Shown here in pieces: positions 1 to 64,000 of a DNA stretch of 64,000 nt. This stretch comes from a virus. Taxonomy: Duplodnaviria > Heunggongvirae > Uroviricota > Caudoviricetes. The position numbers and the translations under genes are program-made. Positions within the stretch are counted from its first letter, which is position 1. Each line of letters begins with the position of its first letter. The notes below the pieces were generated by a model. It did no database searches. It saw nothing but the letters and a program-made list of their open reading frames with translations, and was not told the origin of the DNA. The stretch is taken from the IMG/VR virus record IMGVR_UViG_3300001765_000297; one strand, written 5' to 3'.

Positions 1-5
1 GTTAT

Positions 6-61
6 ACTGAATAAGTGATTAAAATGTTACGTTTTGAGTAAAGAAAATAAAATTATTTTTG
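6..61. repeat. direct repeat copy A (~55 bp); partner at 496..551; together they flank gene 53..466
   Basis: by-eye alignment ACTGAATAA..GTTTTGAGTAAAGAAAATAAAATTATTTTTG vs AACTGAATAA..GTTTTTAGTAAAGAAAATGAAAATTATTTTTC. Confidence 0.45.
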
Positions 62-466
62 ATATTTCTTTGCATAGCCTATAAACAGTGACTCTGCGAG
101 GCTATCTGTTAGGTCACTCTGTAAATGGGTATGCATTAATTTGCATTTCAAATTGTGTTCTACTCCCCATATTGCATGGCATAGCTCATGTAAAACAATC
201 TGATACAAATATGATTTGCCTAGGCTTGTGTCGGGTATCCAAATATAATTGCCTTTCATTTGTGCGACACCAATAGCGGAAACATCCATATCCTTAGTAG
301 TTATGCGGATATCAATTCTAGGCATTTCAAAGCCATTTGCTCTGAGCAAATTCTTTGCCTTATAGATAAGGTCAATTACTTGTCTACGTTCAGCATAAAC
401 GCTATTATCCATTCTCTTATTAGTGTGTCCCTTTGGTGCTGATGTTCTAATTTTTGTTGCTCTCAT
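53..466 (-). CDS. zincin-like (SprT/DUF45-like) metallopeptidase-domain protein
   Basis: 137-aa ORF; LHELCHAIWGVEH = HExxH...H zinc-binding motif. Confidence 0.45.
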   Translation of the reverse strand: MRATKIRTSAPKGHTNKRMDNSVYAERRQVIDLIYKAKNLLRANGFEMPRIDIRITTKDMDVSAIGVAQMKGNYIWIPDTSLGKSYLYQIVLHELCHAIWGVEHNLKCKLMHTHLQSDLTDSLAESLFIGYAKKYQK

Positions 467-495
467 GTTCTTTGTTTTGGTTTATGTCTACTTTA

Positions 496-551
496 ACTGA
501 ATAATGCCTATCAGGGTTTCGTTTTTAGTAAAGAAAATGAAAATTATTTTT
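496..551. repeat. direct repeat copy B (partner of 6..61)
   Basis: see copy A. Confidence 0.45.
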
Positions 552-825
552 CTTCCGGCTGATTATCAGCTAGTTACAATGCACATTATTTTCCTATATA
601 TATGGTATGTTATTCCTTATATATAAGGTGTTAGAATTTCACCGGTATGTCCGGGAATGCCCATGAATAGTGTGTTTCCGGAGTAATGGCGCTGCAATGC
701 CCACAGAATCAGTATTTCCCAGGGTAGCAGCAGCTAAAGACCAGTGTATTTGGACATTGTAGAAGCAATGCTTCGGAAACCCTGATTCAGCCTGGCTTTC
801 CGGAGGATTGAAAATAAATTAAATT

Positions 826-870
826 ATTTTGATATTAAATGTAACCTTTATATCTTTGTACCGTTAAAGA
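826..870 (+). promoter_or_regulatory. composite promoter of sigma gene: host-type TTTG(828-831)-N19-TATCTTTG(851-858) overlapping phage-type GTAACC(841-846)..CGTTAAA(862-868)
   Basis: matches Bacteroidetes sigmaA consensus TTTG/TAnnTTTG; overlaps a variant of the phage motif. Confidence 0.5.
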
Positions 871-894
871 GTACATAAACCAAATTTATACATC

Positions 895-1548
895 ATGAAA
901 AAATATAATTTATCTCGAATAATGAAAACTGCATGGCAGATATACAGGGCAGTTGGTATGGACAATATTACATTTGGCGAAGCCTTAAAACAAAGTTGGG
1001 CAAAGTGTAAAGAGTTACCAAGTTTTGAGCAGATATACAAAGATAACTATAAAGCAGTATTAAACTATATTAGGTTCAAATCCTCTAATTTAGGCACAGA
1101 GAATGCAGAAGAATTGTGTAACGACATATTTTTAAGGTTCAAAGACAATATGTATAAATACGATGGCAGAGCCTCTGCAAGGACATTGCTATTCACTTAT
1201 GCTAACAATGGAATTATTGACCATTTCAGAGGGAAAAACGTAGGTAAGACTAGTTGTATGTCTGATTTTGCAGATGATAATGGCAAAGACTTTTTTCAGA
1301 TTGCCGATAGTAATTTTGCCAATGCACTAGTTGAAAATAACGAATTGTCGGAAAAGATTACTAAGAGTTTCAATGTACTGAAACCAAAGTACAAAGAGGT
1401 AGCTAGATTGTTCTTTGTAGAGGAATTGCAGTACACAGAGATTGCAGAAATTCTAGAGATACCTTTGGGAAGTGTTAAGGGTATGATATTCAGAGTTAGA
1501 GAAATGCTACAAGGCGAATTGAAACCAATGTATAATGCAATGTACTAA
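895..1548 (+). CDS. sigma-70 family (ECF-like, regions 2 and 4 only) RNA polymerase sigma factor
   Basis: region 2 (AEELCNDIFLRF...ARTLLFTYANNGIIDHFR) and region 4 HTH (EVARLFFVEELQYTEIAEILEIPLGSVKGMIFRVREML). Confidence 0.8.
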   Translation: MKKYNLSRIMKTAWQIYRAVGMDNITFGEALKQSWAKCKELPSFEQIYKDNYKAVLNYIRFKSSNLGTENAEELCNDIFLRFKDNMYKYDGRASARTLLFTYANNGIIDHFRGKNVGKTSCMSDFADDNGKDFFQIADSNFANALVENNELSEKITKSFNVLKPKYKEVARLFFVEELQYTEIAEILEIPLGSVKGMIFRVREMLQGELKPMYNAMY

Positions 1549-1621
1549 GATACATTGCATAAAACGAAACCCTAATGTACTATTAAGAGTATAAGAGTTA
1601 TAACCACTAAAATATATAAGC

Positions 1622-1750
1622 ATGAAAACATTAACAGTTACTCCGGAAACCTTTGGTACAATGTTACTAAGTATAATTGAGTCAGGTGTTACATTTGAAG
1701 CAATTGAGAAAGACGGTAAAATAATTGTTGAATTTACAGGTGGTTTTTGA
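1622..1750 (+). CDS. small hypothetical protein (42 aa)
   Basis: ORF behind degenerate promoter AAACCC..AGTATAAG (shares CCCTAATGTACTATT with the 3035 promoter). Confidence 0.2.
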   Translation: MKTLTVTPETFGTMLLSIIESGVTFEAIEKDGKIIVEFTGGF

Positions 1751-1776
1751 AACCTTTGTTCAATGTCCACGTATAA
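1748..1776 (+). promoter_or_regulatory. phage promoter TGAAAC-N16-CGTATAA
   Basis: motif instance; identical to B. subtilis sigmaW-type consensus TGAAAC-N16-CGTATA. Confidence 0.55.
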
Positions 1777-1804
1777 GAATTATAAACACTAAAAAACCAT
1801 AATC

Positions 1805-2074
1805 ATGACAACAAAAAACGCAGTTCGCCCATTGTTCACAATTGCAAACGAAATCAGAAAAGATTGGAGAGCCACAGCCAAAGATGGTAAGATTTACTTT
1901 GGTGCTGTTCCTTACCTTGATGCAATGTCAAGCCTTGACAAAATTACTGATGCCTATGGATTAGACTCAGGTAAAATGATTGTAGCATACTTTTTAGGTA
2001 ATGCAAGTCAGTGGAAAGGTGAGAAGGCAAGAGAGATTAAAAAAGAGTTAAATGCTATGTTAAAATCGAAATAG
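1805..2074 (+). CDS. hypothetical early protein
   Basis: ORF downstream of promoter. Confidence 0.5.
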   Translation: MTTKNAVRPLFTIANEIRKDWRATAKDGKIYFGAVPYLDAMSSLDKITDAYGLDSGKMIVAYFLGNASQWKGEKAREIKKELNAMLKSK

Positions 2075-2156
2075 CACAATGTTCATTGTGAGGGGCAAAT
2101 GTCCCTCACATATTTCCAGTAATAACCGGTATTTTAATAATCAAAACTATAAAGCA

Positions 2157-2450
2157 ATGGAATTAAAAATGAAAGTTGTAACGTATAATGAAATTGATTA
2201 CTATGATTTTAACAAATTTGTGCAAAGCATTTATGGTGGTAACTTCGAATTTGTTGCAAACGAAGAAGCTAATAATTACAGTCGATACAAATTCGATGCA
2301 CCTAATGTGCATATGGATTTTGATGGCGAAGAAGAAGCTGCAATAAGGTCGGGCAAATATCCAATGCAATGTACTCATGCATTGTTCAATGTATTGCACA
2401 AAGATGGTCATATTCAAGCCGGAGATTATATTATAAAGGTTTCTTGGTAA
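2157..2450 (+). CDS. hypothetical protein (start trimmed from 2079 to Met after hairpin 2088-2109)
   Basis: ORF; upstream in-frame extension crosses a GTGAGGG/CCCTCAC hairpin. Confidence 0.45.
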   Translation: MELKMKVVTYNEIDYYDFNKFVQSIYGGNFEFVANEEANNYSRYKFDAPNVHMDFDGEEEAAIRSGKYPMQCTHALFNVLHKDGHIQAGDYIIKVSW

Positions 2451-2480
2451 TGTAACCTTTCACTTTGTTTTTACGTATAA
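2451..2480 (+). promoter_or_regulatory. phage promoter TGTAAC(2451-2456)-N17-CGTATAA(2474-2480)
   Basis: motif; followed by conserved leader CATCATAACCAAAACATTCAGAC-ATG. Confidence 0.6.
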
Positions 2481-2504
2481 TCATCATAACCAAAACATTC
2501 AGAC

Positions 2505-2672
2505 ATGGCAACAATAACAACAAAAACGACAATCGAGTTAGACCAAAGAGAAATCACAAATATTTTGGTTTCTCACTTTCAAGATAAGGGTATATTAAAA
2601 GATAATGTTCATACTTCCAATATTCATATTCGTGAAGAGGGTGGACAAATCAAATGTACAATTAAAGAATAA
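2505..2672 (+). CDS. small hypothetical protein (55 aa)
   Basis: ATG at canonical 24-nt distance from -10; not in ORF track (<60 aa). Confidence 0.4.
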   Translation: MATITTKTTIELDQREITNILVSHFQDKGILKDNVHTSNIHIREEGGQIKCTIKE

Positions 2673-2689
2673 TATAAAACCTCTCAGAC

Positions 2690-2965
2690 ATGGACAAATT
2701 AAATTTCACCACAAAACTTTCAGGTTTAACCAAGCCAAGATTTAAACATGATTGTACTGAATGTACATATTTGGGCAGACACAATGGTAAAGACCTTTAT
2801 CATTGTACACAGGTTGGAAATCCTACAATTATAGTAAGGCATTCAAATCATCCCGCAGAATATGTTTCAGGTATGGTATTTGCTCGTAAAGCAGTTGAGG
2901 ATTGTGATTTTAACAATAGCTTTGCTCAGGCATACATGAGAGCCAAAGCATTAAATTTAATATAA
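2690..2965 (+). CDS. hypothetical protein
   Basis: ORF; likely co-transcribed with 2505..2672. Confidence 0.5.
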   Translation: MDKLNFTTKLSGLTKPRFKHDCTECTYLGRHNGKDLYHCTQVGNPTIIVRHSNHPAEYVSGMVFARKAVEDCDFNNSFAQAYMRAKALNLI

Positions 2966-2985
2966 AAATATAATTTTGGTTTATA

Positions 2986-3024
2986 GGGATGTTCCGTTTA
3001 ATCAGAACGGCATCCCTTTTTTTA
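2986..3024 (+). terminator. intrinsic terminator GGGATGTTCCG..CGGCATCCC + T7
   Basis: GC hairpin followed by TTTTTTT. Confidence 0.6.
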
Positions 3025-3034
3025 TTGCCGGAAA

Positions 3035-3064
3035 TGTAACCCTAATGTACTATTGTCCGTATAA
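3035..3064 (+). promoter_or_regulatory. phage promoter TGTAAC-N17-CGTATAA
   Basis: motif + conserved leader. Confidence 0.6.
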
Positions 3065-3087
3065 CCATCATAACCAAAACAAATATT

Positions 3088-3348
3088 ATGGCAACTCAAA
3101 AATCCATCGACAAAAAGTACAACTTCAAGACAGGTTTTAATGTTGGCTATGTAGAACTAGATAACATTATTACGGGCAAAACTCAACCATATTTGAAAGT
3201 AAGTAAACTCAGAGGCACATATCCTAACTATGAAAGAAATTCATTTAAGGGTATTATAATGGATAACTTTAAAACATTCAAGGCAATCAGTATTAATGCC
3301 AAAGGTGAATATGTTTACAAAGAATGTAAGAATCCCTATCAGAAATGA
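3088..3348 (+). CDS. hypothetical protein
   Basis: ORF with promoter/leader. Confidence 0.5.
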   Translation: MATQKSIDKKYNFKTGFNVGYVELDNIITGKTQPYLKVSKLRGTYPNYERNSFKGIIMDNFKTFKAISINAKGEYVYKECKNPYQK

Positions 3349-3375
3349 AACCCTACGGGGTTTCTTTCCGTATAA
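3347..3375 (+). promoter_or_regulatory. terminator hairpin GAAACCC-tacg-GGGTTTC whose 5' arm is the -35 (GAAACC) of promoter ..CGTATAA(3369-3375)
   Basis: hairpin + motif spacing 16. Confidence 0.5.
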
Positions 3376-3399
3376 TCGACATAACCAAAACATAAAGAC

Positions 3400-3828
3400 A
3401 TGAGCAAATTAATTATCGGATTAAAATTTTCACCCGCAACACTTTTATCTGCAACCGCAATTGGTGTTACAAAAGTATTAGTTACTTATGGTGGTGGAAT
3501 GGGTGGTTCACATAAAACTTACTATTGCACAGATTTTCAATTGAAAAAGTCTAATGGAATGTATGTTGCTAAACTCACCAATGGTGAAGTAATTGAAATC
3601 AATCCTCGTTATGTGGTTGAAATCAAAACAAGGACATTAGTTAAGGTCATTACTGATAAGACTGCTCACGCAAATTATCATAACCCTACTGTTAAGACTT
3701 CATTACTTGTTGAGTATATTGAATTGGAACACAATGAAACCTTTGAAGCCACCAATGAAAATCGTAACACTTCAAAATTTGATGACAAACGTATTGTTAT
3801 CAGCTATGAAGAGAACGTGCCAAAATAG
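3400..3828 (+). CDS. hypothetical protein
   Basis: ORF with promoter/leader. Confidence 0.55.
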   Translation: MSKLIIGLKFSPATLLSATAIGVTKVLVTYGGGMGGSHKTYYCTDFQLKKSNGMYVAKLTNGEVIEINPRYVVEIKTRTLVKVITDKTAHANYHNPTVKTSLLVEYIELEHNETFEATNENRNTSKFDDKRIVISYEENVPK

Positions 3829-3927
3829 AAACCTTTTCTGTATTTTCGATATGCCCTTGCGTTGTGATAACGCAGGGGTTTCTTCATTTAAAGCTGCAGC
3901 TTTTTCCAGGATTTCACCGGTGAAAAC

Positions 3928-3955
3928 GTAACTTTTTTCCGGCAATTACGTATAA
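3928..3955 (+). promoter_or_regulatory. phage promoter GTAAC-N16-CGTATAA driving ORF-free transcript
   Basis: motif; no ORF downstream until next promoter at 4060. Confidence 0.5.
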
Positions 3956-3961
3956 GAATTG

Positions 3962-4045
3962 TCAGGGTGAAACTTGGGTGAAGTAATCCAACCCTACCTT
4001 ATGTTCTAATCATAGAATGATTCTAAATACTATATGCAAGTAAAT
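3962..4045 (+). ncRNA. candidate small RNA, family copy 1 (motif GTAATCCAACCCTACC 3983-3998, hairpin TTCTA-atca-TAGAA)
   Basis: promoter-driven, non-coding; shares motif with copies at 9925 and 16976. Confidence 0.3.
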
Positions 4046-4059
4046 ATAATTAATGCAAA

Positions 4060-4089
4060 TGAAACCTTTTTATATCATTCTGCGTATAA
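4060..4089 (+). promoter_or_regulatory. phage promoter TGAAAC-N17-CGTATAA
   Basis: motif. Confidence 0.55.
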
Positions 4090-4105
4090 AAAATAAAAAG
4101 AAATT

Positions 4106-4375
4106 ATGGCTAACTGTGGTTATAGTGCTGATAAAAAATTAATTGCCGATGCAATTAAGTCAGGCAAAACATTAGATATTAAAGAGAAAGATAATAGTAT
4201 AATCATTCTCTTTAAGAATAAAATAAATGCACTTCTTTTGGAGGACACAGTTTCAAATCATGAGTATAATGGTCATAAATATGAGTTTCATTCAGCATGG
4301 AATAAATTATCAAGACTATTAATTAAACTGAATCAGATTAGACAAAAGAATATGTACTACAAATCAATTGAATAA
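4106..4375 (+). CDS. hypothetical protein
   Basis: ORF with promoter. Confidence 0.5.
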   Translation: MANCGYSADKKLIADAIKSGKTLDIKEKDNSIIILFKNKINALLLEDTVSNHEYNGHKYEFHSAWNKLSRLLIKLNQIRQKNMYYKSIE

Positions 4376-4430
4376 ACGTAACCTTTCATAGTCATTTTGC
4401 GTATAATCAGCATAACCAAAACATAAAGAC

Positions 4431-5036
4431 ATGGCACTTATTTTAGTTAGTTGTGAAGAAAGTCAGGCAGTAACAAAAGCATTCAGAGCATTAGGGCATG
4501 AAGCATATTCAAATGACCTTAAACCTTGTAGTGGTGGACATCCTGAATGGCATTTGCAAATGGATTGCTTTGAAGCAATTGCATTAAAGTCTTGGGATTT
4601 ACTTATTGCTTTCCCTACTTGTACTTATCTTACAGTTAGTGCAAACAAATGGTATAAAGACCAACCTAAGAGAAAAAGTGGTGCTTTGGTAGGTGCGGAG
4701 AGAAGACAAGCAAGACTTGACGCAATTGATTTCTTCATGGCATTCGTTAATGCTGATGTACCGAGGATTGCAATTGAAAACCCTATTGGAGTTATGTCGA
4801 CAGTATATCGCAAACCCAATCAGGTTATACAACCTTGGATGTTTGGACATGGCGAAACCAAAGCAACTTGCTTATGGCTTAAGAACTTACCTAACTTGAA
4901 ACCAACAGATGTTGTTGAAGGCAGAGTTGGTGCAATGCATTTACTTCCTAAAACTGACAACAGAGCAGAATTAAGGTCAAAGACTTATCAAGGTGTTGCA
5001 GATGCAATGGCAAAACAATGGTCAGAGTGCTTATAG
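4431..5036 (+). CDS. truncated C5-cytosine-methyltransferase-like protein (motif IV PTC and motif VI ENP present; SAM glycine loop degenerate)
   Basis: LILVSCEESQAVTKAFRALGHEAYSNDLKP aligns to C5-MTase motif I region but lacks FxGxGG; FPTCTYLTVSANK ~ PCQxFSxAGK; IENPIG ~ ENV. Confidence 0.4.
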   Translation: MALILVSCEESQAVTKAFRALGHEAYSNDLKPCSGGHPEWHLQMDCFEAIALKSWDLLIAFPTCTYLTVSANKWYKDQPKRKSGALVGAERRQARLDAIDFFMAFVNADVPRIAIENPIGVMSTVYRKPNQVIQPWMFGHGETKATCLWLKNLPNLKPTDVVEGRVGAMHLLPKTDNRAELRSKTYQGVADAMAKQWSECL

Positions 5037-5100
5037 CACTTTGACTTTTTGTAACAACCGAATGTCCATTTTCGTATAATCATAACCAAAACAAGATAAC

Positions 5101-5469
5101 ATGAAACTCAATAACAAAACAATTCTCGTAGTAAGTGACAATGGTGAAATGGATATTTTCTTACTTGATGGTGGTGTTGCCACTATTCACCACAATGGCG
5201 AGAGATTCTTAACAACTTACATTCAGAATCGTGCAACACCTGACGACCTGAGAAATCCTGATTTTTGGACTTCTGATGTCATGAGTGATAGCAAACAGTA
5301 TATTAAAGACTGGAAACCTACACAGAAGTACATTAGTTCAAAAATGATTTTGGATGCAGCTCGTTGGCTTCTCGCAGGTTTTGGAAATGGTACTATCTTA
5401 TTCCTAAATAATTACAATGAAGTTGCTGACCTCATGGAGGAAGCTGGAATTTGGAATACTGCTGAGTAA
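5101..5469 (+). CDS. hypothetical protein
   Basis: ORF with promoter/leader. Confidence 0.5.
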   Translation: MKLNNKTILVVSDNGEMDIFLLDGGVATIHHNGERFLTTYIQNRATPDDLRNPDFWTSDVMSDSKQYIKDWKPTQKYISSKMILDAARWLLAGFGNGTILFLNNYNEVADLMEEAGIWNTAE

Positions 5470-5524
5470 TGTAACAAATTATTGTCCAATTACGTATAAT
5501 CAATGTACACTAAAACATAAAGAC

Positions 5525-5860
5525 ATGACAAAAAAAGAATGTGCAGAATTAAGCGAAAAGGCAACAGAGATTTCCGAAGGTGTTCAAAGAGCAATCAAAG
5601 AAGTCACCAAGGACAAACCACTAGTATTCTTTGGTGATGAACCTGAACAGGAAGACCTTGATGAAGCACCTTTTGGATACGCAGTTAGCCGACATGGAAA
5701 TTTCCTTGATGGCAATGTACAGAGGGTTTGCGGTGATGATGTCACACTCTTTTTAAGAGGCGATGATTGGGGCGACACAGTTGAACAAAACTTATCTGAC
5801 CTACCTTTCGAGGCACTGATTATGATTCTTGACAAACTTGAAGAAATATTGGAGGACTAA
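5525..5860 (+). CDS. hypothetical acidic protein (start moved to ATG at leader distance from promoter 5471-5499)
   Basis: -10 CGTATAA 5493-5499, 25-nt leader, ATG 5525. Confidence 0.5.
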   Translation: MTKKECAELSEKATEISEGVQRAIKEVTKDKPLVFFGDEPEQEDLDEAPFGYAVSRHGNFLDGNVQRVCGDDVTLFLRGDDWGDTVEQNLSDLPFEALIMILDKLEEILED

Positions 5861-5863
5861 ATT

Positions 5864-6208
5864 ATGGAACTCACATTAGTAAAAACCCGCACATTTAAAC
5901 TTGAACCCTATGGTAAGTTTAGAATTTCAATGGCGAGAAAAGCAAAAGGTTATCTACCAAATATTATTCCTCTACATGAATTGGATATTGACCACGATAC
6001 TTCGATGCCGTTCACAGAGCAACAGGAGAAAGATATTATAAAGTTAATGAAAGCCAATAAAACAGATATTCTAACTGATGGCTCATACTTTGGATTCTAC
6101 ACAAGAGCAGGAGGAGGCGAATTTGCAAGTCTGTGCCATATAAGACACCCAAAGCTAATAAAATATAGGGAAGATGAAAGTTTTAAGGAACTAGTAGACG
6201 GAGAATAA
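5864..6208 (+). CDS. hypothetical protein
   Basis: ORF translationally coupled to upstream gene. Confidence 0.5.
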   Translation: MELTLVKTRTFKLEPYGKFRISMARKAKGYLPNIIPLHELDIDHDTSMPFTEQQEKDIIKLMKANKTDILTDGSYFGFYTRAGGGEFASLCHIRHPKLIKYREDESFKELVDGE

Positions 6209-6260
6209 ACCGGTGAAATCCGGCACAAAAAATTGATTGTCCATGTTTTGGTTATATTAA

Positions 6261-6297
6261 GGGTGTAGTTGTTAACCAGACAACCACCCTTTTTTTA
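6261..6297 (+). terminator. intrinsic terminator GGGTGTAGTTG..CAACCACCC + T7
   Basis: hairpin + T-tract. Confidence 0.6.
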
Positions 6298-6365
6298 TTT
6301 AAGTAAAACGTAACCTTTTAATTGTTAATGTCGTATAACCATCATAACCACTAATAAATAGCACT

Positions 6366-7259
6366 ATGGACACAACAATCAAAAGTACTTACCCAATGGT
6401 AAGTTCACCCGAAGAAGTAAATGATAACGGTAAATTTTCAACACTTAATTTTGGTATGTTTACTACCCTAAAATATAATAGGGGTGAAGACAGTGGAATT
6501 GATAATAACCGTTTATCTAGGTTTAAGAAACTTTGGAATGATAATGAATATTTTAAAGATGATTTACATCTTTATGTTAATAGAGCATTAGAAACTATTG
6601 ACGGTCATCATCATTTACATCTTCATATATTTCTCAAAAGCATTGGTATCGACCTACCAATTAATTTTACAGTATTGACACAGGCAGAATATAATGAAGG
6701 TACATTACTTCAGAAAATTGGTGCGATTGCAAGGCGAAATGCAGTAACTTCAAAATGGGATAGTAAGGCTCATTTCAACGTAGCATTAAAATTACGTTTA
6801 CCTTTGGCAATTGCAATTCAGAATCTTAAAGCAGAGTATATGAGAAAGTATAGTACTGATGGTAGAATGATAACTCCATCACGTATTTTTGCCATTCTTA
6901 CATCGGATAGTAAATGGTTAAATAGTGATTTAGTAACTGTTGAAGATTATGGTAAGGAGGAATTAATACCGGTAATGTCTACCGAAAAATTTAAAAAAGA
7001 GTTTGAATTTGTTTGTAAGGTTATTAACTATCTTACCGAATGGAATTGTGTTTATGAAGAAACTGCAAAAATCACCCAATTTAATATGATACGTGCAACA
7101 ATGCCTATGATTTGGGATAATATGTTAAATATGGATAAATTTCTTGCAGAGATTGAATCAAAAGAATTGAAAGAGAGATTTAAGGGTGTGGCAAATACTG
7201 TCAAGGGTTGTGTAATGTACACTAAAAGATTTCAGAAGAAAATGTTAAACGAATATTAA
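6366..7259 (+). CDS. hypothetical protein (297 aa)
   Basis: ORF with promoter (6311-6345) and leader. Confidence 0.6.
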   Translation: MDTTIKSTYPMVSSPEEVNDNGKFSTLNFGMFTTLKYNRGEDSGIDNNRLSRFKKLWNDNEYFKDDLHLYVNRALETIDGHHHLHLHIFLKSIGIDLPINFTVLTQAEYNEGTLLQKIGAIARRNAVTSKWDSKAHFNVALKLRLPLAIAIQNLKAEYMRKYSTDGRMITPSRIFAILTSDSKWLNSDLVTVEDYGKEELIPVMSTEKFKKEFEFVCKVINYLTEWNCVYEETAKITQFNMIRATMPMIWDNMLNMDKFLAEIESKELKERFKGVANTVKGCVMYTKRFQKKMLNEY

Positions 7260-7272
7260 TAAATATAATAAT

Positions 7273-7313
7273 GGGGTTGCAATTTGTAACCCCATTTATT
7301 TTAACTCGTATAA
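7273..7313 (+). promoter_or_regulatory. terminator GGGGTT..AACCCC with -35 TGTAAC (7285-7290) in the hairpin, -10 CGTATAA 7307-7313
   Basis: hairpin/T-rich + motif. Confidence 0.55.
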
Positions 7314-7318
7314 TATCT

Positions 7319-7777
7319 ATGAATATATTTGAACTACAAACAGAAACCGTACTTAACAACCACGGGAATGTCCAATTAATTTATATTGGTGAAAGTGTTG
7401 TTGCAACCAAAATCTTAAAAGAATCAACAAATAAAAACAAGTTATTTAAAAATGCTTGTTCGCCATATTTAACACCAACTGGAAGACAAAAAAAAACTGA
7501 GTTTGTTTATCATTCACCATCAAATAATATAGATATAAGAATTGAATGTAAGTCTAGAAAAACCCTGGGTTTAATTGGTGAGATAACAGACGAATTAAAT
7601 TTTATTACTAACATACCTGAGAAACAATATTGTTTGGTTTTAAGCGAAATATTACTCAGTAATTATATTTTAGATAGAATAAATACCATTGTAGTAGAAA
7701 AGGAATTGCAAGATAAGATTTGGGTTGGTAGTTTAGAACAGTTTAAAAGTTTCTTAAAGGAACATATTAAATTGTAA
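7319..7777 (+). CDS. hypothetical protein; apparently leaderless (ATG 5 nt after -10)
   Basis: first ATG after promoter; ORF-track start 7271 lies inside terminator. Confidence 0.5.
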   Translation: MNIFELQTETVLNNHGNVQLIYIGESVVATKILKESTNKNKLFKNACSPYLTPTGRQKKTEFVYHSPSNNIDIRIECKSRKTLGLIGEITDELNFITNIPEKQYCLVLSEILLSNYILDRINTIVVEKELQDKIWVGSLEQFKSFLKEHIKL

Positions 7778-7802
7778 CCTTATCAATGTACATAACGTAT
7801 AA
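7773..7802 (+). promoter_or_regulatory. phage promoter TGTAAC-N17-CGTATAA
   Basis: motif. Confidence 0.6.
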
Positions 7803-7807
7803 TACTC

Positions 7808-8002
7808 ATGATACTTTTAACAACCATAACAACTAAGATTCAGAAAGTCATTAAACCCGAAGATGATATAAGGTTTCTTGATGTACGCTACTTGGATAAG
7901 TGGATAAGAAATTATCCACAGTGTTTTCCAAAGTTCGTATTGAATAATGAGCATAAGATATTGTTCAACCCTAATAAACTAAGATATGAATTTCACAAAT
8001 GA
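7808..8002 (+). CDS. hypothetical protein; leaderless-type start
   Basis: ATG 5 nt after -10. Confidence 0.4.
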   Translation: MILLTTITTKIQKVIKPEDDIRFLDVRYLDKWIRNYPQCFPKFVLNNEHKILFNPNKLRYEFHK

Positions 8003-8420
8003 ATTAGATTTTCTTGGCAGCTTTTGGAAAGAAGCACAGAGAATCACAGGTAACATATCAACAGAATTGCCAAAGATTAATCCGAAGGCAAAAATGATTG
8101 GTAAGCACCTTGCAGTTGTTCAATATAAAGACCTTGAAAATTGGAGTGTTGAGGGCTTGTTCGGCAAGTCTGAAAATCTTGATGCACTTGCAAGAAAGAT
8201 TTCATTTATGGTAAATAAAGGTGATGCACAGAATGTCAAACCTCTTATTGAAAGAATATTAACTAAGGGTGTTAAGGCACAAACAAAACCAAAATTAGTA
8301 CGCACTGGCTATACTTGTGATGCAGAATTCTATGGCTTTGGTCATTTCCGTTGGGATTACAAAGCATACATATTAAAGGCAGATGAATTGAAAAGAGTAA
8401 GAGAGTATTTTAATATGTAA
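7986..8420 (+). CDS. hypothetical protein
   Basis: ORF overlapping upstream gene end. Confidence 0.5.
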   Translation: MNFTNELDFLGSFWKEAQRITGNISTELPKINPKAKMIGKHLAVVQYKDLENWSVEGLFGKSENLDALARKISFMVNKGDAQNVKPLIERILTKGVKAQTKPKLVRTGYTCDAEFYGFGHFRWDYKAYILKADELKRVREYFNM

Positions 8421-8469
8421 CATTTCAATGTTGATTTGCGTATAAGCTGCATAACCAATACATAGAGAC

Positions 8470-8814
8470 ATGAGCGAAATTAAATTTGTTAAGTTAACCG
8501 AAGAAGAATTTGAAAGCCGTTTTAATATGGTAATGAATCACTTCTATGCAGACCCTTGTGATTGCCCGTTTGGTGGTGGAATGTTTGAAACCTATGGACA
8601 GGAAGTTGAGTACATCAACAACATCATGAAAGGTACTGATGAAAACCTGAAACGCAGAATTTGGACTATTTTGGATTCCGATGGAGTAATGTGTTTTGTA
8701 AGTGGCTATCACTTTGTAAATCGTTTTGGCTATCTTATTACCGAGGAAGAAGTTGAAGAAGGAACTGAATACACCTTAGAACTCATGGGAACTGAGGATG
8801 AAGAAGAAGAATAA
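8470..8814 (+). CDS. hypothetical protein with acidic C-terminal tail
   Basis: ORF with promoter 8419-8450 and leader. Confidence 0.55.
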   Translation: MSEIKFVKLTEEEFESRFNMVMNHFYADPCDCPFGGGMFETYGQEVEYINNIMKGTDENLKRRIWTILDSDGVMCFVSGYHFVNRFGYLITEEEVEEGTEYTLELMGTEDEEEE

Positions 8815-8832
8815 ACAAATCTACTAAAATTA

Positions 8833-8876
8833 AAACCCTCTTGGTGTAACCCTAGAGGGTTTTTTTACGTATAACC
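8833..8876 (+). repeat. 44-bp terminator/promoter cassette, exact duplicate of 9448..9491
   Basis: AAACCCTCTTGGTGTAACCCTAGAGGGTTTTTTTACGTATAACC identical at both loci; hairpin AAACCCTCT/AGAGGGTTT with GTAACC in loop. Confidence 0.8.
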
Positions 8877-8898
8877 TGCATAACCAATACATAAAGAC

Positions 8899-9114
8899 AT
8901 GGAAAAGAAATACTTTTTATTCGGAAGTGAAATTTGTGATGCAATGGAAGAAGATGGCATTGAAGCTGCGCTTAAAGTTGCTGAGGAAGGTGGTTTTGCA
9001 ACCTACTATTGGGATGAACACAGTACTCCAAGTGAACTACTTGCAGAGTACGATGGTTGGAACTCCTATATGGAAATCACCGAGGCAGACTACATCAGAT
9101 TTCAAAACTTATAA
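8899..9114 (+). CDS. hypothetical protein
   Basis: ORF with promoter/leader. Confidence 0.5.
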   Translation: MEKKYFLFGSEICDAMEEDGIEAALKVAEEGGFATYYWDEHSTPSELLAEYDGWNSYMEITEADYIRFQNL

Positions 9115-9201
9115 TCACCGGTAATTTAATTAAAAACCCTGGAAAACGTAACCTTTTCCGGGGTTTTTGCGTATAACCATCATAACCAATACATACACAA
9201 A

Positions 9202-9435
9202 ATGGGAATACTAAGAATTAGTGCTAAATGTTCTGACTTATGTTGGACTGAGTACACAGATGCTAAAGGTAATAAAACCGAGAGTGATGGCTATGTGCCA
9301 GAAGGAATTGGAATATCTTCTGATGGTGATTGTGGTGACTATGTTAGCCTTGATATCGACATGCAGACTGGTCAAATTCAGAATTGGAAACCTGTTAGCG
9401 ATGCTCGTGTAATCAAAGCACAGAAATCTGCATAA
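9202..9435 (+). CDS. hypothetical protein
   Basis: ORF with promoter (9151-9180) whose -35 sits in hairpin CCCTGGAAAA..TTTTCCGGGG. Confidence 0.5.
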   Translation: MGILRISAKCSDLCWTEYTDAKGNKTESDGYVPEGIGISSDGDCGDYVSLDIDMQTGQIQNWKPVSDARVIKAQKSA

Positions 9436-9447
9436 CTTTTAAAATAT

Positions 9448-9491
9448 AAACCCTCTTGGTGTAACCCTAGAGGGTTTTTTTACGTATAACC
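9448..9491 (+). repeat. 44-bp terminator/promoter cassette, exact duplicate of 8833..8876
   Basis: see 8833. Confidence 0.8.
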
Positions 9492-9513
9492 ACTATAACT
9501 AATACATAAAGAC

Positions 9514-9726
9514 ATGAATTACAAAGTAGTATTTGAAATCGAAGTGGAAGCCGAATCACCACTTGATGCAGCAAAAGAAGTTCAAGAAATGTTGAACGAG
9601 CATAATAACTGGCAGTATTACATTCAATCCTCTGAGGGGTCAGAAGATGTGTTTAGTGTTGACCTACAAGAGGAAGACGAAGATGCGGTACTTAAAGTGG
9701 ATAAATATATTCCAATGATTAAATAA
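9514..9726 (+). CDS. hypothetical acidic protein
   Basis: ORF with promoter/leader. Confidence 0.5.
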   Translation: MNYKVVFEIEVEAESPLDAAKEVQEMLNEHNNWQYYIQSSEGSEDVFSVDLQEEDEDAVLKVDKYIPMIK

Positions 9727-9866
9727 TGGCAGTAAATCTCCACTGTCCTAATTGCGGAGAAAGTCTCGGCAAGGACAAAGAAAATCCAAAGGTAGCTAGT
9801 TGTGGTAATTGTGGTGAAAACGACATCAGAAACCCAAATGGTTATGATGATGAAGAAGATAATTAA
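9726..9866 (+). CDS. small zinc-ribbon protein (46 aa; CPNCG..CGNCG)
   Basis: TAATG overlap with upstream gene; two CxxC pairs. Confidence 0.35.
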   Translation: MAVNLHCPNCGESLGKDKENPKVASCGNCGENDIRNPNGYDDEEDN

Positions 9867-9889
9867 ACCGGAAATTCTCCGGTTTTTTT
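9867..9889 (+). terminator. intrinsic terminator ACCGGA..TCCGGT + T7
   Basis: hairpin + T-tract. Confidence 0.6.
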
Positions 9890-9918
9890 GTAACATATTT
9901 CCAGGCTTTTGCGTATAA
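9889..9918 (+). promoter_or_regulatory. phage promoter TGTAAC-N17-CGTATAA driving ORF-free transcript
   Basis: motif. Confidence 0.55.
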
Positions 9919-9924
9919 ATCATA

Positions 9925-10008
9925 TCACCGGTTGGCAATCAAAAATTGCCGAGAGAGTAGACTCCACCCTACCTTATATTCTGATATGGGTAGTAATACT
10001 ATCCACTT
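9925..10008 (+). ncRNA. candidate small RNA, family copy 2 (hairpin TTGGCAAT..ATTGCC, motif GTAGACTCCACCCTACC 9957-9973)
   Basis: promoter-driven, no ORF. Confidence 0.3.
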
Positions 10009-10037
10009 TGTAACCTTTTTAATGTAGTTACGTATAA
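10009..10037 (+). promoter_or_regulatory. phage promoter TGTAAC-N16-CGTATAA
   Basis: motif. Confidence 0.55.
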
Positions 10038-10042
10038 TACCT

Positions 10043-10183
10043 ATGAAAGAATTTAAAACCATACATTCAGGTGTTAATAAATCAGACGCAAATAAACTCG
10101 TTGGATGGTGGAATGCAAATACACCTAATTATTACTTCAAAAAGAAAGTAGGAAAACTCTATAATATAATAAAACAACTATAA
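10043..10183 (+). CDS. small hypothetical protein (46 aa), leaderless-type
   Basis: ATG 5 nt after -10; stop abuts next ATG. Confidence 0.3.
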   Translation: MKEFKTIHSGVNKSDANKLVGWWNANTPNYYFKKKVGKLYNIIKQL

Positions 10184-10184
10184 T

Positions 10185-10376
10185 ATGGAAACCAAAGCAA
10201 GTATGGTAGTTATGTCACACCTTAGTGATGCACAGGAATGCATAGGAATATGTATGTCTCAGGAAAACGCACATAAGAATATTAACTTCGCAAAGTTCGT
10301 TATATTGGAAACCGATGGCGACCTTAACATGATGATTGATGCTGATTCTCTGTGGGAAAAGTTTAATAAAAGATAG
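10185..10376 (+). CDS. hypothetical protein
   Basis: ORF. Confidence 0.45.
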   Translation: METKASMVVMSHLSDAQECIGICMSQENAHKNINFAKFVILETDGDLNMMIDADSLWEKFNKR

Positions 10377-10435
10377 TAAAAACGTAACCTTTCCTAACTA
10401 CTTATCGTATAACCACTATAACCAATACATATAAT

Positions 10436-11245
10436 ATGAAAGACATTAAATTTTCGACAATTGCAAAGGCTTGTAAAACAGTTGGTGTATCTTACCTTGG
10501 TGGTGTTAGTCTTAGTGCCAAAATGGTAAAGAATGAAAAAGTAGGTGTAATGACTTATAGCATTAATCTCAGTCCTGCCGAGACGAGCGGATATGATGTT
10601 TGCAGTCACAGTACTGCTGAATGTAGGTCGGGTTGTTTGGCTACAAGTGGTCACGCCAAAATGGATATCCAAAGTGGTAAGACTATTATTAGCGATGCAA
10701 GGATTAAAAAGACAAGGTTGTTTTTTGAGAACCAAGAATTTTTCATGGAATGGCTTATTGCTGAATTACTGAAATATCGTAAACAAGCCATTAAGAAAGG
10801 TATGGTTTTTTCTGCAAGGCTTAACACGATTTCAGATATCGATTGGGCAAACGTAAGAACTTTGGGAGGTTCAAATATCTTCGAATTGTTTTCTACAGTA
10901 CAGTTTTATGATTACACCAAAAACCCAAACAAGTTTGTTGGGAAACCTGAAAACTATCACCTGACTTTCAGTTTCACAGGTCGCAATTGGATTGCTTGTA
11001 ACACCTTATTGAAACGTGGAGAGAATATTGCTATGGTATTCAATGTTAACAAGGTTGAAGATTTACCAAAGACCTACAAAGGTTTTAAGGTTATCAATGG
11101 AGACGAAACCGATTACAGACCTAATGACGAGAAAGGTGTTATTGTAGGGTTGAAATGGAAACGTATTGCAGATAAGGTTGCCGAGGCACAAGTAAGACAG
11201 TCAATGTTCGTGGTGCAACCACTTGATGTTAACTGTGGATATTAA
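10436..11245 (+). CDS. hypothetical protein (269 aa, Cys/His cluster CSHSTAECRSGC)
   Basis: ORF with promoter 10382-10415 and leader. Confidence 0.6.
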   Translation: MKDIKFSTIAKACKTVGVSYLGGVSLSAKMVKNEKVGVMTYSINLSPAETSGYDVCSHSTAECRSGCLATSGHAKMDIQSGKTIISDARIKKTRLFFENQEFFMEWLIAELLKYRKQAIKKGMVFSARLNTISDIDWANVRTLGGSNIFELFSTVQFYDYTKNPNKFVGKPENYHLTFSFTGRNWIACNTLLKRGENIAMVFNVNKVEDLPKTYKGFKVINGDETDYRPNDEKGVIVGLKWKRIADKVAEAQVRQSMFVVQPLDVNCGY

Positions 11246-11266
11246 AAACTAATGTACATAAAAAGA

Positions 11267-11305
11267 CCTTGCAAGTGTAACCCTGCAAGGTCTTTCTTCG
11301 TATAA
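11267..11305 (+). promoter_or_regulatory. terminator CCTTGCA..TGCAAGG with -35 TGTAAC (11276-11281) in loop; -10 CGTATAA 11299-11305
   Basis: hairpin + motif spacing 17. Confidence 0.55.
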
Positions 11306-11329
11306 TGTCCATAACCAAACTCATATAAC

Positions 11330-11542
11330 ATGGTAAAATTTTATTACACAGTAGAAAAAGAAGTTGAAGATGAAAATCTCACTGGAAACAAAACAATAAC
11401 TGTTTATAGTATTGTTGATAATGAACCTGTAAAGCTAACAGATATTGAGTCTGTAATTGAAGACAACTCCAAAGAGAAGATTGTTGATTATTTTGATGAA
11501 AATGGTTTTGGCGATGCAGAATATGAATTAATATTACTGTAA
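11330..11542 (+). CDS. hypothetical acidic protein
   Basis: ORF. Confidence 0.5.
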   Translation: MVKFYYTVEKEVEDENLTGNKTITVYSIVDNEPVKLTDIESVIEDNSKEKIVDYFDENGFGDAEYELILL

Positions 11543-11591
11543 CCTTTTGATGTTATTCTTCGTATAATCAGCATAACTTAAAACAGACAAA

Positions 11592-12107
11592 ATGAAAATC
11601 GAATTAAAACGTATCAGTTTCAACGAACGAATGTCCGAAGAAACAAATTGCTTTTCTGCTGACCTCTATATTGATGGTAAGAAAGTTGGTAGTTGTAAGA
11701 ATGATGGTCGTGGCGGTTGTACTAATTATGGTGGGAACTCAACGGCTGACTATGATATTATCAAAGAAGCCGAAGCATATTGCAAGACATTGCCCAAAGT
11801 GAAATCAAGTTTTGACAATTTCGAATTTGAGCAAAGTCTTGAAAGTGTTATTGATGAATTGCTTGAAGAATATCTGAAAGCCAAAGAAAAAAGTAAAGTA
11901 CAAAAACTTATGGAGAAAGCAATTCTTTGGGGTGTTCCTGATAGTGGTAGATATACTATGATAAAATATAATATACCATTATCACACGTGGCTAATGTTC
12001 GACTTAAGAAATTACAGGAAACCGTTGATGCAATTAAAATAAAACATTGTGCAGGAAATGTACAAATCTTGAACACCAACCTTGAGGCTCTTGGAATAGT
12101 ATTATAA
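11592..12107 (+). CDS. hypothetical protein
   Basis: ORF with promoter 11541-11575. Confidence 0.55.
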   Translation: MKIELKRISFNERMSEETNCFSADLYIDGKKVGSCKNDGRGGCTNYGGNSTADYDIIKEAEAYCKTLPKVKSSFDNFEFEQSLESVIDELLEEYLKAKEKSKVQKLMEKAILWGVPDSGRYTMIKYNIPLSHVANVRLKKLQETVDAIKIKHCAGNVQILNTNLEALGIVL

Positions 12108-12125
12108 ACCCAACTATCAATTAAA

Positions 12126-12167
12126 ATCCTCTCAGAATGTAACTATCTGAGGGGATTTTTCGTATAA
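12126..12167 (+). promoter_or_regulatory. terminator ATCCTCTCAGA..TCTGAGGGGAT + T5 with -35 TGTAAC (12138-12143) in loop; -10 CGTATAA 12161-12167
   Basis: hairpin + motif. Confidence 0.55.
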
Positions 12168-12191
12168 CTAATGTACACTAAAACATATGAT

Positions 12192-12380
12192 ATGAAAGCA
12201 AAAAGATTTTTCGAGATTTACATTAAGTTTCTCAGTGGAGAAGGAATTGATTTTAAAGCCGATGGAATAAAGAAAGGTGAAATCTTGGAATTGATTAGCT
12301 TTGCTCAGGCACATCTGAGTACTTCGGCTTCCAATTCATTTGTATATTCTCTTGTTGCAGAAGTATTAGAAAAACCGTAA
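12192..12380 (+). CDS. hypothetical protein (start moved to ATG 24 nt after -10)
   Basis: ORF-track ATG 12171 lies 3 nt after -10; 12192 matches standard leader length. Confidence 0.45.
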   Translation: MKAKRFFEIYIKFLSGEGIDFKADGIKKGEILELISFAQAHLSTSASNSFVYSLVAEVLEKP

Positions 12381-12430
12381 CAATTAATGTCCGGCATTCG
12401 TATAATGTACATAACTAATACATAAATATT

Positions 12431-12634
12431 ATGGAAGACTTAACGTATGACAATGATATCCGAGGCGATTATGCCTTATTCATTGATGCAAAACATTTTC
12501 TTGACGAATGGGAACTAGATGATGAAACCAAAAAACTGGTAGGTTCTAAACTCACATTCTTCCGGGTTATCCAAGATGGTGAACAAGGTAATCACGGTTG
12601 GATTGAGAATGGTGAAATAATTCAATGGGGATAA
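12431..12634 (+). CDS. hypothetical protein
   Basis: ORF with promoter 12378-12410. Confidence 0.5.
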   Translation: MEDLTYDNDIRGDYALFIDAKHFLDEWELDDETKKLVGSKLTFFRVIQDGEQGNHGWIENGEIIQWG

Positions 12635-12656
12635 TACTAACATAATAATTATATCA

Positions 12657-12860
12657 ATGTTAAAACCAGTAAGAAAAAACGTAAGTGCTGAAACATTAAA
12701 GTATAATATCTTTATATGTCAAAAGGAAATTGATGATGCTCGGCAAATTGTTAAGGATGCCTATAAGGAAATCCGTAAAACTATAAAAGAGACTGAAAAA
12801 ATAATTACCAAACAACGCCATTATAAAGAATTGTTAAAGCAATGTAACAATCACCGGTGA
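12657..12860 (+). CDS. hypothetical basic protein
   Basis: ORF, no own promoter seen. Confidence 0.4.
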   Translation: MLKPVRKNVSAETLKYNIFICQKEIDDARQIVKDAYKEIRKTIKETEKIITKQRHYKELLKQCNNHR

Positions 12861-12899
12861 TTTTGCGTATAATAAGTATTAACCACAAATACATATATT

Positions 12900-13592
12900 A
12901 TGAAAACTAGAGAAGAATTAATCGATGCAGTTATTGCTGAACTTAAAGCAGACATCCTTTCAGGTGACGTAACAGTACTGGAAGAAATCCTAGGTTTTGT
13001 TGAGAAAGACAAACTCGTTGAGTCATTACCAGAAGAACGCTGGTCAGAATTCCGGACCTCTTCAGATTACTTCAGCATCAAAGCAACTGGTTTCAATGAA
13101 GTTATTCAGAGGGAAGAAATTCAAATCCATTGTGGAGAGAATGGAAACCTGATGATTTATAAAACCCCGGAAGGATTTGTTGTTGATGCTTATGATGCTA
13201 ATGGCGAGAACATAGACACTATGGCAATCTGGGAAGACGGTATCAATCCACTTGTTGAGGGTGAAGATTGTATAAAGGATGATGAAGGCAACTGTGCTTT
13301 CTGTGGTCAGAAATGTTGGGAAGGCGAAATGTGTGACGAACAACAGGGTGATGGTTTCCAAGAACCCACTTGTTTCAGTCCTGCTGAACTCCGGGAATTT
13401 ATTGAAGAATGGGGGCAAACTCATCATGAAATCTGTGCCGAACTCGAATATTGGGAAAACGGTAATGACACACAAGACCTACTAATGGTCGACTACTTCT
13501 GGCTTGAACCTATGAATGTATGGCTGCCAAAGCTATCATCAATGTACACAGAAAGACAGGAAGCAATTGCGAAATTCCTGAGATTAGGATAA
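12900..13592 (+). CDS. hypothetical acidic protein (230 aa)
   Basis: ORF with promoter 12844-12880. Confidence 0.6.
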   Translation: MKTREELIDAVIAELKADILSGDVTVLEEILGFVEKDKLVESLPEERWSEFRTSSDYFSIKATGFNEVIQREEIQIHCGENGNLMIYKTPEGFVVDAYDANGENIDTMAIWEDGINPLVEGEDCIKDDEGNCAFCGQKCWEGEMCDEQQGDGFQEPTCFSPAELREFIEEWGQTHHEICAELEYWENGNDTQDLLMVDYFWLEPMNVWLPKLSSMYTERQEAIAKFLRLG

Positions 13593-13680
13593 TCAATGTC
13601 CGATATTAAATCCCTCTGTAACATTACAGGGGGATTTTTCGTATAAGCAATGTACATAATAATAACCAATATATAAAGAT

Positions 13681-13962
13681 ATGAAAACATCATTAGTAAT
13701 ACCAATGCCTAACGAGGTTAATACCTTGGATGATGTACGGAAATTCTTTACAGACCTGAAAGCTGCGGACTATATCTTTCATCCCGATGATGATTTCACC
13801 GAGTACAGCAATACCAATATTAATGATGGTAAGCTGCTGAATGTTATAATGCAAAGATGTTGGGTAATATGTGAAGACCAATGTACAGGTACTGATGATA
13901 TTTATACAATTGCTATAAATATTCAGTATCCAGAAAACACACCAATAGGATATTTACTGTAA
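13681..13962 (+). CDS. hypothetical protein
   Basis: ORF with promoter in hairpin 13605-13650. Confidence 0.5.
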   Translation: MKTSLVIPMPNEVNTLDDVRKFFTDLKAADYIFHPDDDFTEYSNTNINDGKLLNVIMQRCWVICEDQCTGTDDIYTIAINIQYPENTPIGYLL

Positions 13963-14009
13963 CATTTACAGGGGAATTTTCGTACAACACTCATAAAAAA
14001 ATAAATATT

Positions 14010-14300
14010 ATGGCAGCTAAAAAATCTCAGAGTCTAAGAGAAAAACTCACAGACTCAATAATGAAAAACAAGTATGGTGATGATGACCCAAAGTACGACC
14101 AGGATAACAGGAATTTCCTGAACACTCTTTCAATCCTTGAATTGGAGCGTATGTGTGAAGAGGAATTCGATGTTGATGGTGAGGACGATGAAGATGAAGA
14201 CGATGAAAGTGATTTTGGTGATGAACTTAATGGTGAATTCTTTGACCCACTTGATGATGAATATAATGCACATGAAAGTAATTTCGATGACGAACTGTAA
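14010..14300 (+). CDS. highly acidic small protein (candidate DNA-mimic/anti-restriction type)
   Basis: 96 aa, long D/E runs (GEDDEDEDDESDFGDE..). Confidence 0.5.
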   Translation: MAAKKSQSLREKLTDSIMKNKYGDDDPKYDQDNRNFLNTLSILELERMCEEEFDVDGEDDEDEDDESDFGDELNGEFFDPLDDEYNAHESNFDDEL

Positions 14301-14358
14301 CCTTTGTTGCAGTTCTTCGTATAATTGTTATAATTAATATTCACTAATACATATCACG

Positions 14359-14649
14359 ATGGAAGATTTTAAAGTAAAGCACACGATAACTGATAGGCAA
14401 GCAATTGTCAAAGCATTATGCTTACCTTCGTCAATACCTGATGGGTTCAAACTTAAGCCGCTTAAACCAATTGGGGTGTCGAAATTCAAAGGCGATAATA
14501 TGCCTTCCAATTGGAGTGTTAATACCAAATTTACAATTGGTTCAGAATATCCACTTTATGACGATGAAAACGGTTTAATATCGGTGGGTAATGATGGAGT
14601 TGGTTACAAGGTTATTGGTACTGCTTGGACTAAAATAAAATGGATTTAA
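14359..14649 (+). CDS. hypothetical protein
   Basis: ORF with promoter 14298-14340. Confidence 0.5.
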   Translation: MEDFKVKHTITDRQAIVKALCLPSSIPDGFKLKPLKPIGVSKFKGDNMPSNWSVNTKFTIGSEYPLYDDENGLISVGNDGVGYKVIGTAWTKIKWI

Positions 14650-14705
14650 TTCCGTAACCCTTTTTATCTATTCATCATATAACCATCATAACTAATACAT
14701 ATAAC

Positions 14706-15461
14706 ATGAAAGACTTTAATTTTAATAGTATTGACTGGTCAGAGTTGAGAAACCAGAAGAGAATGTTACTTGAAACCATTAATAATGATGCTGTTGACCC
14801 TGAGCATAAGGAAGGTCTGGAAGGTATCTTGAACCTTATTGACAGCCTACAAGACCATGCTGTGGATGAATTGGGAATTCCCGAAATGAATGTATATGAT
14901 TTCGAAGCCGAGGATGAACGTGAGAAAGAAACTCCCGAAGAAACCTTTGCCCGTGAGAATGCCCAGATTATTTTCCAAATGCGTATTGAAGGCGAAGGTC
15001 TTTATGTGGATGATGAAATGTCAAAGGAATTCATTGAAGGCATTGTTGATGATGAACAACACCGGTCAGCGATTAAGAATGCTATTAGGTTAAGAATTCT
15101 GGAAGAAGTTCAGGATTTCCCAAATGATTTCCAAAGGGATGCAGATGGTAAGCTAACCTATGATTACACCATGTATGATTATGGTTATGAAATTGAAAGC
15201 TATTGCAGGGAAATATTCTACAATGGAAAAACAAAAGAAGTATGGGTGTGCCGTGAATGTGGAAGTGACAGCGTTGAAAGTCATGCACTGGTTAATCCGA
15301 ATTGCCCAACCGATAATCCTACGGTAATTAACCTTGATGATTGTGAAAGTAATTATTGTTTCGATTGCCAGAAGAAAGTTGTTGTGGAAAAAAGAATAAT
15401 CCCAGTTCTTGCAATAAATGCCGAAATCGGAACAACTGATGGACACATCACAAAGAGATAA
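14706..15461 (+). CDS. hypothetical acidic protein with C-terminal Cys cluster (zinc-binding?)
   Basis: ORF with variant promoter (CATATAAC) 14653-14690. Confidence 0.6.
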   Translation: MKDFNFNSIDWSELRNQKRMLLETINNDAVDPEHKEGLEGILNLIDSLQDHAVDELGIPEMNVYDFEAEDEREKETPEETFARENAQIIFQMRIEGEGLYVDDEMSKEFIEGIVDDEQHRSAIKNAIRLRILEEVQDFPNDFQRDADGKLTYDYTMYDYGYEIESYCREIFYNGKTKEVWVCRECGSDSVESHALVNPNCPTDNPTVINLDDCESNYCFDCQKKVVVEKRIIPVLAINAEIGTTDGHITKR

Positions 15462-15502
15462 TAATATTGGATAGCAATGTCCGATTGGAGGGGAGCACTT
15501 AA

Positions 15503-15543
15503 AAACCCTGTTTCTGAGTATTTATCGGAAACAGGGTTTTTTT
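15503..15543 (+). terminator. intrinsic terminator AAACCCTGTTTC..GAAACAGGGTTT + T7 abutting ATG 15544
   Basis: 12-bp stem + T-tract. Confidence 0.7.
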
Positions 15544-15906
15544 ATGAAACGAATTAGCCAAGACATACTAAACGAATTAGTATATAATATCAAACGAATT
15601 AAATTTAAAAACATCATTCAAGACCTGAAACTAGAATATTGCGAAGACATTGATGGCGACTATATCTACCTGGTTTTGATTAACATAAAGAAATCCCAAA
15701 GACGTAATGGATATGGAGCTGCAGTACTCTCCGAAATTATTAAAGCTGCAGACAATCATGGTGTCAGAATTAGATTGTGGGCAACAAATGTATATGGTTC
15801 AGATTTAAAGCAGCTCTATGGTTTCTACAGGAAACATGGATTTGTTTTCGTGGATAATGATAGTGAGGGGCACATGGTTTACTATCCGGATAAAACTAAA
15901 AATTAA
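15544..15906 (+). CDS. GNAT-family N-acetyltransferase (minimal, 120 aa)
   Basis: motif A RRNGYGAAVLSEIIKAA..G, LYGFYRKHGF. Confidence 0.6.
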   Translation: MKRISQDILNELVYNIKRIKFKNIIQDLKLEYCEDIDGDYIYLVLINIKKSQRRNGYGAAVLSEIIKAADNHGVRIRLWATNVYGSDLKQLYGFYRKHGFVFVDNDSEGHMVYYPDKTKN

Positions 15907-15928
15907 ATTAAAAATACTTTGTTTATTT

Positions 15929-15958
15929 TGTAACATTTACTAGCTTTGCTTCGTATAA
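15929..15958 (+). promoter_or_regulatory. phage promoter TGTAAC-N17-CGTATAA driving ORF-free GC-rich transcript
   Basis: motif. Confidence 0.6.
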
Positions 15959-15965
15959 CATTCAT

Positions 15966-16470
15966 AAAACATCTGGGGCGAAACACAAAGTAGTGAGGTA
16001 GTCACGGAACAAGTCCTAGGTTTGTAACCTAGGCGAACTTGAAACAAACGTTCTTTAAGATATTGAAAGAGGTACGTCACAGGTGACGTTTATAATTGGC
16101 TGGTTCAATGCCCGTGTCCTCTTTCTTCGATGCAAATAGCCAACCGTTAATGGGGTCTCCGAAAGGAGCAGGAGCAAACGCAGTTATATTAGGATAGAGT
16201 AATTCCCTTTTACGAGGTGAGCCAGCTTAACGAACTGGATACAGCGTTGAAACTCTGACGGCAATGGTTGCACAGAGGCGTAAGCCTTGCGCCTACAAGG
16301 ACTGTGTAAGATTAATTTCCCCTGGGTTTCCGGAAACTCACATCGTGCAGAATCGCAAGGATGTCTGGGGGAAATTTTCCAAGCATGCTATAGGTCTCCT
16401 AGAGAGACATAAAATATTTCCTTATTGTCTAGTTTTCATTTTATTTGTATTATGTGTGTTCATAGTGATT
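15966..16470 (+). ncRNA. candidate large structured ncRNA (identity unknown)
   Basis: promoter at 5' end, terminator 16475-16507 at 3' end, locally high GC, perfect hairpins (CCTAGGTT-tgta-AACCTAGG; CGTCAC-ag-GTGACG; CTCC-GAAA-GGAG), no credible ORF. Confidence 0.4.
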
Positions 16471-16474
16471 AGTT

Positions 16475-16536
16475 CCCCCGGATTGTGGTTAGTCCGGGGG
16501 TTTTTTTGTAACCATTTCTCAAGCAGCTTCGTATAA
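16475..16536 (+). promoter_or_regulatory. terminator CCCCCGGA..TCCGGGGG + T7 followed immediately by promoter TGTAAC(16507-16512)-N17-CGTATAA(16530-16536)
   Basis: hairpin + T-tract + motif. Confidence 0.65.
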
Positions 16537-16557
16537 TACTAAACAAATTTAAATCTT

Positions 16558-16923
16558 ATGAGAGATAGCTGGTTAACTCCAAATGGAGAAGTAATTGAGG
16601 TTGGAAATTTTCAACACAATAGATATGCACAGAATCTTCTGGAAGAAGAATTGGGGTTTATGGGAATGATGGAATATATGGATAAAGAAAATATATCCTC
16701 TCCTTACGAAGTTCTACATAAACGAGGATGGGTACGTATTAAATATAATACCTCATATTTGCCTAGAATTGAAATACTTGGTGGCTGTATCGATTTAACA
16801 AAACAAGCTAAAAATACGATAGACCCGGCAATGAATGAAAAACAATTGAAGGTAGCTAAAAAGCTATGCGAAGATTGTAATACAGAATTTCATGTAGCTA
16901 TTAATGATAAGCGTTTCTGGTAA
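16558..16923 (+). CDS. hypothetical protein
   Basis: ORF with promoter. Confidence 0.5.
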   Translation: MRDSWLTPNGEVIEVGNFQHNRYAQNLLEEELGFMGMMEYMDKENISSPYEVLHKRGWVRIKYNTSYLPRIEILGGCIDLTKQAKNTIDPAMNEKQLKVAKKLCEDCNTEFHVAINDKRFW

Positions 16924-16939
16924 ATTAAATCAAATTAAT

Positions 16940-16969
16940 TGTAACCCTACCACCGGTAATTCCGTATAA
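16940..16969 (+). promoter_or_regulatory. phage promoter TGTAAC-N17-CGTATAA driving ORF-free transcript
   Basis: motif. Confidence 0.55.
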
Positions 16970-16975
16970 CATACA

Positions 16976-17075
16976 TACGAACCACCTAAACGTAACTGGA
17001 ACTTACCAGAGACCGAGTAGACTCCACCCTACGCAATATTCTGCTTATTCAGAATCTTTCTAAATAGCAATATTT
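16976..17075 (+). ncRNA. candidate small RNA, family copy 3 (hairpin CTGG-aactta-CCAG, motif GAGTAGACTCCACCCTACG 17015-17033, hairpin ATTCTG-cttatt-CAGAAT)
   Basis: promoter-driven, no ORF. Confidence 0.3.
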
Positions 17076-17104
17076 TGTAACCTTGTTTCCCGGAATTCGT
17101 ATCA
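17076..17104 (+). promoter_or_regulatory. phage promoter TGTAAC-N16-CGTATCA (tandem with 17189)
   Basis: motif. Confidence 0.45.
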
Positions 17105-17188
17105 TGGGTAAATTTAACAGGCTCGGTAATACACCTTATTATATATACAACATTCGTTTTTGGCAATTCAAAAATAGTTAAGTATATT

Positions 17189-17217
17189 TGTAACAAACCC
17201 TGAAACATTTCGTATAA
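17189..17217 (+). promoter_or_regulatory. phage promoter TGTAAC-N16-CGTATAA for rIIA
   Basis: motif. Confidence 0.55.
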
Positions 17218-17251
17218 GCATCATAATTTAACCACATAAAAATTCAAGACT

Positions 17252-19543
17252 ATGGAAATCAATTTAAAGAAATTAAGTGACCAAGCAATTGAAGGCACAA
17301 CTGGCTCAAACAAAATGAGACTATCAGAGGACAGCGCATCAATGGTATTCCAGATGTTCACTAAGAGCATTTACAGTAATCCAATTGGTACGGTTGTAAG
17401 AGAAATAACCTCTAACTGCTTTGACAGCCACATTGAGGCAAAGGTGAATTCACCGGTAATAATTCGTAAGAACATCGACAAAGACACTGGAAACCTTTCC
17501 ATTTCATTTATTGACTTTGGTGTCGGTATGTCTCCTGACAGGGTAAACAATATCTATGGCGTTTACTTCGCAAGTACTAAACGAGTAGACAATACTCAAA
17601 TTGGTGGCTTTGGTATTGGCGGCAAAACTCCATTGGCTTATAAAAGGTCAACAGGTCATGGACAAGGCGAATACGATAACAGCTTCAACCTTATTACAAA
17701 CCATGATGGTATGAAATACTTCTACCTGATATATGAAGGTCCTGAAAGTCCTGTTATCTCCCTGTTACATAGTGAACCTACTACTGACCGTAATGGAACA
17801 GAAGTACGCATCCCTGTATTACCAAATGATGTTTCGAAATTCGAGAACGAAATGGTAAGACAATTGTATTACTTCGAGAATGTTATCTTTGATGGCTTCG
17901 ACAAAGAAAGTCTTACCAACAATTACCAAATCATCAGAGCAAAGTCTTTCTTGTTCAGAGGAAACGAGTACAGCAGCTATGCTCACGTATGCTTAGGCAG
18001 GGTTGCATATCCAATTGATTACAGCGTATTGGGATTGTCCAGTGGCGATTACAGCTTCCCTATTGCCCTGCGTTTGGAAATCGGAGACATTAATGTAACT
18101 GCAAACCGTGAAGCACTGGATTACAGCGAGAACACTATCAAAGTACTTAAAAAACAACTCGAAGCTGCTAAGAAAGAGATTACAGAACGTCTTGTAAAAC
18201 AGTACGATAACATTGTTACCTTGGAGGATTACTTTAAGGCTAAGAATAAATTCGGTACACTATTCTTTGAGAATGGCAAGACTATTAACTGCAAAGACAT
18301 CATCAAAATGAAAGATGTTGACTTTTCAAACTTCAAATTCAGTTTCACAAAGATGCCGGATGATGTTCAATTGTTTAACTTCTTCTTCAATGTACGTCTT
18401 GTAGGTAAGAAGTTTGGAAAATACAACCGCAGATATGGTAGTAGTAGTGGACAGTTTAAAGGCGGGTATGATGAATTGCTTGGTGCAAAGAACCTTTACT
18501 TTCACGAAGGATTGTTTGAACGTAAGATTGTAAAACAGGCATGGTTGAAAACCAAACATGAAAGGTATTATGTTATCAGTCGCAAGAATTTACTCGGTAA
18601 TAATGTACAGACTATGGTAGATGTTGCAGAACTGTTCAATGTACACGATACTATTAGTGCCGTAGATGCCAATGGTAATGTACAGCCAACCAAGTATATG
18701 CAGAGTCTTTTAGAAATGCAGGATGAATATTTTGGATTGGTTGAAGATAATTGTATTGACTATAACAGTCTTGAAGTACCTGCTGACTTTATTGAAAGTC
18801 GTAGGGTTGAGAAACTAAGTACTGAAATCCGTAACACTACAATCCCTGCAAAGGTAATGGGTAGCTATCGCACAAGGATTAAACTTGATACAATGTTCAA
18901 ACTCAATATACCTATCTTCTACGGAACAAAGGAAGATGAAGCTAAATTGGAAACCGGATATACTGTTTACCGTATGCTCTTTGGTGATGCTCTAACAGTT
19001 AGAAGCTATGATGAATACCGTCATGAATTCAAATTGAATGATAAGAAAGGTGTGGTATTCATTTTGATTGCACAGAACAACATTAAGTACATGGAGTACT
19101 GCAAGAATGCAAATCATATCAGCACCCTGTATTGGAAGATGTTGCACAGGAAAGCCAAGAAGGTTATGAATTACTATCAGGCACAAAGCCTTGTAACGAA
19201 ATTCAACGAGATAAATTCATTGTACAGGGCATCTGAATTTAAAAACATCTGTCCTACATGGGCAAAGAAAATCCAGACACTCAACATCTTGATGACAGGT
19301 TATGCCAAATCGCCTTTCGAATATAATGGTGGAAGCAATTCAAAATACTATTGTTCATTGTACTTTCCAGTTAATAATGTTGAATTGACAGGTGAACAGC
19401 AAAAAATGAACGTGCTAATTGATGAAGTAAAAGAAATGGAAGTACTGAATGCAGAGGTAATGCAACACATTCAACATCCAAGTTATTTCAGTCTTGCAAA
19501 ACCAAGTTACTGGAACCTGCTTAGAAGCATAATGGTCTACTAA
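17252..19543 (+). CDS. rIIA: rIIA-like protein with N-terminal GHKL (HATPase_c) ATPase domain
   Basis: VVREITSNCFDSH / FIDFGVGMS / GGFGIGGKTP parallel T4 rIIA VVRELITNMIDAH / FGPGMS / GGFGLGSKSP; size 763 aa. Confidence 0.75.
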   Translation: MEINLKKLSDQAIEGTTGSNKMRLSEDSASMVFQMFTKSIYSNPIGTVVREITSNCFDSHIEAKVNSPVIIRKNIDKDTGNLSISFIDFGVGMSPDRVNNIYGVYFASTKRVDNTQIGGFGIGGKTPLAYKRSTGHGQGEYDNSFNLITNHDGMKYFYLIYEGPESPVISLLHSEPTTDRNGTEVRIPVLPNDVSKFENEMVRQLYYFENVIFDGFDKESLTNNYQIIRAKSFLFRGNEYSSYAHVCLGRVAYPIDYSVLGLSSGDYSFPIALRLEIGDINVTANREALDYSENTIKVLKKQLEAAKKEITERLVKQYDNIVTLEDYFKAKNKFGTLFFENGKTINCKDIIKMKDVDFSNFKFSFTKMPDDVQLFNFFFNVRLVGKKFGKYNRRYGSSSGQFKGGYDELLGAKNLYFHEGLFERKIVKQAWLKTKHERYYVISRKNLLGNNVQTMVDVAELFNVHDTISAVDANGNVQPTKYMQSLLEMQDEYFGLVEDNCIDYNSLEVPADFIESRRVEKLSTEIRNTTIPAKVMGSYRTRIKLDTMFKLNIPIFYGTKEDEAKLETGYTVYRMLFGDALTVRSYDEYRHEFKLNDKKGVVFILIAQNNIKYMEYCKNANHISTLYWKMLHRKAKKVMNYYQAQSLVTKFNEINSLYRASEFKNICPTWAKKIQTLNILMTGYAKSPFEYNGGSNSKYYCSLYFPVNNVELTGEQQKMNVLIDEVKEMEVLNAEVMQHIQHPSYFSLAKPSYWNLLRSIMVY

Positions 19544-19554
19544 AACTAATGTAA

Positions 19555-19612
19555 TGCGGGGATTAATTTCCCTGCATTATTTTGTAACATAAACATTAAA
19601 TTATTCGTATCA
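19555..19612 (+). promoter_or_regulatory. terminator TGCGGGGA..TCCCTGCA then promoter TGTAAC(19583-19588)-N17-CGTATCA
   Basis: hairpin + motif. Confidence 0.5.
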
Positions 19613-19646
19613 TTGTAGTACATAAAACTTAATTAAATCAATCATT

Positions 19647-20810
19647 ATGAAAAACATTCAGACAATTAAAATCGGAAACACCGTTAATATAAGTATTGAT
19701 GGTAAATTACATCAGAAGAATTGTGGCAGTCCAGAAGAAGCACGAGAACTTTATGGTATCGTTCTCCGGGCAAAATCTGACCCAAGTGATGCCAATTTGA
19801 AAGCTATTCGAATGTATCTCAACGAGAAAATCAGGGTAGCATTCCTGACCGGTCTTGAAAGTGATGTTGAAACCGGAGAAGTATTCATTGCCGGATTTAA
19901 CACTCCAATTCCCACAACCCTTGTTGAGGTTCTGAAAGAATACCATGAGAACCAATACCCTGTCGATGCAGTTATTAACTTCTGGAAGCTGCTTATGCTA
20001 AACCCTGATAAGAGGGTAAGAACTTCGGCTTTCGACTTCATTCATACCCATGACTTCGTTCTGACTGATACAGGGTATATGGTAGTCTACAAGGCAGTTG
20101 CATATAAAGAACAGGTAGATAATGACCTTTTGGAATTCGTTACCAATCAGTATCTTCACGTGAAGAAAGACTGGAAATGCAGTGCCAACAAGTATGTTGT
20201 TTATCGTGATGAAGATGGTAATTTAGCTTTAACAAAAGCAGTTACAGCAGATGGCTGGGATGATGATAAAGATGTTGAAATCCTTGGCAAACTCGGAGAC
20301 CTGAATGCAAGTCTTGATAAACTTGCTGAAACATCATCAACTGTTTATACCGACAAACACAGCCATACTATGGAAATTCGTCTTGGTGTGCCTGTTGTAA
20401 TGCCTCGCAAAGATTGCGATAGCGACCCTGCAATTGATTGCTCATACGGACTTCATGTTGGTGCAACCAATTACGTGAAACGCTTCGGTTCAAATGGTGA
20501 TGCTGTATTGGTTTGCCTTGTTAACCCTGCTCACATTGTTGCTGTACCGGATTACGACCATAGCAAAATGAGGGTTGCAGAATACTTCCCGATTGCTAAG
20601 GCAACCTATACCAATGGCGAAATCGACATCATTGAACAGGCGTACTTCGAATCTGATTACAGAACCTACGAAGATAAGGACTTGGAGAAGATGTTGGCTA
20701 AAATCAAAAAACAGGAAAAGCCAATTGAGAAAGCAATCAATGCCGAGGAAGAAGAACGACCAATGTCCGAACTCCTAAAGATTATTGAAAGTAGAATGAT
20801 TGATATCTAA
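19647..20810 (+). CDS. rIIB: rIIB-like protein
   Basis: CSYGLHVGATNYVKRFGSNGDAVLVCLVNPAHIVAVPDYDHSKMRVAEY parallels T4 rIIB CSRGLHVCSKSYIRHFGSSTDRVVKVKVHPRDVVSIPIDYNDAKMRTCQY; follows rIIA. Confidence 0.75.
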   Translation: MKNIQTIKIGNTVNISIDGKLHQKNCGSPEEARELYGIVLRAKSDPSDANLKAIRMYLNEKIRVAFLTGLESDVETGEVFIAGFNTPIPTTLVEVLKEYHENQYPVDAVINFWKLLMLNPDKRVRTSAFDFIHTHDFVLTDTGYMVVYKAVAYKEQVDNDLLEFVTNQYLHVKKDWKCSANKYVVYRDEDGNLALTKAVTADGWDDDKDVEILGKLGDLNASLDKLAETSSTVYTDKHSHTMEIRLGVPVVMPRKDCDSDPAIDCSYGLHVGATNYVKRFGSNGDAVLVCLVNPAHIVAVPDYDHSKMRVAEYFPIAKATYTNGEIDIIEQAYFESDYRTYEDKDLEKMLAKIKKQEKPIEKAINAEEEERPMSELLKIIESRMIDI

Positions 20811-20821
20811 TGTACATCAAT

Positions 20822-20852
20822 GCCCTGCATAGAAATATGCAGGGTTTATTCT
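20822..20852 (+). terminator. hairpin CCCTGCATA-gaaa-TATGCAGGG + T-rich
   Basis: 9-bp stem. Confidence 0.5.
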
Positions 20853-20884
20853 TAACATCAAATACTAAACCTAAATTTAAAGCA

Positions 20885-21232
20885 ATGAAAAGAATGTATG
20901 CTAGTGATTATCGCAGAGAATACAAAGACCAAGTTAACAAATTGGAGAAACTCGATACCCAGATAAGAGAAAGACTGTTGCAGCTCAGTACTGAATACCC
21001 GGAAGCACCAATCGCTAAACAGGCATTCACAACCAGGAATTCAACTGATGACCGTATTGATATCAAAGCCAGTAGCCTTAATAAATCATATGTTAGTGAT
21101 TGTACTATCGAAGTATGTCTCGTCTATATCCAAGCAATTGAAGCTTACGTAGCGGGACAACATCCTCACAAACAATTGGATTTATTCGATAAGACACGTG
21201 AAGATAGTCAACTTAGAAATAACAGATTGTAA
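20885..21232 (+). CDS. hypothetical protein (start trimmed out of terminator)
   Basis: ORF; first ATG after hairpin. Confidence 0.4.
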   Translation: MKRMYASDYRREYKDQVNKLEKLDTQIRERLLQLSTEYPEAPIAKQAFTTRNSTDDRIDIKASSLNKSYVSDCTIEVCLVYIQAIEAYVAGQHPHKQLDLFDKTREDSQLRNNRL

Positions 21233-21242
21233 ATCATAAGCA

Positions 21243-21440
21243 ATGTACAAGATATCCCAGAATAATAGAAAGTATACCACTACGCCAATCGTAGAAGAAA
21301 TATTATTACCTAACGGCAAGACAGAAGAACGTTTCATCTGTGTCGTCAGTCTTCCTAAGAAGGAAGGTGACAAACTCTCACAGGCAATCGTAGCATTGCT
21401 TAATCAATACCCAGAAGTAGTTAACCTAATAACAAAATAA
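21243..21440 (+). CDS. hypothetical protein
   Basis: ORF in promoter-less operon. Confidence 0.45.
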   Translation: MYKISQNNRKYTTTPIVEEILLPNGKTEERFICVVSLPKKEGDKLSQAIVALLNQYPEVVNLITK

Positions 21441-21442
21441 CC

Positions 21443-21937
21443 ATGAACTTCATAGCAAAAAGATTTAATAAAAAAATGTCCAAGCTATTCATAAGACTTG
21501 CCTGGACTTGCGTTATTGCGTTCTTTATCTTTGTGATAGGTATCGCCACCGGTATCATTGATAGAAGTATCTTCATCAATAACCGTGTACTAGTGGGTGT
21601 TATGTTTATTTTCCCATTTCTATTTGGATGTATATTCGCAATACTCTCCTTAAGTTTTGGTCAGAACAGAAGCATCTATCTGGCACGCATTAAAGAATAT
21701 CGACAGCTTAAAGCATTTAGAGATATTATGGATAAAATCTATTTTAAAGACTTTGAAGCTGCGGTGAATATCTATAATAATCGTTTGAAGAAAGGTTACC
21801 GAAAAGACTTTATGTTTGGTTATTTACTTGGCACAACCTTATCATCTACTAACCCAGAAAGAGTTGAGAAAGCATCTACACGCCTCAAGGCAATTTATGA
21901 CTCGGCTAACCCAGCTAATATCGATATGAACAAATAA
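21443..21937 (+). CDS. membrane protein (2 predicted TM helices)
   Basis: hydrophobic stretches LAWTCVIAFFIFVIGIATGII / VLVGVMFIFPFLFGCIFAIL. Confidence 0.5.
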   Translation: MNFIAKRFNKKMSKLFIRLAWTCVIAFFIFVIGIATGIIDRSIFINNRVLVGVMFIFPFLFGCIFAILSLSFGQNRSIYLARIKEYRQLKAFRDIMDKIYFKDFEAAVNIYNNRLKKGYRKDFMFGYLLGTTLSSTNPERVEKASTRLKAIYDSANPANIDMNK

Positions 21938-21974
21938 GAATATTAATTCCCGCTAATTTAAATCTATAATATAT

Positions 21975-22292
21975 ATGGAAACCCTTAAAAAGTTATTCAA
22001 AGTACTTGCCTGGTTCATTGTAATCATTTTCTTAATGACGCTAGCATTCAGTAGTGCAGCTTATTTCATGAGTGGCAATGATAAAGAAGTCTTCATCAAT
22101 ATCCTGCAGAGAATACCTGTAGATAGGTTCTGGATATTCCCCCTTGTATTGTTATGCCTTTCTTTATACCTAATAGCATTTGCATTAAAGAAAATGTACG
22201 CTGCGGGTTACGGTGAAGATAAAGTAGTTGACCATAAGAAGGTCGAGGAAATTAAGAAGCTGGTAATGCAGGGATATCTCAATAAAAAATAA
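21975..22292 (+). CDS. membrane protein (2 TM)
   Basis: hydrophobic stretches. Confidence 0.5.
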   Translation: METLKKLFKVLAWFIVIIFLMTLAFSSAAYFMSGNDKEVFINILQRIPVDRFWIFPLVLLCLSLYLIAFALKKMYAAGYGEDKVVDHKKVEEIKKLVMQGYLNKK

Positions 22293-22327
22293 ATTTGGAA
22301 ATCTAAACCAATTATAATACATTTGTT

Positions 22328-22792
22328 ATGATGGAAACTAAATCTAATATTAATTATATCAAAGGAGACGCTACGTCCCCTGTAGGACCTGGTACTAAAA
22401 TCATTGTACATGTTTGCAATAATGTTGGAGCATGGGGTGCAGGTTTTACCGGAGCATTGTCCAAGAAATGGAAAGACCCTGAAGCAGTATACCGTTCTAT
22501 CAATGTACAGGATTTAAAACTAGGAAGTTCCACTCTAGTGGGCGTTGAAGACGACATATGGGTTGCTAACATGATTGGACAGGAAGGAACTATAGGAATG
22601 TCCGAGCGTCCACCAATAAGATATACTGCAGTACGCCAGGCATTACTAAATATTAATACTGTTGCCCATAGAACTAATGCAAGCATTCATATGCCTAGAA
22701 TAGGCTGTGGATTAGCTGGCGGGAAGTGGGAAGAGATTCAAAAAATAATTGAGGACGTAGTGTCCGTGGATGTTTATGTATACGACTTATGA
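22328..22792 (+). CDS. macrodomain (ADP-ribose binding/hydrolase) protein
   Basis: IVHVCNNVGAWGAGFTGAL ~ IVNAANxxLxGGGGVdgAI; IHMPRIGCGLAGG ~ IAFPaIStGiyGyP. Confidence 0.6.
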   Translation: MMETKSNINYIKGDATSPVGPGTKIIVHVCNNVGAWGAGFTGALSKKWKDPEAVYRSINVQDLKLGSSTLVGVEDDIWVANMIGQEGTIGMSERPPIRYTAVRQALLNINTVAHRTNASIHMPRIGCGLAGGKWEEIQKIIEDVVSVDVYVYDL

Positions 22793-23046
22793 GCAGAAAA
22801 ACAATTTACCAAGACTCTAGACTTACCTATGTATCAGGTGTCGACCATATGCTGGGACCATTCATGCAACTCTATGATAAAGACCTAGAAAAAGAAACCA
22901 CAGAAGGTGAAGGTCTGATAATGGATTGGTCATTGCAATGGGGTTATGAAATCAATTTCACCGGTGAATCCTCGGAACTACCACCCGCTAAGATTGCAAG
23001 GAATTACATAAAAGAACATGGTGAAAAAGACATAGATAAGCAATGA
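22789..23046 (+). CDS. hypothetical protein
   Basis: ORF, ATGA overlap both sides. Confidence 0.45.
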   Translation: MSRKTIYQDSRLTYVSGVDHMLGPFMQLYDKDLEKETTEGEGLIMDWSLQWGYEINFTGESSELPPAKIARNYIKEHGEKDIDKQ

Positions 23047-23936
23047 ATGTACTGAGTTTATTTGATGGTATCTCTACCGGAAGACTGGCTTTAGATAAAG
23101 CTGGAATACATGTTGATAATTACTATGCATCGGAAGTCGATAAATATTGTACGGGAGTTTCTAAATATAACTACCCAACCATTGTACAACTTGGTGGCGT
23201 TGAGAATGTCCGAGCAGCTGAACTACCCAAAATAGATTTACTAATAGGTGGAAGTCCCTGCACAGGATTCTCTAGTTCCGGCAAAGGACTTAACTTCAAT
23301 GACCCCCAAAGTAAATTGTTCTTCGAGTTCGTTAGAATATTAAATGAATGCAAACCCACTTATTTTCTTTTCGAGAATGTCCGCATGAAAAAAGAATGGC
23401 AGGACATCATAAGCAGCTACCTCAATGTACAACCTATTGAAATAGATTCTCAACTATTGTCCGCTCAACGCAGAAGACGAATGTACTGGACAAATATAAA
23501 TAATATTGTACAACCTATTGATAAAAATATTACCTTTGGGAATGTACGTGAGCATAATGTCCAGAAACATTATTATACTCCCAAGGCACTGCAGTGGTTT
23601 AGTAAACAACATGTAATCACCGGTAAGCCTTTGAGAATCTGGATAGATAATTTTAAAACTCAGACCATCGAATCAAATATGTATAGAAAATATGGTAGAC
23701 AAAATTTCTTCGGCATTCAAGATACTCAGGGACTTAGATTCGTTACACCCAGAGAATGTGAAAGACTGCAAACCCTGCCGGATGATTATACATTATTTAT
23801 GAATGATGCTAATAAAGAAAATATTAGAATAAGTGATACCCAACGCTATAAAATGATTGGAAACGCCTGGACGCTAGATGTGATAATACATATACTGAAA
23901 CATCTGCCAAGCATAAAAATAATTCAGTGCCCCTAA
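23043..23936 (+). CDS. DNA (cytosine-5)-methyltransferase
   Basis: motifs I LSLFDGISTG, IV GGSPCTGFS, VI FLFENV, VIII QRRRRMYW, X MIGNAWTLDVI. Confidence 0.85.
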   Translation: MNVLSLFDGISTGRLALDKAGIHVDNYYASEVDKYCTGVSKYNYPTIVQLGGVENVRAAELPKIDLLIGGSPCTGFSSSGKGLNFNDPQSKLFFEFVRILNECKPTYFLFENVRMKKEWQDIISSYLNVQPIEIDSQLLSAQRRRRMYWTNINNIVQPIDKNITFGNVREHNVQKHYYTPKALQWFSKQHVITGKPLRIWIDNFKTQTIESNMYRKYGRQNFFGIQDTQGLRFVTPRECERLQTLPDDYTLFMNDANKENIRISDTQRYKMIGNAWTLDVIIHILKHLPSIKIIQCP

Positions 23937-23952
23937 AAACCCTTTAACTACC

Positions 23953-24360
23953 ATGAATGAATTTATTAAAGTTGAGTTTAATCTCCCTGATTATACCGAT
24001 GAACTTAAACGTGCTGAAAATGCAATCGATAACGTTAAATCAGTATATGAAAAATTAGTCAAGCGTAAAAATATAAACGCTGAAGTTCACGAAAAACTCT
24101 ATGAGAGATTAGTTAGAATCCTAGACCTACTAGGAAAAATAAGTACACCTACCTTTGAAATAGAAGACCAATTAGAAGAACTATATTTTAAACATTATTT
24201 CCACCAACCCAACTTAGCTAAACAACTGTGGCTAGAACATTATGAAAGTCTCCACCGTCCCTATAGCCAACTGAAAAATAAATGCTTTCGATTGCTAGAC
24301 CTACTCGATGAAGAATACATAACCATTCATAAAACCTTTCCACCTAACTGGAATTATTAA
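23953..24360 (+). CDS. hypothetical protein
   Basis: ORF, last gene of plus block. Confidence 0.5.
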   Translation: MNEFIKVEFNLPDYTDELKRAENAIDNVKSVYEKLVKRKNINAEVHEKLYERLVRILDLLGKISTPTFEIEDQLEELYFKHYFHQPNLAKQLWLEHYESLHRPYSQLKNKCFRLLDLLDEEYITIHKTFPPNWNY

Positions 24361-24387
24361 AACTTTTTATTGGCGACTCTAAACTGT

Positions 24388-24431
24388 CCCTCCACTAGAA
24401 ACCCTCTGACATTTGCCGGAGGGTTTTTTTA
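24388..24431 (+). terminator. intrinsic terminator AAACCCTC..GAGGGTTT (outer CCCTCC/GGAGGG) + T7
   Basis: hairpin + TTTTTTT at end of plus-strand block. Confidence 0.65.
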
Positions 24432-24522
24432 TGCCCAATAATTTATAATTTTTTATAAAATAACTTTTCTAGAAATTTTTTGAGGGCAGAACCTCTATGT
24501 GTCGGACATACAAAATTGATTA

Positions 24523-24564
24523 ATTTCCCCCATTTTCCCCCACGATGTCCCATTTATCCCCACC
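24523..24564. repeat. C-rich short tandem motifs TTTCCCCCA x2, TCCCATTT, TCCCCACC in convergent intergenic zone
   Basis: seen directly; unusual for AT-rich genome. Confidence 0.5.
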
Positions 24565-24727
24565 AATTTATGTACACATTTATTTATCAGCGTGTAACAT
24601 ATTGATAATCAGGCATCCCTGGGAATTATAAAATATAGTAATAAACAGTATAAAATACTAAAGCAGGTACAGTAAAACCGAGTTATGGTACATATAAAAC
24701 TGAGAATATGTTGTAAGTCTTTGAGTA

Positions 24728-25039
24728 TTAGAAAGTAATAGGGTTTTTTAATTCACCAACATAGGAACAAAATCTACCAAATAAGAAAAATAAATGATTA
24801 TTCCATACATGGTGATAAGCAATTTCTAATCCACCAACCTCGAAAGGTTTCCATGACTTTTCAATATCAAGTAAAATCCACCCTAATACAATACTACCCA
24901 CTTCTTTATTGGCAATCATATAATCAAATGCTTCTTCTGCACTATCAAATTCATTCCATTGATTAAGGTCTGCCGATTTATTTAATTCTGAAACCTGTAC
25001 TTCTTTTCCCGAATAAAAATCAATTACTTTGTGTGCCAT
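24728..25039 (-). CDS. hypothetical protein
   Basis: ORF. Confidence 0.5.
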   Translation of the reverse strand: MAHKVIDFYSGKEVQVSELNKSADLNQWNEFDSAEEAFDYMIANKEVGSIVLGWILLDIEKSWKPFEVGGLEIAYHHVWNNHLFFLFGRFCSYVGELKNPITF

Positions 25040-25049
25040 TTTTTATATA

Positions 25050-25313
25050 TTAGAGTTTCTCACGTTTCTTATACATATTCTCGGCTTTGTCAATCATCTG
25101 TATTAACTGAACCAAATTATCCCGGCTTAAAGTCAGATATGAATAACTATGGGTATTGAGTTCAACACAATTGTCGTTGTTAAACTTACAGGCAATACCA
25201 TCGGTTTCTGCATCAATTATAGTAGTACATATCGTACCTTCTTCATCCGTTACCAATTTACCATTGGAAGGATAAATCTTCTCTAGAAACTTATCTATTG
25301 CATTCTTTGCCAT
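25050..25313 (-). CDS. hypothetical protein
   Basis: ORF with minus-strand promoter 25338-25366. Confidence 0.5.
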   Translation of the reverse strand: MAKNAIDKFLEKIYPSNGKLVTDEEGTICTTIIDAETDGIACKFNNDNCVELNTHSYSYLTLSRDNLVQLIQMIDKAENMYKKREKL

Positions 25314-25337
25314 CGTGTTTATTCTTTAGTGTAATGA

Positions 25338-25366
25338 TTATACGAAGAATAACTATAAAGGTTACA
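25338..25366 (-). promoter_or_regulatory. phage promoter (minus strand; seen as TTATACG-N16-GTTACA on plus)
   Basis: motif. Confidence 0.5.
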
Positions 25367-25367
25367 A

Positions 25368-25781
25368 TTACAACATACTTTTGCATTTAGTTTTAATTTC
25401 ATCCCAATTAGTTTCTCTTCCTTCTCTTTCTGCAATTAGAAGAAATGTCTTGATAAGTTCCTGCATTTTCGGCATTGTCTTTCTATATGGATTATCATGG
25501 TCTTTATTGGCACGTTTAACAACTTCATCAATTTTCTTTTTATCAATTGATTCCAAACATGGATTATGTTCTATGGGTATATTAAATTCATATTTTAGCA
25601 ATTTAAGGCTTTCGTTAATTTTTTCAATTGCTCCGTCAGGAACGACATCATTTTCAACACCATGTATTTTTGCGTATTGCTTGAAGTAGATAATACTTGT
25701 TCCGATTGAATGCAAGTTAAATCCCAATGTTGTAATACTTGAATTTAATTCGGGTTCTTGAAATGTTATAAAATGTTTCAT
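25368..25781 (-). CDS. hypothetical protein
   Basis: ORF. Confidence 0.5.
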   Translation of the reverse strand: MKHFITFQEPELNSSITTLGFNLHSIGTSIIYFKQYAKIHGVENDVVPDGAIEKINESLKLLKYEFNIPIEHNPCLESIDKKKIDEVVKRANKDHDNPYRKTMPKMQELIKTFLLIAEREGRETNWDEIKTKCKSML

Positions 25782-25830
25782 TTTGTTTTTAGTTTTATGG
25801 TTATTATACGATTATTAAATAAAAATACAA

Positions 25831-26112
25831 TTAACGCTTTGTTTCTGCTATTAAATCTCCATTATGATAAATCTTTCTGTCTGTTTTTGTTGTTATAAGT
25901 ATTAACCCATTAAAATTAAATGTATATCCTTCACATAACTTATCCGAAAATGAGATAATATCACATCCCTTTTCAATAGGAGGACAGGCAATCATGTTGA
26001 TTAATTTACCATCTTTAAATATCTGTATGGTATTAGGATTCTTTTTATCGAATCTTATATTATTTTCCACATCTACATTTTTAATTAAACCGACCATTTC
26101 ACACGGTCCCAT
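25831..26112 (-). CDS. hypothetical protein
   Basis: ORF. Confidence 0.45.
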   Translation of the reverse strand: MGPCEMVGLIKNVDVENNIRFDKKNPNTIQIFKDGKLINMIACPPIEKGCDIISFSDKLCEGYTFNFNGLILITTKTDRKIYHNGDLIAETKR

Positions 26113-26438
26113 AATGTTTGTGTTGCGTTTATCATTCTATTTAATTTCTCTATATGTGCTGGTTGTTTTTTCTTAATTTTTTCCAAATGAATAATAAATC
26201 CATTTGGGGTTAGATTTTTCTTTTCATCGTTACAATTTTTACAACAAACGACTTTTAATCTTCCATTCATTGATTTGGGAAAGAAATGGTCTGCAGTTCT
26301 TCTATATGAGCCAACGGGAATACTTACACCGCAATACCAACATCTATCGCCACCTAGTTTCTTTCCTATGTAAACGCTTAGTTGTCCATAAGTCTCACTA
26401 TTTGTAGTTTGGGGTCCGGTAATTGTAGTTTCTTCCAT
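26085..26438 (-). CDS. HNH endonuclease
   Basis: CWYCG..DHFFPKSMNG..CCKNCNDEKKN. Confidence 0.6.
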   Translation of the reverse strand: MEETTITGPQTTNSETYGQLSVYIGKKLGGDRCWYCGVSIPVGSYRRTADHFFPKSMNGRLKVVCCKNCNDEKKNLTPNGFIIHLEKIKKKQPAHIEKLNRMINATQTLWDRVKWSV

Positions 26439-26496
26439 TTTATATATGTTTATGTAATAGTTATTATTTTAGTGGTATAAGATAGTTATAAACCAT

Positions 26497-26829
26497 TTAA
26501 TAGTCGCCACTTTGATATTCTACTACCGAGGGTTTATCCATAGGTATTTCTTCAACAGTAAAAACAGCAGTGTTCTCTATTGTCTTACTTGCAATTCTAT
26601 TTGCCTCTGCTTCATCGTAAGCAAGTATTATTAAACATCCACCTACTGGATATATTGGTTCAGAAACTACATTCCATAATTTCAGCGTATCGTTTTTATA
26701 CTTTTCGAATATCCTCTCAACAACGCTAAGTCTTGCATCGCTATAACTTAATTTAGTTCTTTTGTCATCAGTCATTTGGTTTTCCCAATTTGCAGCTTCT
26801 AATAAAGCCGATTTTAATTTTTCTTCCAT
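26497..26829 (-). CDS. hypothetical protein
   Basis: ORF. Confidence 0.5.
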   Translation of the reverse strand: MEEKLKSALLEAANWENQMTDDKRTKLSYSDARLSVVERIFEKYKNDTLKLWNVVSEPIYPVGGCLIILAYDEAEANRIASKTIENTAVFTVEEIPMDKPSVVEYQSGDY

Positions 26830-26868
26830 AGTATTCCTTTATATTATTTTATCAGTCTTTAGAATTAT

Positions 26869-27312
26869 CTAGCATAGGCATTGACCTTCGTCATAACCTT
26901 TGCATCTATCGCAGTAGAACCATTTGTTTTTAAAGTCTTCCCATTTAATTGAACTATAATCTTCTTGCCAGTCATAGAGTTTTTGTAAGTCGTATTCCTG
27001 ACGTTCATCGGTATCAAGGAGTGCCAGGTTTTCTTCCCGTATGTTTGAAATCAGTGTTTCGATTTTATTTTCTTCAAGTGTTTCAGATACTAGTGTTTCG
27101 ACTCTGCTTCTATTTATAAACACATCTACGAGTTCGTTGGGTTTATATTGAATAAAGTATGGTGCAACTTCTTTAATTTCGTTAATGAATTTAGTTAGGA
27201 GTTCCTTTTGGTTGCCTGCACTATATAATTCCAATAGAGTTTTATCTGCATCTTCTTTTGTTAGCTTGTTATCTAACAATAATTGCGTTACTTCTTCGAT
27301 TTTGTTTTTCAT
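26869..27312 (-). CDS. hypothetical protein
   Basis: ORF. Confidence 0.5.
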   Translation of the reverse strand: MKNKIEEVTQLLLDNKLTKEDADKTLLELYSAGNQKELLTKFINEIKEVAPYFIQYKPNELVDVFINRSRVETLVSETLEENKIETLISNIREENLALLDTDERQEYDLQKLYDWQEDYSSIKWEDFKNKWFYCDRCKGYDEGQCLC

Positions 27313-27320
27313 AGCATTTT

Positions 27321-27515
27321 TTAATATATAGCAACAATATCGCCTCTTTTATAATCACCGGAATCATCGATATATTCCACGTCTTTTATTTCCACACATT
27401 TTTCAAATGTTGAATAAAATGGTTTATCGTCTTCCATTTCGAGATTACAAACCACCGCATTGGGATTCATTTGTTTTAAGATTTCTATCAGTTCTATTAC
27501 TGTTGTGTTTTTCAT
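27321..27515 (-). CDS. hypothetical protein
   Basis: ORF. Confidence 0.45.
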   Translation of the reverse strand: MKNTTVIELIEILKQMNPNAVVCNLEMEDDKPFYSTFEKCVEIKDVEYIDDSGDYKRGDIVAIY

Positions 27516-27634
27516 AGTTTCTTATTTTTATTACTTAAAAAATCAAAAAGGTCTTCATCAATCCATCCTAAATCCTTCAAAAATGATGAAATTACCATAA
27601 TGCAAAAAAATGCAAATAATAAACACCAAATCAT
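27512..27634 (-). CDS. small hydrophobic peptide (40 aa, single TM)
   Basis: ATGA overlap with downstream gene; MIWCLLFAFFCIMVISSFL. Confidence 0.25.
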   Translation of the reverse strand: MIWCLLFAFFCIMVISSFLKDLGWIDEDLFDFLSNKNKKL

Positions 27635-27645
27635 TACATATACTT

Positions 27646-27849
27646 TCATAGTTTTTCATTTTGTTTTGTTCGATTTTCAGCCAATTTATTTACAATATGT
27701 TTTGCTATTGGTATTTGAACGCTTCTATCATATCTTCCGGCAACATGTGCTATATAATTCAATTGTTTAATCACAAACTCAATCTCATCATTGTATTTTT
27801 TATCGGGATTGACTGAAGATTCGGGTATTTCAAATTCGTTGTAGTCCAT
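27646..27849 (-). CDS. hypothetical protein
   Basis: ORF. Confidence 0.45.
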   Translation of the reverse strand: MDYNEFEIPESSVNPDKKYNDEIEFVIKQLNYIAHVAGRYDRSVQIPIAKHIVNKLAENRTKQNEKL

Positions 27850-28754
27850 TACTTCAGGTTATTTAATCGTTTTAGTTCTTTTTCGTAGTAGTCGAAGCCT
27901 TGCATCCATATATTCCAAAAATCATGTGTAGGAGTTTCTCTTGACTTCAATTTTGCCTTATCCTTATCCGGCAGCTTAACTTCTCGAAGTGATGATTGAA
28001 TAGCTTCTGCTTTAATATCAATAAACTGAGCAAGGATATAATCTTTAGCAACTGCATCTAATGAAATTCTTGATGATAACCATGCAAGTCTTTGTTCCGG
28101 AGTCTTACTCTGTTCGGGTTGCTCATACACCAACTTAGCCTTAATAGTTTTCTGCTCTGGGAACTTTGCGACTATATCCATGTCGGATTGAGAGGGTTGC
28201 TCAAATAAAGAATCGAATCTATCGCTTGCTAATTTAATAAGCTGTGCTAATTCTTCTTTTGATGTTTCCGCTATAAAAGCATCAGCTATTTCTAAAGATG
28301 TTTTCCTTTCCTCTTTCTTCCCCTCTGATACATCCATGTGTTCGGATATGTAAGCCTCTTTTAATTCAGGTTTAAATTCTACTCTTACATACAAATGCAT
28401 AATTTCTGCGTCAGTATTCCGTTTAGTAGCTTTATGAATATCATTAAACCATTCATTTGTAAAATAATCATAATATTCAAATCCTGAATCACATTTCCTC
28501 TCAATCACCCAATAAGGCTTTCCATCTTCCACAGGTCGGGGCAATGGGGATTCAAGTTGTTTTATTTTTGAGCATAATTGACTATACCCTACACTAATAT
28601 CTGACCCATTAGAATAGTAATCGAATAATGATTTTACTTCTTTGAGTATTTCGAGTTCAGTTTTTGGTTTACTAACTTTTCCTTTTAGTAAATCATCAAT
28701 ACTTTTATCCCTTCCATAGTTGTTATTTCCGGGACCGTATTTAATATCTTTCAT
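27849..28754 (-). CDS. hypothetical protein (301 aa)
   Basis: ORF. Confidence 0.55.
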   Translation of the reverse strand: MKDIKYGPGNNNYGRDKSIDDLLKGKVSKPKTELEILKEVKSLFDYYSNGSDISVGYSQLCSKIKQLESPLPRPVEDGKPYWVIERKCDSGFEYYDYFTNEWFNDIHKATKRNTDAEIMHLYVRVEFKPELKEAYISEHMDVSEGKKEERKTSLEIADAFIAETSKEELAQLIKLASDRFDSLFEQPSQSDMDIVAKFPEQKTIKAKLVYEQPEQSKTPEQRLAWLSSRISLDAVAKDYILAQFIDIKAEAIQSSLREVKLPDKDKAKLKSRETPTHDFWNIWMQGFDYYEKELKRLNNLK

Positions 28755-28765
28755 AGGATTATTAT

Positions 28766-28993
28766 TTACTGTTTAACCACATCAAAGGTAGCGATTCCGT
28801 CTTGAACTTCAACAGCTACTTTTATGTTAATACCCTTTACACCATCTTCGGTTAATAATAGATAGTTTCTTTCGCCTAATTCTATATCAATAACATAGCC
28901 ACCCCAAACTCCAATATAGATACCATCAGGTAATTTACTTGGTGTTTGTATTTTTTCTGTGATTGACTTAATTTTATTTTTCATTTTTATCAA
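28766..28993 (-). CDS. hypothetical protein
   Basis: ORF. Confidence 0.45.
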   Translation of the reverse strand: MIKMKNKIKSITEKIQTPSKLPDGIYIGVWGGYVIDIELGERNYLLLTEDGVKGINIKVAVEVQDGIATFDVVKQ

Positions 28994-29165
28994 GTATTTG
29001 AATCATTTTTTCTGTTGCACTAATAGCGTTATCCATGCGAGTATGGAAAGCGCTTTTAACAAAGCATTCATCGACATTTTCCTTACCATAATTAGAATTA
29101 TCTAATTTACACCCAAATTCATGGGACTTATGGTTTTCACAATTGATACATCTTTCGTATTTCAT
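28974..29165 (-). CDS. small Cys-rich protein
   Basis: ORF with promoter 29207-29236. Confidence 0.4.
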   Translation of the reverse strand: MKYERCINCENHKSHEFGCKLDNSNYGKENVDECFVKSAFHTRMDNAISATEKMIQILDKNEK

Positions 29166-29206
29166 ATTACAAGAATTAAGTTTTCTTCATGATTTTTTTA
29201 TAATCA

Positions 29207-29236
29207 TTATACGATAACCTGTGAGCAAATGTTACA
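29207..29236 (-). promoter_or_regulatory. phage promoter (minus) TTATACG-N17-GTTACA
   Basis: motif. Confidence 0.5.
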
Positions 29237-29247
29237 ATGTTTAGCAA

Positions 29248-29565
29248 TTAGTTTAGTTTAATATGTTTTTTCAACCATTTGATTCTTGGTCTAGTTCTGC
29301 CCTTTTTCCAATAGTAGTTATCTTTACCGATTAGCGTATGTGGGTTTATTGGTTTATTATTGGTAATATAGGCTTGGACTTCACAATATTCATCTAATGT
29401 AAAAATATTCATATGAAGTAATTCATTGGCTACATAGCATAGACCTACACCACCATATAATTGAAGACCATTTATAATTTCAACATTTCTCAATATGATT
29501 TTCAATAATTCTTTTATATTCCTGGTTTTCATAGGTTTAATTATATAATTTGTCAATGTAATCAA
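29248..29565 (-). CDS. hypothetical protein
   Basis: ORF. Confidence 0.45.
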   Translation of the reverse strand: MITLTNYIIKPMKTRNIKELLKIILRNVEIINGLQLYGGVGLCYVANELLHMNIFTLDEYCEVQAYITNNKPINPHTLIGKDNYYWKKGRTRPRIKWLKKHIKLN

Positions 29566-29743
29566 TCATTGATTGCTTTGCAGCTTCGATGTCTATAAAA
29601 TATTCTTGCATTTCTAAGACCAAATGTGTTGAGTCTTGCACGTCTGCATCAAAGAAGTTGAGACTAATTCTGGCAATTGAGATTCTATGGTTTTTATACT
29701 TACCAATGAATCGGTCTTCGGTATCGATAATAACATCTGTCAT
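29537..29743 (-). CDS. hypothetical protein
   Basis: ORF with promoter 29764-29791. Confidence 0.4.
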   Translation of the reverse strand: MTDVIIDTEDRFIGKYKNHRISIARISLNFFDADVQDSTHLVLEMQEYFIDIEAAKQSMIDYIDKLYN

Positions 29744-29763
29744 AATTTCTATTTAATTATCAT

Positions 29764-29791
29764 TATATAATACTTTAGTCGAAATGTTACA
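29764..29791 (-). promoter_or_regulatory. phage promoter variant (minus) TTATATA-N15-GTTACA
   Basis: motif variant. Confidence 0.4.
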
Positions 29792-29792
29792 A

Positions 29793-29987
29793 TTAATCGT
29801 AGAAACTATATCCGGTTTCCCAATCTTCTGTGGTTCTCCACTTCCAATATTCTTCCGGAGAACATTTCACACCATCTTCAAGACAGATTTGCCCGTCTTT
29901 CATGGTCATGAATTCGTTATTATCGAAATACTCGTGAGTAATTCTACGACCATTTTGCATTTCCTGGATTGCTTCCGATTTTAACAT
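29793..29987 (-). CDS. hypothetical protein
   Basis: ORF. Confidence 0.4.
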   Translation of the reverse strand: MLKSEAIQEMQNGRRITHEYFDNNEFMTMKDGQICLEDGVKCSPEEYWKWRTTEDWETGYSFYD

Positions 29988-29990
29988 GGC

Positions 29991-30641
29991 TTATTTTTTA
30001 CTATTTTTCTCTATTTCTTCGACTAATTCAGTTAATTCAGCTATTAGTTGTCTTGCCATACTAGCATTTGTATCTACATGGTAGGGTGTAAACATTCCCC
30101 ATGATAGTCTTATGAGGGATTCATCGCCATTTTTTCTTGGAGAAATTGATGGCTCGATATTCCAAATGATTTCTTCATCATTGATTTTAACAATATTATT
30201 TTCACGAAGTTCTTCATCGGACATCTGGCTGTAAGATTTTTCCTCGACTTGCTCAGGACTGTCATTCCAATTTGGGTCTTCCTTCATGTCTTCCTTTATG
30301 TTTTTCACGATAGCAAGTCCTTTTTTTAATAGGGCAGTTAGTTCATCGTCCGATAATTCATCTAATGATTCGGTATTATTTTTTTTCTGATGAAATTTCA
30401 TTGCAAACCTCACGCTTTCCATTATGGAATCATATTGGAGATTTTCTCTCGCAGTATCGAGTTCAATGACTTCATCAACCACATATCCTTTTACGTGATA
30501 TGGGAGATATATACATAGATATAGTGTATCGTCTAGAACGAATTTAGCCTGAGCGTGGCTATTTTTTACTTCACCAAACGTTTCGGTTTTCCATAAAAGA
30601 AAACTGAATATGTCTTTTGATACTACTGCGATTGTTTTCAT
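29991..30641 (-). CDS. hypothetical acidic protein (216 aa)
   Basis: ORF. Confidence 0.55.
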   Translation of the reverse strand: MKTIAVVSKDIFSFLLWKTETFGEVKNSHAQAKFVLDDTLYLCIYLPYHVKGYVVDEVIELDTARENLQYDSIMESVRFAMKFHQKKNNTESLDELSDDELTALLKKGLAIVKNIKEDMKEDPNWNDSPEQVEEKSYSQMSDEELRENNIVKINDEEIIWNIEPSISPRKNGDESLIRLSWGMFTPYHVDTNASMARQLIAELTELVEEIEKNSKK

Positions 30642-30649
30642 ATTACTAG

Positions 30650-30901
30650 TTATTTAGTGAAAATTCTGTGTTGTCCCGCTACATTTCCAACTTGTTTCAC
30701 TTCACGGATTTCGCCAAGTTCAACAAGTCTGTCGACCATTGCCATACGCACCCAAGATTCGCCAGCACCTGCCATTGCATGTCCCATATTAATACAACCC
30801 GCAATTCTGATTATTTCATTCACCTTATCTCTGATTTCCAGAAATTCTTTTTGGTTTTCAGGTTTGAAAACTTCCGGTCTTAATTCGTAGTAATTATACA
30901 T
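30650..30901 (-). CDS. hypothetical protein
   Basis: ORF. Confidence 0.45.
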   Translation of the reverse strand: MYNYYELRPEVFKPENQKEFLEIRDKVNEIIRIAGCINMGHAMAGAGESWVRMAMVDRLVELGEIREVKQVGNVAGQHRIFTK

Positions 30902-30902
30902 A

Positions 30903-31718
30903 TTATTTTTTTATTTGTTTCAACAAATCTTTAACCTTATCAAGGTGTTTGCTATCCATTGGTTTACCACAGGTATTCATTTTGATAAAGGTACTGTAGA
31001 TGGCTTCCAAGCTAGGATTTTCAAGATATCCATAGGTTATGCTATGGTTGAAAAACCTATGTCTATCACTACCACTGAGTTCTGAGAAGAACTTACCTTT
31101 GTATTTATACCGGTCTTCGTAGAATTCGCAGAGTGCAGTTAATCTTTGTTTACCATCAATAATTTCATAATAACGTCCGGGAGTACTTTCATTTCTCTGA
31201 ACAAATACAAATTTACCGATTTCGATATTATTAAAAATTGAGTCAATGAGTGCTACCTTATCTTTGAGTTCCCATACGTGCTCTCTCTGATACTCAACAT
31301 TAAAATCAACTCCACCCCAAGGACTATATACCATATGGATTAGGCTATCTATTCCGGAGTTAAGTTGTCTGATATAAAATCTTTCTTCAATGGCAAAACT
31401 AGTGTCTCTTTTACCTTTATATTTATTAAGGTCTAACCATGTCATAGCAGTCCAAGTGCTATCTCCATTAAGGTTTCCTTCTTTATCATACCTAAGACTT
31501 TCAACTGTATAGTATAAGCCATTCTCATGTACTTCACGCACATAAACTTCTTTGTGTGAACCCCACAATACTCTTTCATTAAGACTGAAAGACCTTGTAG
31601 GATTTAATGGCATTATACCATAATCAATCATTCTCCGGATTTCATTTATTGCGGAATTAACTGCTTTCAGTCGTATTTCTTCGCTGCTGAGTACTTTATC
31701 TTTTATTTTCTTTGCCAT
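30903..31718 (-). CDS. DUF262 (ParB-like nuclease / GmrSD N-terminal domain) protein
   Basis: YQREHVWELKDKVALIDSIFNNIEIGKFVFV ... IIDGKQRLTAL = DUF262 signature incl. DGQQR-type motif. Confidence 0.55.
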   Translation of the reverse strand: MAKKIKDKVLSSEEIRLKAVNSAINEIRRMIDYGIMPLNPTRSFSLNERVLWGSHKEVYVREVHENGLYYTVESLRYDKEGNLNGDSTWTAMTWLDLNKYKGKRDTSFAIEERFYIRQLNSGIDSLIHMVYSPWGGVDFNVEYQREHVWELKDKVALIDSIFNNIEIGKFVFVQRNESTPGRYYEIIDGKQRLTALCEFYEDRYKYKGKFFSELSGSDRHRFFNHSITYGYLENPSLEAIYSTFIKMNTCGKPMDSKHLDKVKDLLKQIKK

Positions 31719-31750
31719 TATACGGAATATTTATATACCATTATACGGAA

Positions 31751-31780
31751 AGGAATTCGTAAATGTTACAAAAATTATTT
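31751..31780 (-). promoter_or_regulatory. phage promoter (minus) TTATACG-N17-GTTACA; extra orphan TTATACG copy at 31728-31734
   Basis: motif. Confidence 0.5.
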
Positions 31781-31799
31781 CTTTTATGTGGAGTATTAT

Positions 31800-32030
31800 T
31801 TACCAGCTTCTGCGGAAGTTATCTATTGCCTTAGCAATATCGCTACCATTTCCAAGTTCTTTTCCGGTTCTGTCAATATAAATGCGTCCACCGAACATAC
31901 ATTTATACTGTTCATCGAGTTTATATTCATTTACTTCGGTTTTTTTGCCCCAAAACTTTTCCCATGAAGTTGGTTCGAGTGTAACGGTATAAATGCTTCG
32001 GTCTTCAGTCTCAATTTTTGTTATTTTCAT
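31800..32030 (-). CDS. hypothetical protein
   Basis: ORF. Confidence 0.45.
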   Translation of the reverse strand: MKITKIETEDRSIYTVTLEPTSWEKFWGKKTEVNEYKLDEQYKCMFGGRIYIDRTGKELGNGSDIAKAIDNFRRSW

Positions 32031-32254
32031 TGTAGTATAGTAAATAATAATACGATAAAGCTAAATGCTAAGAAATATGTTCCCCATAGTTTTTCAACAA
32101 CACCATATATGATGTTGATTGCAAGTAATGCTAATGCACCGATTCCAAAATTTATGTTATTATCACCACAGTAATATAACAATAGCAAGATAATTCCAGA
32201 TAGTCCTGCTAAGAATGCTACAGCATCGAAGAAATCCACTTCTTTAGTTTTCAT
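32027..32254 (-). CDS. small membrane protein
   Basis: 2 hydrophobic segments. Confidence 0.45.
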   Translation of the reverse strand: MKTKEVDFFDAVAFLAGLSGIILLLLYYCGDNNINFGIGALALLAINIIYGVVEKLWGTYFLAFSFIVLLFTILQ

Positions 32255-32258
32255 ATGA

Positions 32259-32663
32259 TTAGATTGAAATAGGTGTTGCCGGTAATGCGAATGTTATGTT
32301 ATAACATTTCTCACAAAGTTTTGGTACTGGAAAGCCATTTTCACACCAATAGGTATCACCACATTTATCGCAAACCAAATGATATTTCACTAGTGTTTCT
32401 TTTTGTTCTTCCGGAAGTATTCCCAAATGTATCATTCTTTCGTCAACACTCATGGCATCCCAAACTTCAAGGTCTATGTTTTGAGGAATGGTTCTGTATC
32501 TTCTACCTGATTTAGCTATATACATATTTTTTTTGTTTATTTTTTCGTATAATTCCTGGATTTGCTTATTTTTTCTCAGAATTATTTCAATTAAGAATTC
32601 ACGGGCAAATAAGTTATATGCTTGCTTCTCCTCTCTTTCGAACATATATGCTTTGTAATCCAT
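32259..32663 (-). CDS. zinc-finger protein (CDKCG..C..CEKC)
   Basis: ORF; Cys4 cluster. Confidence 0.5.
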   Translation of the reverse strand: MDYKAYMFEREEKQAYNLFAREFLIEIILRKNKQIQELYEKINKKNMYIAKSGRRYRTIPQNIDLEVWDAMSVDERMIHLGILPEEQKETLVKYHLVCDKCGDTYWCENGFPVPKLCEKCYNITFALPATPISI

Positions 32664-32665
32664 GA

Positions 32666-32857
32666 CTATAGTTCTTCAAAGACTTTAAATAAAAAACCAA
32701 CACCCACAACTCCCAATAGAAATCGGCTGAATCCATTCCATTCACCTATATTTAGATTCCAATTAACTAGGGATAAAAATCCAAATACTACAACGGTAAT
32801 GACTACAAATAATATAATTACTGACATTACCCTACTGAATCTTGTTTCATTTTCCAT
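32666..32857 (-). CDS. small membrane protein
   Basis: hydrophobic. Confidence 0.4.
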   Translation of the reverse strand: MENETRFSRVMSVIILFVVITVVVFGFLSLVNWNLNIGEWNGFSRFLLGVVGVGFLFKVFEEL

Positions 32858-32858
32858 A

Positions 32859-33092
32859 TTATTCGATTTTATATCTAGTTATAACTTGTTCTGCTACAGG
32901 AAAAACAATAGTACCTTTAATTATAAGTGTTTGACCACCCCAATAGTTGGTATCGTTTTCTGATGGTAATTTATTTAATATACCCTCACTATAACTACCT
33001 TCCTCAAGTTCTTTGAGTAGTTGTTCTTTTGTCAGTTGCTCTACGATTGTATCGCCATCTGAATTTCTGATTGTAATATAATTATCTTTCAT
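32859..33092 (-). CDS. hypothetical protein
   Basis: ORF. Confidence 0.45.
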   Translation of the reverse strand: MKDNYITIRNSDGDTIVEQLTKEQLLKELEEGSYSEGILNKLPSENDTNYWGGQTLIIKGTIVFPVAEQVITRYKIE

Positions 33093-33142
33093 GTTATATA
33101 GTTTTAATCTTTTATGTTATATAGTTTAGCTACTCCCATTAA

Positions 33143-33496
33143 TTATTCCAATCCACATTCTACCCAAGAAGACTTGGCTTGGTAGATATATTTAACATCA
33201 AATCCTTGTGCAATGCACCATTTATCAATATCCTTATGGATGACGTGCCTTACATTTGGTTCTTTAATTAGACTAACGAGTATGTTTAGCTTATCAATAT
33301 AATTATCTTCATCGTATTCCAAGAATGGTATAATTTTTCTTGGGTCAACTACCTTTGGTATAAGGGATTCCAAAACGATATATGCAGCTTGGTTACTGGC
33401 AAAACTTTCAGTATTGCTATTCCGGATTTCGAAAGGTCCCTCACATTCGATTTCCCAACCATTTGCTTCTAAAATTGCTCGATGTTTAATATCCAT
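33143..33496 (-). CDS. hypothetical protein
   Basis: ORF. Confidence 0.5.
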   Translation of the reverse strand: MDIKHRAILEANGWEIECEGPFEIRNSNTESFASNQAAYIVLESLIPKVVDPRKIIPFLEYDEDNYIDKLNILVSLIKEPNVRHVIHKDIDKWCIAQGFDVKYIYQAKSSWVECGLE

Positions 33497-33705
33497 TAGT
33501 TCTTCGTTTTTACATATGATAGCAAGTAAGCTAAAAAAAGCACTATCATTCCAATAATGGAGTGGGGTAATGCCTCATGTACTGCAAGTTTTCTGATTTC
33601 TCTAAATCCTGGGTAGTCCATCATAATTTGATTTGCCCAAATTATTACTATAAGTCCAATAATCATTAGGATTATGATTAAAGCATTTCTTAATATTCTA
33701 TTCAT
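33496..33705 (-). CDS. small membrane protein
   Basis: 2 TM-like segments. Confidence 0.45.
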   Translation of the reverse strand: MNRILRNALIIILMIIGLIVIIWANQIMMDYPGFREIRKLAVHEALPHSIIGMIVLFLAYLLSYVKTKN

Positions 33706-33718
33706 AGCTTTTATTATT

Positions 33719-34279
33719 TTACTGATTCAATATTAAACTTTTGTGCATTTCGGCATTTGCTTTATTTCTTGCTTCAAGAAAGTCAAGAAAATGTTTATCA
33801 AAACTAACGCTATTTATTTTAAATTCCAAAAGTTTTATATTATTTTTTACATATTCACTAGCATCAAGACTTTGGGCATAATTATGAAGAAGTATTGAAT
33901 CAGTAGACATGCAATAAATTTCTAGAACCGGATGCTTAATGGTGAACATCATTAAATCTGCGGTTACGTTTATTTTTATAAAGTCTTTTTCATTCTCCTT
34001 CACATCATTCACATATTTATTTAATTTTGTGGTATCGTTGAAATGATATACAAAATTTCTATAATCTTGTTTTTCAACGCTGTATTTGGCATACCATTCA
34101 TATGTAACCATTACACCATCTTGGGAACGAGTGGTTGTAGTAAAGGTTAATTCCCTTGTTGTTGGGGAATTATCCAGTATTAGTTGGGGTTTTTCTTTGT
34201 CAGATTGAAATACTATCAATATTTTAGCCATCGATAATCCAATTACGATTCCAAATAGAATTGAAGTTAAAATTTTCAT
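33719..34279 (-). CDS. secreted/membrane-anchored protein (N-terminal signal/TM)
   Basis: MKILTSILFGIVIGLSMAKILIVF. Confidence 0.5.
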   Translation of the reverse strand: MKILTSILFGIVIGLSMAKILIVFQSDKEKPQLILDNSPTTRELTFTTTTRSQDGVMVTYEWYAKYSVEKQDYRNFVYHFNDTTKLNKYVNDVKENEKDFIKINVTADLMMFTIKHPVLEIYCMSTDSILLHNYAQSLDASEYVKNNIKLLEFKINSVSFDKHFLDFLEARNKANAEMHKSLILNQ

Positions 34280-34469
34280 ATTTTTTGTTTTTAGATTTAA
34301 TGAGAATTAAGATACGCATAAACTTCTTTATATGCGGAAAATTTTCCACCCTTATTTATTTTTCGGTGTAACTTTACTTCGTTGTCGGCAACAATTATGT
34401 CTTTTTCATTCTGTAGGGTCAACATTCTTTCAGTAACCCATTTGAGTAATTCTTTATTTTCCATAGTTT

Positions 34470-35138
34470 CTAGTATTCTTCTTCAAGCATTTTCTCAATT
34501 TCTGCTTTAGGAGTTAAGTGATACATAAATTCGTATTGGTCTTCACCAATGATATCCATGAACTTAATGATGGTTGCTTTTTGTTCAACAGTTAGTTTTG
34601 TTTCATAGAGAAAATGAATACGTGTTGAAGATACTCTTACCCAACCCATGTTATCGAGACAATCTTCATTATCCCTATTCTTCATAGCTTCTGGCTTTTC
34701 AATTGTCTTGGTAAGAAATAGTTCTTTTGCTAACCAACGGTGTGCTTCGAATCCACAGGCATAGAATTTGCCCTGACGATTAATATAACCGTGTTCAAGG
34801 TCTTTGGTTATTTTAGATGCTTTTACCTTAACGACAGGTTGTGTTGCTTCGTCTTGGTTATAAACCAATTCGTTGGTTTCTTTATCATAGTACGAGTAGT
34901 TATAACAACCTCTTGCATCGACTTCATCGTTTTCCCTGCCGATATAAATCTTATGTTCTTTGACATCAAAAATGGTAGTGAGCATAGAATTATAGTGTTC
35001 ATCAAAGTCCTTAATGGCTTCAACGATGTTGTTACCACCCATATGAGTTACAAACACGTTATTCTCGTAGAGTCCAATGAATCGATAACCTTTTGCTATT
35101 AGTTCATCAACTTGCTCCCTTTTAGATTTCTTTGCCAT
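34470..35138 (-). CDS. hypothetical protein (222 aa)
   Basis: ORF with promoter 35163-35191. Confidence 0.55.
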   Translation of the reverse strand: MAKKSKREQVDELIAKGYRFIGLYENNVFVTHMGGNNIVEAIKDFDEHYNSMLTTIFDVKEHKIYIGRENDEVDARGCYNYSYYDKETNELVYNQDEATQPVVKVKASKITKDLEHGYINRQGKFYACGFEAHRWLAKELFLTKTIEKPEAMKNRDNEDCLDNMGWVRVSSTRIHFLYETKLTVEQKATIIKFMDIIGEDQYEFMYHLTPKAEIEKMLEEEY

Positions 35139-35162
35139 AATAATTGGGTTTAATTACGGTGG

Positions 35163-35191
35163 TTATACGTAAAGTAATTCTAAATGTTACA
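35163..35191 (-). promoter_or_regulatory. phage promoter (minus) TTATACG-N16-GTTACA
   Basis: motif. Confidence 0.5.
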
Positions 35192-35195
35192 AAAG

Positions 35196-35462
35196 TTATG
35201 GTAAATTTTCGAAATATTCCCGGATTAGCTTATTATAGGGTATTATCTTTTTAAGAAAGACTTCAAGATTCTCTGGCTCTTCTTCCCATAGTTCCTCTTC
35301 TTCATCATACCCCCAAGGAGTAATGGTATGCTCCTTCAATGGTTGATATTTGAGTAGGTCTGCGTAGTCCGGTAATCTGCACATCAAGTGTCTACTGAAG
35401 TTTCCCACTTCTTTATCACCCTTTTCTATCCGGAATTCAATTACGTTTGCAGAAGTTGTCAT
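35196..35462 (-). CDS. hypothetical protein
   Basis: ORF. Confidence 0.45.
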   Translation of the reverse strand: MTTSANVIEFRIEKGDKEVGNFSRHLMCRLPDYADLLKYQPLKEHTITPWGYDEEEELWEEEPENLEVFLKKIIPYNKLIREYFENLP

Positions 35463-35659
35463 ATTAGTGTTACTTTAACTATTCTTTGAGTTTCGGCAGT
35501 AATTGGATTAATGGTAATTAACCTTTCAGTCCTGACTTTCTTTTTGTAGTAGCCAGATATTGCTGTAATATCTTTATCTTGCTTATGTGTGTAAAAGCTA
35601 CCACCTATAGGCAGACTATTTAATGCAAGACTTTCAACCGATACTATTTTTCTTCCCAT
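35459..35659 (-). CDS. hypothetical protein
   Basis: ORF. Confidence 0.4.
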   Translation of the reverse strand: MGRKIVSVESLALNSLPIGGSFYTHKQDKDITAISGYYKKKVRTERLITINPITAETQRIVKVTLI

Positions 35660-36038
35660 GATTAAATTTTTTATGATTCATCAACTCAATCCATTTCTCG
35701 GTAGTATAGATATTGCTTAAATCCTTACCACCATCACGAAGCATGTCATTATAGGCATCCTGAGTGAATCTACTTAGTAGTATGAAGTCCTTGGATGGGT
35801 TTTCCTCTGCGATACTGTATAGATGCCTGATGAAGTGTTCTAGCATTGAATTACCTATTGACATACCACCCCAATCGAACATCAGTATTCCATAAGTCTG
35901 CTCAAATGCTTTGGGACTATCAAACACTTGAAGATTGCTGAACTCTATCGCAGCTTGGTCGAAGTCAGGTTTGAAGTATCGTAGCCAATCTTCTTCGCCT
36001 TCGTCACAAAAAACAATTGTTTTAGTTTTTATTATCAT
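35634..36038 (-). CDS. hypothetical protein
   Basis: ORF. Confidence 0.5.
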   Translation of the reverse strand: MIIKTKTIVFCDEGEEDWLRYFKPDFDQAAIEFSNLQVFDSPKAFEQTYGILMFDWGGMSIGNSMLEHFIRHLYSIAEENPSKDFILLSRFTQDAYNDMLRDGGKDLSNIYTTEKWIELMNHKKFNHGKKNSIG

Positions 36039-36208
36039 GATTCTAGTGTTTGTATTGCTTGATATATTTTTCCAATTTCTTTTTCAAGTAATGCCTTATC
36101 TTCATTAGATGCGCTACTACTATATTTTAGAATTGCTTCAAATTCAGTTGCTCTTTTTTGCAAATCGGCAACCATACATGTTTTCATAAATTCAATTCTT
36201 TCTCTCAT
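36035..36208 (-). CDS. small hypothetical protein (trimmed to Met giving ATGA overlap)
   Basis: ORF-track version overlapped upstream gene in another frame. Confidence 0.35.
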   Translation of the reverse strand: MRERIEFMKTCMVADLQKRATEFEAILKYSSSASNEDKALLEKEIGKIYQAIQTLES

Positions 36209-36540
36209 TTTTTTACCGGTGTTACGATTAATCGATATGCTTTGCCCTGACCTACTCGTTCTGCACCACTGATTCCTCCTGGAAAACACATGTCGAGTAA
36301 GAAATGCTTGGGATAAATCATGTGTGAAAACTCATTGTTATCAGCATCTTTCCAACCCCAATAATCAGGAACAGGATTTCTATTATCATCTGCAGGTGGG
36401 TTGGTTTGGTCTTCGGCAATTTCTAGTTCGACCTCAATTATGTCTTCGGGTTTATCACCATAGAGGCAACAAGTTACCTCATGAATACCAAAGTGTCGAT
36501 AATGAGTACCATCTAGAACCGCAGTCATTATTTGTTTCAT
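36205..36540 (-). CDS. hypothetical protein
   Basis: ORF. Confidence 0.5.
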   Translation of the reverse strand: MKQIMTAVLDGTHYRHFGIHEVTCCLYGDKPEDIIEVELEIAEDQTNPPADDNRNPVPDYWGWKDADNNEFSHMIYPKHFLLDMCFPGGISGAERVGQGKAYRLIVTPVKK

Positions 36541-36542
36541 AA

Positions 36543-37073
36543 TTATTCTTTTAATTTTTCCAATTTCAATTGCAGAGATAGTATCTGTCTTTCGATTTCC
36601 AGTATTTCTCTATCTTTATCCAAGTTATTGGTTTCCGGTACTTCGGTAACAACGGGTGATGTTGGTTCGGGACTTAGTTTAGGAATATAGACTAGGTTAT
36701 CTCTATCGACTTTAAAGAAACGGTCTTTACGAATAAAGTTAAAGTGTAGATTATCTCCAATTTGTTTATTATACCATAGTTCATCGGTAATATAAAAATC
36801 GCTGTTAGCACACCCACAATCTTTTCCAGAACTTATAATTTCGCCAACATATACGCTATCATAAGGACTTTTAACCCTATGGAGTTTCCATACTCTAATA
36901 TTAATGGATTCGTTACTGTTGTTATCATAGCTAACTTCTTCTTTTCTGTCAACTAGTGTAAAATCTTCATCGAGAAAATAAACCTTTTCTTTTTCTGTGC
37001 GAACCTGCTCGTCAGTTTGAACACTACAAGCATACAACAATCCTATAAGGAGGAATAAAATAATTTTTTTCAT
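36543..37073 (-). CDS. lipoprotein with C-terminal coiled coil
   Basis: MKKIILFLLIGLLYAC signal + lipobox. Confidence 0.55.
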   Translation of the reverse strand: MKKIILFLLIGLLYACSVQTDEQVRTEKEKVYFLDEDFTLVDRKEEVSYDNNSNESINIRVWKLHRVKSPYDSVYVGEIISSGKDCGCANSDFYITDELWYNKQIGDNLHFNFIRKDRFFKVDRDNLVYIPKLSPEPTSPVVTEVPETNNLDKDREILEIERQILSLQLKLEKLKE

Positions 37074-37104
37074 AGCTTTATTTATTTATTATTTAATAAT
37101 ATTA

Positions 37105-37347
37105 TCACCAATAACTTAGTCCTAGTACTTGTCTTCTAGCTAATTCACTGTCTTCGGGGTCTGATTTCAATTTCAAGCTAATGCTTTCACCCTGACAAAT
37201 ACAGTCCGGATTACCATCATTACCAATGCAGAAAAAAATAAACCCAGCAGAAACGGGTTCAAATTTTTTAAAATCTGAGTGCTGAAAATATTCGGAAAAT
37301 ACAATGATTTGCTTATCCTTAGTTTTAACGTATTTTACTTTTGACAT
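37105..37347 (-). CDS. hypothetical protein
   Basis: ORF. Confidence 0.4.
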   Translation of the reverse strand: MSKVKYVKTKDKQIIVFSEYFQHSDFKKFEPVSAGFIFFCIGNDGNPDCICQGESISLKLKSDPEDSELARRQVLGLSYW

Positions 37348-37364
37348 ATATATTGTTTTAGAGT

Positions 37365-37553
37365 TTATAATTCAAATTTTTCACAAGTATCATCGGCATT
37401 AACTTCATCTGCAAACTTAGGTGAGTTAATATTGGAGCATTCTCTTTCATGAAAGGGAAAACTGTGAAATGGGAAACCTAAGATAGATAAACCCATAATA
37501 GAATTATATAGGTTATTATCATTACAATGCCTACAATTGCTGCATATTTTCAT
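37365..37553 (-). CDS. small Cys-rich protein
   Basis: ORF. Confidence 0.35.
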   Translation of the reverse strand: MKICSNCRHCNDNNLYNSIMGLSILGFPFHSFPFHERECSNINSPKFADEVNADDTCEKFEL

Positions 37554-37834
37554 AATATTTCAATTACTTTACCATATACTTGTTTAGTCCAACCATTAAT
37601 TCCACCCTTGTTGTTTCCAATAAGCAAACCTCTAACACCCTTTCCTTTAACCAAGTGTGTATAATAATGCCCTTTAACTTTACAGAAAACAATATCATCA
37701 ACATTACAATCTTTCAATTCGACAGGTGCAAGTTTATGGTCTTGCCCCGATTTAATTATCGGTGTCATGGAGTTTCCTTTCTCACTCGTGATAAAGGTTT
37801 CCTTATTTTTTAATTTTTCTTCTTTCCAGTTCAT
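37550..37834 (-). CDS. S24 (LexA/UmuD-like) peptidase-domain protein, possible
   Basis: GNSMTPIIKSG resembles GDSMxP Ser-protease motif; downstream Lys in VKGKG. Confidence 0.35.
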   Translation of the reverse strand: MNWKEEKLKNKETFITSEKGNSMTPIIKSGQDHKLAPVELKDCNVDDIVFCKVKGHYYTHLVKGKGVRGLLIGNNKGGINGWTKQVYGKVIEIL

Positions 37835-38004
37835 CTTAAATCAGACCTACATTCAGGACATATAGGCGTATCAGCGAAATCGCCTTTGCTATACCATTTA
37901 TCACAACTAGTGCAATGAAAGTTATTCATAACAAAATGAATATCCCAAGCAATTGCGTGTGCACGTGCTTTATCTCTTTCTACTTCTATTAATTCGTCTT
38001 CCAT
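37831..38004 (-). CDS. small zinc-ribbon protein (57 aa; CTSC..CPEC)
   Basis: TAATG/ATGA overlaps with both neighbours; fills ORF-free gap. Confidence 0.3.
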   Translation of the reverse strand: MEDELIEVERDKARAHAIAWDIHFVMNNFHCTSCDKWYSKGDFADTPICPECRSDLR

Positions 38005-38618
38005 TATACTGGATTTTTATTTTCTTCAACAGTCTCCACCACCTTACACCTACGGCATTCAACAATGCTATCATCTTCAACGAAAGTATATGCAGGTATT
38101 TCAAGAAATGGATGTATTGTTAATCCCTTAACAGTATTGATTTTCTCTCCGGATTGGAATGGTTTACCATTTTCTTCTTCACGAGAAATGCTACACTTAG
38201 CTACCTTCTTTCCGATATTCGGAATGAATTCTTTATAGGTTTGGTAGTTTGCATAGTGCAAGCTAAGTATGAAGTAGGGTATTTCGGAAATCTGAATGAA
38301 GTTCCAGAATAGCATATCAAGGTGTCCACCGATGCTTTCATAATCAGTAGTTCTCTTACCTGCTTCATTCCTACCATAGACGTGCTTGTAATGGTCACTG
38401 TAAAAATCACATTGACGCATGGATTTATGGAAGTAATAGAAGCATTCGTCAAATGTATCAAAATTATCGATGAAATACGATTCGAATCTATTGTTAAAAT
38501 CGTGTTCACCCAACAGTTCAAGGAAATGCTTAAACATATTTGAGTGTGCGCCTTGTTCAATTGAGGCAGAACTTTCTTTACCTTTAATTATTTTGAGTAC
38601 TTCTTCGTAGTGGTTCAT
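38004..38618 (-). CDS. hypothetical protein (204 aa)
   Basis: ORF. Confidence 0.55.
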   Translation of the reverse strand: MNHYEEVLKIIKGKESSASIEQGAHSNMFKHFLELLGEHDFNNRFESYFIDNFDTFDECFYYFHKSMRQCDFYSDHYKHVYGRNEAGKRTTDYESIGGHLDMLFWNFIQISEIPYFILSLHYANYQTYKEFIPNIGKKVAKCSISREEENGKPFQSGEKINTVKGLTIHPFLEIPAYTFVEDDSIVECRRCKVVETVEENKNPV

Positions 38619-38634
38619 ATCTTTATTTTTTTTG

Positions 38635-39048
38635 TTAATCCATTTCAGATATTTCTTCTGCAGTGACTTCAGTACAATTTATTGACTCACGGGCATCACC
38701 GAGAATGATGTGAATAAATGGCGTGTTAAGTCTTGGTTTTAAACCCCTAACAATCGTATTGCCATATTCATCAAGATGCTTCCAAACCGGAACATTAAAC
38801 TTATTATATTCTCCCCAATCTGAAAGATTATTGAAAATATATGGTTGCATATCTTTATATTCACCAAGTCGATTAAATCCTTTTGGTAGTCCCAAAAATA
38901 TTTTACCAATGTTTGATACCATCGTACCTGAAAAATGTTTACCACAGCCTAAACCTGTTTCGTTGGGTTCAAAACATTTAGTATTATGACCCGATATACA
39001 ACCACTGCATTGATATCTTTCAATTGCTTTTTTGAGTTTTGCTTCCAT
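38635..39048 (-). CDS. hypothetical Cys-rich protein
   Basis: ORF. Confidence 0.5.
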   Translation of the reverse strand: MEAKLKKAIERYQCSGCISGHNTKCFEPNETGLGCGKHFSGTMVSNIGKIFLGLPKGFNRLGEYKDMQPYIFNNLSDWGEYNKFNVPVWKHLDEYGNTIVRGLKPRLNTPFIHIILGDARESINCTEVTAEEISEMD

Positions 39049-39059
39049 GATATTTTTTA

Positions 39060-39230
39060 TTAATAATTTGTGTCAATCCATTTACCAATTGCTAAGAGTA
39101 TTGCAGCACCCCTGACATTCGCCTGATGTTCGAGCAGGTCGAAACTAAACTTACTGTCCCTGATAAGGTATCTCAATGTTGGGTCGCTATCAACTATGCA
39201 GTCAAAAGGTATTTTGTTATCGTATTCCAT
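39060..39230 (-). CDS. small hypothetical protein (56 aa)
   Basis: first ORF after promoter 39247-39276. Confidence 0.3.
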   Translation of the reverse strand: MEYDNKIPFDCIVDSDPTLRYLIRDSKFSFDLLEHQANVRGAAILLAIGKWIDTNY

Positions 39231-39246
39231 ATGTAGAATTTCTAGG

Positions 39247-39276
39247 TTATACGGAAACCAAATGCGTAATGTTACA
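39247..39276 (-). promoter_or_regulatory. phage promoter (minus) TTATACG-N17-GTTACA
   Basis: motif. Confidence 0.5.
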
Positions 39277-39300
39277 AAATTATGAAAAATTAGTAAAAAA

Positions 39301-39678
39301 TTAGAAACTCATACTTAACATCCAATAGTATTTGAATGCATCAACTGCAGCTTCACGAGTTAAGTACACGTGATGCCAACCTTCGGCACTACCGAAGTGC
39401 GAGTGTTCAAATGACGGTATGTCGTTCTTATGACGAAATCCAATACCGGTTAATTCGCCTTCATAGAGAAATTCTTTACATAAATAGCTTTCCTGATAAC
39501 AAACTACCCAACCATTCTGCCACCATTTTATCATATAGCTTTCACCATTATTTTGAAATAGCCAGTATTCGGTTGCACTATCTTTATTACCAAAACAATC
39601 GTTTTGAATAAAGTTATCATTACCAAAATATCCTAATATTGGTACGGGTGCTGTTTTAAGTGTGAGCATATCTAACAT
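39301..39678 (-). CDS. hypothetical protein
   Basis: ORF. Confidence 0.5.
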   Translation of the reverse strand: MLDMLTLKTAPVPILGYFGNDNFIQNDCFGNKDSATEYWLFQNNGESYMIKWWQNGWVVCYQESYLCKEFLYEGELTGIGFRHKNDIPSFEHSHFGSAEGWHHVYLTREAAVDAFKYYWMLSMSF

Positions 39679-39680
39679 AA

Positions 39681-40139
39681 TTATTTTGCGTAAATTTCTA
39701 CTGCTCTTTTCGCAGTATATTTGTTATATCCATTCGAACTGCAATGGTATAAGAATCGAATTCTACGTGGCAGGTCCCTACCATCGATAATTTTTTGTAG
39801 TGCTTCGATTGTCTGAGGATGTTGTGGTGCTAACTTAGTTTGCTGACATGCCATTTTTATCATGCGGTGATACCACTTAGTTAATGCGTCACGTTTGGCT
39901 TTCTCACCTTCTTTTTGAGCCTCTGAAAGCATCTTTCTGTACTTCTTATCTTGACGTATTTCTTCCTCTGAGAGTCCGGTAGAAGCCATTATTTTGCGTA
40001 ATTCCTGTGCTTCATCCTTGTTAGGATAATGCTTGGTAGGGTCTGCAAGAATTTTCTTAGTTTTTCTACTATTGATTGATGGTTGTGGATTATAATATTC
40101 GATACCATCATCCATAAATTTTTCGGTATAGATACTCAT
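39681..40139 (-). CDS. hypothetical basic protein
   Basis: ORF with promoter 40169-40198. Confidence 0.5.
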   Translation of the reverse strand: MSIYTEKFMDDGIEYYNPQPSINSRKTKKILADPTKHYPNKDEAQELRKIMASTGLSEEEIRQDKKYRKMLSEAQKEGEKAKRDALTKWYHRMIKMACQQTKLAPQHPQTIEALQKIIDGRDLPRRIRFLYHCSSNGYNKYTAKRAVEIYAK

Positions 40140-40168
40140 AATGATTCTATTTTAATTATTACAAGCAA

Positions 40169-40198
40169 ATATACGTAATGTATTTAAATATTGTTACA
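40169..40198 (-). promoter_or_regulatory. phage promoter (minus) ATATACG-N17-GTTACA
   Basis: motif. Confidence 0.45.
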
Positions 40199-41077
40199 AA
40201 AAAAATGAATAATTTTCAGTATTTATATGAAAATCTGTGTATGAAATCGAATAATACCAAACAAATGCTTTTCGAAATGATGAGCAAAATCGATAAAACA
40301 TTTAGGTATCAAATAAATGAATCTGAGAGTAATATATTACCTATTGTCTTTATAAAAAGGGGAAAGATAAAAGTTGGAATGGATAAAGTAATGGGTGAAA
40401 GAGAATATGTGAAACCAAACATTAGCATTGAAAATTCTATTATCGATTCAAAATCAATAGACAGTAAAAACTTTACGTATAGATGGAGAGTGACTTTTAT
40501 CGATACCGATAATAATGAATTAAAATATAGCGACTATATTAGGATGGTTGGTAATGGTAATTATGTTGCTAACATAAGCTATAATTCAAAACAAAAAAGT
40601 AGTTTTAATAAACTGAAACTTAGGGATATATCGGTAGATATTATAACTTTCAATAAAGGGGATGAAAAAAATCCGGTAGATGTAACCAATATTAATACAT
40701 ATCAATTTAATAATCATGATGATAGTGGTTATATAAAATTAGATGATAATGTTTCTAGGGTTTATAAAAATAATGTGAGCAAAACGGATGATGATGCTTC
40801 ATATAATAGGGGGGATAAGAAAGTTTTTAGGAGGGGTGGTAAAGATTTAAATAAAATTGATGATAATTATTTTAATGATTGGGAAAAGAAATTTATTCAG
40901 GTTGGTAAATATAAAGGGAAATCATATGGTGAGATAATGAATACTGATAAGCAATATTTTGGCTGGTATTTGCAAAACGTTACTTATTATGAAATGTCAT
41001 CAGAAACCAAATATGATATTCCCACAAAATTTAATTATAACCTATACGAATACTTAAAAAGTAAAGGACTTTTTTAA
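40178..41077 (+). CDS. N/K-rich low-complexity protein with C-terminal ExoX-C/DUF3820-like motif (alt start 40205)
   Basis: only plus-strand gene inside minus block; FIQVGKYKGKSYGEIMNTDKQYFGWYLQN resembles FGKHKGKTLxEV..YLxWL. Confidence 0.45.
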   Translation: MYLNIVTKKMNNFQYLYENLCMKSNNTKQMLFEMMSKIDKTFRYQINESESNILPIVFIKRGKIKVGMDKVMGEREYVKPNISIENSIIDSKSIDSKNFTYRWRVTFIDTDNNELKYSDYIRMVGNGNYVANISYNSKQKSSFNKLKLRDISVDIITFNKGDEKNPVDVTNINTYQFNNHDDSGYIKLDDNVSRVYKNNVSKTDDDASYNRGDKKVFRRGGKDLNKIDDNYFNDWEKKFIQVGKYKGKSYGEIMNTDKQYFGWYLQNVTYYEMSSETKYDIPTKFNYNLYEYLKSKGLF

Positions 41078-43569
41078 AGAGCACTAATCTTATTGAAGAT
41101 TTTCGTCTGAGGATTAACCTGTTTAATTCCCTTCATGATTGGTTCGTAAACTTCCTCATACATATATTTTACTTCCTCTTCTTTTTCAATTCCAATTCTT
41201 ACTTTAAAGTCTTCCTTTTCCGGTTTAAAGAAAGCATTGTAACTAACGCTATATGAATAGTTCTTATTTGTCCAAGGACTTTTGAATCTTAAATCTTCGA
41301 CCTCAATATAAATATAAATATAGCCACCGGAATAACTATCGGCTTTAATGTTATTGCTTATTCTTACTTCAGAAATTCTGTATTCATTTCCACCCTGTCC
41401 TACCATCCATTGTAAATCCGCTTCATCTATTTCAGGTTTTTGTGGAACACTAGCTGCATTATCTTTAACAGTAGCATTACGTGGATATGGTTTTTTATCA
41501 TGCGAAGTATTATTAAAACGTATGATTAGATTAAGCAAATCCAATTCTTTTTGTGTTAGTATTGCTTCATTTGGTGGAACAGGTCTATCTAGATACTGTG
41601 TTAAATATATGCTATCGTCTTTTCCCAAATATTTATAGTATTTAAATTCCGGTGAACTTCCGGTATAATATTCAAACTCACCTTCGTCATCAAGATAAAT
41701 TCTAAATGTTTTCCACTCACCATCCTCCGACATTCCTGGCAAGATAATACTATTTATAGTACTTCCTAAGAAAGGTCTGCCGATAAATTTTTGATATGTA
41801 GTATCGTATTTATTTTTCTTTCTATCATCAAGTATTTGTTGAGCCATGCCAATTTTATTCATCAATAAATCTTCTTTTGCTTGGTTATTTTCCCATCGCA
41901 TAACTCTTTTATATTCTTCATAAATTTCGTCCTTTTTGGCTTCAAGTTGTTTATCATCTAAAGCATTAAGTTCTGCAAATTCATTTGGGAATTTTTTCTC
42001 ATAATAGTCAGTACCCTCATTCAAATTATTTATGCCATTATTATTACTATTATCACCTTTAATTAGACTAGCTAATTCTTGACTAGCATTCATATCAACA
42101 ACAATATTTGAAATATTTAGGTCTTTAGTATATGGTAGTATCTGTAATTTCTTTTCAGGATGTAAGTAAAATTCTTTACTTCTAAAGTTTCTTAACCAAT
42201 CACGTTGTTCGCCATCACAATCAATATAGATATTATTTGGGGTTTTAACTCCGAAGTGTTCGACCTGACCATCGGTGCTATTATATATTACAAAAACTGG
42301 ATAACCGTGAACAATATTTAATGCATAGGCAAGAATTGCACATCCACCTGCACACCAAGTGTTACCATTGGCATCAGAACTATCGAGAATTGCATATGCC
42401 GCATCGGAGTTAAGTATTTGTTTTAAAGAATTATCAGATTTTCCCTCATTTAATTCATTCTTGGGTTTTTTTATGCTCTTAGTATTGAAAACTATGAAAT
42501 CATTATATTCATTGCCATGCGGTAGTATGACTCCATCATAACCCATGCCCCTAAGTTGACCTAAGCCATACTTTTCATATTCATCCCAACCTGCAGGATT
42601 ATTTAAGACAATATCCCTAGTCATGATATACTTATTACCATTACCACCATGCTCACCTGACTTAATGCTATCAATGCTATCGGTGAACCAAATAATTCCT
42701 TGTGTGGCTTTCTTTAAATCAAAGTTATTGAATTCCTGGTTTGTGCCATGATAAACACGGTACGTAGTTTCGTTAAGAACATCTTCATTAATAAAATTAG
42801 CGGTTCGCTTATCATATTTACTTCCAATTAAACTTTGTAAGTCTTCACGTGCAGTGTTTAAATCATATTCTCCATTTAAAATGTCAACCAAATATGATTT
42901 ACTGTATTGCCAACAATTATCTAAATCTTCCTCAGTAAAATTATATTCAGTGTTTTCGTTGAGTCTTTTTAAAATATTCTTTTTCACAACATTTTCATCG
43001 GTATATTCCGGATATGGGTCATAACCATTTTTAATTATAAAAATAATATCTGGATTGTATTCCATAGAATATCCACTTGGAAGATTCTTCTTTATATATT
43101 CATTATATAATTTGGCTCTTCTTTCATCATCCTCATAATCTTCATCAGCTTTAACTGGTTCGATAAGTACCATATCGGGATTTTGTCTCTGTGTAAAATC
43201 TTGAAGTATTGCAACAACAGTAGCCATTACTTTAAACATTCTACCTTTATTTATTGCGTCATCAATATCACGACCATCAACATGAAATCCGGCATGCCAT
43301 TCATTATGGTCAGCATTTTCAACATCAACTTTTTCATTTTTATCCATTTCTACCCTATAATCATCATTATCTTCGGTAAAGAATTGGTAAATATAAAATG
43401 GGGTAGCTTGTAATAATTTAAATGGATACTGCTTTTGATTAGCTTCTCCAATTTCGTTAAGATTTGGTTTGGGAGTTCTTATACCTAAGAACTTATCGAA
43501 TTTTTCATCGGTTTCTCGGATTAATTCTTTTAATCCCTGTTCGATTTCATTTAAGATTTTCGTACTCAT
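41074..43569 (-). CDS. large multidomain (polyvalent-type) protein with H-Y-E ADP-ribosyltransferase-like signature
   Basis: 831 aa; YHGT (H), GYDGVIL (Y), GNEYNDFIVF (E; cf. PARP YNEYIVY). Confidence 0.6.
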   Translation of the reverse strand: MSTKILNEIEQGLKELIRETDEKFDKFLGIRTPKPNLNEIGEANQKQYPFKLLQATPFYIYQFFTEDNDDYRVEMDKNEKVDVENADHNEWHAGFHVDGRDIDDAINKGRMFKVMATVVAILQDFTQRQNPDMVLIEPVKADEDYEDDERRAKLYNEYIKKNLPSGYSMEYNPDIIFIIKNGYDPYPEYTDENVVKKNILKRLNENTEYNFTEEDLDNCWQYSKSYLVDILNGEYDLNTAREDLQSLIGSKYDKRTANFINEDVLNETTYRVYHGTNQEFNNFDLKKATQGIIWFTDSIDSIKSGEHGGNGNKYIMTRDIVLNNPAGWDEYEKYGLGQLRGMGYDGVILPHGNEYNDFIVFNTKSIKKPKNELNEGKSDNSLKQILNSDAAYAILDSSDANGNTWCAGGCAILAYALNIVHGYPVFVIYNSTDGQVEHFGVKTPNNIYIDCDGEQRDWLRNFRSKEFYLHPEKKLQILPYTKDLNISNIVVDMNASQELASLIKGDNSNNNGINNLNEGTDYYEKKFPNEFAELNALDDKQLEAKKDEIYEEYKRVMRWENNQAKEDLLMNKIGMAQQILDDRKKNKYDTTYQKFIGRPFLGSTINSIILPGMSEDGEWKTFRIYLDDEGEFEYYTGSSPEFKYYKYLGKDDSIYLTQYLDRPVPPNEAILTQKELDLLNLIIRFNNTSHDKKPYPRNATVKDNAASVPQKPEIDEADLQWMVGQGGNEYRISEVRISNNIKADSYSGGYIYIYIEVEDLRFKSPWTNKNYSYSVSYNAFFKPEKEDFKVRIGIEKEEEVKYMYEEVYEPIMKGIKQVNPQTKIFNKISAL

Positions 43570-43728
43570 GAAGATATTTTATCATAAATACTTATTTATG
43601 CATATATTTCATTTATGTAGTCAATAATTTCATCTACATCAGCTACATCGAGATTTAAATGCATGGCAATATTATTCAAAGGTAGACCTTCGAGATATAG
43701 TCTATATACCTTTTTCTGTATAGATTTT

Positions 43729-43974
43729 TTAAAAAACATCACTTGGAGGAAACAAATTTACATCCTCTCTTAATAAAAAATCAGTTAATTCGACTGAAGG
43801 AAAGAAATCATCGGTTGATATCATAACGTCTCTCAATATAGAAATATTAATTTCTTTATCAATTTGTTCTTGAAGATAAGTATTATAATCTTCTTCTTCC
43901 TGACGTTTACGTTCCGCTTCGAGTGCGAATGCTTCCATTTCTTGTTGTTCTTCTTCGCTGTAATAGTGTTCCAT
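43729..43974 (-). CDS. hypothetical acidic protein
   Basis: ORF. Confidence 0.45.
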   Translation of the reverse strand: MEHYYSEEEQQEMEAFALEAERKRQEEEDYNTYLQEQIDKEINISILRDVMISTDDFFPSVELTDFLLREDVNLFPPSDVF

Positions 43975-43980
43975 AGTAGT

Positions 43981-44202
43981 TTAATTAAAACCGTTAATAA
44001 ATTTTCTCATTGCTTCGACATCACCTAGTTGTCCACCAAATAACATCATTATACCCAATTCAATTGCTGAATGGTTGCGTGTATCATCATGCTTATTCAT
44101 ATCACTTCCAAATGAAGCATATGCTCCGGCAACATCACCGCTATTATCGAGTATCTCGATTGCACGGTCTTTGCACCACTGTAAATGTTCTGCTCTTGTC
44201 AT
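43981..44202 (-). CDS. hypothetical protein (trimmed; ORF-track N-term overlapped lipoprotein gene)
   Basis: Met at 44202 gives 4-nt gap to upstream stop. Confidence 0.4.
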   Translation of the reverse strand: MTRAEHLQWCKDRAIEILDNSGDVAGAYASFGSDMNKHDDTRNHSAIELGIMMLFGGQLGDVEAMRKFINGFN

Positions 44203-44206
44203 AAAT

Positions 44207-44656
44207 TTATTTATTATGATAAATGGTTTTAAATGTAAAGAAGCTATCGTATGATTCTTTGCTGATTTGCAACATATAATTGAAATATACCTTTCCCTTA
44301 ACTTCTGTAGGCATGGCTTCCATAGCTTCCATAAAATCAAAATACGGTACATCAAGTTTAATTGCCCAATGCCAGTCACCGAGATAGTCAGTACCATCAA
44401 GACTGACTTCATCGAACCCAATATACCAATAAGTAGGTACTGTTGTTAATTGGGTATATGTTGTTGCAGGTTCATAATATGGTACGGGTGCAGGTGCTAC
44501 GGGTGCAGCAACAGGCGTATCGGTTACAGTTGCTACGGGTTCTTCAACCTTAACATCTTTCCTTTCTCTCGCAGCTTTCTTTTCTCTCTGACTTATACTT
44601 TGCTCACAAGAAGTAAACATTAATGCAATGGCAATAAATAAAATTAGCTTTTTCAT
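44207..44656 (-). CDS. lipoprotein
   Basis: MKKLILFIAIALMFTSC lipobox. Confidence 0.55.
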   Translation of the reverse strand: MKKLILFIAIALMFTSCEQSISQREKKAARERKDVKVEEPVATVTDTPVAAPVAPAPVPYYEPATTYTQLTTVPTYWYIGFDEVSLDGTDYLGDWHWAIKLDVPYFDFMEAMEAMPTEVKGKVYFNYMLQISKESYDSFFTFKTIYHNK

Positions 44657-45693
44657 ATCAATTCATTTTTAATTATTTTCTGAGTGCTCCAGTGTCCATG
44701 ATTATTCTGTACGTGATTTTTCCGTACATATTTACCACACACATTCCTAAATTCCGAGTAATGATACTCACGGGATAATCTTATCACATAACCTTCAATA
44801 GTGCCGGGATTGGCTTCCATACGCTTATTGAGGTCTGTTATCACATCAATATCCCATATACCTTTATAGAATACCGGAACTAAGGTCAAACCTAAAAGTT
44901 CTGCCCATTCTTCGGTTAGTTCCCAACTCAAGCACATATTCCTTTCATCCCATATGCTGAACATATAGAAATAAGTACTGAGTGCATTTCCAAGTTCTTT
45001 GGTATAATGAATAGCGTGTTTAGCATACATGTTTTCACCACACACACGCCAACCTTCCGGAATATCATAACCATGTTGTGCCCAAAGGTTCTTAACCCAA
45101 GTACGAGAAGGATGTGCATCGCTATCTAATGAACGTGCATGTACGTAATCTCTGTACCACGTAGTGTTTTCACCATCGAGTTTTTCACAAATCATTACTT
45201 GCTGACCAACAAATATATTGGTATCAGTCATCATTCTGTCGTCTCGGTTCATGCCTGGACTCCACGGTAGATGAAAGGTTCGAGGATATTTAACCCTATC
45301 AGCAAAGAGAGATAAAACATTTCCCTGCTTTAATATTTTTTGTACGGATGGGTCTTCAAATAGTTCGCCCTTAATACGTGTACCATTATTCAGGATTTCA
45401 TTGCCCCACTTATCGTATTCGACATCTTGGTAAAAATGTTCCGGTAATACGATGACTTTAATTCCTGCAGCACTTCGGATTTCATCGCAGGTTAGTGTTG
45501 TTTGCTCGGCTTCAATGTGGTGCTTCTCACATAAACTAGCACCGTTATCGATAAAGTAACCACCATTTGCAAATAATCTGCGTTCCAATATATGGTGAGC
45601 ATCTTTTGCTGGGTCTTGGCACATAACGCATTTAAATCCGTCTCTTTGGAAGACGGATTCACGAAATGTATCTCTATCAAGTATTATATTCAT
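44653..45693 (-). CDS. ATP-dependent RNA ligase (nucleotidyltransferase motifs I KLDGEN, IV EGYVIR, V KYVRK) with N-terminal HNH-like Cys/His module
   Basis: ICEKLDGENT, EGYVIRL, CGKYVRK; N-term CVMC..DAHHILERR..LCEKHH. Confidence 0.65.
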   Translation of the reverse strand: MNIILDRDTFRESVFQRDGFKCVMCQDPAKDAHHILERRLFANGGYFIDNGASLCEKHHIEAEQTTLTCDEIRSAAGIKVIVLPEHFYQDVEYDKWGNEILNNGTRIKGELFEDPSVQKILKQGNVLSLFADRVKYPRTFHLPWSPGMNRDDRMMTDTNIFVGQQVMICEKLDGENTTWYRDYVHARSLDSDAHPSRTWVKNLWAQHGYDIPEGWRVCGENMYAKHAIHYTKELGNALSTYFYMFSIWDERNMCLSWELTEEWAELLGLTLVPVFYKGIWDIDVITDLNKRMEANPGTIEGYVIRLSREYHYSEFRNVCGKYVRKNHVQNNHGHWSTQKIIKNELI

Positions 45694-45700
45694 AATGCAA

Positions 45701-45730
45701 TTATACGAATATTATTTTGAATTTGTTACA
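45701..45730 (-). promoter_or_regulatory. phage promoter (minus) TTATACG-N17-GTTACA
   Basis: motif. Confidence 0.55.
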
Positions 45731-46067
45731 AAGAAAGTAGCTTATTTCTTTTTCTCTGTTTTATTAATGAAGTACCAAAAGAACTTCTGATAACTATTGA
45801 AAAATATGAAAATGCTCTATCAGACTTTTCAATATTAAATGTTGGGGCAAATCTCATGCATGCATCATAAGCAAATACAACACACATGGTTCTACTATCT
45901 TCGTCAATGAATTCATATCTTTCTTTACTCTTGCTGATATCATTAGCGAGTTCGAAAAATAAAAATTTTAGGTCTTCAGTTATTTCTCCCTTAGCTTGGG
46001 TATATCTGAGTTCTAGTAAAATTCTTTCGTTATATTCTTCTCTACTGTATTTCATTTGCGTAGCCAT
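45726..46067 (-). CDS. hypothetical protein
   Basis: ORF. Confidence 0.45.
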   Translation of the reverse strand: MATQMKYSREEYNERILLELRYTQAKGEITEDLKFLFFELANDISKSKERYEFIDEDSRTMCVVFAYDACMRFAPTFNIEKSDRAFSYFSIVIRSSFGTSLIKQRKRNKLLSL

Positions 46068-46291
46068 TCATTAAAGGAATTACTCAATTTTGTATATAAC
46101 TCACCAAACTTGCCCCAATTAACATTATTTAAAAGCCTTTTAAATTCTTTTCTGTCAAGAATTATCCAAATGATTGTCATTATCGATAATCCAATCAACT
46201 CAATAGTCCACCATAAAGGTGTTCTATCAACGATAACCCCCATAAAAAGCATCATAGCTAAATAACCTAACGCTAAACCCTCATTTTTCAT
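46052..46291 (-). CDS. small membrane protein
   Basis: hydrophobic. Confidence 0.4.
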   Translation of the reverse strand: MKNEGLALGYLAMMLFMGVIVDRTPLWWTIELIGLSIMTIIWIILDRKEFKRLLNNVNWGKFGELYTKLSNSFNEWLRK

Positions 46292-46303
46292 ATTCTTCTC
46301 TGG

Positions 46304-46708
46304 TTATGAATTAAAGATTTCATACAATTTATCATATTCTTCATCTGTACCAATAAATCCTAACCACCCACCATTTGCATCTGCTAATGTGAAATCACTC
46401 ACGTCATACTCTTTCCATCCCTTCTCACGGATTAAAATTGATAATGCTCTTCTTTGTTCCAAATATTTCAATTTAGATTCTTCAAATTTAATGGTTTGTT
46501 TACAAATTGCTATTGACCAATCGTATGGATTATTTTTATCATAATTTGGTATAAGTCCAGTTTCCTTAATATTTAACATATTTAATTCTTTTTGATATAT
46601 GTCGTATATTGCAATTGAAAAATAATCTCTAATTTCCTTTTCAGATAAACCGTTATGAAGTTCACTACCTTTTAAAATTTTTTTCATATGTTTATTTTTT
46701 AAAATCAC
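46304..46708 (-). CDS. hypothetical protein
   Basis: ORF. Confidence 0.5.
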   Translation of the reverse strand: MILKNKHMKKILKGSELHNGLSEKEIRDYFSIAIYDIYQKELNMLNIKETGLIPNYDKNNPYDWSIAICKQTIKFEESKLKYLEQRRALSILIREKGWKEYDVSDFTLADANGGWLGFIGTDEEYDKLYEIFNS

Positions 46709-46877
46709 TTTCTCTATCCCAATAAGATTTTGGATATTGTTTTTCGACTGACCATTTAAGTACTGCGATGATATGACTTTTTTCTAATGAAAATTCCGGC
46801 ATGTGTTTTTCAAGTGCCTGAATATCTTCATCAATTAGTTGCTGATATGCTTTTTTATTAAGTGTTACTTCTGACAT
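46692..46877 (-). CDS. hypothetical protein
   Basis: ORF. Confidence 0.4.
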   Translation of the reverse strand: MSEVTLNKKAYQQLIDEDIQALEKHMPEFSLEKSHIIAVLKWSVEKQYPKSYWDRESDFKK

Positions 46878-46957
46878 TAGATGATTTCTTTGGCTTCCAT
46901 TAATTTTCGCAACTTTTCAAGGTCTACGAAACGAGCATTGATTAGATTTCCCATAGC

Positions 46958-47554
46958 TTATGTTAAAAGTAAACAGCATTGTTTATATTTCTTACCCGAA
47001 CCACAGGGGCACTTATCGTTTCTTCCCACTTCCGGAGATTTAGGTGGTTGATATTCATATTCTTCAATACGTTCTGCAATACCATTAAGGTGATTGATTT
47101 CGTGTTGCCAAACCTGTGCATCAAACCCCTTATGGGTTTCTGTATGTAGTTGACCTTCTTCGTCATAATATTCTACTCGAACTGCACGACTACGTTCTGC
47201 AACAACTTTCTTACCAACCCAAGTCAGGCAACCCTCTACCATAATTTCCTTCATGCCTTGATATTCAACGATTTTCGGGTCGATAACTACTTTCCAAGTC
47301 TTATCTGCATCATAACCTTTGGTATTAGCTGCACTATAATAATTATTTAAATCCTTTAATGCGAATGCTCTGACCATAAATCTCAGACCATCCATTGAAC
47401 ATTGATTGGCAGCGAGTCCGGCAGCATTATGACGGGTTTTGGCGAAGTCTAGAAATGCAAATAACTTCTCACGATTATCATCAAGATATTCGTAGATGTT
47501 TTGTATTTCATCAACCTTTGGGGTTTGTTCGTTGGGTATTACTTCGAATGTCAT
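46958..47554 (-). CDS. def: peptide deformylase with C-terminal SEC-C zinc motif
   Basis: [16 protein letters not shown] (motif I), EGCLTW (II), QHEINHLNG (III); tail [13 protein letters not shown]. Confidence 0.8.
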
Positions 47555-47880
47555 GGTACAAGATTTAAAGCGTAAAATAATCCAAATTCCATAGCATCTT
47601 CATAGGTTTGGAATTCTTCATCACGAGCATCATTTATTGCCAAGTTATTGGCGTATACAACATAATCACGATACTTACCATCACCATTTAATGTGGTGGA
47701 TTTAGCCATGACTTGAATGTTATGAACTTCTCTCAACCATCTTTGCAATATTGCCTGAGTTGTAGATAAGTTAGTACAAATACATTCAGGATAACCACCA
47801 CATTTACAATGAGGTTGATTAAATCCTTTTTCATTTGCTAATTTAGTTGTGTTTGCTGAAATGAATTGTTCTACTATCAT
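47551..47880 (-). CDS. hypothetical protein
   Basis: ORF. Confidence 0.5.
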
Positions 47881-47889
47881 GATGTATTT

Positions 47890-48369
47890 TTAATAATTAT
47901 ATATAATAACATTGTTGTAGCAGTCAACCATCGTTTTATTTGGTTTAATGCCGTGACAAACTAAAAAACCATTCTTAATCATTTGCGTATCGTCACGATT
48001 ATTAGATAATGATTCAAATATGCTAACCATTCCCATTGCAACACTATTTCCATCATAATCGCCATCATTGTTTTTCTGAATGGCAATTCCATTGGCATGA
48101 TTTTTCTTTTTTATGTATTTGAAATTGCTATTAAATAGCGAATAAAGTTCTTGTAAAAAGGTTGTTGCCGATAATATTTTAATATCGGCTACCATTTTCA
48201 CATAATTATTTGCGGCTCTTTTTCCATACTGATTTTCAATACCAATATAGATTTTCTGCAAGATTTCACCATTTAAGTCACAAAGAATTGCCCCTCTACC
48301 TGAATAAAATTCGGGTCTAGTGGACATGTTTGAATTGCGGATAATGTTTTTGAGTGTTTCCATATACAA
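47890..48369 (-). CDS. hypothetical protein
   Basis: ORF with promoter 48381-48409. Confidence 0.5.
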   Translation of the reverse strand: MYMETLKNIIRNSNMSTRPEFYSGRGAILCDLNGEILQKIYIGIENQYGKRAANNYVKMVADIKILSATTFLQELYSLFNSNFKYIKKKNHANGIAIQKNNDGDYDGNSVAMGMVSIFESLSNNRDDTQMIKNGFLVCHGIKPNKTMVDCYNNVIIYNY

Positions 48370-48380
48370 AATTTTATTTG

Positions 48381-48409
48381 TTATACGAAATTCATCTGGA
48401 AATGTTACA
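48381..48409 (-). promoter_or_regulatory. phage promoter (minus) TTATACG-N16-GTTACA
   Basis: motif. Confidence 0.55.
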
Positions 48410-48419
48410 AAATTTAGTG

Positions 48420-48765
48420 AAAAAAAGAGTCTCCTAGCAGTAGCGTGATGTAGTCTAAAATAAAGTCTCGGTCAATGGCAAAGACCCTTCTCTGCAACAA
48501 TGGCAAAGGCGAAAACTAAGTCTGTTTTTCGTAGTCCAATTTTTTCCTCGAAAGGTAACCTGTACTACTAGTGTGGTGTTTTTTGAAACCCACAAAAACA
48601 TTTAGATTCGCAGAGAAGGCGGTATATTTTCCATGATGGGTAATCCAATCCCGAAGGATGTGGATAACTCGTAAGATTGCTTATCTTTTAGTATTTAAAG
48701 AACGCTACTGCTAAGAGCAAAGAGGAACTAAATCGGCTTGTGCTTCGTTAGTTCCCCAACTCAAA
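48420..48765. ncRNA. candidate structured ncRNA (strand uncertain, probably minus)
   Basis: ~345 bp ORF-free, GC-rich; long-range complementarity AGCAGTAGCG(48440s)/CGCTACTGCT(48700s), CCCTTCTCTGC/GCAGAGAAGG, hairpin GGAACTAA..TTAGTTCC. Confidence 0.3.
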
Positions 48766-48766
48766 A

Positions 48767-49702
48767 TTATTCTTCCTCAGTTACTTTGGTGAGGAAAGTG
48801 TCAACGACTTTCTGGAATCTTGCATCCACTCCGATACGCATAGAAGCGATTTCTTTGATTTTTGCCTGACGAGTCTTTTCGAATTCAGCATTCAGACTCT
48901 TAACTGCTTCACTATATGCTTTATAAGCAGTTTCATATGCAGCTTGCAACTGATTGTTGGTGTTCTGAGCATCATTTTGAGCATCGGCATTGTGTTTTGC
49001 AATGCGGGCATTTTCAAGTGTAGTTATATTTTTGACCTTACTTTTGAAATAATTTACACGTTGCTCGAAATCACGGTGGAGTTTTGCCAACACCTCATGG
49101 GTTGACATGAGTTGTTCTGGAGAATGGTGTTTTTTAATGGTTACAGGAGTTTTCTCACCTGTTTTTATTTCCATCCATTCGATAGCTGGTAATTTCACCA
49201 ATTCAGTTCTAAGCACATCTAATGGCATACCTGAATGAATGAACTGTCCAATATGAGCAGCGTATGCTTCAGCTTCAAGGAATTCGTTGCTCTCAACGAT
49301 ACTAAGTTGTGACCAACCCCAATCTTCACCAACTTCGGGTAACATATTTACTGACGGATTAACGAATTTTGGCTTTTCAGGCATTTCAATAACTGAATCG
49401 TCAGCACGTTCGTTTTTTGCTGTTTTAAGCATGAAGTCCTTTGCCTTAATGTTTTCCATAAGGAAAGCCTGGCAAGCGTGAAGTTCTGCCTTCTCGATAA
49501 GAAGGCTTACAATATTTGTAGGAAGGGGTTTACCAGCTAAAATGATGTGGGTCTTTGAGGAAATTTCAACTGTTTTCTCACAGTTATTTACACCACTAAT
49601 ATTGGCATCAATTTCTCTGGCTCTCTGATTACAAAGATTGGAGATTGATTGTGCTTGTGATAAGCTAAGACCTTGATTTGGATTTAAAGAATTCTTTTTC
49701 AT
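48767..49702 (-). CDS. hypothetical coiled-coil protein (311 aa)
   Basis: ORF downstream of ABC ATPase gene. Confidence 0.55.
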   Translation of the reverse strand: MKKNSLNPNQGLSLSQAQSISNLCNQRAREIDANISGVNNCEKTVEISSKTHIILAGKPLPTNIVSLLIEKAELHACQAFLMENIKAKDFMLKTAKNERADDSVIEMPEKPKFVNPSVNMLPEVGEDWGWSQLSIVESNEFLEAEAYAAHIGQFIHSGMPLDVLRTELVKLPAIEWMEIKTGEKTPVTIKKHHSPEQLMSTHEVLAKLHRDFEQRVNYFKSKVKNITTLENARIAKHNADAQNDAQNTNNQLQAAYETAYKAYSEAVKSLNAEFEKTRQAKIKEIASMRIGVDARFQKVVDTFLTKVTEEE

Positions 49703-49786
49703 AGTTAATGAGTTTTAAGGTTACAATAATTATTATTTCAGTTTGAGAGTACAAATGTAATAAACTTTTTTAATCTGCAAATATTT

Positions 49787-50593
49787 TTATGATTTTTTAC
49801 GATTTTTTTTTATTTCGTATGTTGGTTTACCAAAAGTGGTTATTTCATCAACATATTTTACTCTGTCCACCAATTGACGGGTTTCCATATCAAATAGAGT
49901 ATTAAACTCATTGATAACTGCAAGACTATGTGTGCAAACTATTAACTGATTTCCATATTCTGCAGATTTTTTTAGTTTTGTTGCTAACCGGATTTGATTG
50001 CCAAGGCTCAATGCCGTTTCTGGTTCATCCATGAAAATAACATAACCACCCTTGGCAGTATCGAGTATATAATCCAATGCAGGTAACATAGATTCTCCAT
50101 GACTTTCTTCATTAGCAAAAAATAATTGTGCAGTTAAAGATACATAATCACTACTATTGGGATTAATCATTTTGGGAATTGCAATAATTGGATTATCTTT
50201 TTCTCCATTAAAGAAAATTGCATTCTTGTAGGTAACATTCCCATCTACCCTAATATAACCTTTATAATCATTCTGATAACCTGCGATATACTCTTCTTCG
50301 GTTTTGAAATTGCTGAATGATAATTGTAATTCGGATGGTGAATCACCTACATACCCTTTAATTAAAGATATTAGTGTTGACTTACCACTACCGTTTTCAC
50401 CTACAATAATATTAACCCCTGAGTTGAATTCAATAACTAAATCCTTGGGAAACAAGTCAAACATCACATATGGATGTTTCTCCCTACTATACTCTGACTT
50501 TGAGGGTTTAATAGTTCGATATTTGAATCTTTTCTGAGATTCTTTCTCTAATGGCAAATCATATGCCTCCGGAAATCTAACTGAGTTAATCAT
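49787..50593 (-). CDS. ABC-type (AAA_21/SMC-like) ATPase
   Basis: Walker A GENGSGKST, signature-like SHGESM, Walker B VIFMDEPE, H-loop CTHS. Confidence 0.65.
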   Translation of the reverse strand: MINSVRFPEAYDLPLEKESQKRFKYRTIKPSKSEYSREKHPYVMFDLFPKDLVIEFNSGVNIIVGENGSGKSTLISLIKGYVGDSPSELQLSFSNFKTEEEYIAGYQNDYKGYIRVDGNVTYKNAIFFNGEKDNPIIAIPKMINPNSSDYVSLTAQLFFANEESHGESMLPALDYILDTAKGGYVIFMDEPETALSLGNQIRLATKLKKSAEYGNQLIVCTHSLAVINEFNTLFDMETRQLVDRVKYVDEITTFGKPTYEIKKNRKKS

Positions 50594-50605
50594 TTCTTAT
50601 TACAT

Positions 50606-50758
50606 TTAGCAGTTGTCATAATACCATTGTTTATCATGATATTCAAGTAATTCTGGATTACTTAGAATAAACATGTCAATAACTCGAATAGCTTCACTAT
50701 CATCCATATGAAATGTAGCCATTCTAATATTTTCTATAATTTCTTCAAGATGTTCCAT
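50606..50758 (-). CDS. small hypothetical protein (50 aa)
   Basis: fills gap; stop/start adjacency. Confidence 0.25.
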   Translation of the reverse strand: MEHLEEIIENIRMATFHMDDSEAIRVIDMFILSNPELLEYHDKQWYYDNC

Positions 50759-50760
50759 AA

Positions 50761-51090
50761 TTACTTCGTTTGAAATTTAAAGTATGGTTCGAAGTCCGAA
50801 TCGCCATATGATGGTTTGCAGTACTCAACGTTCCAACCTTCTCTGCGATACGCATCTTCAAAATCCATTTGATGATTATCATATATTTCTTCACGTGCTC
50901 CACGGTCATCATCTATTTTACTTATTCTGAAGTATTCTTCGAGTAATTCGTCTTTTCTGATAATAGCTTTACTGCCGTTCCATTTTCTTGCAATTAATTT
51001 ATTAACTGCTTCAAACATTGCGTCAGGGATAGTCTTAATTTTCATATCAAGAACTTCTTCTGGCGTTATTGGTTTAGTTATATTTCCCAT
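50761..51090 (-). CDS. hypothetical protein
   Basis: ORF. Confidence 0.45.
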   Translation of the reverse strand: MGNITKPITPEEVLDMKIKTIPDAMFEAVNKLIARKWNGSKAIIRKDELLEEYFRISKIDDDRGAREEIYDNHQMDFEDAYRREGWNVEYCKPSYGDSDFEPYFKFQTK

Positions 51091-51380
51091 TATTCCTTTA
51101 TTTTATAAACAACTTTAGTGCCACCACCAAGCGAACTACTAACTCCCAAAAGGAAGCCAAAGTTATACCATGCACCATTATTATTAACTCCATATACAGC
51201 AATATCGTGATTGAATAAGCTGCCAATAAGTGATATTCCGGAAATTATTCCATGCCATAAGCCACTCCAAAAGCCATAAACCACGCCATTTAAACAACTA
51301 GTGTCACGTTGAACATAAGTACAACTTGTGAAGAGGATTGCTACAAGTGCAAAAAGTAGAATTATTTTAACGTGTTTCAT
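51090..51380 (-). CDS. small membrane/lipoprotein
   Basis: signal + lipobox-like FTSC. Confidence 0.45.
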   Translation of the reverse strand: MKHVKIILLFALVAILFTSCTYVQRDTSCLNGVVYGFWSGLWHGIISGISLIGSLFNHDIAVYGVNNNGAWYNFGFLLGVSSSLGGGTKVVYKIKE

Positions 51381-51765
51381 TATATTTAATTTTTACAAGA
51401 TTACGAATTTCAACTGGAATTGACAAATTTATGCTATATTTTTCTTGCATTGCAAGTAATTTAACAATCATCGATGCCTTTAGAAATCCCAATGCTTTCT
51501 GTGTTTGAATACCATTAAGAAATGCATGGTCTGCTTCTGAAAGAAACTTTTGTTCATCATTTCTTTTAATAGTTTCTTCACATGAACCAAGAATTACATT
51601 AATATGTAATGGCTTAGATACTCGATAAAATACATCAGCATCATACAGAGTTTTATTCTTAAGAGTTCTAGTCTTGGCATGTGATATTTCAACCTTAACA
51701 ATCTCTGGATTGTCAATCCACGAACTGAGTTCGTCTTTCTTTATGAGTTGTCTTATACGTATCAT
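51367..51765 (-). CDS. hypothetical protein
   Basis: ORF. Confidence 0.5.
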   Translation of the reverse strand: MIRIRQLIKKDELSSWIDNPEIVKVEISHAKTRTLKNKTLYDADVFYRVSKPLHINVILGSCEETIKRNDEQKFLSEADHAFLNGIQTQKALGFLKASMIVKLLAMQEKYSINLSIPVEIRNLVKIKYNETR

Positions 51766-52241
51766 TAGTTCTTATTCCAAGCAAAAAAGTTTGAAAACAT
51801 TCCACGCATACCTTCTGCACCCTCACTAAAATCTTCGCCAACGCTTTTATTGTCAACATCAACGCAATAAGAAATTAATTCATCACCAGCAGGTGTACTG
51901 AATAACATTACAATGATGTCCTGTTTGCATTCCAATTCGGAAATTTTAATTTCACCACTAATTAATTCGGGGGCAATCTCGGAATCCTCATCAACTTTTG
52001 CACCATATGCTTCCATAATAATTCCGGCAGCAAGCGCTTTATGTTGTATGCAAATGCCTTTAATTAAATTGGAAAGTATTTCTTTTCCTGATGGACTATT
52101 AAATAATTGTCCAGGAATTTCCATAACGTTAGCCTTACCATTAATATAAAAAAACATCAGGGGAACTAAAAATCCATCATTCTTAAAATTCTGAATCATC
52201 CCCAAACGCATGGTTTCCTTAAAGGTTTCAATATTATTCAT
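51765..52241 (-). CDS. hypothetical protein
   Basis: ORF with promoter 52268-52296. Confidence 0.5.
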   Translation of the reverse strand: MNNIETFKETMRLGMIQNFKNDGFLVPLMFFYINGKANVMEIPGQLFNSPSGKEILSNLIKGICIQHKALAAGIIMEAYGAKVDEDSEIAPELISGEIKISELECKQDIIVMLFSTPAGDELISYCVDVDNKSVGEDFSEGAEGMRGMFSNFFAWNKN

Positions 52242-52267
52242 AGTAAAATGTTTTATGTTACATTGGA

Positions 52268-52296
52268 TTATACGAAGACCAAATGAAAAGGTTACA
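52268..52296 (-). promoter_or_regulatory. phage promoter (minus) TTATACG-N16-GTTACA
   Basis: motif. Confidence 0.5.
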
Positions 52297-52302
52297 AAAA
52301 TC

Positions 52303-52491
52303 TTAAACTATTTTCGATTCTTCGATAATTTTTTTCACATCTTTCACTTTATTCCAGAATTCTACAGATAATTCTTCATCATCCGGAATACTACAAAGCG
52401 GTAGTGGATATTTATCCCTTACCGCTTTAAGATTAGAAAATCCGCAGTCACCATTATGTTGTTCCCATATACACTGACCACTATAACACAT
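52303..52491 (-). CDS. hypothetical protein
   Basis: ORF. Confidence 0.35.
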   Translation of the reverse strand: MCYSGQCIWEQHNGDCGFSNLKAVRDKYPLPLCSIPDDEELSVEFWNKVKDVKKIIEESKIV

Positions 52492-52715
52492 TAGTTTACA
52501 AGTCTTTTAACGTTTGTTAACTGAAGAGGACGAAGACCATTGAATTTAATGCTGTATTGAAACACTACACGATTACTCTTGAAAACCTCTGTTAAATCTT
52601 CCTCATGGTAGGCTTCCTTCCAAATTGCTGAACCATTGAGGTTCTTTGAAATTTCTTTGTCTTCGACAGGTGAATATACTTTTACATTTTCCATTGTTAT
52701 GATTTTAGATAACAA
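52491..52715 (-). CDS. hypothetical protein
   Basis: ORF. Confidence 0.4.
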   Translation of the reverse strand: MLSKIITMENVKVYSPVEDKEISKNLNGSAIWKEAYHEEDLTEVFKSNRVVFQYSIKFNGLRPLQLTNVKRLVN

Positions 52716-52751
52716 ATATAATTATAATATATTTAAATGCAAATACCTTTA

Positions 52752-53087
52752 TTAATTATTCAGCCAATAAATAAACTTTTCCCAAATACTTTGAAAACCG
52801 GAAGAAATCTTCTTAGATACTTCAACCTTTTGTTTTTTCACAAACTTCTCAGGGGATGCAGTATTAAACGAATCTTTTTTAATTTTTCTTTTAAATTTAC
52901 TGATAAACCATCTATCATATGCCCTGTCATTACGCCACAATAATCCGATTATCCATGTAGTCATTACCATAAGAAAGGCAATGAATCCGCCAAAGGGACG
53001 ATTAGTATCAATTGCGTTGAGCAATAAAAAGAAGCTACAAGAATAAATCAGAATCTTGTATGCTATTATTTGTCGTTTTTTTCTCAT
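52752..53087 (-). CDS. membrane protein
   Basis: 2 TM segments. Confidence 0.45.
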   Translation of the reverse strand: MRKKRQIIAYKILIYSCSFFLLLNAIDTNRPFGGFIAFLMVMTTWIIGLLWRNDRAYDRWFISKFKRKIKKDSFNTASPEKFVKKQKVEVSKKISSGFQSIWEKFIYWLNN

Positions 53088-53092
53088 GTCTA

Positions 53093-53145
53093 TTATACGA
53101 AAATGCTTAATGTATGTTACAAAAAAAGGGAGAATTTCTTCTCCC
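53093..53145 (-). promoter_or_regulatory. minus-strand terminator (GGGAGAA/TTCTCCC hairpin 53128-53145 + U-tract 53121-53127) directly followed by promoter TTATACG(53093-53099)-N16-GTTACA(53116-53121)
   Basis: same terminator-then-promoter architecture as on plus strand. Confidence 0.55.
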
Positions 53146-53176
53146 CCTTAATTTTGTTATCCCAAAGGTCCGTTCA

Positions 53177-54349
53177 TTACTTCTTGTCAAGTTTACTCTG
53201 AATATCAAGAAGCATATTTACTCCAATGGCATCCATCGGACTTACACCACCTTTAGCACCACCGTCACCGTTGATGAAAATTGAGGGCACGTTAACTTTA
53301 GCTAATTCAGCAGCTACACCAACGGCAGTTTTATACTTCCATTCAGCAGCTTCTTGAGGACTAAGACCTGCGGATACTTTCAAACGGTTTGATTCGGCTT
53401 CTGCCTGACCTTTGAAGATAGTAGCTTTCTTATTTTCTTCTTCCTTCTTAGCCATAAGCGCAGCAACTTCATATTCTTTCTGAGCAACGGTTACTGCCTG
53501 AATTTTAACAACTTCCTGTTCGTATTTTGCTTTAGCTACGTTAGCAAGTCCCTGTTGTTCTGAAGTTAATGCGTCCTGTTTTGCACGGATAGCAGACTGT
53601 TTAGCAAGTTCGGTCTTCATAGCCTCGTCTTTACGAGCAGCAATCATTTCATTAACTTTTTCATCAAATGCCGGAACGTCAATAACACATTCCAATACCT
53701 GACAACCTAATTCTTGTAAACGGTTTGGTTTTCTTAATGGTTGACCATCTTCGCCATATACTAAGACTGTCACACGCATTTCTTCAATTTCGCCAGTGCT
53801 TGTAGTTTTTTCAATTTTGTCGGATTTTGTAACATAAATACCATTCTTTAATTGGTCTTCAACAGCTTGCTGAAATAATGCCAAGGTAGTATATGCATCC
53901 TGTGCACTACGAAGGTTAGCACCTAATTTAATAGCATTTTGTACAATTGGAACAATACCTGAACGAATAAAGTGGTCGAAACCCTGAGCGTATTCTATCT
54001 TTAATTCTTTAGCACCTTCAGGAGTAGTAGGTAATTTCACCCTGATAAGGGCAGAAATCTGTGCTTTAGAACCATCGTTAAAAATAACATCAACTGCTTC
54101 AATATCAGCACTACCTTCACCTTTGTGAGTACCTACACCTACAGTCGCTACGTTCTTGTACTCACTAATAGTACCGAACCACTGTCCGTAAGTTCCGGGT
54201 TCAGTTCTAACTGTCATAGTTCCAGAATAGAACGCCTGTTTAACTTGGAAATAACCTGCTTCGTTGGTTTGGAAAATTCCTTTAGCCAACACTAAAAATA
54301 AGACGGCAAGTAAAATAATTACCACCCCAAAAATTTTTGCTTTCTTCAT
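53177..54349 (-). CDS. SPFH/band-7 (stomatin/HflC-like) membrane protein
   Basis: N-terminal TM, SPFH-like core, Ala/Glu/Lys-rich coiled coil. Confidence 0.6.
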   Translation of the reverse strand: MKKAKIFGVVIILLAVLFLVLAKGIFQTNEAGYFQVKQAFYSGTMTVRTEPGTYGQWFGTISEYKNVATVGVGTHKGEGSADIEAVDVIFNDGSKAQISALIRVKLPTTPEGAKELKIEYAQGFDHFIRSGIVPIVQNAIKLGANLRSAQDAYTTLALFQQAVEDQLKNGIYVTKSDKIEKTTSTGEIEEMRVTVLVYGEDGQPLRKPNRLQELGCQVLECVIDVPAFDEKVNEMIAARKDEAMKTELAKQSAIRAKQDALTSEQQGLANVAKAKYEQEVVKIQAVTVAQKEYEVAALMAKKEEENKKATIFKGQAEAESNRLKVSAGLSPQEAAEWKYKTAVGVAAELAKVNVPSIFINGDGGAKGGVSPMDAIGVNMLLDIQSKLDKK

Positions 54350-54402
54350 TTGATTTAAATTTAAATTGTTAATAGAACTTGTTTATAAATTATTGTTAAT
54401 AA

Positions 54403-54567
54403 TTACACATTGAGATTACCATTTCCCCAATAGTAGAAAGGTATGAGAGCATGCCAGAATTTAACCTCTGTTTTCTTAAACATCGGATAACCCATTAGAT
54501 GAATAACTACAGTTATGTAGTAGATAAAAAGTATTAAAATAATAATACTGATAATAAATTGAAACAT
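54403..54567 (-). CDS. small TM peptide (54 aa) immediately upstream of SPFH gene
   Basis: MFQFIISIIILILFIYYITVVIHL; fills ORF-free gap. Confidence 0.3.
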   Translation of the reverse strand: MFQFIISIIILILFIYYITVVIHLMGYPMFKKTEVKFWHALIPFYYWGNGNLNV

Positions 54568-54585
54568 AATTTTAAAATTTAATTG

Positions 54586-54798
54586 TTAATGTTTATTTTG
54601 ACACAAATTTAATTTATTTTCTTCCAATTCAAAATCCTTTTCGAAAAAATCTACAATTTGATTAGTTTCGTTAAAACCATTTGATTTTCTGATTCTAACC
54701 AACCAACGACTTCCCCATAATAAATCTTGGAATTTTACGAGAGTTCCGGTTTCATTAAATGGTAGTTTTACTCTATCACCCCTTTTAAATTCGTTCAT
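54586..54798 (-). CDS. hypothetical protein
   Basis: ORF. Confidence 0.4.
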   Translation of the reverse strand: MNEFKRGDRVKLPFNETGTLVKFQDLLWGSRWLVRIRKSNGFNETNQIVDFFEKDFELEENKLNLCQNKH

Positions 54799-55133
54799 AA
54801 TTTAATTGCTTTAGCATTTTTTAAACTAAATTGACAATCATATAATTGATTTTTCAATATCTTAATTCTTCGTTCGGTACGCAAGATATAATTCTGCAAT
54901 GCTTCTTCTTTAGTCGGATAAGCATATCGTTTTCTCGAAGTTTTTGACACCCATCTTGAATAACTTCTAAGATTTTGGTAACTTTTGCCATAACCAATCC
55001 AATATCCTTTAGGTGTTTCTTTATGCAAGTTGAATTCCATGAGTTCGAGTTCAGGAATACTTATTTTTGGTGAAACATATTCATCATCACTCAAAACAGC
55101 GTATGTTCGTGCTTCGTATCTATAGAATTTCAT
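54795..55133 (-). CDS. hypothetical protein
   Basis: ORF. Confidence 0.45.
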   Translation of the reverse strand: MKFYRYEARTYAVLSDDEYVSPKISIPELELMEFNLHKETPKGYWIGYGKSYQNLRSYSRWVSKTSRKRYAYPTKEEALQNYILRTERRIKILKNQLYDCQFSLKNAKAIKL

Positions 55134-55435
55134 TAGTATTTTTTTATAAAGTAATAGTGAAACGTTCCTACGAACCCATATTTCTCTTCAATCGTTTTAG
55201 CTATTGTGATTTCATCAATCTCAGCTAATTCCGGAACAATATGCGGTTCACAGTTATTCACATCAATTGTTTTCAATACTTTACCAACAATTATGAAATC
55301 ACCACTACGTCCCGTAAAAATCCCTTGAAAGTCATCATCTTCCTTCAATACATCATCAATATTATTAATTGTGTTATCTTCTAAGTAATCCGCATATGAC
55401 AATAAAATGCCATACATAAAATATTGATTTTTCAT
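55133..55435 (-). CDS. hypothetical protein
   Basis: ORF. Confidence 0.45.
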   Translation of the reverse strand: MKNQYFMYGILLSYADYLEDNTINNIDDVLKEDDDFQGIFTGRSGDFIIVGKVLKTIDVNNCEPHIVPELAEIDEITIAKTIEEKYGFVGTFHYYFIKKY

Positions 55436-55466
55436 TTCTTTTACTTTAAAATTTCCGAAATATAGC

Positions 55467-55919
55467 TTAATATATTAATTGATATGCACCCCACATTAAT
55501 ATAATGTGTAATGAGTTATCGGTTACTGTATAAACAATAGATGTAAACCCACCTTCAAGCACATCATAACGATTAAGGGGTGCTCTTGCATCCATATCTT
55601 TTTTTGTTGGCATTGATTTCATTGACGGAACAATATCTTTATTGACATAATCTTTCATACCCTTACCTTTAACATATTGCATGTACTTTTCAGCCAGTGC
55701 AAATTTATCAATTGGAAAATGTGTGAAAAACACCACAACAAACCATATTAGGTCGAAGTTCCACATAAACAGACAGATTGCCCAAGTATAAATTAAACAA
55801 TGAAGTACAGCTGCACTCCAACCAATCCAAGTATTTTTGGATTTATTCATTGCCATCCATTCATTCTGTAGAAGATAGTCACCGAGTAAGTGACCTAATA
55901 TTAGTCTTTCGAATATCAT
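55467..55919 (-). CDS. membrane protein (DUF3307-like HLLGDYLLQ motif)
   Basis: multiple TM; motif recollection only. Confidence 0.45.
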   Translation of the reverse strand: MIFERLILGHLLGDYLLQNEWMAMNKSKNTWIGWSAAVLHCLIYTWAICLFMWNFDLIWFVVVFFTHFPIDKFALAEKYMQYVKGKGMKDYVNKDIVPSMKSMPTKKDMDARAPLNRYDVLEGGFTSIVYTVTDNSLHIILMWGAYQLIY

Positions 55920-56314
55920 TTGTATAATTCTTTAAGTTCTTCAAAAGTGGGTTGAGTGTTTTCAGGTACGAATATTTCAAAACCCTCATAAATTTCACGC
56001 TGAGTAAAGAGATAATTCGGGTCGCTAGTATCTACATATTTAAGTACAGGTTTTCCATCATCAGTTGTGTGAAGATATGCACTATCATATGGTGCACCAT
56101 CCATTATAAAATGGTCTACGCTTGATGATTGACTAAAAAACATTTCGCTATCAAGCAGAGTCTGAATGATGAATTTAGTTCTGTTCCACCAATCCTTTAC
56201 AAAATCACCGGTATCAAAGAATTTTTTCTCATTATTACCATAATGAAGTTCAACAGATTCATAGCCAAGGTTTTCATCATTACCTTCATCATAATTAATT
56301 GTTGTATATGCCAT
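55916..56314 (-). CDS. hypothetical protein
   Basis: ORF. Confidence 0.5.
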   Translation of the reverse strand: MAYTTINYDEGNDENLGYESVELHYGNNEKKFFDTGDFVKDWWNRTKFIIQTLLDSEMFFSQSSSVDHFIMDGAPYDSAYLHTTDDGKPVLKYVDTSDPNYLFTQREIYEGFEIFVPENTQPTFEELKELYK

Positions 56315-56326
56315 AACTTTATTTTT

Positions 56327-56791
56327 CTAAGTTTCTAAGTTATCAATCAAATTTTTACTACCATCTTTTTGCCCTGCCCAAATAGCATTTAGCTGCTCAG
56401 GACTGAATGTTCCCCAAGGAAATAATTCTCTGGCAAACACATCAATGGTAATTAGGGTATGGGGTTGAAGTTTATAATTGAGGTAGTATGCATACATTAC
56501 TGCATTACCTGCGGATTCCAATTGCATAGCAATCATTATTAAAGCACCTAATGATATGCGTAAACTTGTCAGTACTTCAAGTCTTTTAAGAAAAACCTGA
56601 ACCTGAAATGCTTCGAAAACTGGTTTAAAATGTTTATAGATTTCGGAGTCTTTACCAATAAAATTAAAGTCCGTATTATAAACAGGGTCTTTTGACAATA
56701 TCATTCCCATAAAGAATTTAGATTCATCTTCACTCATAGGAGTATTAGGCTGATTATCGTCAAATAACTTATGTAGTATTTCTTTGCTCAT
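56327..56791 (-). CDS. hypothetical protein
   Basis: ORF with promoter 56808-56837. Confidence 0.5.
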   Translation of the reverse strand: MSKEILHKLFDDNQPNTPMSEDESKFFMGMILSKDPVYNTDFNFIGKDSEIYKHFKPVFEAFQVQVFLKRLEVLTSLRISLGALIMIAMQLESAGNAVMYAYYLNYKLQPHTLITIDVFARELFPWGTFSPEQLNAIWAGQKDGSKNLIDNLET

Positions 56792-56807
56792 GATTATTAT
56801 TTTCGGA

Positions 56808-56837
56808 TTATACGAATATAAATTATATAATGTTACA
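56808..56837 (-). promoter_or_regulatory. phage promoter (minus) TTATACG-N17-GTTACA
   Basis: motif. Confidence 0.55.
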
Positions 56838-56857
56838 AAAATCCGGATAATTATTAA

Positions 56858-57406
56858 TTATCTTATTAAATTTATAAACCATTCATAATTCTCTTGTTCT
56901 TTATCACCCGTTGCATTATCGCAACGATAGAATTTTACATATAAGTCTAGAATACCCTCAATCAGTAATCCCTGAATGAGTAGATTTGCACGTGCATTAG
57001 CTTTATACCAATCACCACGCCTACCACCTGCCGACCAAGCATTATAAGCATCATCGTGACGTTCAATTACTTGAAGTACATCTGGACTTATTGGAAATTT
57101 TTCTGCAAATTTTCTGGCAATCCAACCATGATGGTTTTGACCTGTCTTCGGGAGATTCTGATTTACCTTATACTTAAAGGTGTCATGAAGTATTGCAATA
57201 ATTCTAAGGTCTTTGCGGTCTTCGTCATCACCATAGAACTTATCGATATTCTCTAGTACCTCTTTAATATGGTATATTACCTGACCTTCCGGATGACCAC
57301 TGCGTGGTTTACCGTGCATAGCACCACTAACAAAATCGGCATTGCCGACTATTGCCGTTTCAATGCCGTTTTCTGGTTTGATTATTGATTTGATTAAGTC
57401 TGTCAT
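56858..57406 (-). CDS. HD-domain phosphohydrolase
   Basis: H..H (SGHPEGQVIYH) and ILHD motifs; 4-nt overlap with kinase gene. Confidence 0.5.
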   Translation of the reverse strand: MTDLIKSIIKPENGIETAIVGNADFVSGAMHGKPRSGHPEGQVIYHIKEVLENIDKFYGDDEDRKDLRIIAILHDTFKYKVNQNLPKTGQNHHGWIARKFAEKFPISPDVLQVIERHDDAYNAWSAGGRRGDWYKANARANLLIQGLLIEGILDLYVKFYRCDNATGDKEQENYEWFINLIR

Positions 57407-57798
57407 AATTTTACGTCAAAACGTTCTCTCATTTTGTCAAGAGTAGGTGATGGGACACTATGAACATTTGAATTACCGTGACGGTTTTCAACAATTACGG
57501 AGAATACCTTATAACCAAACTGACGTGCTAAGTCCATGTATGGCTGTAATTCTCTTTCAGTCGTACTTGTGTTGGCAATAACGATACGTTCAGCTTGCTT
57601 CTTCATAAACCTTCTGCACTTACGCTGACACCAATCGTGTGCCTTACCAACCTTTTCGGCTTTCCAAACATATATGCCCTTGTGTGTGAAATAGTCATCA
57701 GCACAACAAATAGCTTTGCTTCCAAGTAATTCGGCAAACGAACTTTTGCCCGACCCTGGAATTCCACGTACTATAATAATTAATTTTTCCATACACAA
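57403..57798 (-). CDS. pnk: polynucleotide 5'-kinase (T4 Pnk kinase-domain homologue, no HAD phosphatase domain)
   Basis: IIVRGIPGSGKSSFAELL ~ T4 Pnk ILTIGCPGSGKSTWAREF; IVIANTSTTERELQPYMDLARQFGYKV ~ [27 protein letters not shown]. Confidence 0.7.
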   Translation of the reverse strand: MCMEKLIIIVRGIPGSGKSSFAELLGSKAICCADDYFTHKGIYVWKAEKVGKAHDWCQRKCRRFMKKQAERIVIANTSTTERELQPYMDLARQFGYKVFSVIVENRHGNSNVHSVPSPTLDKMRERFDVKL

Positions 57799-57827
57799 TT
57801 ATACGAAGAAAATTTAAATATGTTACA
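57799..57827 (-). promoter_or_regulatory. phage promoter (minus) TTATACG-N16-GTTACA
   Basis: motif. Confidence 0.55.
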
Positions 57828-57841
57828 AAAAAATAAACAAA

Positions 57842-58090
57842 TTAATTTTCCGGCAAATCAAATGAGTCGTTATACATTTCGACAATTTCTTGTGATGCCA
57901 TAAGTACTTGTATTTTATCGGCAATATCAACCAATCCAAATTCGGGGTCGGTTTTTATTTCTTCTTCAAAATCTAGAAACGCTTCTTCGGTTGGTGCTTG
58001 CCATAATCCGATAAAATGTAGAATTCGTACTGTATCATTTTCATCCGGAATTGGATTAATTGCAATAATCCCATGTGTGAATCTTCTCAT
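57842..58090 (-). CDS. hypothetical protein
   Basis: ORF. Confidence 0.4.
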   Translation of the reverse strand: MRRFTHGIIAINPIPDENDTVRILHFIGLWQAPTEEAFLDFEEEIKTDPEFGLVDIADKIQVLMASQEIVEMYNDSFDLPEN

Positions 58091-58117
58091 TTTAATCCAA
58101 TTTAGTTGTTATGTTAT

Positions 58118-58540
58118 TTATCGTATGACTCCGGATATTTTAACTGGTTTCCAATCAACACCCTTACTTGTAATGACAGTCATATTATCAACCGTAACAC
58201 CATGTATACCATCATACACACGTGAAAGATATGCTTTCTCGTTAGGTATAAATTTGGCATGTGCATTGGTTTCAAGTTCCTCATACCCACGTTTTCCTGA
58301 GCCAAGCATTTCGAAAACAACTATCATTTCCTCTTGCAGCTCATTACAGATTTCTTGTAGTGCCGGAGCATCTAAGGTTATATCCAAGTCACCATACCAG
58401 ACATTCTCACCGCTTGGAATGAAGATTTTTGCGTTAAACGATATATCATTATCGGGATTACGTCTACGGTAACCAGACTTAGAACCACTAATCATTCTAC
58501 CGTTGTGGAAACCTTTCTTTTCGAATGCATTTTTTTCCAT
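58118..58540 (-). CDS. hypothetical protein
   Basis: ORF. Confidence 0.5.
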   Translation of the reverse strand: MEKNAFEKKGFHNGRMISGSKSGYRRRNPDNDISFNAKIFIPSGENVWYGDLDITLDAPALQEICNELQEEMIVVFEMLGSGKRGYEELETNAHAKFIPNEKAYLSRVYDGIHGVTVDNMTVITSKGVDWKPVKISGVIR

Positions 58541-58541
58541 A

Positions 58542-60077
58542 CTATATGTTAATTTTTGTTGTTAATACCGTTGCACTTATCGAGGGTCTAGTTAATGCAA
58601 CATATTTTATTTGATTGCGTTCCTTTAATGACCAATTATCATTTATGTCGTTTTCCATTACAAAGACATGTGAATATGTGCTACCTTGTGATTTGTGACC
58701 GGTGATAGCGTAACCATAATCTAAGTCTTTGATAATAACATCCGCACTTATCTTATATGTACCGTTTCTGTTCTTATCAATGGTACGCATTAATATATTA
58801 TTACGTCTGAATCCATAATACTTATTCCACATCTTTTTATTGGACTTACCCATATCACGAAAGAAGTCATGAAGTTGTGCATATAGATGAAGATTTTCAT
58901 GGTCATTAACATTCACAATAAAAACATCTTGGAATTTAAATCTACCTTTTGCCAGGTTTTCCCTTAGTTTTACGTTATATCCGCTAATTCCAAATGTATT
59001 AACTTCCAATGGTGATTTCTCCATTACTTTATAGTCGGCAGAATTTTCAATAATATTATATCTTTGGTTCTCAGAACTAACACTTCGATAACCCATGAGT
59101 ACATCACCAACTTCAACAATATCGGTATTAGTTCCAAATAAGGCACTTCTAATCACCTGATTAGACATTATTACAGTATCATTACGCCATGCAATTACCT
59201 TTGCAAAATCCGTATCTTTTTTGAAATCCTCGGACATGAATTTATCGAGAATTGCTTTACGAAATTCCGGTTTACTAACAGTAAAGATAACGCCTTCCCC
59301 TAACTCGTTCATATTTGTCACACGTTCAAATCCACCATCAAGTCGAGTTAAATTATTTCTTAGTGCATCATAAATAAATGCAAGAGGATTGGTATCGTTC
59401 TGTCTTTCGATTTTAGTTAATTGATGAAATTCATTTGTTTCATTACTAAAAACAATACTTTCCTTTTCACCTACCGGTGGAATTTGGGCAGGGTCGCCCA
59501 TAAACAGTACTTTAGTTCTACTACCCTTAGTCTTTTCTAATATCATTTCATATAATTCCCTATTTATCATCGATGCTTCATCAATAATGACAAAATTATA
59601 ATCATTAATCTTAGCAATAGCAATTGGATTGAACTTAGGGTCATTAGGATTGAAATTATCGAGGTCTACATCGGGTCTTAGTCCTAATAATCCATGTAAG
59701 GTCTGACCTTCTTGACCCGTAGTATTCATTACCACCTTCTTAGCTTTGTGTGTTGGTGCACTAACAACAACTCCACCACGATAATTATCAAGAATCTTTT
59801 TAACAATTGTAGATTTTCCAGTTCCGGCATACCCAGCAAGCGTGAATATTGTGACTTTACTTTCTTTAAGCCAAGTCTTTATTTTAAGCAAACCATCTAA
59901 TTGTTCCTGATTAAATGTAATTATCTTACCACTTGGGAGTAATAGCTGATTATCTTCAACCATAACCTTTGGTTTTACATCAAACAAATCATCAAAACCC
60001 GAAACACTGTGATTATCACTCATAGATTTTTTCAGATTATCCTTAAGCATTTTCTTGAAATCTAATCCTTCACTCAT
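58542..60077 (-). CDS. dda: Dda-like SF1B DNA helicase
   Basis: GYAGTGKST (I), APTHKAKKV (Ia), IIDEASMI (II), GDPAQIPPV (III), C-term GHKSQGST..YVALTR. Confidence 0.85.
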   Translation of the reverse strand: MSEGLDFKKMLKDNLKKSMSDNHSVSGFDDLFDVKPKVMVEDNQLLLPSGKIITFNQEQLDGLLKIKTWLKESKVTIFTLAGYAGTGKSTIVKKILDNYRGGVVVSAPTHKAKKVVMNTTGQEGQTLHGLLGLRPDVDLDNFNPNDPKFNPIAIAKINDYNFVIIDEASMINRELYEMILEKTKGSRTKVLFMGDPAQIPPVGEKESIVFSNETNEFHQLTKIERQNDTNPLAFIYDALRNNLTRLDGGFERVTNMNELGEGVIFTVSKPEFRKAILDKFMSEDFKKDTDFAKVIAWRNDTVIMSNQVIRSALFGTNTDIVEVGDVLMGYRSVSSENQRYNIIENSADYKVMEKSPLEVNTFGISGYNVKLRENLAKGRFKFQDVFIVNVNDHENLHLYAQLHDFFRDMGKSNKKMWNKYYGFRRNNILMRTIDKNRNGTYKISADVIIKDLDYGYAITGHKSQGSTYSHVFVMENDINDNWSLKERNQIKYVALTRPSISATVLTTKINI

Positions 60078-60343
60078 TTCTTGTTATCATTAAGTAATTT
60101 GACCAAGGTTTCCAATACAGTTAAGTCTGTGAAGATAACAGAATCGGTGTAGTCAAAAAATTCTATGGTATAACTATCATCAACACATTCATCATTGGCA
60201 CAACTGATAAGGCATAGACTACCAATATCAAATATGAAGTAGTGAAATGCTTTATCACCACTTTCTTCAGCACTTACATTTTCTCTAACAAAACCCAGTT
60301 TTATCAGACTTTTTTCCGTTATTTTTTCTAAATGTTCTTTCAT
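60074..60343 (-). CDS. hypothetical protein
   Basis: ORF. Confidence 0.45.
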   Translation of the reverse strand: MKEHLEKITEKSLIKLGFVRENVSAEESGDKAFHYFIFDIGSLCLISCANDECVDDSYTIEFFDYTDSVIFTDLTVLETLVKLLNDNKK

Positions 60344-60927
60344 ATGTTATCAGTATATTTTTCATTAAAGTAATGCACAGCAGAAGCAATGGCAAATTCA
60401 TGATTAAATGCCCAATCACGTTCGATGTTATAGATGTTATAAAAATCAATTAATGGTAGCCATTTCACCAATGCAGTTTCCCTACAAGTAAATTTTTCAA
60501 TTTCTACTGGAAAATCTCCCATATTTCCTCTGAAGTCAAGCACTGTAAGATAAATATTTGAAATATTTTGTCTAACATTATCTTTAGGACTATCTTTAAC
60601 TATAAACGGCTGTTTGCTGTTGTCAAAGATATTATACTTACTGTAATTAGGAAGATATAAAGACGTTTCTTCATAGACTTCTCTAATCATTGCCTCATAA
60701 CGAGTTTCTTCCCAATCCAAATAGCCGCATGGTACACAGAACTTGTTAGGGGAATCATACATAGTATTTGACCTTTTAGTAATAAGTACCCTAATACCAT
60801 CATCTGCAATAGCCAATACAATACCATCAACAGAATTTGCTCGACTTACCCACACTCCAATTTGTTTATCACCATAATCGACAAGTACATGTTCGTTTGG
60901 TCTGTTTTTAAACTTTGGTATTTTCAT
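60340..60927 (-). CDS. NUDIX hydrolase
   Basis: Nudix box GYLDWEETRYEAMIREVYEETSL. Confidence 0.65.
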   Translation of the reverse strand: MKIPKFKNRPNEHVLVDYGDKQIGVWVSRANSVDGIVLAIADDGIRVLITKRSNTMYDSPNKFCVPCGYLDWEETRYEAMIREVYEETSLYLPNYSKYNIFDNSKQPFIVKDSPKDNVRQNISNIYLTVLDFRGNMGDFPVEIEKFTCRETALVKWLPLIDFYNIYNIERDWAFNHEFAIASAVHYFNEKYTDNI

Positions 60928-61444
60928 CGATTTTCTTTTGTAATGTTAATATTTTGTCTTTGCCCGACCATATGCGAAGGCAGCCTAATCTTGCTATCAT
61001 AAGCTGCTCAATAGTATTTAAACTTCTACTACCTTTAATTCGTTTAGCCTTGCGTTCAATTCTTGCATATGATTTATATATATTTTTTACGTCTTTATGA
61101 CAAGTTATAATACCTGCACCTTCAGGGACTAAAGGTAAACATTTTTCCAATAATTCAATTGGAAATGCATAATAAAATTCAGTAATTCTATTTTGTCTGT
61201 CACCATGAGTATGTCCCTTTTTAAAATCTGCCTTAAAATCAGAGAAACTACGTTTAATTTCAATTTCTTTTAAACATCCAGATTTGGTGATAACTACTAG
61301 GTCTGCTTCATGTGAAAGAAATCCCCAAGATATATTTGGTACTATTATGTGTTGTCTGATTCCAAACATTTTGGAAATAGCCAACTCCATTTCAATTAAA
61401 CTAATTGTTTTCTGCTTGGGTTTTGTCGTTTTTCGTAATGTCAA
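60908..61444 (-). CDS. PD-(D/E)XK nuclease-fold protein (MmcB-like?)
   Basis: HEADLVVI..EIKRS arrangement. Confidence 0.4.
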   Translation of the reverse strand: MTLRKTTKPKQKTISLIEMELAISKMFGIRQHIIVPNISWGFLSHEADLVVITKSGCLKEIEIKRSFSDFKADFKKGHTHGDRQNRITEFYYAFPIELLEKCLPLVPEGAGIITCHKDVKNIYKSYARIERKAKRIKGSRSLNTIEQLMIARLGCLRIWSGKDKILTLQKKIDENTKV

Positions 61445-61685
61445 TGTGCAATTGTTTTGTCTCTAAAGTTATTTTTACACTATTAACTAGTGCTATTTCA
61501 CGTTCAAAATAATTTTGATAAAAATTACTATACATATTAGCACGACTTCCATAATCAAGAAGTTCATTTTCTAATTGTAGTTCAACATTAAAACCCTTTT
61601 CCTTTAGAAATTGCTCAATCATCAACATAATTGGAGTTTTTCCCGTTCCTGCTTGTCCTGAGATAGTAATGTGTACGTCTTTCAT
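61401..61685 (-). CDS. small P-loop NTPase (GQAGTGKT)
   Basis: Walker A. Confidence 0.45.
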   Translation of the reverse strand: MKDVHITISGQAGTGKTPIMLMIEQFLKEKGFNVELQLENELLDYGSRANMYSNFYQNYFEREIALVNSVKITLETKQLHIDITKNDKTQAENN

Positions 61686-62191
61686 TTTCTCTTATATTTA
61701 ATTATTTTATACGAATCACCTAATATGCTTTTCTTCCAATCGCTGTCATTGGTAGCTTCAAAGTTAGTAAATAATTTGACAATCGGAAATCTTTTATTGC
61801 CATCCGGATAAGTTTTATCAACCCAAGTAATAATTGCTTCATCACAACTATCAATTAATAAGTCGTATATACTCGAACCACCAGCAACATAAACTTTTTC
61901 TAAATCGCAATTCACATTATATATTAACGACAATATTGTGTCAATACTACTAAATTGATATTTATGAATATTATGGTCATTGATATATTTACTACCACTT
62001 AATACAATATATTCTCTACCTAGAAGTGCTTTAGGTGGCAAACCCAAATATGTTGCTCTTCCCACAATTAGTATGTGACCCATTGTGGTATTCTTGAAAT
62101 GCGTAAAATCTTCGGGTATATACCAAGGTATTTTATCGTCAATGCCTATAACACCGTCAACACTTACTGCCGAAATTGCAATTAATTTCAT
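61682..62191 (-). CDS. frd: dihydrofolate reductase
   Basis: aligns along length to FolA: IPW, FK..T, GR.TY, LP.R...VLS, VAGGSSIY. Confidence 0.85.
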   Translation of the reverse strand: MKLIAISAVSVDGVIGIDDKIPWYIPEDFTHFKNTTMGHILIVGRATYLGLPPKALLGREYIVLSGSKYINDHNIHKYQFSSIDTILSLIYNVNCDLEKVYVAGGSSIYDLLIDSCDEAIITWVDKTYPDGNKRFPIVKLFTNFEATNDSDWKKSILGDSYKIIKYKRK

Positions 62192-62198
62192 AATTTCT

Positions 62199-62531
62199 CT
62201 AAATTTTTCTTATTTCTAGTGTATCTATTGCTAGTTTAATTATAATGTCAATTTCACTATTGAAAAAATATATATAATATTTATCGTAAATCCATTTTTC
62301 TTTTTCACTTCCAATTTTAATTTTTTCCTTTGGATAACCAATTATATTTATCGTTTCTTTAGGTGTTAAACCACTTTTAATTATTTTTGGTTCATAAATT
62401 ATATTGGCTTTAAATTCTGACGTGTCATTCGGTGAAATAATATTAACACCTGCAGTGCTTTGAATTGAATTATGTTGACACATAGCATCTAATAGAAATA
62501 TATTTAATATTAATAAAAGAAATATTTTCAC
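62199..62531 (-). CDS. secreted/lipoprotein-like small protein
   Basis: signal peptide MKIFLLLILNIFLLDAMC. Confidence 0.45.
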   Translation of the reverse strand: MKIFLLLILNIFLLDAMCQHNSIQSTAGVNIISPNDTSEFKANIIYEPKIIKSGLTPKETINIIGYPKEKIKIGSEKEKWIYDKYYIYFFNSEIDIIIKLAIDTLEIRKI

Positions 62532-62545
62532 AGTTTTTCTTATTT

Positions 62546-63154
62546 TTATGCCAGTTTCTTATCTTTAATTAATTCCCTTAAGAATACATTTTTAACACCA
62601 CCAATGAATCTTACCCATTCTTTATAGTATTCAGGAAAGTTTTCTTGATGCCATTCCTTAGTCTGCATTTTAAGCATTACATAATTTGCTTCGGGAACAT
62701 CTTTCCGTACATCAGGATACATTTTCACATCAAAAATGTAATCAATAAAGTCTGGATAATCTTTTCTTTTAAATACACGTTCGTCACAAATGAAACACAA
62801 TGCAGTTAATGCATTATTCAAATCGGGTTCGTGAAAATAAGCAAATTCAATATCATTTTCTTGTAATTGGTCACCAATTTGATTTAAACTGCCTACGGGA
62901 ATCGTTTCAAAATTGCGTTCATCATTGGTAGTGCCGCCATTGAGTATTACCCACGTTTCCCATTGTTCTAGAAAATCCCAGATTATATGTTGGGGGTCAT
63001 GTCTTCCATATCCTAAACAATAACGACCCAAAGCATGTCCTGCCTGGATTCCTTGTTGAATTGGTGAAATGTTGTATGGAACAAAGAAAAACATTCTGAG
63101 TTCTAATGGCTCTGTATTGCCTTGGTCTGTCATTTTAATCTCTCCATCTATCAT
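62546..63154 (-). CDS. hypothetical protein; N-terminal third weakly PTH2-like (peptidyl-tRNA hydrolase)
   Basis: FFFVPYNISPIQQGIQAGHAL vs PTH2 VVRxDLxMxxGKxAAQxxHAA; low confidence. Confidence 0.45.
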   Translation of the reverse strand: MIDGEIKMTDQGNTEPLELRMFFFVPYNISPIQQGIQAGHALGRYCLGYGRHDPQHIIWDFLEQWETWVILNGGTTNDERNFETIPVGSLNQIGDQLQENDIEFAYFHEPDLNNALTALCFICDERVFKRKDYPDFIDYIFDVKMYPDVRKDVPEANYVMLKMQTKEWHQENFPEYYKEWVRFIGGVKNVFLRELIKDKKLA

Positions 63155-63441
63155 AATCTTCTAAATAATTTAATTTTATTTGTTTTAGTTCTGTAAGAAT
63201 TTTGATACAGTATCACACCTATTTCACACTGGAAAATCTCAGCATTACCATATCGTTTCTCATAATACTTCTTCAATGCACGTGCAGAACTAAGTCTTTC
63301 ACAACACCAAATGCCTCCACTATCCTGTTTTCCAGTATCAGGGTCAGGTTCATATGCCCATTCACCGATACTGAATTGCATGATATTGGGATTCCTTCTG
63401 AGTCCCAAGGACTTTAGGTCTTGTGTTACTACCTTATACAT
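63151..63441 (-). CDS. hypothetical protein
   Basis: ORF. Confidence 0.45.
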   Translation of the reverse strand: MYKVVTQDLKSLGLRRNPNIMQFSIGEWAYEPDPDTGKQDSGGIWCCERLSSARALKKYYEKRYGNAEIFQCEIGVILYQNSYRTKTNKIKLFRRL

Positions 63442-64000
63442 TAGGCTTTTCTGATTTCAGTTAATTTTTTCTTACCAGTAAGCCACTTCTTAATTTCTTC
63501 AACAGTATACCAGCCAGCATTATTATCATCATCACTATAATTTATCCAGTACATGATATCGTATTTGGTATTGTGTTTCTTTTTCTGTTCTTCTCTGGCT
63601 TCCTTATCTTCATAATTAATCCACTTGGGACTGCAAGCCATAAAATAATGAAGACCATTATAACCGTTCTTATTACCATGCTTTGCAATGATTTTCTTCA
63701 TCCCAATTTTTTCTTCATAGTCTTCACGGTCAAAATACTCTTTATCTCCCATGTACATAGCATCAAGAGTTTCCTGTGGAATCCTATCAGTTATCATAAG
63801 ACAAAGACTTGAACCAGCAAATGGATTTTTTGCTCTGAGATTTGCGACTGCAATGGTAAGACGTTTTTCTTCAATGGCAGTCTTAAGTTCTTTAAGCCAT
63901 TCAACTTCTTTTTCACCCATGACTGCAACACCAAAACTTCCACCATCCCATGCGGTGATAATATTGTCTTTATCGCCTCTGGTATCGGGATGCTCGGCAT
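63441..64000 (-). CDS. hypothetical protein, 5' end beyond window (frame stays open upstream of Met 63920)
   Basis: reading frame of 63441..63920 has no stop between 63921 and 64000 (..AEHPDTRGDKDNIITAWDGGSFGVAVMGEK..). Confidence 0.45.
   Translation of the reverse strand, partial: AEHPDTRGDKDNIITAWDGGSFGVAVMGEKEVEWLKELKTAIEEKRLTIAVANLRAKNPFAGSSLCLMITDRIPQETLDAMYMGDKEYFDREDYEEKIGMKKIIAKHGNKNGYNGLHYFMACSPKWINYEDKEAREEQKKKHNTKYDIMYWINYSDDDNNAGWYTVEEIKKWLTGKKKLTEIRKA

Follow-up and report, generated by a model that had tools for sequence, protein, structure and literature searches.

An ECF-type sigma factor and host-type ECF promoters in an uncultured phage with a probable Flavobacterium-like host

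Promoters of the ECF class carry AAC in the -35 element and CGT in the -10 element. In the sigma cascades of the phages SPO1 and phiEco32, a phage sigma reads a separate set of middle or late promoters. Among bacterial ECF sigmas, B. subtilis SigW reads promoters of the form tGAAACnTTTt ... CGTA (PMC5758882). In F. psychrophilum, the mapped start THC0290_T_0013 (class SM6/SigECF, PMC9723704 Table S2) reads ttGTAAC-N16-CGTATAA-CCAAT-A(+1), has a 5'UTR of 23 nt ahead of a Band 7 protein gene, and is marked active under all listed conditions (PMC9723704); the sigmaA-type consensus given in the same work is TAnnTTTG at position -12..-5. Here we compare with these systems a phage sigma factor whose closest PDB sequence and closest characterised relative is SigW (E=1e-12), together with a promoter repeat found around it in the window, by which we mean the whole 64,000-nt stretch of phage DNA that was analysed.

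A recurrent ECF-type promoter

Exact matches to TGTAAC-N{16,17}-CGTATAA number 32 in the window and 0 in 100 dinucleotide-preserving shuffles. The PWM scan that the first-pass annotation had proposed was run on the window with a matrix built from sites with at most one mismatch; at a threshold of 19.1 bits (the maximum in 30 Markov-1 simulated windows was 18.1) it returned 46 sites, comprising 34 plus-strand copies (1748..19612) on the left side of 24.4 kb and 12 minus-strand copies (25338..57827) on its right side. The general form is TGTAAC-(c/a)TTT-N-T-rich-CGTATAA, with a spacer of 17 nt at 33 sites and 16 nt at 13, and none of the 46 sites in the window runs against gene direction. The bipartite motif with a fixed spacer, mostly 17 and sometimes 16 nt, is therefore real as first described: all 11 of the N17 copies originally listed were recovered, those at 4060 (TGAAAC) and 19583 (CGTATCA) as one-mismatch variants, the copy at 1748 does read TGAAAC-N16-CGTATAA, and the estimate of at least about 30 plus-strand copies compares with 34 by PWM.

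ECF-type promoters of the plus arm:
1748..1776, +, N16, TGAAAC-N16-CGTATAA, PWM 30.8, upstream of conserved 89-aa gene
2451..2480, +, N17, PWM 41.8
3035..3064, +, N17, PWM 35.5
3346..3375, +, N17 (TGAAAC), nested hairpin, PWM 34.6
3927..3955, +, N16 (CGTAAC), PWM 24.9, predicted to drive conserved ORF-free transcript 3956-4060
4060..4089, +, N17 (TGAAAC), PWM 28.2
4377..4406, +, N17 (CGTAAC), PWM 39.5
5050..5079, +, N17, adjoins upstream terminator, PWM 28.8
5470..5499, +, N17, PWM 30.0
6309..6338, +, N17 (CGTAAC), PWM 35.2
7285..7313, +, N16, -35 within hairpin, PWM 24.5, in-frame ATG 7319 at predicted +1
7773..7802, +, N17, PWM 30.0, gene 7808..8002 begins at predicted +1 (leaderless)
8416..8445, +, N17, PWM 37.6
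8845..8874, +, N17, -35 in terminator hairpin loop, PWM 34.3
9147..9176, +, N17 (CGTAAC), nested hairpin, PWM 40.0
9460..9489, +, N17, nested hairpin, PWM 35.0, duplicate of the 8845 copy
9889..9918, +, N17, PWM 29.5, predicted to drive ORF-free transcript 9919-10005
10009..10037, +, N16, PWM 33.3, leaderless gene 10043..10183
10383..10412, +, N17 (CGTAAC), PWM 36.2, upstream of GP88-family gene
11276..11305, +, N17, nested hairpin, PWM 33.7
11538..11567, +, N17, PWM 41.7
12138..12167, +, N17, nested hairpin, PWM 24.7
12376..12405, +, N17 (CGTAAC), PWM 27.9
12843..12872, +, N17, PWM 30.6
13617..13646, +, N17, nested hairpin, PWM 32.9
13958..13987, +, N17 (-10 CGTACAA), PWM 34.5
14296..14324, +, N16, PWM 36.4
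14653..14682, +, N17 (CGTAAC / CATATAA), PWM 26.7
15929..15958, +, N17, PWM 36.6, ORF-poor transcript of ~550 nt to terminator 16475-16500
16507..16536, +, N17, right behind strong terminator, PWM 30.3
16940..16969, +, N17, PWM 32.0, predicted to drive ORF-free transcript 16970-17072
17076..17104, +, N16 (-10 CGTATCA), PWM 23.7, then ORF-free stretch
17189..17217, +, N16, PWM 32.5, upstream of rIIA-like gene 17252..19543 (PHROG 612)
19583..19612, +, N17 (-10 CGTATCA), PWM 25.3, upstream of rIIB-like gene, last plus-arm copy

ECF-type promoters of the minus arm:
25338..25366, -, N16, PWM 35.8
29207..29236, -, N17, PWM 34.6
31741..31770, -, N17, PWM 29.2, upstream of GmrSD_N-domain gene
35163..35191, -, N16, PWM 38.3
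39247..39276, -, N17, PWM 28.7
40169..40198, -, N17 (-10 CGTATAT), PWM 19.3, weakest accepted
45701..45730, -, N17, PWM 23.2, RNA ligase ATG 45693, 7 nt past heptamer (near-leaderless)
48381..48409, -, N16, PWM 34.5
52268..52296, -, N16, PWM 31.0
53093..53121, -, N16, PWM 33.4, leaderless gene 52752..53087
56808..56837, -, N17, PWM 30.7
57799..57827, -, N16, PWM 21.4, leaderless gene 57403..57792

The sites lie upstream of ORF starts, with the ATG mostly 21-28 nt past the heptamer; in six cases it is only 5-7 nt past, and independent gene calls begin there. Five sites precede ORF-free stretches, in line with the earlier statement that well-formed copies face the start of a gene or of an ORF-free transcript. 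Most genes of the left arm form single-gene cassettes with a promoter of their own, which in many cases is joined to the terminator of the preceding gene; the promoters of the right arm head longer operons. The description of the motif as genome-wide was too broad, as L001, the adjoining 9 kb on the left, has a single good copy, the plus arm has none beyond 19612, and the minus arm contains long operons without internal promoters. The repeat is thus real and behaves like a promoter, and its AAC and CGT cores fit the ECF hallmark that had been invoked for it.

The phage sigma factor and the promoters of its gene

Features around the sigma gene:
2..31, -, variant promoter CGTAAC-N17-AGTATAA, facing out of the window to the 182-aa gene of L001
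492..521, -, variant promoter CGAAAC-N17-AGTTAAA with CATAAACCAAAAC leader, upstream of ORF 53..466 (-)
840..868, +, off-consensus ECF-type promoter TGTAAC-N16-CGTTAAA, overlapping the sigmaA box
851..858, +, Bacteroidota sigmaA-type -7 box (TAnnTTTG), TATCTTTG, 44 nt before the ATG of the sigma gene
895..1548, +, 217-aa sigma factor of the ECF type, phage-encoded (Pfam, TIGR02937, PHROG 1740, AF2, Foldseek)
1565..1594, +, variant promoter CGAAAC-N17-AGTATAA (relaxed regex match), upstream of 42-aa ORF 1622..1750
1805..2074, +, conserved 89-aa protein linked to sigma (PHROG 13953)

ORF 895..1548 is a genuine ECF sigma. It matches Pfam Sigma70_r2 (29.6 bits, cutoff 24), Sigma70_r4_2 (36.1, cutoff 25.7) and NCBIfam TIGR02937 sigma70-ECF (76.6 bits, cutoff 42.9), and the Pfam/NCBIfam HMM search reported no region 3 match, which bears out the architecture of regions 2 and 4 only that had been proposed for it. 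The protein consists of a two-helix N-terminal extension (6-39), sigma2 (44-114), a disordered linker (115-139) and sigma4 (140-216). The AF2 model reproduces the sigma2-linker-sigma4 arrangement, its top PDB fold matches in Foldseek are all ECF sigmas, and its sigma4 domain can be superposed at 1.1 Å on the complex of sigmaE region 4 with -35 DNA. It belongs to a discrete phage clade (members at or above 141 bits, nearest cellular ECFs at or below 94) of ~347 clusters at 50% identity (E<=1e-30), none with a cultured member. Across this clade the DNA-reading regions of sigma2 and sigma4 are well conserved, the region 4.2 helix-turn-helix IAEILEIPLGSVKG is almost invariant, and the additional N-terminal hairpin is retained. 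No anti-sigma domain was found among the neighbours of the sigma gene.

The -7 box TATCTTTG at 851..858, with a TTTG located 19 nt further upstream, is a candidate host-dependent promoter of the sigma gene, as judged from its match to the Bacteroidota consensus. A TAnnTTTG lies at -38 to -48 from the sigma ATG in 7 of the 8 phages examined (chance ~1-2% each). An ECF-type promoter also stands ahead of the gene in five of the eight: L015 and L009 share the CGTTAAA variant, L007 has CGTATTA, and L077, whose sigma gene has no exact sigmaA box, has CGAAAC-N17-CGTATAA as its sole recognisable promoter. The element at 840..868 is possibly autoregulatory or for priming. The first-pass annotation had the phage run its early programme through the ECF sigma; since the sigma must be made first, from the sigmaA box, the ECF promoters would form a second tier unless a host ECF holoenzyme fires them. 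In 9 of 13 phages the 89-aa gene comes directly after sigma, with identities of 44-76%; it belongs to a family of more than 800 clusters. Its model is a four-helix bundle (pLDDT 90) with no PDB match, and the protein is a possible partner of sigma.

Relatives and the same promoter in the host group

Sigma and motif occur together in at least 13 diverged contigs. In L007, L009, L010, L014, L015, L016 and L077, reached through sigma homologues of 34-47% identity, the motif precedes nearly every gene downstream of sigma; among contigs found by the DNA pattern alone, the fetched fragments of L050, L034, L031, L037, L057 and L036 encode a sigma of the phage type. Phage sigmas that have diverged to as little as 34% identity are accompanied by an unchanged motif; the N16/N17 preference is lineage-specific and does not follow the sigma tree neatly. 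These relatives are metagenomic contigs of 24-363 kb, and no close relative was found among deposited phages. The label T4-like has in its favour only rIIA/rIIB, a Dda-like helicase and an RNA ligase, and we do not retain it; late and structural genes are absent from the window.

In ~17 Bacteroidota chromosomes, most of them from Flavobacterium, an identical composite of promoter and leader lies in front of a conserved Band-7 gene, and the same promoter stands ahead of a host ECF sigma/anti-sigma operon in three genomes of Chitinophagaceae; the composite pattern has 39 genome matches in all, ~25 of them in Bacteroidota. By sequence, the phage promoter does not differ from this conserved host ECF promoter class, down to the start-site context and the leader. 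The motif is therefore not private to the phage: of the two host classes that the first-pass annotation had considered, housekeeping and ECF, it is the ECF promoter of the host group that carries it. As to its being the phage sigma's own cognate promoter, the association holds, in that sigma and motif travel together, and the exclusivity does not; reading of the motif by the phage sigma remains compatible with a promoter that is not phage-specific. The phage sigma is 23% identical to the host ECF sigma behind the same motif and falls below the cutoff of that family, NF058625 (44.9 bits versus 130). The host is most likely a Flavobacterium-like member of the Bacteroidota, because just 3 of 138 genes have an SD-like motif ahead of them, the composite pattern matches mainly Bacteroidota, and one stretch of 40 bp matches Flavobacterium phages at 95% identity.

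Which sigma reads the phage promoters

We favour, at a probability of about 0.65, a reading in which the phage ECF sigma, with no anti-sigma beside it, is produced under host sigmaA and in turn transcribes closely packed single-gene cassettes from ECF promoters of the host type. The source would be an uncultured lytic phage of a likely Flavobacterium-like host. At entry, the host sigmaA holoenzyme would transcribe the sigma gene from the -7 box; the product, judging from homology and co-occurrence, would bind host core RNAP and initiate at the ~46 promoters, with transcripts predicted to begin on the sixth or seventh nucleotide past the heptamer, in most cases the A of CATAACC. Transcripts would follow the layout seen in the sequence, single-gene cassettes on the left and longer operons on the right, and five or six mRNAs are predicted to be leaderless. 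A host ECF holoenzyme, which is basally active on the Band-7 promoter, may fire the phage promoters too, and may prime the sigma gene through the weak element at 840-868.

The motif is identical to that of the host and does not change as the phage sigma diverges, which is also what one would expect with a conserved host sigma as the reader. Further points against the favoured reading are the 23% identity to the host ECF sigma and the score under the NF058625 cutoff, the spacer preference that tracks the sigma tree imperfectly, and the L077 sigma gene with its ECF-type promoter alone; late and structural genes lie outside the window, and the phage sigma may have a different late promoter. With a host ECF sigma as sole reader, the 46 promoters would be immediate-early and would fire either at the basal level of that sigma or once envelope stress during infection had freed it; the gene for the phage sigma would be among their targets, and its product would read other middle or late promoters. 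Motif, start-site context and leader shared with the host Band-7 and ECF-operon promoters, the all-condition activity of the Band-7 SM6 promoter, and the ECF-type promoters at the sigma genes, L077 included, agree with this, and in known phage cascades the consensus of the phage sigma differs from the promoter of its own gene (phiEco32: PMC12276001). We nevertheless hold it unlikely. A search of the window's stretches without promoters and of the adjoining 9 kb on the left, DNA that holds no structural-gene region, gave no second recurrent motif; SigW, the nearest characterised relative of the phage sigma, reads TGAAAC/CGTA; the sigmaA boxes would be superfluous if the host ECF sigma sufficed; and all contigs examined show a tight linkage of sigma and motif.

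That the sigma-like protein is a decoy binding the host anti-sigma, so that the freed host ECF sigma transcribes the phage promoters, is improbable. The host-type promoter, the conserved N-terminal hairpin and the distant relationship to the host sigma could be cited for it, but anti-sigma binding usually requires a closely matched cognate sigma, and 23% identity is far from that; conservation of the DNA-reading regions, the nearly invariant IAEILEIPLGSVKG and the fit of sigma4 to the -35 complex also speak for a protein that reads DNA. Least credible is a repeat that is not a promoter, such as the site of a phage DNA-binding protein, a recombination or packaging signal, or mere part of a terminator: terminator-like hairpins do overlap 15 of the 46 copies, but 31 have none, and bipartite geometry, strict co-orientation with genes, fixed start-codon distance, ATGs exactly at the predicted +1, and the experimentally mapped F. 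psychrophilum start at the same sequence all fit a promoter.

Since the promoter falls in one class with those of F. psychrophilum SM6, the Band-7 gene and the host ECF operon, we regard the phage sigma as most likely a copy, in function, of a host stress sigma that has escaped regulation, and the phage appears to plug into, or to copy, the stress-type (ECF) regulon of its host.

The promoter array and its predicted start sites

The bipartite motif TGTAAC-N16/17-CGTATAA occurs in 32 exact copies in the window of 64 kb, and no copy appeared in any of 100 dinucleotide-preserving shuffles; 56 sites are found when up to two mismatches are allowed. A position weight matrix (PWM) trained on the sites with at most one mismatch, with a threshold set above the best score of 30 simulated windows, accepted 46 sites, 34 on the plus strand (1748-19612) and 12 on the minus strand (25338-57827); all of them run with the genes around them. 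Spacers of 17 nt occur in 33 of these sites and spacers of 16 nt in the other 13. The first-pass annotation had noticed the motif by eye and counted at least about 30 plus-strand copies, an observation that is confirmed here; its coordinates are all correct, the N17 copies at 4060 and 19583 being one-mismatch variants, and the copy at 1748, which it had called identical to the B. subtilis sigmaW consensus, is an exact match to the sigmaW promoter tGAAACnTTTt-N-CGTA (PMC5758882). The extended consensus of the 46 sites is ttTGTAAC(c/a)TTT...T-rich-CGTATAA; a T-tract adjoining the -35 is an ECF promoter element that widens recognition among ECF sigmas (PMC5758882).

In most copies CATAACCAA(A/T)AC comes 4-5 nt past the heptamer CGTATAA, and the ATG 21-28 nt past it. 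An ATG lies only 5-7 nt past the heptamer in six promoters (7285, 7773, 10009, 45730, 53121 and 57827), and independent JGI or ENA gene calls use this close ATG in five of them; at 7285 the JGI call begins instead at the in-frame upstream ATG 7271. The near-heptamer gene starts are:

7808 (+), gene start 5-7 nt past the heptamer
10043 (+), gene start 5-7 nt past the heptamer
45693 (-), start of the RNA ligase gene, 5-7 nt past the heptamer of promoter 45730
53087 (-), gene start 5-7 nt past the heptamer
57792 (-), gene start 5-7 nt past the heptamer

These ATGs place the predicted +1 at the sixth to seventh nucleotide past the heptamer, and together with the conserved A of CATAACC the five or six gene starts lead us to infer a +1 about 6 nt past the heptamer. 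With ATGs at the predicted +1, several mRNAs, that of the RNA ligase among them, would be leaderless or nearly so. Leaderless mRNAs make up only ~5.5% in F. psychrophilum.

A terminator-like hairpin with a T-run lies within or abuts 15 of the 46 promoters, as compared with 3% of control positions, and the -35 hexamer sits in the hairpin in 8 of the 15. In the hairpin-fused promoters (7285, 8845, 9147, 9460, 11276, 12138, 13617, 14296 and others) the -35 is in the loop or stem and the terminator T-run serves also as the T-rich spacer; each such gene is thus a compact terminator-promoter cassette. The promoters at 8845-8874 and 9460-9489 are, with their hairpins, identical over at least 30 nt, which points to recent duplication of a promoter cassette.

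ORF-free stretches follow five promoters in the window. Such stretches and other loci of note are:

3956-4040 (+), ORF-free, promoter-driven stretch, ~90-100-nt family
9919-10005 (+), paralog of the same family
16970-17072 (+), paralog of the same family
4012-4026, palindrome resembling TTTAGAAT-n-ATTCTAAA
15959-16506 (+), ORF-poor unit of ~550 nt that promoter 15929 opens and a very strong terminator closes
16475-16500, this terminator, an 11-bp GC-rich stem followed by T7
24361-24727, 367-bp convergence zone of the two transcription arms, with G-rich repeats (GGTGGGGATAAATGGGACATCGTGGGGGAAAATGGGGGAAA)
41074-43569 (-), 831-aa ORF with a weak match to the ART-PolyVal (ADP-ribosyltransferase) domain

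The ~90-100-nt family is conserved in the phage clade (contigs L010, L014, L015, L017, L026, L029, L056 and L072), with the core AGTA(A/G)(T/A)C(T)CCA(A/C)CCTACCTTATA..TCT.A..TTTAGAATnATTCTAAAT; it has no Rfam match and weak covariation support for structure. It may be a small RNA, or its palindrome may be a protein-binding site. The palindrome recurs within the ORF-free transcripts, and copies like it lie 5' of the sigma gene in the related contigs L009, L014, L015 and L077 and 3' of it in L007; it may act as an operator. Across the whole window no Rfam family reached its gathering threshold, and the sub-threshold matches, all terminator-driven, fall at 15.9-17.3 kb. A short ART-PolyVal ORF is also present near the sigma gene of L077 (4080-4598 of that contig); the product may be a host- or RNAP-modifying enzyme.

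The sigma factor and its clade

The ORF 895..1548 scores 29.6 bits with Pfam Sigma70_r2 (PF04542, cutoff 24) and 36.1 bits with Sigma70_r4_2 (PF08281, cutoff 25.7), with no match to region 3 or region 1.1 in the Pfam scan, and passes the curated NCBIfam ECF superfamily model TIGR02937 (76.6 bits, cutoff 42.9). An AlphaFold model built from 21 clade members (mean pLDDT 80) consists of an N-terminal two-helix hairpin, a three-helix sigma2, a linker disordered over residues 115-139 and a four-helix sigma4. At least the top 25 Foldseek matches in the PDB are all ECF sigmas, and the modelled sigma4 superimposes on the E. coli sigmaE region 4/-35 DNA complex (2H27) with an rmsd of 1.1 Å over 64 residues. 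Pfam, TIGR02937, AlphaFold and Foldseek agree with the ECF-like architecture, regions 2 and 4 only, that had been read from the sequence at first pass. The closest characterized relative by sequence is B. subtilis SigW (PDB 5WUQ, E=1e-12), and the NCBIfam SigW models rank among the best matches, with scores below both equivalog cutoffs (NF007223, 70.6 bits vs 209; TIGR02948, 58.1 vs 243); nor is the protein a member of the Bacteroidota GFO_1088/PG0214 ECF family (NF058625, 44.9 bits, cutoff 130). No anti-sigma domain was found among the ORFs neighboring the sigma gene. A co-transcribed anti-sigma factor is typical of the ECF family and is not universal.

The N-terminal hairpin (residues 6-39) has the conserved pattern MKxAWxI...LKQSWxxxK (window 895-1030, residues 1-45) and stands outside the ECF profile, the TIGR02937 match beginning at residue 44. 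Long-form members of the sigma clade have it and short-form members lack it. The clade is discrete by profile, members scoring at least 141 bits and the nearest cellular ECFs at most 94 bits, and an exhaustive profile search returned ~347 cluster representatives at 50% identity (E<=1e-30), covering both forms.

The contigs reached through sigma homologues (34-47% identity; L007, L009, L010, L014, L015, L016 and L077, three of the seven from IMG/VR contigs of 168, 299 and 363 kb) share the layout of the window. In almost all of them the sigma gene heads an array in which nearly every gene stands behind TGTAAC-N16/17-CGTATAA; the array of L007 is on the opposite strand, divergent from sigma. Wherever the block 5' of sigma is visible, the motif is missing from it (L014, L015, L016, L077 and L001, which extends 9 kb to the left of the window). 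Conversely, six contigs picked out by the DNA pattern alone (L050, L034, L031, L037, L057 and L036) encode a phage-type sigma within the small pieces covered. AAC/CGT promoters are abundant beside the sigma gene, and at least 13 contigs contain both. Both boxes hardly vary among 15 contigs compared (L016 has CGTATTA), and each lineage favors N16 or N17. No clear co-variation of sigma and promoter was seen: the spacer preference does not follow the sigma NJ tree, and in a small sample N17 is preferred in five of seven phages with the N-terminal extension and N16 in five of six without it.

Nine of 13 related phages have, immediately 3' of sigma, a gene for an 89-aa protein (1805-2074 (+) in the window) that is better conserved than sigma (44-76% identity), belongs to a family of more than 800 clusters and matches PHROG 13953 (function not annotated). 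It is modelled with confidence as a four-helix bundle, for which the PDB has no significant match (best PedB, TM 0.62, E=2), and its assignment as an AsiA- or gp79-like factor was dropped on this structure search; it could be a candidate cofactor of sigma or RNAP. On the other side, between sigma and the divergent ORF 53..466 (-), lies a GC-richer non-coding region of 300 bp (540-840), ~70 bp of which are 79% identical to the sigma-adjoining region of L037; it has no Rfam match.

The motif as a promoter of the host group

Megablast and tblastn against deposited phages gave no close relative of this phage, only a 40-bp match to Flavobacterium phages and distant proteins; with the sigma as tblastn query the matches were weak (32% identity or less across most of the query) and came from uncultured gut phages. 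Metagenomic contigs of several JGI, ENA and Logan samples, up to ~91.9 kb long, encode the exact sigma protein. Three contigs of different samples all stop within ~30 bp of window 63.8 kb (~63830), which suggests a genome terminus or repeat boundary; L024, a piece of a 91.8-kb IMG/VR contig considered as an extension of this genome, belongs to a different phage. The window encodes rIIA-like and rIIB-like proteins, a Dda-like helicase, RNA ligase, DHFR, NUDIX and methyltransferases, along with many small ORFs of no assigned function and no structural genes. The description "T4-like" is not established by rIIA, rIIB, the Dda-like helicase and RNA ligase, the structural genes being outside the window, and no MotA, AsiA or gp55 homologue was found among the ORFs scanned. 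Of 138 ORFs, only 3 have a Shine-Dalgarno-like motif in front of them; Bacteroidota are described as lacking SD sequences (PMC6847099 and PMC9723704).

When one genome per species was scanned for the composite TGTAAC-N16/17-CGTATAA-N3-5-ATAACC, 39 loci matched, ~25 of them in Bacteroidota. In ~17 Bacteroidota chromosomes or MAGs, mostly Flavobacterium (with the isolates F. chuncheonense, F. ponti and F. gelidilacus), the lone match lies 15-19 nt 5' of a gene for an SPFH/Band-7 (HflK-like) protein of ~320 aa. In three Chitinophagaceae-type genomes (L068, L061 and L048) the match precedes an ECF sigma gene, which in L068 is followed by a 349-aa gene. This operon is a classical autoregulated sigma/anti-sigma arrangement, with the 349-aa anti-sigma called by position only. 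The L068 sigma has its top match in NF058625 (108.8 bits, cutoff 130) and is 23% identical to the phage sigma behind the same motif.

The F. psychrophilum start-site map (PMC9723704) lists THC0290_T_0013 as a SigECF promoter of motif class SM6, with a Band 7 family protein gene downstream, a 5'UTR of 23 nt and the sequence aattaaactacaactttGTAACtttcgatacaaaCTAGCGTATAACCAATAtaacaaacta from -50 to +10; its mapped start is therefore the sixth nucleotide past CGTATAA. The promoter is marked active in all conditions shown there, and the SM6 regulon of that study includes an ECF sigma/anti-sigma pair and T9SS genes. Compared with THC0290_T_0013, the 46 phage sites have the GTAAC, 16-17-nt spacer and CGTATAA-like -10 of the SM6 class, and the start offset predicted from the phage matches the mapped one. 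Being identical to a mapped host promoter, the phage motif is a true ECF promoter in the host group. The first-pass annotation, which had proposed a cognate promoter of the phage sigma, had named a known host promoter as the finding that would speak against it; SM6 and the Band-7 loci are that finding for the host group. The Band-7 gene of the phage itself (33719..34279), considered as a captured host regulon gene, encodes a protein that does not meaningfully resemble that of the host.

The sigma gene appears to have a host-type promoter of another kind. In Bacteroidota, sigmaA promoters have TAnnTTTG as their -7 box (at -12 to -5; PMC9723704). This sequence lies at -38 to -48 from the sigma ATG in seven of eight phages, with a chance expectation of ~1-2% per locus. 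As a general phage promoter it was rejected, being only at background frequency 5' of genes overall. The copies that stand out in the window are the sigma-linked one and two TTTG-N18/19-TAnnTTTG sites:

851-858, sigmaA-type -7 box TATCTTTG, 5' of the sigma ATG
49752-49781 (-), sigmaA-type TTTG-N18-TACATTTG, 5' of ORF 48767..49702
52713-52743 (-), sigmaA-type TTTG-N19-TATATTTG, 5' of ORF 52491..52694

The two minus-strand ORFs are candidate host-dependent immediate-early genes. An ECF-type promoter, usually off-consensus, is also present 5' of sigma in five of the eight phages: TG(T/A)AAC-N16-CGTTAAA in the window, L015 and L009, a CGTATTA heptamer in L007, and a good CGAAAC-N17-CGTATAA in L077, whose sigma gene has no exact sigmaA box.

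Readers of the array and comparison with known systems

We propose that the host sigmaA holoenzyme would produce the phage sigma, which, with no anti-sigma beside it, would bring the host's core RNAP to these 46 ECF promoters of host type; the host ECF holoenzyme may add to or prime the circuit. From homology and co-occurrence, we put the probability that the phage sigma is a reader of these promoters at about 65%. In a different division of labor, improbable in our judgment, the host ECF alone would read the 46 promoters and the phage sigma would serve unseen late promoters; on its side are a motif that is the same as the host's and invariant while the phage sigma diverges, and the low identity of that sigma to the host sigma behind the motif. 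A second recurrent (late) motif was looked for in the promoter-free gaps of the window and in L001 1-9000, a stretch outside the structural genes, and none was seen.

A fuller version, possible but doubtful, combines both readers: a host envelope-stress or basal ECF would be the ignition switch of host-mimicking promoters, and the phage sigma would lock the circuit on and switch on the Band-7 regulon. The host ECF holoenzyme would fire the phage promoters at DNA entry, among them the weak one in front of sigma; the phage sigma, anti-sigma-free and with its clade-specific N-terminal hairpin, would then sustain the circuit by positive feedback and also activate the host's Band-7 (perhaps also T9SS) regulon. 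If this is true, a large uncultured Bacteroidota phage clade, jumbo-sized contigs included, runs its early program by mimicry of a host ECF regulon in place of sigmaA promoters or a phage RNAP. More generally, the system is a concrete and testable example of a host stress regulon being copied or hijacked by a phage, in a host phylum whose transcription signals are unusual and little studied. A large, entirely uncultured ECF sigma clade goes together here with a promoter that cannot be told apart from a host ECF promoter with a mapped start, and ~46 start sites are predicted to the nucleotide. The compact, apparently strong promoter/terminator cassette and the anti-sigma-free sigma are candidate tools for Flavobacteria and Bacteroidota, and a lack of SD sequences combined with a TAnnTTTG box and SM6-type promoters could serve as a host-phylum signature for metagenomic phage contigs.

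The SM6 class and the phage promoters have in common the -35 GTAAC, a 16-nt spacer, the -10 CGTATAA, a start at the sixth nucleotide past the heptamer (predicted in the phage) and a short, A-rich, SD-less leader opening with (C)ATAACC. SM6 examples in PMC9723704 are the promoter of the Band-7 gene THC0290_0009 and the autoregulated ECF sigma/anti-sigma operon THC0290_1774/1773. By contrast, there is one composite-with-leader match per host chromosome fragment and 46 PWM sites in 64 kb of phage; most phage copies in the window are N17 and host SM6 is N16; and the phage brings a sigma of its own, only distantly related to the host's. The nearest characterized sigma is B. subtilis sigmaW, whose promoters likewise carry a T-tract beside the -35. 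Unlike the sigmaW system, the phage has mostly TGTAAC at the -35, no RsiW-like anti-sigma and a host of another phylum.

The phage sigmas SPO1 gp28/gp33-34 and T4 gp55 read phage-private consensus sequences, and T4 MotA/AsiA remodels host sigma70 and does not replace it. Well-studied phage sigmas in general serve phage-private promoters, in Proteobacteria or Firmicutes systems. The likeness to SPO1 and T4 lies in temporal control by swapping or reprogramming the sigma subunit of host RNAP. Literature searches returned no description of sigma factors or promoters of Flavobacterium phages and nothing relevant on ECF sigmas with which phages control early genes or take over the host; jumbo phages are described as encoding sigma factors (PMC7824862). 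Similar in logic is gp36 of coliphage phiEco32, a distant sigma homologue made from a host-sigma promoter that redirects host core RNAP to many phage promoters, with the small cofactor gp79; here the conserved 89-aa gene adjoins sigma, and its product might cooperate with it. The gp36 promoters consist of a single AATGTA element centered at -11.5 and drive middle and late genes (PMC12276001), whereas those of the window are bipartite ECF promoters, common to the host, that serve accessory, early-type and nucleotide-metabolism genes. Phage sigma cascades are already known from phiEco32 gp36/gp79, SPO1 and T4; what is new is that a large, uncultured clade of Bacteroidota phages has a sigma of ECF class, that single-gene promoter/terminator cassettes are so dense, and that the promoter is identical to that of a host ECF regulon.

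Follow-up and report, generated by a model that had tools for sequence, protein, structure and literature searches.

A probable transcription switch made of interlocked host-type and ECF-type promoters upstream of the sigma factor gene of an uncultured phage

To our knowledge, how phages of Bacteroidota control their transcription has hardly been explored, except in the crAss-like phages, which have polymerases of their own. Phages SPO1 (gp28) and T4 (gp55) also run sigma cascades with host-dependent early transcription, and in E. coli the multi-promoter regions of rpoH and rpoE allow several holoenzymes to feed one sigma gene from closely spaced promoters. In phage phiEco32, host-dependent early transcription followed by that of a phage sigma factor is established: gp36 redirects the host core polymerase to uniform phage promoters, and its gene is itself first transcribed by the host holoenzyme (PMC12276001). 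Among cellular ECF sigma factors, which are typically autoregulated from promoters that may differ from the regulon at the -10, in particular at its fourth base (PMC5758882), the closest parallels are sigW (TGAAAC-N16-CGTA) and sigX (CGAC) of B. subtilis.

The locus studied here lies at the start of a 64,000-nt stretch of phage DNA, hereafter the window. Conceptually it is of a known kind, a phage sigma cascade with an ECF-style promoter at the sigma gene itself; new are the interlocked geometry of two promoters, the dedicated -10 class CGTTAAA, and the setting in uncultured Bacteroidota phages. It resembles phiEco32 in that a phage sigma would redirect the host core polymerase to uniform phage promoters and would first be transcribed by the host holoenzyme. 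Compared with the cascades of phiEco32, SPO1 and T4, the sigma is of the ECF family, the host-type promoter is of the Bacteroidota -33/-7 kind, the sigma gene bears a second promoter, interlocked with the first and with a -10 class dedicated to it, and nearly all units in 64 kb use one promoter type. Unlike the rpoH and rpoE regions, the two promoters share the same ~40 bp, in a geometry that is kept across a phage family (N28 in 14 lineages). With sigW and sigX the locus shares the AAC -35, the 16-17 nt spacer, the CGT -10, the T tract and an ECF-type promoter directly 5' of the sigma gene; it differs from them in that no anti-sigma partner was found among the adjoining ORFs, that the own-gene promoter departs from the regulon at invariant positions and is interlocked with a housekeeping-sigma promoter, and that its reading by the phage sigma is a candidate. 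The host-type promoter is like those of Bacteroidota sigma-A in its perfect match, N19 spacing, TAHHTTTG box and typical predicted leader (PMC6847099, PMC9723704), whereas it is enclosed by the spacer of a second promoter, with a predicted start.

The sigma gene and its upstream promoters

By its domain content, the 217-aa sigma is a bona fide member of the ECF family. Indeed, Pfam finds Sigma70_r2 and r4_2 without r3, and the NCBIfam model of the ECF superfamily (TIGR02937) matches residues 44-208 with 76.6 bits against a cut-off of 42.9. No anti-sigma match was obtained with Pfam and NCBIfam models in the downstream 42-aa and 89-aa ORFs or in the divergent 137-aa ORF; a novel anti-sigma among these neighbours could escape such family models. 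Likewise, a family HMM found no second sigma paralog in the window, in locus L001 and in the 10 kb beyond the window start (~74 kb of genome). The window matches the 91-kb metagenome contig JGI 3300002026 MIS_10000060, which encodes an identical sigma protein. Sigma homologs of 32-50% identity were recovered at ~30 metagenomic loci, some on contigs of 168-363 kb; alignment-based scans were productive, and a scan of viral contigs with the single protein as query gave no matches. Among deposited phages there was no close DNA relative, the sole match being 40 bp in Flavobacterium phage methyltransferase genes, and the sigma protein had only distant matches (24-34% identity), including 'sigma-W factor' genes of crAss-like phages. 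A tRNA scan of the window and an Rfam search of its entire length at gathering thresholds yielded no match, and a generic sigma-70 promoter and terminator scan of positions 1-2200 performed no better than on shuffles.

The nearest genes 5' of sigma lie on the opposite strand, across a 428-nt intergenic region that separates sigma from the divergent gene, and the sigma gene therefore requires a promoter of its own. Two sets of promoter elements are found together 27-67 nt upstream of its ATG (Table 1), and the coordinates given in the initial annotation for the TTTG, the N19 spacing, TATCTTTG, GTAACC (841-846), CGTTAAA and the ATG were all exact. Its proposal of a host-type promoter was also borne out, since the -33 and -7 elements match perfectly at N19 and the box fits the refined consensus and is kept in relatives (see below). 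In F. johnsoniae this refined -7 consensus is TAHHTTTG, with G disfavoured at the n positions of TAnnTTTG, the -33 element is weakly conserved and the mean leader is 33 nt (PMC6847099). TATCTTTG has no G at either n position and satisfies TAHHTTTG. Transcription from this promoter type begins 4-5 nt past the box, and the predicted start at 863-864 would give a leader of 31-32 nt, close to the F. johnsoniae mean. Expression of sigma most likely starts from this host-type promoter via sigma-A.

Table 1. Positions of the promoter elements and genes considered in the window
Feature	Position	Strand	Remarks
Divergent gene, 137 aa	53..466	-	Weak SprT-like match and HExxH motif
Divergent promoter GAAAC-N17-AGTTAAA	492..520	-	-10 variant AGTTAAAG, then the same ACATAAACCAAA leader as sigma
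A-rich upstream (UP-like) motif GAAAATAA	810..817	+	41 nt from -7 box; putative function
Host-type -33 element TTTG	828..831	+	Exactly 19 nt 5' of -7 box
ECF-type -35 TGTAACC, then T tract CTTT	840..846	+	-35 half 15.4 bits, rank 9/43
Host-type sigma-A -7 box TATCTTTG	851..858	+	Nested in ECF-type spacer; T 44 nt before ATG
ECF-type -10, CGTTAAA class	862..868	+	16 nt after GTAAC
Leader box ACATAAACCAAA	873..884	+	Common to + strand phage-type promoters; similar boxes after promoters of relatives
ECF-type sigma gene, 217 aa	895..1548	+	N-terminal extension of ~43 aa; ATG at 895
Nested dual promoter, TTTG-N19-TAGCTTTG inside GTAAC-N17-CGTATAA	15918..15958	+	Register as at the sigma site
Fused dual promoter, TTTG-N20-TATATTTG and GTAAC-N16-CGTATAA	17159..17217	+	Upstream of rIIA
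Host-type only promoter	49781	-	Before 311-aa gene
Host-type only promoter	52743	-	Before 67-aa gene
Host-type only promoter	54633	-	Before 54-aa gene

The host-type box sits within the spacer of the ECF-type element in the register GTAAC-N5-box-N3-CGT. Random sequence with the composition of upstream regions would contain 0.0024 strict host motifs and 0.001 copies of GTAAC-N16/17-CGT per 100 nt, and the interlocking of both promoters before sigma is therefore not a chance event. The ECF-type element, for which we predict a start at ~872-875, has the AAC-core -35, the 16-17 nt spacer and the CGT -10 in TGTAAC-N16-CGT at 840-864, and it retains the consensus -35, the T tract, N16, CGT, the leader box and the usual distance to the ATG. 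Its -10 reads CGTTAAA in place of the extended CGTATAA that characterizes the phage's own promoter class.

This class is widespread in the window. GTAAC-N14-19-CGT occurs 44 times against 3.9 expected, a count reached by 0 of 100 shuffles, and ~43 sites other than the sigma copy define the consensus tGTAAC(C/A)-N16/17-CGTATAA. Phage-type sites span 841 to 19584 (+ strand) and 57826 to 25365 (- strand), co-oriented with the gene blocks, and relaxed searches add GAAAC/AGT variants at 30(-), 520(-), 1566, 1749, 3347 and 4061. Nearly all transcription units in the 64 kb are preceded by this one promoter type. By its elements it is a textbook ECF-type promoter, similar to that of B. subtilis sigW including the T tract after the -35, a feature that stimulates ECF promoters in B. 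subtilis when placed near the -35 (PMC5758882). In the 42 other GTAAC-N16/17-CGT sites, CGT is followed by A, T, A and A in 42, 41, 40 and 41 cases, respectively, and the sigma copy is the sole GTAAC...CGT site in the window that reads CGTT. While its -35 half (15.4 bits) lies above the mean of the other 42 sites (13.0 bits), its -10 half, which is without the ATAA extension, scores -4.2 bits against 14.3 +/- 3.0 (minimum 6.8), 11 bits under the weakest other site.

The -10 and leader of the divergent and sigma promoters form an inverted repeat (476-504 and 856-884, 79% complementary). This repeat and an orphan GAAACCCTGAT at 776-786 are signs of duplication in the control region.

Conservation of both elements in related phages

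We compared 28 distinct sigma-upstream regions from related metagenomic phages, the other genes of which use the same G(T/A)AAC-N16/17-CGTATAA code. The comparison does not agree with the initial description of CGTTAAA as a one-off variant of the phage -10. Upstream of sigma, 20 ECF-type sites were found in the 28 regions, 13 with CGTT, 7 with CGTA and none with CGTG, while the 203 sites elsewhere in the same loci comprised 12 CGTT, 190 CGTA and 1 CGTG (CGTT enrichment, 13/20 vs 12/203; Fisher P = 7e-10). The heptamer CGTTAAA is exact in 10 of the 13 CGTT sites, belonging to the window and nine other distinct lineages, and the canonical CGTATAA precedes sigma in three lineages (L024, L028 and L033). 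Furthermore, the real-looking CGTT promoters outside the sigma-upstream interval still sit in the same control region, either on the opposite strand ~241-246 nt from the sigma ATG (L017, L018 and L029) or just upstream of sigma on the same strand (L023). Given this conserved pattern, and since the divergent promoter at 520(-) shares the variant, CGTTAAA constitutes a promoter class of the sigma control region. The consensus of the other promoters changes along with the sigma lineage, being CGTATTA in L013 and L035 and CGTATAC in L023, which supports the phage sigma as the reader of the regulon promoters.

The host-type box is equally widespread. TAnnTTTG occurs in 21 of the 28 sigma-upstream regions, against 0.15 expected per region of 140 nt, and nearly all of these boxes fit TAHHTTTG; the -33 element is weakly conserved. 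Between the T of the box and the ATG there are 37-51 nt in most of these 21 regions and in 13 of 14 exact composites, which is the position of a box at -12 to -5 followed by a leader of ~33 nt (PMC6847099). These exact composites, G(T/A)AAC-N16/17-(-10)-N4/5-TAnnTTTG with N28 from GTAAC to the box, were found in 14 lineages with otherwise unalignable spacers. The looser G(T/A)AAC-N27-29-TAnnTTTG is present in 15 of the 28 sigma-upstream regions and at four places elsewhere in 392 kb of searched strand. The distance from the box to the AACCAAA leader is 19 nt in the window and 18 nt in L006, and the distance from GAAAATAA to the box, read directly from the sequences, is 42-43 nt in L011, L014, L016, L020 and L031, close to that in the window, and 53 nt, one helical turn more, in L017, L018 and L036. 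The box thus keeps its distances while the ECF element of the window is shifted, being ~23 nt further downstream than in the tandem layout of relatives, and we consider the box to be the conserved anchor. For the same reason, namely a box-to-ATG distance that is kept from lineage to lineage despite a moving ECF element, we rejected the reading of the TAnnTTTG box as a mere effect of T-rich spacers.

Nesting is also seen, independently, in L026 (GAAAC-att-TATCTTTG-cgcca-CGTAAAA), and L008, L009 and L015 have the fused layout TATTTTTGTAAC upstream of sigma, as at the rIIA promoter of the window. With nested, fused and tandem layouts among the relatives, the overlap of sigma-A box and ECF element is therefore a family trait that comes in three geometries. 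The sigma cluster of L023 contains three CGTTAAA promoters and has no sigma-A box on that strand.

The proposed switch and the reader of CGTTAAA

Because related phages keep the same promoter design, the dual promoter is probably a switch that starts the phage transcription programme. From the elements, their statistics, their conservation and their geometry, we infer which holoenzyme pairs with which element, where transcripts start and in what order. The 428-nt region between sigma and the divergent gene would be the transcriptional control region of the phage. At infection, the sigma-A polymerase of a Bacteroidota host would read TTTG-N19-TATCTTTG and start at ~863-864, such that the first sigma mRNA, with a leader of ~32 nt, would be made by the host polymerase. 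The phage ECF sigma would then redirect the host core polymerase to the ~45 G(T/A)AAC-N16/17-CGTATAA promoters found in front of almost all other transcription units. GTAAC-N16-CGTTAAA would be a second input to the sigma gene, starting at ~872-875, and would most likely be read by the phage sigma itself, less efficiently, which would amount to positive autoregulation, with control passing from the host to the phage. Since the two promoters occupy shared DNA, the sigma-A and ECF holoenzymes would have to exclude each other. We assign a probability of roughly one half to this reading as a whole, that is, a host sigma-A start followed by takeover by the phage sigma through the interlocked promoters of the control region. 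It predicts two start sites ~10 nt apart, and the switch, being short and conserved, is experimentally tractable.

Autoregulation by the phage sigma is plausible and is the leading reading of the second input. In its favour, the sigma site shares -35, T tract, spacing, CGT and leader with the regulon; the usual autoregulation of ECF sigmas, the change of promoter consensus with sigma lineage and the single sigma found in ~74 kb of genome count on the same side. Against it, the sigma copy is missing an A that all 42 other GTAAC-N16/17-CGT sites of the window possess, and the conservation of one alternative heptamer, where weak variants might have been scattered, speaks for another reader. In B. 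subtilis, the fourth -10 base determines by which ECF sigma a promoter is read (PMC5758882). With evidence on both sides, autoregulation therefore leads, with a host ECF sigma as a serious rival.

This rival, which we judge unlikely yet worth attention, would have the CGTTAAA class read by a host ECF sigma and not by the phage sigma, as a mimic of host ECF promoters. Sigma and the divergent gene would then be driven solely by host sigma-A plus, possibly, a stress-activated ECF sigma, and the phage sigma would read the CGTATAA class only. The retention of the exact heptamer in 10 lineages, next to a regulon with CGTA at 190 of 203 sites, fits such a division, and so does the selectivity set by the fourth -10 base in B. 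subtilis. A cellular precedent is an ECF/anti-sigma operon of an Ignavibacteriales MAG (L114), in which TGTAAC-N17-CGTTAAA lies 15 nt before the ATG, making a host ECF sigma a serious alternative reader; it is, however, the single cellular CGTTAAA example and does not come from a demonstrated host. Related cellular ECF genes in Bacteroidota and Ignavibacteriota MAGs carry GTAAC-N17-CGTC, and flavobacterial ECF promoters have a CGT -10 box (PMC9723704). The L023 cluster, with CGTTAAA promoters only and no sigma-A box on the strand, can also be read in this way. On the other hand, a host ECF sigma is normally kept inactive by an anti-sigma and would thus be a risky sole input, three lineages (L024, L028 and L033) have the canonical CGTATAA before sigma, and -35, spacing and leader are identical to those of the phage regulon.

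A wider form of the host-ECF reading, which we regard as doubtful, is a multi-tier promoter code built on one -35, in which a host ECF sigma would read a CGTTAAA tier that occurs in the sigma control region only. If true, the master-switch promoter of the phage would be disguised as a host stress promoter and interlocked with a housekeeping promoter, and sigma production would be doubly host-driven and possibly coupled to the envelope stress caused by infection.

Alternatively, the ECF-like element could be a site of negative feedback or shut-off, at which the phage holoenzyme binds GTAAC...CGT, initiates poorly and blocks the sigma-A promoter, and so limits sigma synthesis when the amount of sigma suffices. 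The combination of a strong -35 half and a very poor -10 half would suit such a role, the two promoters physically overlap in each of the three layouts (nested, fused or tandem), and for B. subtilis it has been proposed that ECF holoenzymes occlude one another's promoters (PMC5758882). We nevertheless find this improbable, given that the divergent promoter at 520(-) and those of L017, L018 and L029 share this -10 class, are not overlapped by a sigma-A box and look productive, and that the kept exact heptamer and the normal leader distance suggest initiation and not mere binding. Least probable is that one element is non-functional, the host match arising from T-rich ECF spacers, in which TTTG is common, or the ECF element being the decayed relic of a duplication (to which the inverted repeat 476-504/856-884 and the orphan GAAACCCTGAT at 776-786 could point), as the poor conservation of the -33 element in relatives might allow: both elements are kept across lineages with otherwise unalignable spacers, their joint chance expectation is very low, the box-to-ATG distance is kept while the ECF element moves, and without the host-type promoter there is no evident route to the first sigma.

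Under the preferred reading, that of a host start and phage-sigma takeover, the whole programme of a phage family seen only in metagenomes seems to depend on a single ECF-type sigma and a very regular promoter code. The family would offer naturally occurring, orthogonal sigma/promoter parts for use in Bacteroidota as well as a test case for the partitioning of promoters among ECF sigmas by the fourth -10 base.

Other promoters of the window and the host

Dual promoters are not unique to the sigma gene. The expectation that TTTG-N19-21-TAnnTTTG would be rare elsewhere was correct: the window contains 10 strict matches, six of them intergenic and well placed, upstream of a gene or a non-coding region. 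For TTTG-N17-21-TAnnTTTG the count of 10 compares with 3.95 expected and was reached by 1 of 100 shuffles, and in the 150 nt before genes, in sense orientation only, TTG-N18-21-TAnnTTTG occurs nine times against 1.4 expected. At 17159(+), the host-type box is fused to the -35 of a phage-type promoter. The nested promoter at 15918(+) precedes ~540 nt of non-coding DNA, and its TAGCTTTG has a G that is disfavoured in F. johnsoniae (PMC6847099). A sensitive Rfam search of 15900-17260 returned only a sub-threshold GcvB match, mostly over the terminator, and 15965-16507 folds with unremarkable stability (z = -1.0). Pfam gave no match for the genes behind the host-only promoters.

A Bacteroidetes host had been proposed from the promoter, and several further, indirect lines of evidence, including the enrichment of full host-type motifs before genes, support Bacteroidota as the probable host. 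A Shine-Dalgarno motif precedes only 1-3 of 140 genes and leaders are 49% A; near-absent Shine-Dalgarno motifs and A-rich leaders are the pattern of Bacteroidota (PMC6847099). The TAnnTTTG box and the Shine-Dalgarno scarcity together would provide a signal of host phylum that needs nothing but the sequence. A host from Chlorobi or elsewhere in the FCB group is less likely, because the -7 consensus of green sulfur bacteria (Chlorobi, a sister phylum) is without TTTG (10.1101/172254). The best matches of the Dda-like helicase are crAss-like phages, and species-representative genomes contain one close relative of the sigma only, encoded by a 2.8-kb contig that was binned with a Lutibacter MAG. 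Some of these uncultured phages have genomes of >300 kb.

Architecture of the sigma control region

The 428-nt control region between the gene for the ECF-type sigma factor and its divergent minus-strand neighbor contains an orphan GAAACCCTGAT on the plus strand, which is identical to the -35 element and spacer start of the divergent promoter 520(-). Because of this orphan and an inverted repeat (476-504/856-884), the sequence suggests that the two divergent promoters, that of sigma and 520(-), originated by inverted duplication, and the host-type promoter segment would in that case sit between the old -35 and -10 elements. Two AT-rich palindromes lie upstream of the sigma promoter, as they also do in five relatives (L012, L014, L016, L028 and L029). 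In relatives, a conserved TTTAGAAT(G/T)A(A/T)TATAAATT comes after the palindromes, and in the window approximately 170 nt of GC-richer sequence separate the palindrome element from the sigma promoter. This element could be an operator or an origin-like element of the control region. Immediately upstream (in the minus-strand sense) of both minus-strand promoters, 30(-) and 520(-), we found a direct repeat with the sequence aaaaataatttt(c)attttctttact(c/a)aaaac-G(T/A)AAC, which may serve as an UP element or bind an activator.

Coordinates of the features described in the text (in the window unless a locus is named)
Feature	Position	Strand or remark
AT-rich palindrome CCTATATATATGG	593-605	upstream of sigma promoter
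AT-rich palindrome CCTTATATATAAGG	615-628	upstream of sigma promoter
35-nt direct repeat, 83% identical	26-60 and 516-550	minus-strand sense
Orphan GAAACCCTGAT	776-786	+
Perfect host-type promoters without phage-type partner	49752-49781, 52713-52743, 54604-54633	-
rIIA and rIIB homologs	17252-20810	
Further short promoter-led non-coding stretches	16941-17076 and 17077-17190	
Promoters inside terminator-like hairpins	8834-8876, 9136-9178, 9449-9491, 11265-11307, 12127-12169, 13606-13648	
Cellular ECF sigma operon with zinc-finger, transmembrane anti-sigma	L114 2929-4072	Ignavibacteriales MAG

Promoter classes and the genes behind them

Across all promoters of the window, the phage-type sites occur in two flavors, one per strand. 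On the plus strand (841-19584) the sites mostly carry GTAACC, and a CATAACCAAAACA leader box comes after them; on the minus strand (57826-25365), 10 of the 12 sites read ttttGTAACA and the leader box is absent. These flavors may represent temporal sub-classes read by a single sigma factor. Among the metagenomic loci with sigma homologs, L023 (3377-7941) combines one -35 element with three -10 classes, namely CGTTAAA ahead of sigma and of the two genes preceding it, CGTATAC ahead of the genes after sigma, and CGTATAA or CGTAATA elsewhere, while L013 and L035 use CGTATTA throughout. The -10 sequences of these three loci suggest a temporal code written in the -10 element, as well as co-variation of sigma and promoter.

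The three host-type promoters without a phage-type partner precede genes for a 311-aa protein, a 67-aa protein and a 54-aa hydrophobic peptide, respectively. None of these products had a family match, and the promoter arrangement makes their genes candidates for expression independent of the phage sigma. The region upstream of the rIIA homolog carries a dual promoter, host-type plus phage-type, which is reminiscent of the early rII expression in T4. Another dual promoter precedes a stretch of approximately 540 nt (15960-16507) that has no convincing ORF, exceeds its surroundings in GC content and has a strong terminator hairpin at its end (16475-16507). This stretch gave no Rfam family above threshold, and its fold was not unusually stable (z = -1.0).

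Sigma protein and its relatives

Before region 2, the phage sigma has an N-terminal extension of approximately 43 aa (residues 1-43, window 895-1023) that typical ECF sigmas lack; its pattern, MKxKYNxSxVMKxAWxI...FGxALKQSW, is kept in most relatives. Since relatives of the sigma are found on contigs of 363 kb (L011), 299 kb (L012) and 168 kb (L013), the sigma/promoter system reaches very large phages. Upstream of the cellular ECF/anti-sigma operon of L114 we found TGTAAC-N17-CGTTAAA, and the sequence ahead of related ECF genes in Bacteroidota and Ignavibacteriota reads GTAAC-N17-CGTC(T)(A/T)T. The phage sigma probably derives from the cellular ECF group comprising these genes.

Promoters within terminator-like hairpins

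Many phage-type promoters of the window, and also of the sigma-bearing loci L006 and L017, lie within the terminator-like hairpin of the preceding gene. In these cases the GTAAC -35 element is located in or beside the loop and the T tail serves as the spacer (e.g., aaCCCTCTtggtGTAACcctAGAGGGtttttttaCGTATAA); judged by this layout, the putative terminator and the phage-type promoter form very compact combined units.

Follow-up and report, generated by a model that had tools for sequence, protein, structure and literature searches.

The oop RNA of phage lambda is transcribed from a short, constitutive promoter-terminator unit in the early region and is antisense to the 3' end of cII. The lambda nut and HK022 put sites work in cis, on the polymerase that transcribes them, and depend on downstream genes in the same orientation. 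The Racr RNAs (RNA anti-CRISPRs, solitary repeat units; PMC10651486) are small phage non-coding RNAs with their own promoters, often several per genome, which work in trans and occupy a host protein; they are recognisable copies of host CRISPR repeats and fold as the repeat hairpin. Pseudo-ToxI (PMC3594212) is a structured phage RNA that neutralises a host protein through mimicry, and the related type III antitoxin RNAs hold conserved sequence within a compact fold and consist of tandem 34-36-nt repeats processed by the toxin. The VIPR vrRNAs (bioRxiv 10.64898/2026.04.26.720920) are phage RNAs of ~100 nt encoded several to a locus, in which the 5' part varies and the structured 3' part is invariant; they carry 9-16 YNNGG tandem repeats and have an adjacent vipr (RAMP) gene. 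The FopS/GibS family of Bacteroides (PMC11697453) comprises multi-copy sRNAs with canonical Bacteroidota promoters, found also in a phage, which bind the RRM protein RbpB; FopS combines a single-stranded 5' seed with a terminator and is deposited in Rfam.

The element studied here is present as three plus-strand copies (r1, r2 and r3; Table 1) in a window of 64 kb, the whole stretch of viral DNA that was analysed. Like oop, its predicted transcription unit is short and frequently convergent to a neighbouring gene, but oop has no conserved folded core across unrelated phages, whereas the junction of the element is invariant whatever its neighbour. As with put and nut, paralogous structured RNA elements lie just 3' of phage promoters, in a similar layout in the window, but about one third of the copies face a convergent gene. 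Small size, own promoters and multiplicity recall the Racr RNAs, and occupation of a protein in trans would be a further likeness, proposed only for the element; no CRISPR array with its core was seen in genomes, IMG/VR or metagenomes, however, and its fold is a three-way junction. The compact fold around conserved sequence resembles that of the ToxI-type RNAs, but here single units have separate promoters, with neither tandem arrays nor a linked toxin gene. The vrRNA-type YNNGG repeats and neighbouring vipr gene are absent, and the 5' parts are hairpins with no 5-nt periodicity. Unlike FopS, the element has a different fold and no Rfam match: with Rfam 15, neither the window nor any of nine loci had a match at gathering score, and at E <= 10 nothing overlapped the element in the window plus seven loci with canonical members. 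ARAGORN found no tRNA or tmRNA gene in the window, and literature sequence searches for the element gave no match. A likeness of GGGGCUGA...CUCCACC to the ends of tRNA-Ala and tmRNA is lost in the CCAACC, CCGUCC and CCGACC variants.

Table 1. Coordinates of the element copies and associated features in the window.
Feature	Position	Strand	Basis
Host-type promoter TTTG-N19-TAtcTTTG, 5' of ECF-like sigma gene	828-858	+	promoter pattern
ECF-like sigma factor gene	895-1548	+	Pfam Sigma70_r2 (6e-7), Sigma70_r4_2 (5e-9)
r1 promoter	3928-3955	+	promoter pattern search
r1, diverged or decayed copy, GGGT...GAAGTAATCCAACCCTACCTTAT	3962-4003 (with flank ~3962-4035)	+	profile alignment, 3' half
Module-2 palindrome 3' of r1, TTCTAatcaTAGAATGATTCTAAATA	4004-4029	+	
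Second promoter 3' of r1, GAAAC-N17-CGTATAA variant, serving ORF from 4106	4061-4089	+	read from sequence
r2 promoter GTAACATATTTCCAGGCTTTTGCGTATAA, phage-specific GTAAC-N17-CGTATAA type	9890-9918	+	promoter pattern search
r2, canonical family member, predicted three-way junction	9925-9974 (with tail ~9925-10005)	+	covariance model, fold z
r2 P1, GGT with ACC	9930-9932 with 9966-9968	+	
r2 P2, GGCAAT with ATTGCC	9934-9939 with 9945-9950	+	
r2 P3, GAG with CTC, loop TAGA (9958-9961)	9955-9957 with 9962-9964	+	
r2 invariant core GTAGACTCCACCCTAC	9957-9972	+	
r2 3' tail CTTATATTCTGAT, then hairpin GGGTAGTAATACTATCC (9988-10004) without G+C-rich terminator	9973-10004	+	
Second promoter 3' of r2, serving ORF from 10043	10010-10037	+	promoter pattern search
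r3 promoter	16941-16969	+	promoter pattern search
r3, 'hairpin-(G/A)GACCGA-GUAGACUCC' subclass	16990-17034 (with flank ~16975-17075)	+	sequence-only model
r3 hairpin, CTGG with CCAG	16996-16999 with 17006-17009	+	fold z
r3 core	17017-17032	+	
r3 possible closing helix, CGTA with TACG	16991-16994 with 17030-17033	+	
'Module 2', AT-rich palindrome/hairpin 3' of r3, ATTCTG...CAGAAT then CTTTCTAAATA	17038-17066	+	
Two more promoters 3' of r3	17077-17104 and 17190-17217	+	promoter pattern search
Further ORF-free interval, 5' of rIIA-like gene (17252-19543)	between 17077-17104 and 17190-17217	+	

The window has 40 sites matching the promoter GTAAC-N(16-17)-CGTATNA, compared with 0.17 expected from shuffles, which bears out the three plus-strand promoters of the original prediction. 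A second promoter lies 3' of each copy, the one at r1 being missing from the 40-site list because its -35 element is GAAAC. The GTAAC/CGTATAA promoters of r1-r3 are probably read by the ECF-like sigma factor encoded near the start of the window. Terminator-like hairpins of the intrinsic type close the upstream units before r1 (3853-3879) and r2 (9865-9885). The ORF scan of the window found no ATG-started plus-strand ORF over any of the three cores, in agreement with the ORF-free intervals first described, and no canonical terminator was found in the window 3' of r1-r3; given the latter, the RNA could here simply form the start of a longer transcript that reads through the element.

r2 scored 41.7 bits (E 1.6e-10, model positions 1-51) in covariance model R2, which was built from IMG/VR sequences only and without any window sequence, and 39.8 bits in the sequence-only model; its CYUUAUAUU tail is common to most family members. 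r3 reached 28.8 bits (E 5.5e-8) in the sequence-only model but only 11.8 bits (E 0.21) in the structural one, since the latter represents the main subclass and r3 falls in the one with an ACCGA linker, which is also found at seven other loci. The R-G-A-G-U-A-G-A-C-U-C-C block of the GAGUAGACUCC three-way-junction RNA family is exact in both, and their cores share an identical 18-nt block, GAGTAGACTCCACCCTAC; with up to 3 mismatches allowed, 0.10 occurrences of the core 16-mer would be expected in the window. The window copies have their own promoter 5' and no ORF across the element.

r1 retains GGG, CCA and CCCTAC-CTTAT but has lost the invariant GAGTAGACTC hairpin, reading GAAGTAATCC in place of the invariant block. 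Against the family profile the alignment is limited to ACCCTACCTTATGTTCT in the 3' half (6.2 bits, E 0.75), and there is no match in the structural covariance model. It is tied to the others by its position, by ACCCTACCTTATRTTCTRAT, common to r2, and by the AGAATNWTTCTAAATA palindrome, common only to r3. Of the three promoter-linked paralogues with a shared core that had been proposed, r2 and r3 have that core, while r1 keeps the 3' half only. The 5' hairpin ascribed to all three holds for r2 (GGCAAT/ATTGCC, fold z = -3.0) and r3 (z = -2.1) but is unconvincing in r1 (z = -0.2), and the common start of the 3' hairpin is confined to r1 and r2, r3 having caATATTCTGct. The module-2 block was also seen 3' of family members at nine other loci. 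It occurs on its own, too, in Polaribacter and Lak phages.

Pattern (exact 16-mer and degenerate), HMM and covariance-model searches gathered at least 170 distinct copies of the element from IMG/VR contigs, metagenomes, two Bacteroidota MAGs and Tenacibaculum phage Larrie, so that the predicted family of promoter-driven small RNAs finds support at a larger scale. The fetched loci hold 173 distinct copies. The cultured phage Larrie has 3-4, in unannotated intergenic DNA; the element is present in at least 120 metagenome stretches, and 82 of the first 100 of these gave a covariance-model match (E <= 0.01). Several copies often lie on one contig. On sequence evidence, r2 and r3 are members of an uncatalogued RNA family widespread in phages, absent from Rfam 15 yet recurrent and often multi-copy.

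Most copies are directly 3' of promoter-like sequence or inside an ORF-free interval. A strict TAnnTTTG (Bacteroidota-type -7 box) was found at a median of 48 nt 5' of 40 of the 146 copies, as against 9 in controls, and another subclass has a TGATAAT-like box ending a few nucleotides 5' of GGG; a promoter is recognisable in many copies, but short of a majority. On the 3' side an AU-rich hairpin is frequent, and 36/146 copies have a run of at least 5 T. Convergent neighbours include terminase and DUF932 genes, the RNA gene itself occurs as convergent pairs, and no protein family recurs consistently among the genes within 3 kb of it. As judged from these sequence features, the layout is that of a transcription unit. 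A nut/put-like processive antitermination signal, an attenuator or a riboswitch governing read-through into a downstream gene could have the same position: in the window, each copy has a promoter on its 5' side and the next gene on its 3' side and lacks a strong terminator at its end, many relatives start the 5' arm of an AU-rich hairpin or U-run right after helix P1 in the manner of riboswitch expression platforms, and strongly conserved junction nucleotides are typical of aptamers. Such a cis-acting leader is nevertheless decidedly unlikely. Of the 173 copies, 75 have their next downstream ORF on the same strand and 58 on the opposite strand, and 40 have none within 600 nt; with about one third of the copies facing a convergent gene, the RNA does not appear to be a dedicated leader. 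Moreover, no gene family recurs downstream, the window copies and many relatives have a separate promoter 3' of the element, and no Rfam riboswitch or leader matched even at E <= 10.

Covariation supports a three-way junction of ~50 nt, in which P1 is a short closing helix pairing 5' GGG(Y)(Y) with R-N-C-C(U), P2 a hairpin of variable sequence and length, and P3 a mini-hairpin of unvarying sequence, GAG-UAGA-CUC; at the junction, the nucleotides RAR and C are almost invariant. The alignments of relatives favoured this fold over shuffles. In the gapless alignment A4, 85.7% of cells were paired versus 82.2% when shuffled (0/500), with changes on both sides at 7 pairs, and pairing was 28-48% once partners were slid. 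Pairing was 82.4% versus 71.3% and the covariation score 0.232 versus 0.097 (0/500) among 79 model-aligned IMG/VR sequences, and 82.6% versus 74.5% and 0.233 versus 0.110 (0/500) among 76 independent metagenome sequences, these covariance-model alignments being fitted to the same structure whose pairing they test. Helix P2 is strongly supported (permutation test 5.07 versus 4.33 +/- 0.08; 0/300) and P1 more weakly: 67-72% of its cells are paired, a first permutation test was negative and a register-specific test gave only p ~0.02. The innermost P1 pair is CG, UA or UG in 22, 15 and 12 of the IMG/VR sequences and in 33, 13 and 8 of those from metagenomes. Because P3 and most of the junction show no variation, covariation cannot test the pairing there.

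The core, which had been taken as single-stranded, is placed by covariation within this junction, in the P3 hairpin and in the R-N-C-C strand of P1. This bears on the suggestion that the RNA pairs with a target, its conserved C/U-rich core serving as an accessible seed for host or phage transcripts that contain GGAGUCUAC or GGGUGGAG. The order of 5' hairpin, conserved stretch and 3' hairpin or U-run is the layout of classic bacterial sRNAs, multi-copy sibling sRNAs are known (FopS in Bacteroides; PMC11697453), and with a weak P1 the core may open. Against this, the variable R10 covaries with its 5' partner, and complementary GGAGTCTAC or GGGTGGAG sites are not enriched in the window. A search of 185,579 genomes gave only 5 occurrences of the core 17-mer or its complement, none in host gene context, and the best rRNA duplex (16S helix 42, E. 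coli rRNA, -23.4 kcal/mol) was equalled by 18-54% of shuffled cores. We consider seed pairing unlikely.

The explanation we favour, though tentatively, is that r2 and r3 are functional copies, and r1 a degenerate one, of a stand-alone, trans-acting structured phage RNA that binds a conserved factor. It would be an RNA of ~50-60 nt folded as the three-way junction, usually with an AU-rich 3' hairpin or U-run next, and transcribed as its own unit, here from the promoters ascribed to the phage sigma factor and in many other phages from host-type promoters. We infer that it is expressed, and that it acts in trans and binds a factor through its folded, sequence-invariant junction and hairpin, the likely mode being binding or titration of a conserved host or phage protein, or other factor, in early or middle infection; we doubt both antisense seed pairing and a leader role for a downstream gene.

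An anti-defence decoy is a special case of such factor binding: the RNA would poison the cognate protein of a host immune RNA, either a solitary CRISPR repeat or a type III antitoxin, by mimicking that RNA. Being phage-encoded, apparently promoter-driven, multi-copy, small and structured, it shares features with Racr (PMC10651486) and pseudo-ToxI (PMC3594212). Tandem arrays of the core were found in neither genomes, IMG/VR nor metagenomes, where matches per stretch were single, at most 3 and irregularly spaced, and at most 2, respectively, host loci being scanned for repeats with the AC variant of the core only. Any likeness to Cas12a, Cas13a, Cas13b and Cas13d repeats presumably extends to a few bases only, and the phages that carry the element have at least two different types of promoter, which speaks against one repeat specific to a single host. 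This special case appears very unlikely.

Some 20 nearly invariant nucleotides at the three-way junction of a ~50-nt RNA, and P2 loops that are often GNRA-like or A-rich (GAGA, GAAA, ACAA), would also suit a small self-cleaving ribozyme or an aptamer sequestering a metabolite or signalling nucleotide. This is highly improbable, as no hammerhead, twister, pistol, hatchet or HDV model matched, the hammerhead core CUGANGA/GAAA is judged absent because its UGA falls within the covarying P2, and there is neither a conserved cleavage context nor a candidate ligand.

The repeated protein-binding element also envisaged in the original prediction may operate at the RNA rather than the DNA level. CCCCC direct repeats and a terminase gene just 3' of the element in several phage groups, together with the module-2 block being a DNA palindrome, would be in keeping with a protein-binding site or an origin- or pac-associated sequence in the DNA, but such a role is extremely improbable. 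Wherever an upstream promoter can be recognised, the element has a constant orientation to it, and P2 pairing is retained despite changes in sequence and length. G-U pairs are frequent (the basal P2 pair, for example, is UG in 37 of 38 sequences) and are sensible on one strand only, as RNA.

The strict motif GTAAC-N16/17-CGTATNA occurs 40 times in the 64-kb window, against 0.17 occurrences expected; the plus strand has 29 of the sites, from 2452 to 19612, and the minus strand 11, all beyond 25338. Its form is like that of the -35 and -10 elements recognised by ECF sigma factors, as in SigW of B. subtilis (TGAAAC-N16-CGTATA). Given this likeness, and a gene with Sigma70 domains behind a Bacteroidota-type promoter, the 40 sites are probably the promoters of a phage sigma cascade. 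The original prediction had described three promoters followed by ORF-free DNA, and the motif count and an ORF check bore this out: after those at 3928, 9890 and 16941 come 85-150 nt free of ATG-started plus-strand ORFs, and each such stretch leads to a further promoter. No G+C-rich terminator was found in the window after r1, r2 or r3, the three copies of the RNA element in these intervals. Promoters 8846 and 9461 are identical, and each carries the hairpin AACCCTAGAGGGTT and a T-run within its spacer, so that termination and re-initiation signals appear fused. Upstream of the rIIA-like gene, two promoters enclose a second ORF-free interval; its CACCTTATTATATATAC bears a faint likeness to the 3' tail of the family, and the interval may be another decayed copy.

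Coordinates of features in the window and in foreign loci (L-numbers) compared with it
Feature	Location	Strand	Remarks
Host-type (Bacteroidota-type) promoter of sigma factor gene	828-858	+	pattern TTTG-N19-TAtcTTTG
ECF-like sigma factor gene	895-1548	+	217 aa; Sigma70_r2 and Sigma70_r4_2 domains
RNA element r1	~3962-4035	+	
RNA element r2	~9925-10005	+	
RNA element r3	~16975-17075	+	
Terminator-like hairpins ending the units that precede r1 and r2	3853-3879, 9865-9885		touch or overlap next promoter
Other terminator-like hairpins	5020-5046, 7270-7296, 8848-8861, 9463-9476, 16475-16500		touch or overlap next promoter
Second ORF-free interval	17105-17189		
rIIA-like protein	17252-19543		tblastn
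387-aa ORF after rIIA-like gene	19647-20810		no Pfam match; may be rIIB
C5 cytosine methylase	23043-23936		
Protein with GmrSD_N domain	30903-31718		
831-aa protein	41074-43569		weak ART-PolyVal match
RNA ligase	44653-45693		
AAA_21/AbiEii-like ATPase	49787-50593		
SF1 helicase	58542-60077		
AT-rich palindrome TTATTTAGAAT-S-ATTCTAAATAA, window	4004-4029, 17038-17066		
Same palindrome, L204 (Polaribacter phage Freya_1)	2500-2524		
Same palindrome, other loci	L169, L192, L089, L147, L153, L127, L154, L190		
Convergent pair, L077	8222 / 8283	+ / -	
Convergent pair, L133	~9540 / ~9607	+ / -	
Convergent pair, L053	~2286	+	
Convergent pair, L203	2158 / near 2220	+ / -	second position is core start
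Repeat CCCCCATCATATTAAACA x4	L089, L124, L138, L169, L177, L192		
Repeat TACCCCCTATTGAATTGC x4	L091, L127		
Further CCCCC-containing direct repeats	L093, L119, L191, L197		

The proposal that the three RNAs are paralogues held for r2 and r3, which scored 39.8 and 28.8 bits with the family profile, and was weak for r1 (6.2 bits, E 0.75, 3' half only). GAGTAGACTCCACCCTAC is exactly common to r2 and r3; for the 16-mer of the core, with up to three mismatches allowed, 0.10 matches are expected in the window. The overlap between r1 and r2 is limited to ACCCTACCTTATRTTCTRAT, and r1 and r3 have the palindrome AGAATNWTTCTAAATA in common. A covariance model built from IMG/VR sequences alone matched the whole of r2 (41.7 bits, E=1.6e-10), r3 weakly (11.8 bits) and r1 not at all. 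The low score of r3 is attributed to its membership of a subclass with a hairpin before the linker (G/A)GACCGA; r1 is treated as a putative decayed or strongly diverged paralogue.

The motif extends well beyond this phage, at least 173 distinct copies being found across the loci examined (IMG/VR, metagenomes, MAGs and phage Larrie). The exact 16-mer was present in 12 IMG/VR stretches, in 10 of which it is intergenic, with a strong Bacteroidota promoter some 45-60 nt upstream and the order promoter, hairpin, purine-rich linker, core (the conserved 16-18-nt block) and often a T-run. Degenerate patterns recovered at least 120 IMG/VR stretches in each of two scans. Fuzzy rescans and nhmmer revealed contigs holding several copies whose cores vary, at positions 10-11 (AC, AA, GA, GU, GC, AU, AG) and at the 3' end (CUAC, CUGC, CACGY and others). 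Two of five genome matches were genuine, both on Bacteroidota or Bacteroidales MAG contigs in a phage-like context. In the cultured Tenacibaculum phage Larrie (ON950054), four copies occupy unannotated gaps among genes of the minus strand: three are on the plus strand, near 16966, 18815 and 19447, and the fourth is a convergent minus-strand copy some 60 nt downstream of the first. Among the first 100 metagenome stretches listed, 82 matched the covariance model at E ≤ 0.01 and none held more than two pattern matches, which argues against arrays. A strict TAnnTTTG box (Bacteroidota-type) was found with 40 of 146 copies versus 9 in controls. In a large subclass the element opens with GGCCUG, which a TGATAAT-like box precedes by a few bases. 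Since Bacteroidota-type promoters do not accompany all copies and this subclass exists, the family may extend beyond the phages of one host phylum. A megablast search of INPHARED for close relatives of the window phage gave only a 40-nt methylase match, and no IMG/VR locus was found for its rIIA-like protein.

The consensus consists of an optional 5' hairpin, (A/C)GGG-Y-Y, a variable hairpin (P2), R-A-R, the GAG-UAGA-CUC hairpin (P3), C, R-N-C-C-U-R-C, and an AU-rich hairpin or U-run. A three-way junction formed by P2, P3 and a short closing helix (P1) was tested by counting pairs against 500 shuffles in three sequence sets, and its pairing exceeded the shuffled value in each (0/500 in all three), in line with the covariation sought among relatives. 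In a gapless set of 38 sequences 85.7% of cells were paired versus 82.2% when shuffled (covariation score 0.238, shuffled 0.163; 28-48% paired when slid), in 79 model-aligned IMG/VR sequences 82.4% versus 71.3% (0.232, shuffled 0.097; 31-55%) and in 76 metagenome sequences outside the model 82.6% versus 74.5% (0.233, shuffled 0.110; 31-55%), figures to be read with the caveat that model-derived alignments are biased toward the structure tested and that the sequences are relatives of one another. The bulk of the covariation signal comes from P2, with two-sided changes in 5-6 of its 7 pairs. P1, a short helix, is imperfect, with pairing in 67-72% of cells. At its innermost pair, C:G, U:A and U:G are seen in 22, 15 and 12 of the 79 IMG/VR sequences and in 33, 13 and 8 of the 76 metagenome sequences, and this type switching accounts for the occurrence of either A or G at position 10 of the core. 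A broad-window permutation test of this long-range helix was negative (4.63 vs 4.73), its signal being seen only with a fixed register (permutation, p ~0.02, modest) and in the pair counts. P3 is invariant across sequences, its pairing being neither supported nor contradicted by covariation. What is conserved is an RNA-level structure of ~50 nt that apparently lies close to a promoter; some 20 of its nucleotides hardly vary, and these cluster in the junction and the tetraloop hairpin.

An H-type pseudoknot (GUAG:CURC plus an upstream GGG:CUCC) was at first favoured, and RNAalifold picks GUAG:CUAC (UA 47, UG 10). It was dropped for the junction model because GUAGACUCC is retained in CACGY, CCGAAC and further 3' variants that break the GUAG:CUAC stem.

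Seed pairing, by which the exposed core would base-pair with a target, had been suggested from the shared motif and found no support: there are no antisense or complementary sites in the window, and of the duplexes with E. coli rRNA the best, at 16S helix 42, did not surpass those of shuffled cores, so that both complementarity to and mimicry of this helix were rejected. Mimicry of the tRNA-Ala/tmRNA acceptor was also dropped, the resemblance being specific to some variants; ARAGORN detected no tRNA or tmRNA in the window. As regards mimicry of immune RNAs, no CRISPR-like or ToxI-like arrays occur among the matches listed from genomes, IMG/VR and metagenomes and, as regards catalysis, no resemblance to hammerhead, HDV, twister or pistol was seen by eye or with Rfam. 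Rfam 15 gave no match for the window and canonical relatives, either at gathering score or at E ≤ 10, and literature searches by sequence string returned nothing relevant, hantavirus termini having matched by coincidence. FopS (PMC11697453), which is deposited in Rfam and has a single-stranded seed, and the VIPR vrRNAs (bioRxiv 10.64898/2026.04.26.720920), with their YNNGG repeats, differ from the element and were excluded. Phage-encoded small RNAs are of a known kind; with no match in Rfam 15 or, by sequence, in the literature, neither this family nor its fold and breadth seem to have been catalogued. The 10,006 candidates of PMC10690425 may include it without a name.

Cis control would make the element a leader of the gene that follows. 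Read-through is possible in the window, as r1-r3 lack a G+C-rich terminator. For 75 of the 173 copies the first ORF of 70 aa or more met within 600 nt downstream runs in the same direction, for 58 it is convergent, and 40 copies have none; clustering of the ORFs around the copies yielded no universal partner or target protein. The neighbours that do recur, namely the terminase large subunit, DUF932 and a GP88-family protein, mostly run convergent to the RNA gene and are shared only within groups of related contigs. This layout and the lack of a universal neighbour argue against a general riboswitch, attenuator or nut/put-like function. The element is multi-copy and independent of neighbouring genes, and its surroundings fit a stand-alone small RNA. 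Convergent pairs of RNA genes lie in four unrelated contigs, their 3' ends a few tens of nucleotides apart; transcripts running past the core in such pairs would be mutually complementary.

The conserved RNA-level structure, the invariant junction and hairpin, the multiple copies and the independence from neighbouring genes suggest that the RNA acts in trans through its fold; the most plausible mode is the binding of a conserved protein, or of another factor, in the early or middle phase of infection. We consider this a serious possibility that falls a little short of an even chance; seed pairing, cis control, mimicry of a specific immune RNA, catalysis or ligand binding, and a role at the DNA level share the remaining probability. 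A bolder and rather unlikely idea is that widely differing phages could use the RNA as a general "aptamer weapon", producing many copies of it as infection begins. Through the invariant GAG-UAGA-CUC hairpin and the junction it would seize some conserved factor of the bacterium, for example a defence nuclease, a regulator that binds RNA, or part of the apparatus for transcription or translation. If true, this would constitute a new class of RNA-based effectors of host takeover or anti-defence, with no relation to mimics of CRISPR repeats or antitoxins. Recognition of phage small RNAs as effectors is recent (Racrs, pseudo-ToxI, vrRNAs), and the abundance of this family in the IMG/VR and metagenome scans, its multiple copies and its extreme sequence conservation suggest an important role, which is directly testable in at least one cultured phage-host pair. 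The family would be a clean addition to RNA-family catalogues and would improve the annotation of "empty" intergenic regions of phages; in the window, the tandem-promoter intervals become putative genes rather than spacers.

The AT-rich palindrome is conserved in sequence across unrelated phages, including Polaribacter phages Freya and Danklef, Prevotella Lak phages and many IMG/VR contigs, whether or not the RNA element accompanies it. In Freya it has a structural gene on either side and a TAtaTTTG box directly downstream. A terminator hairpin and an operator for a protein are possible roles. Iteron-like, CCCCC-containing direct repeats are situated immediately downstream of the RNA gene in several loci, and as the CCCCCATCATATTAAACA and TACCCCCTATTGAATTGC groups precede a convergent terminase large-subunit gene, this region may be a pac/cos site or an origin. 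The string GCTATACAC is found before, inside or after the RNA element in nine loci (L012, L141, L178, L186, L196, L208, L228, L242 and L250) and may be a phage-specific promoter or repeat of one contig subclass.
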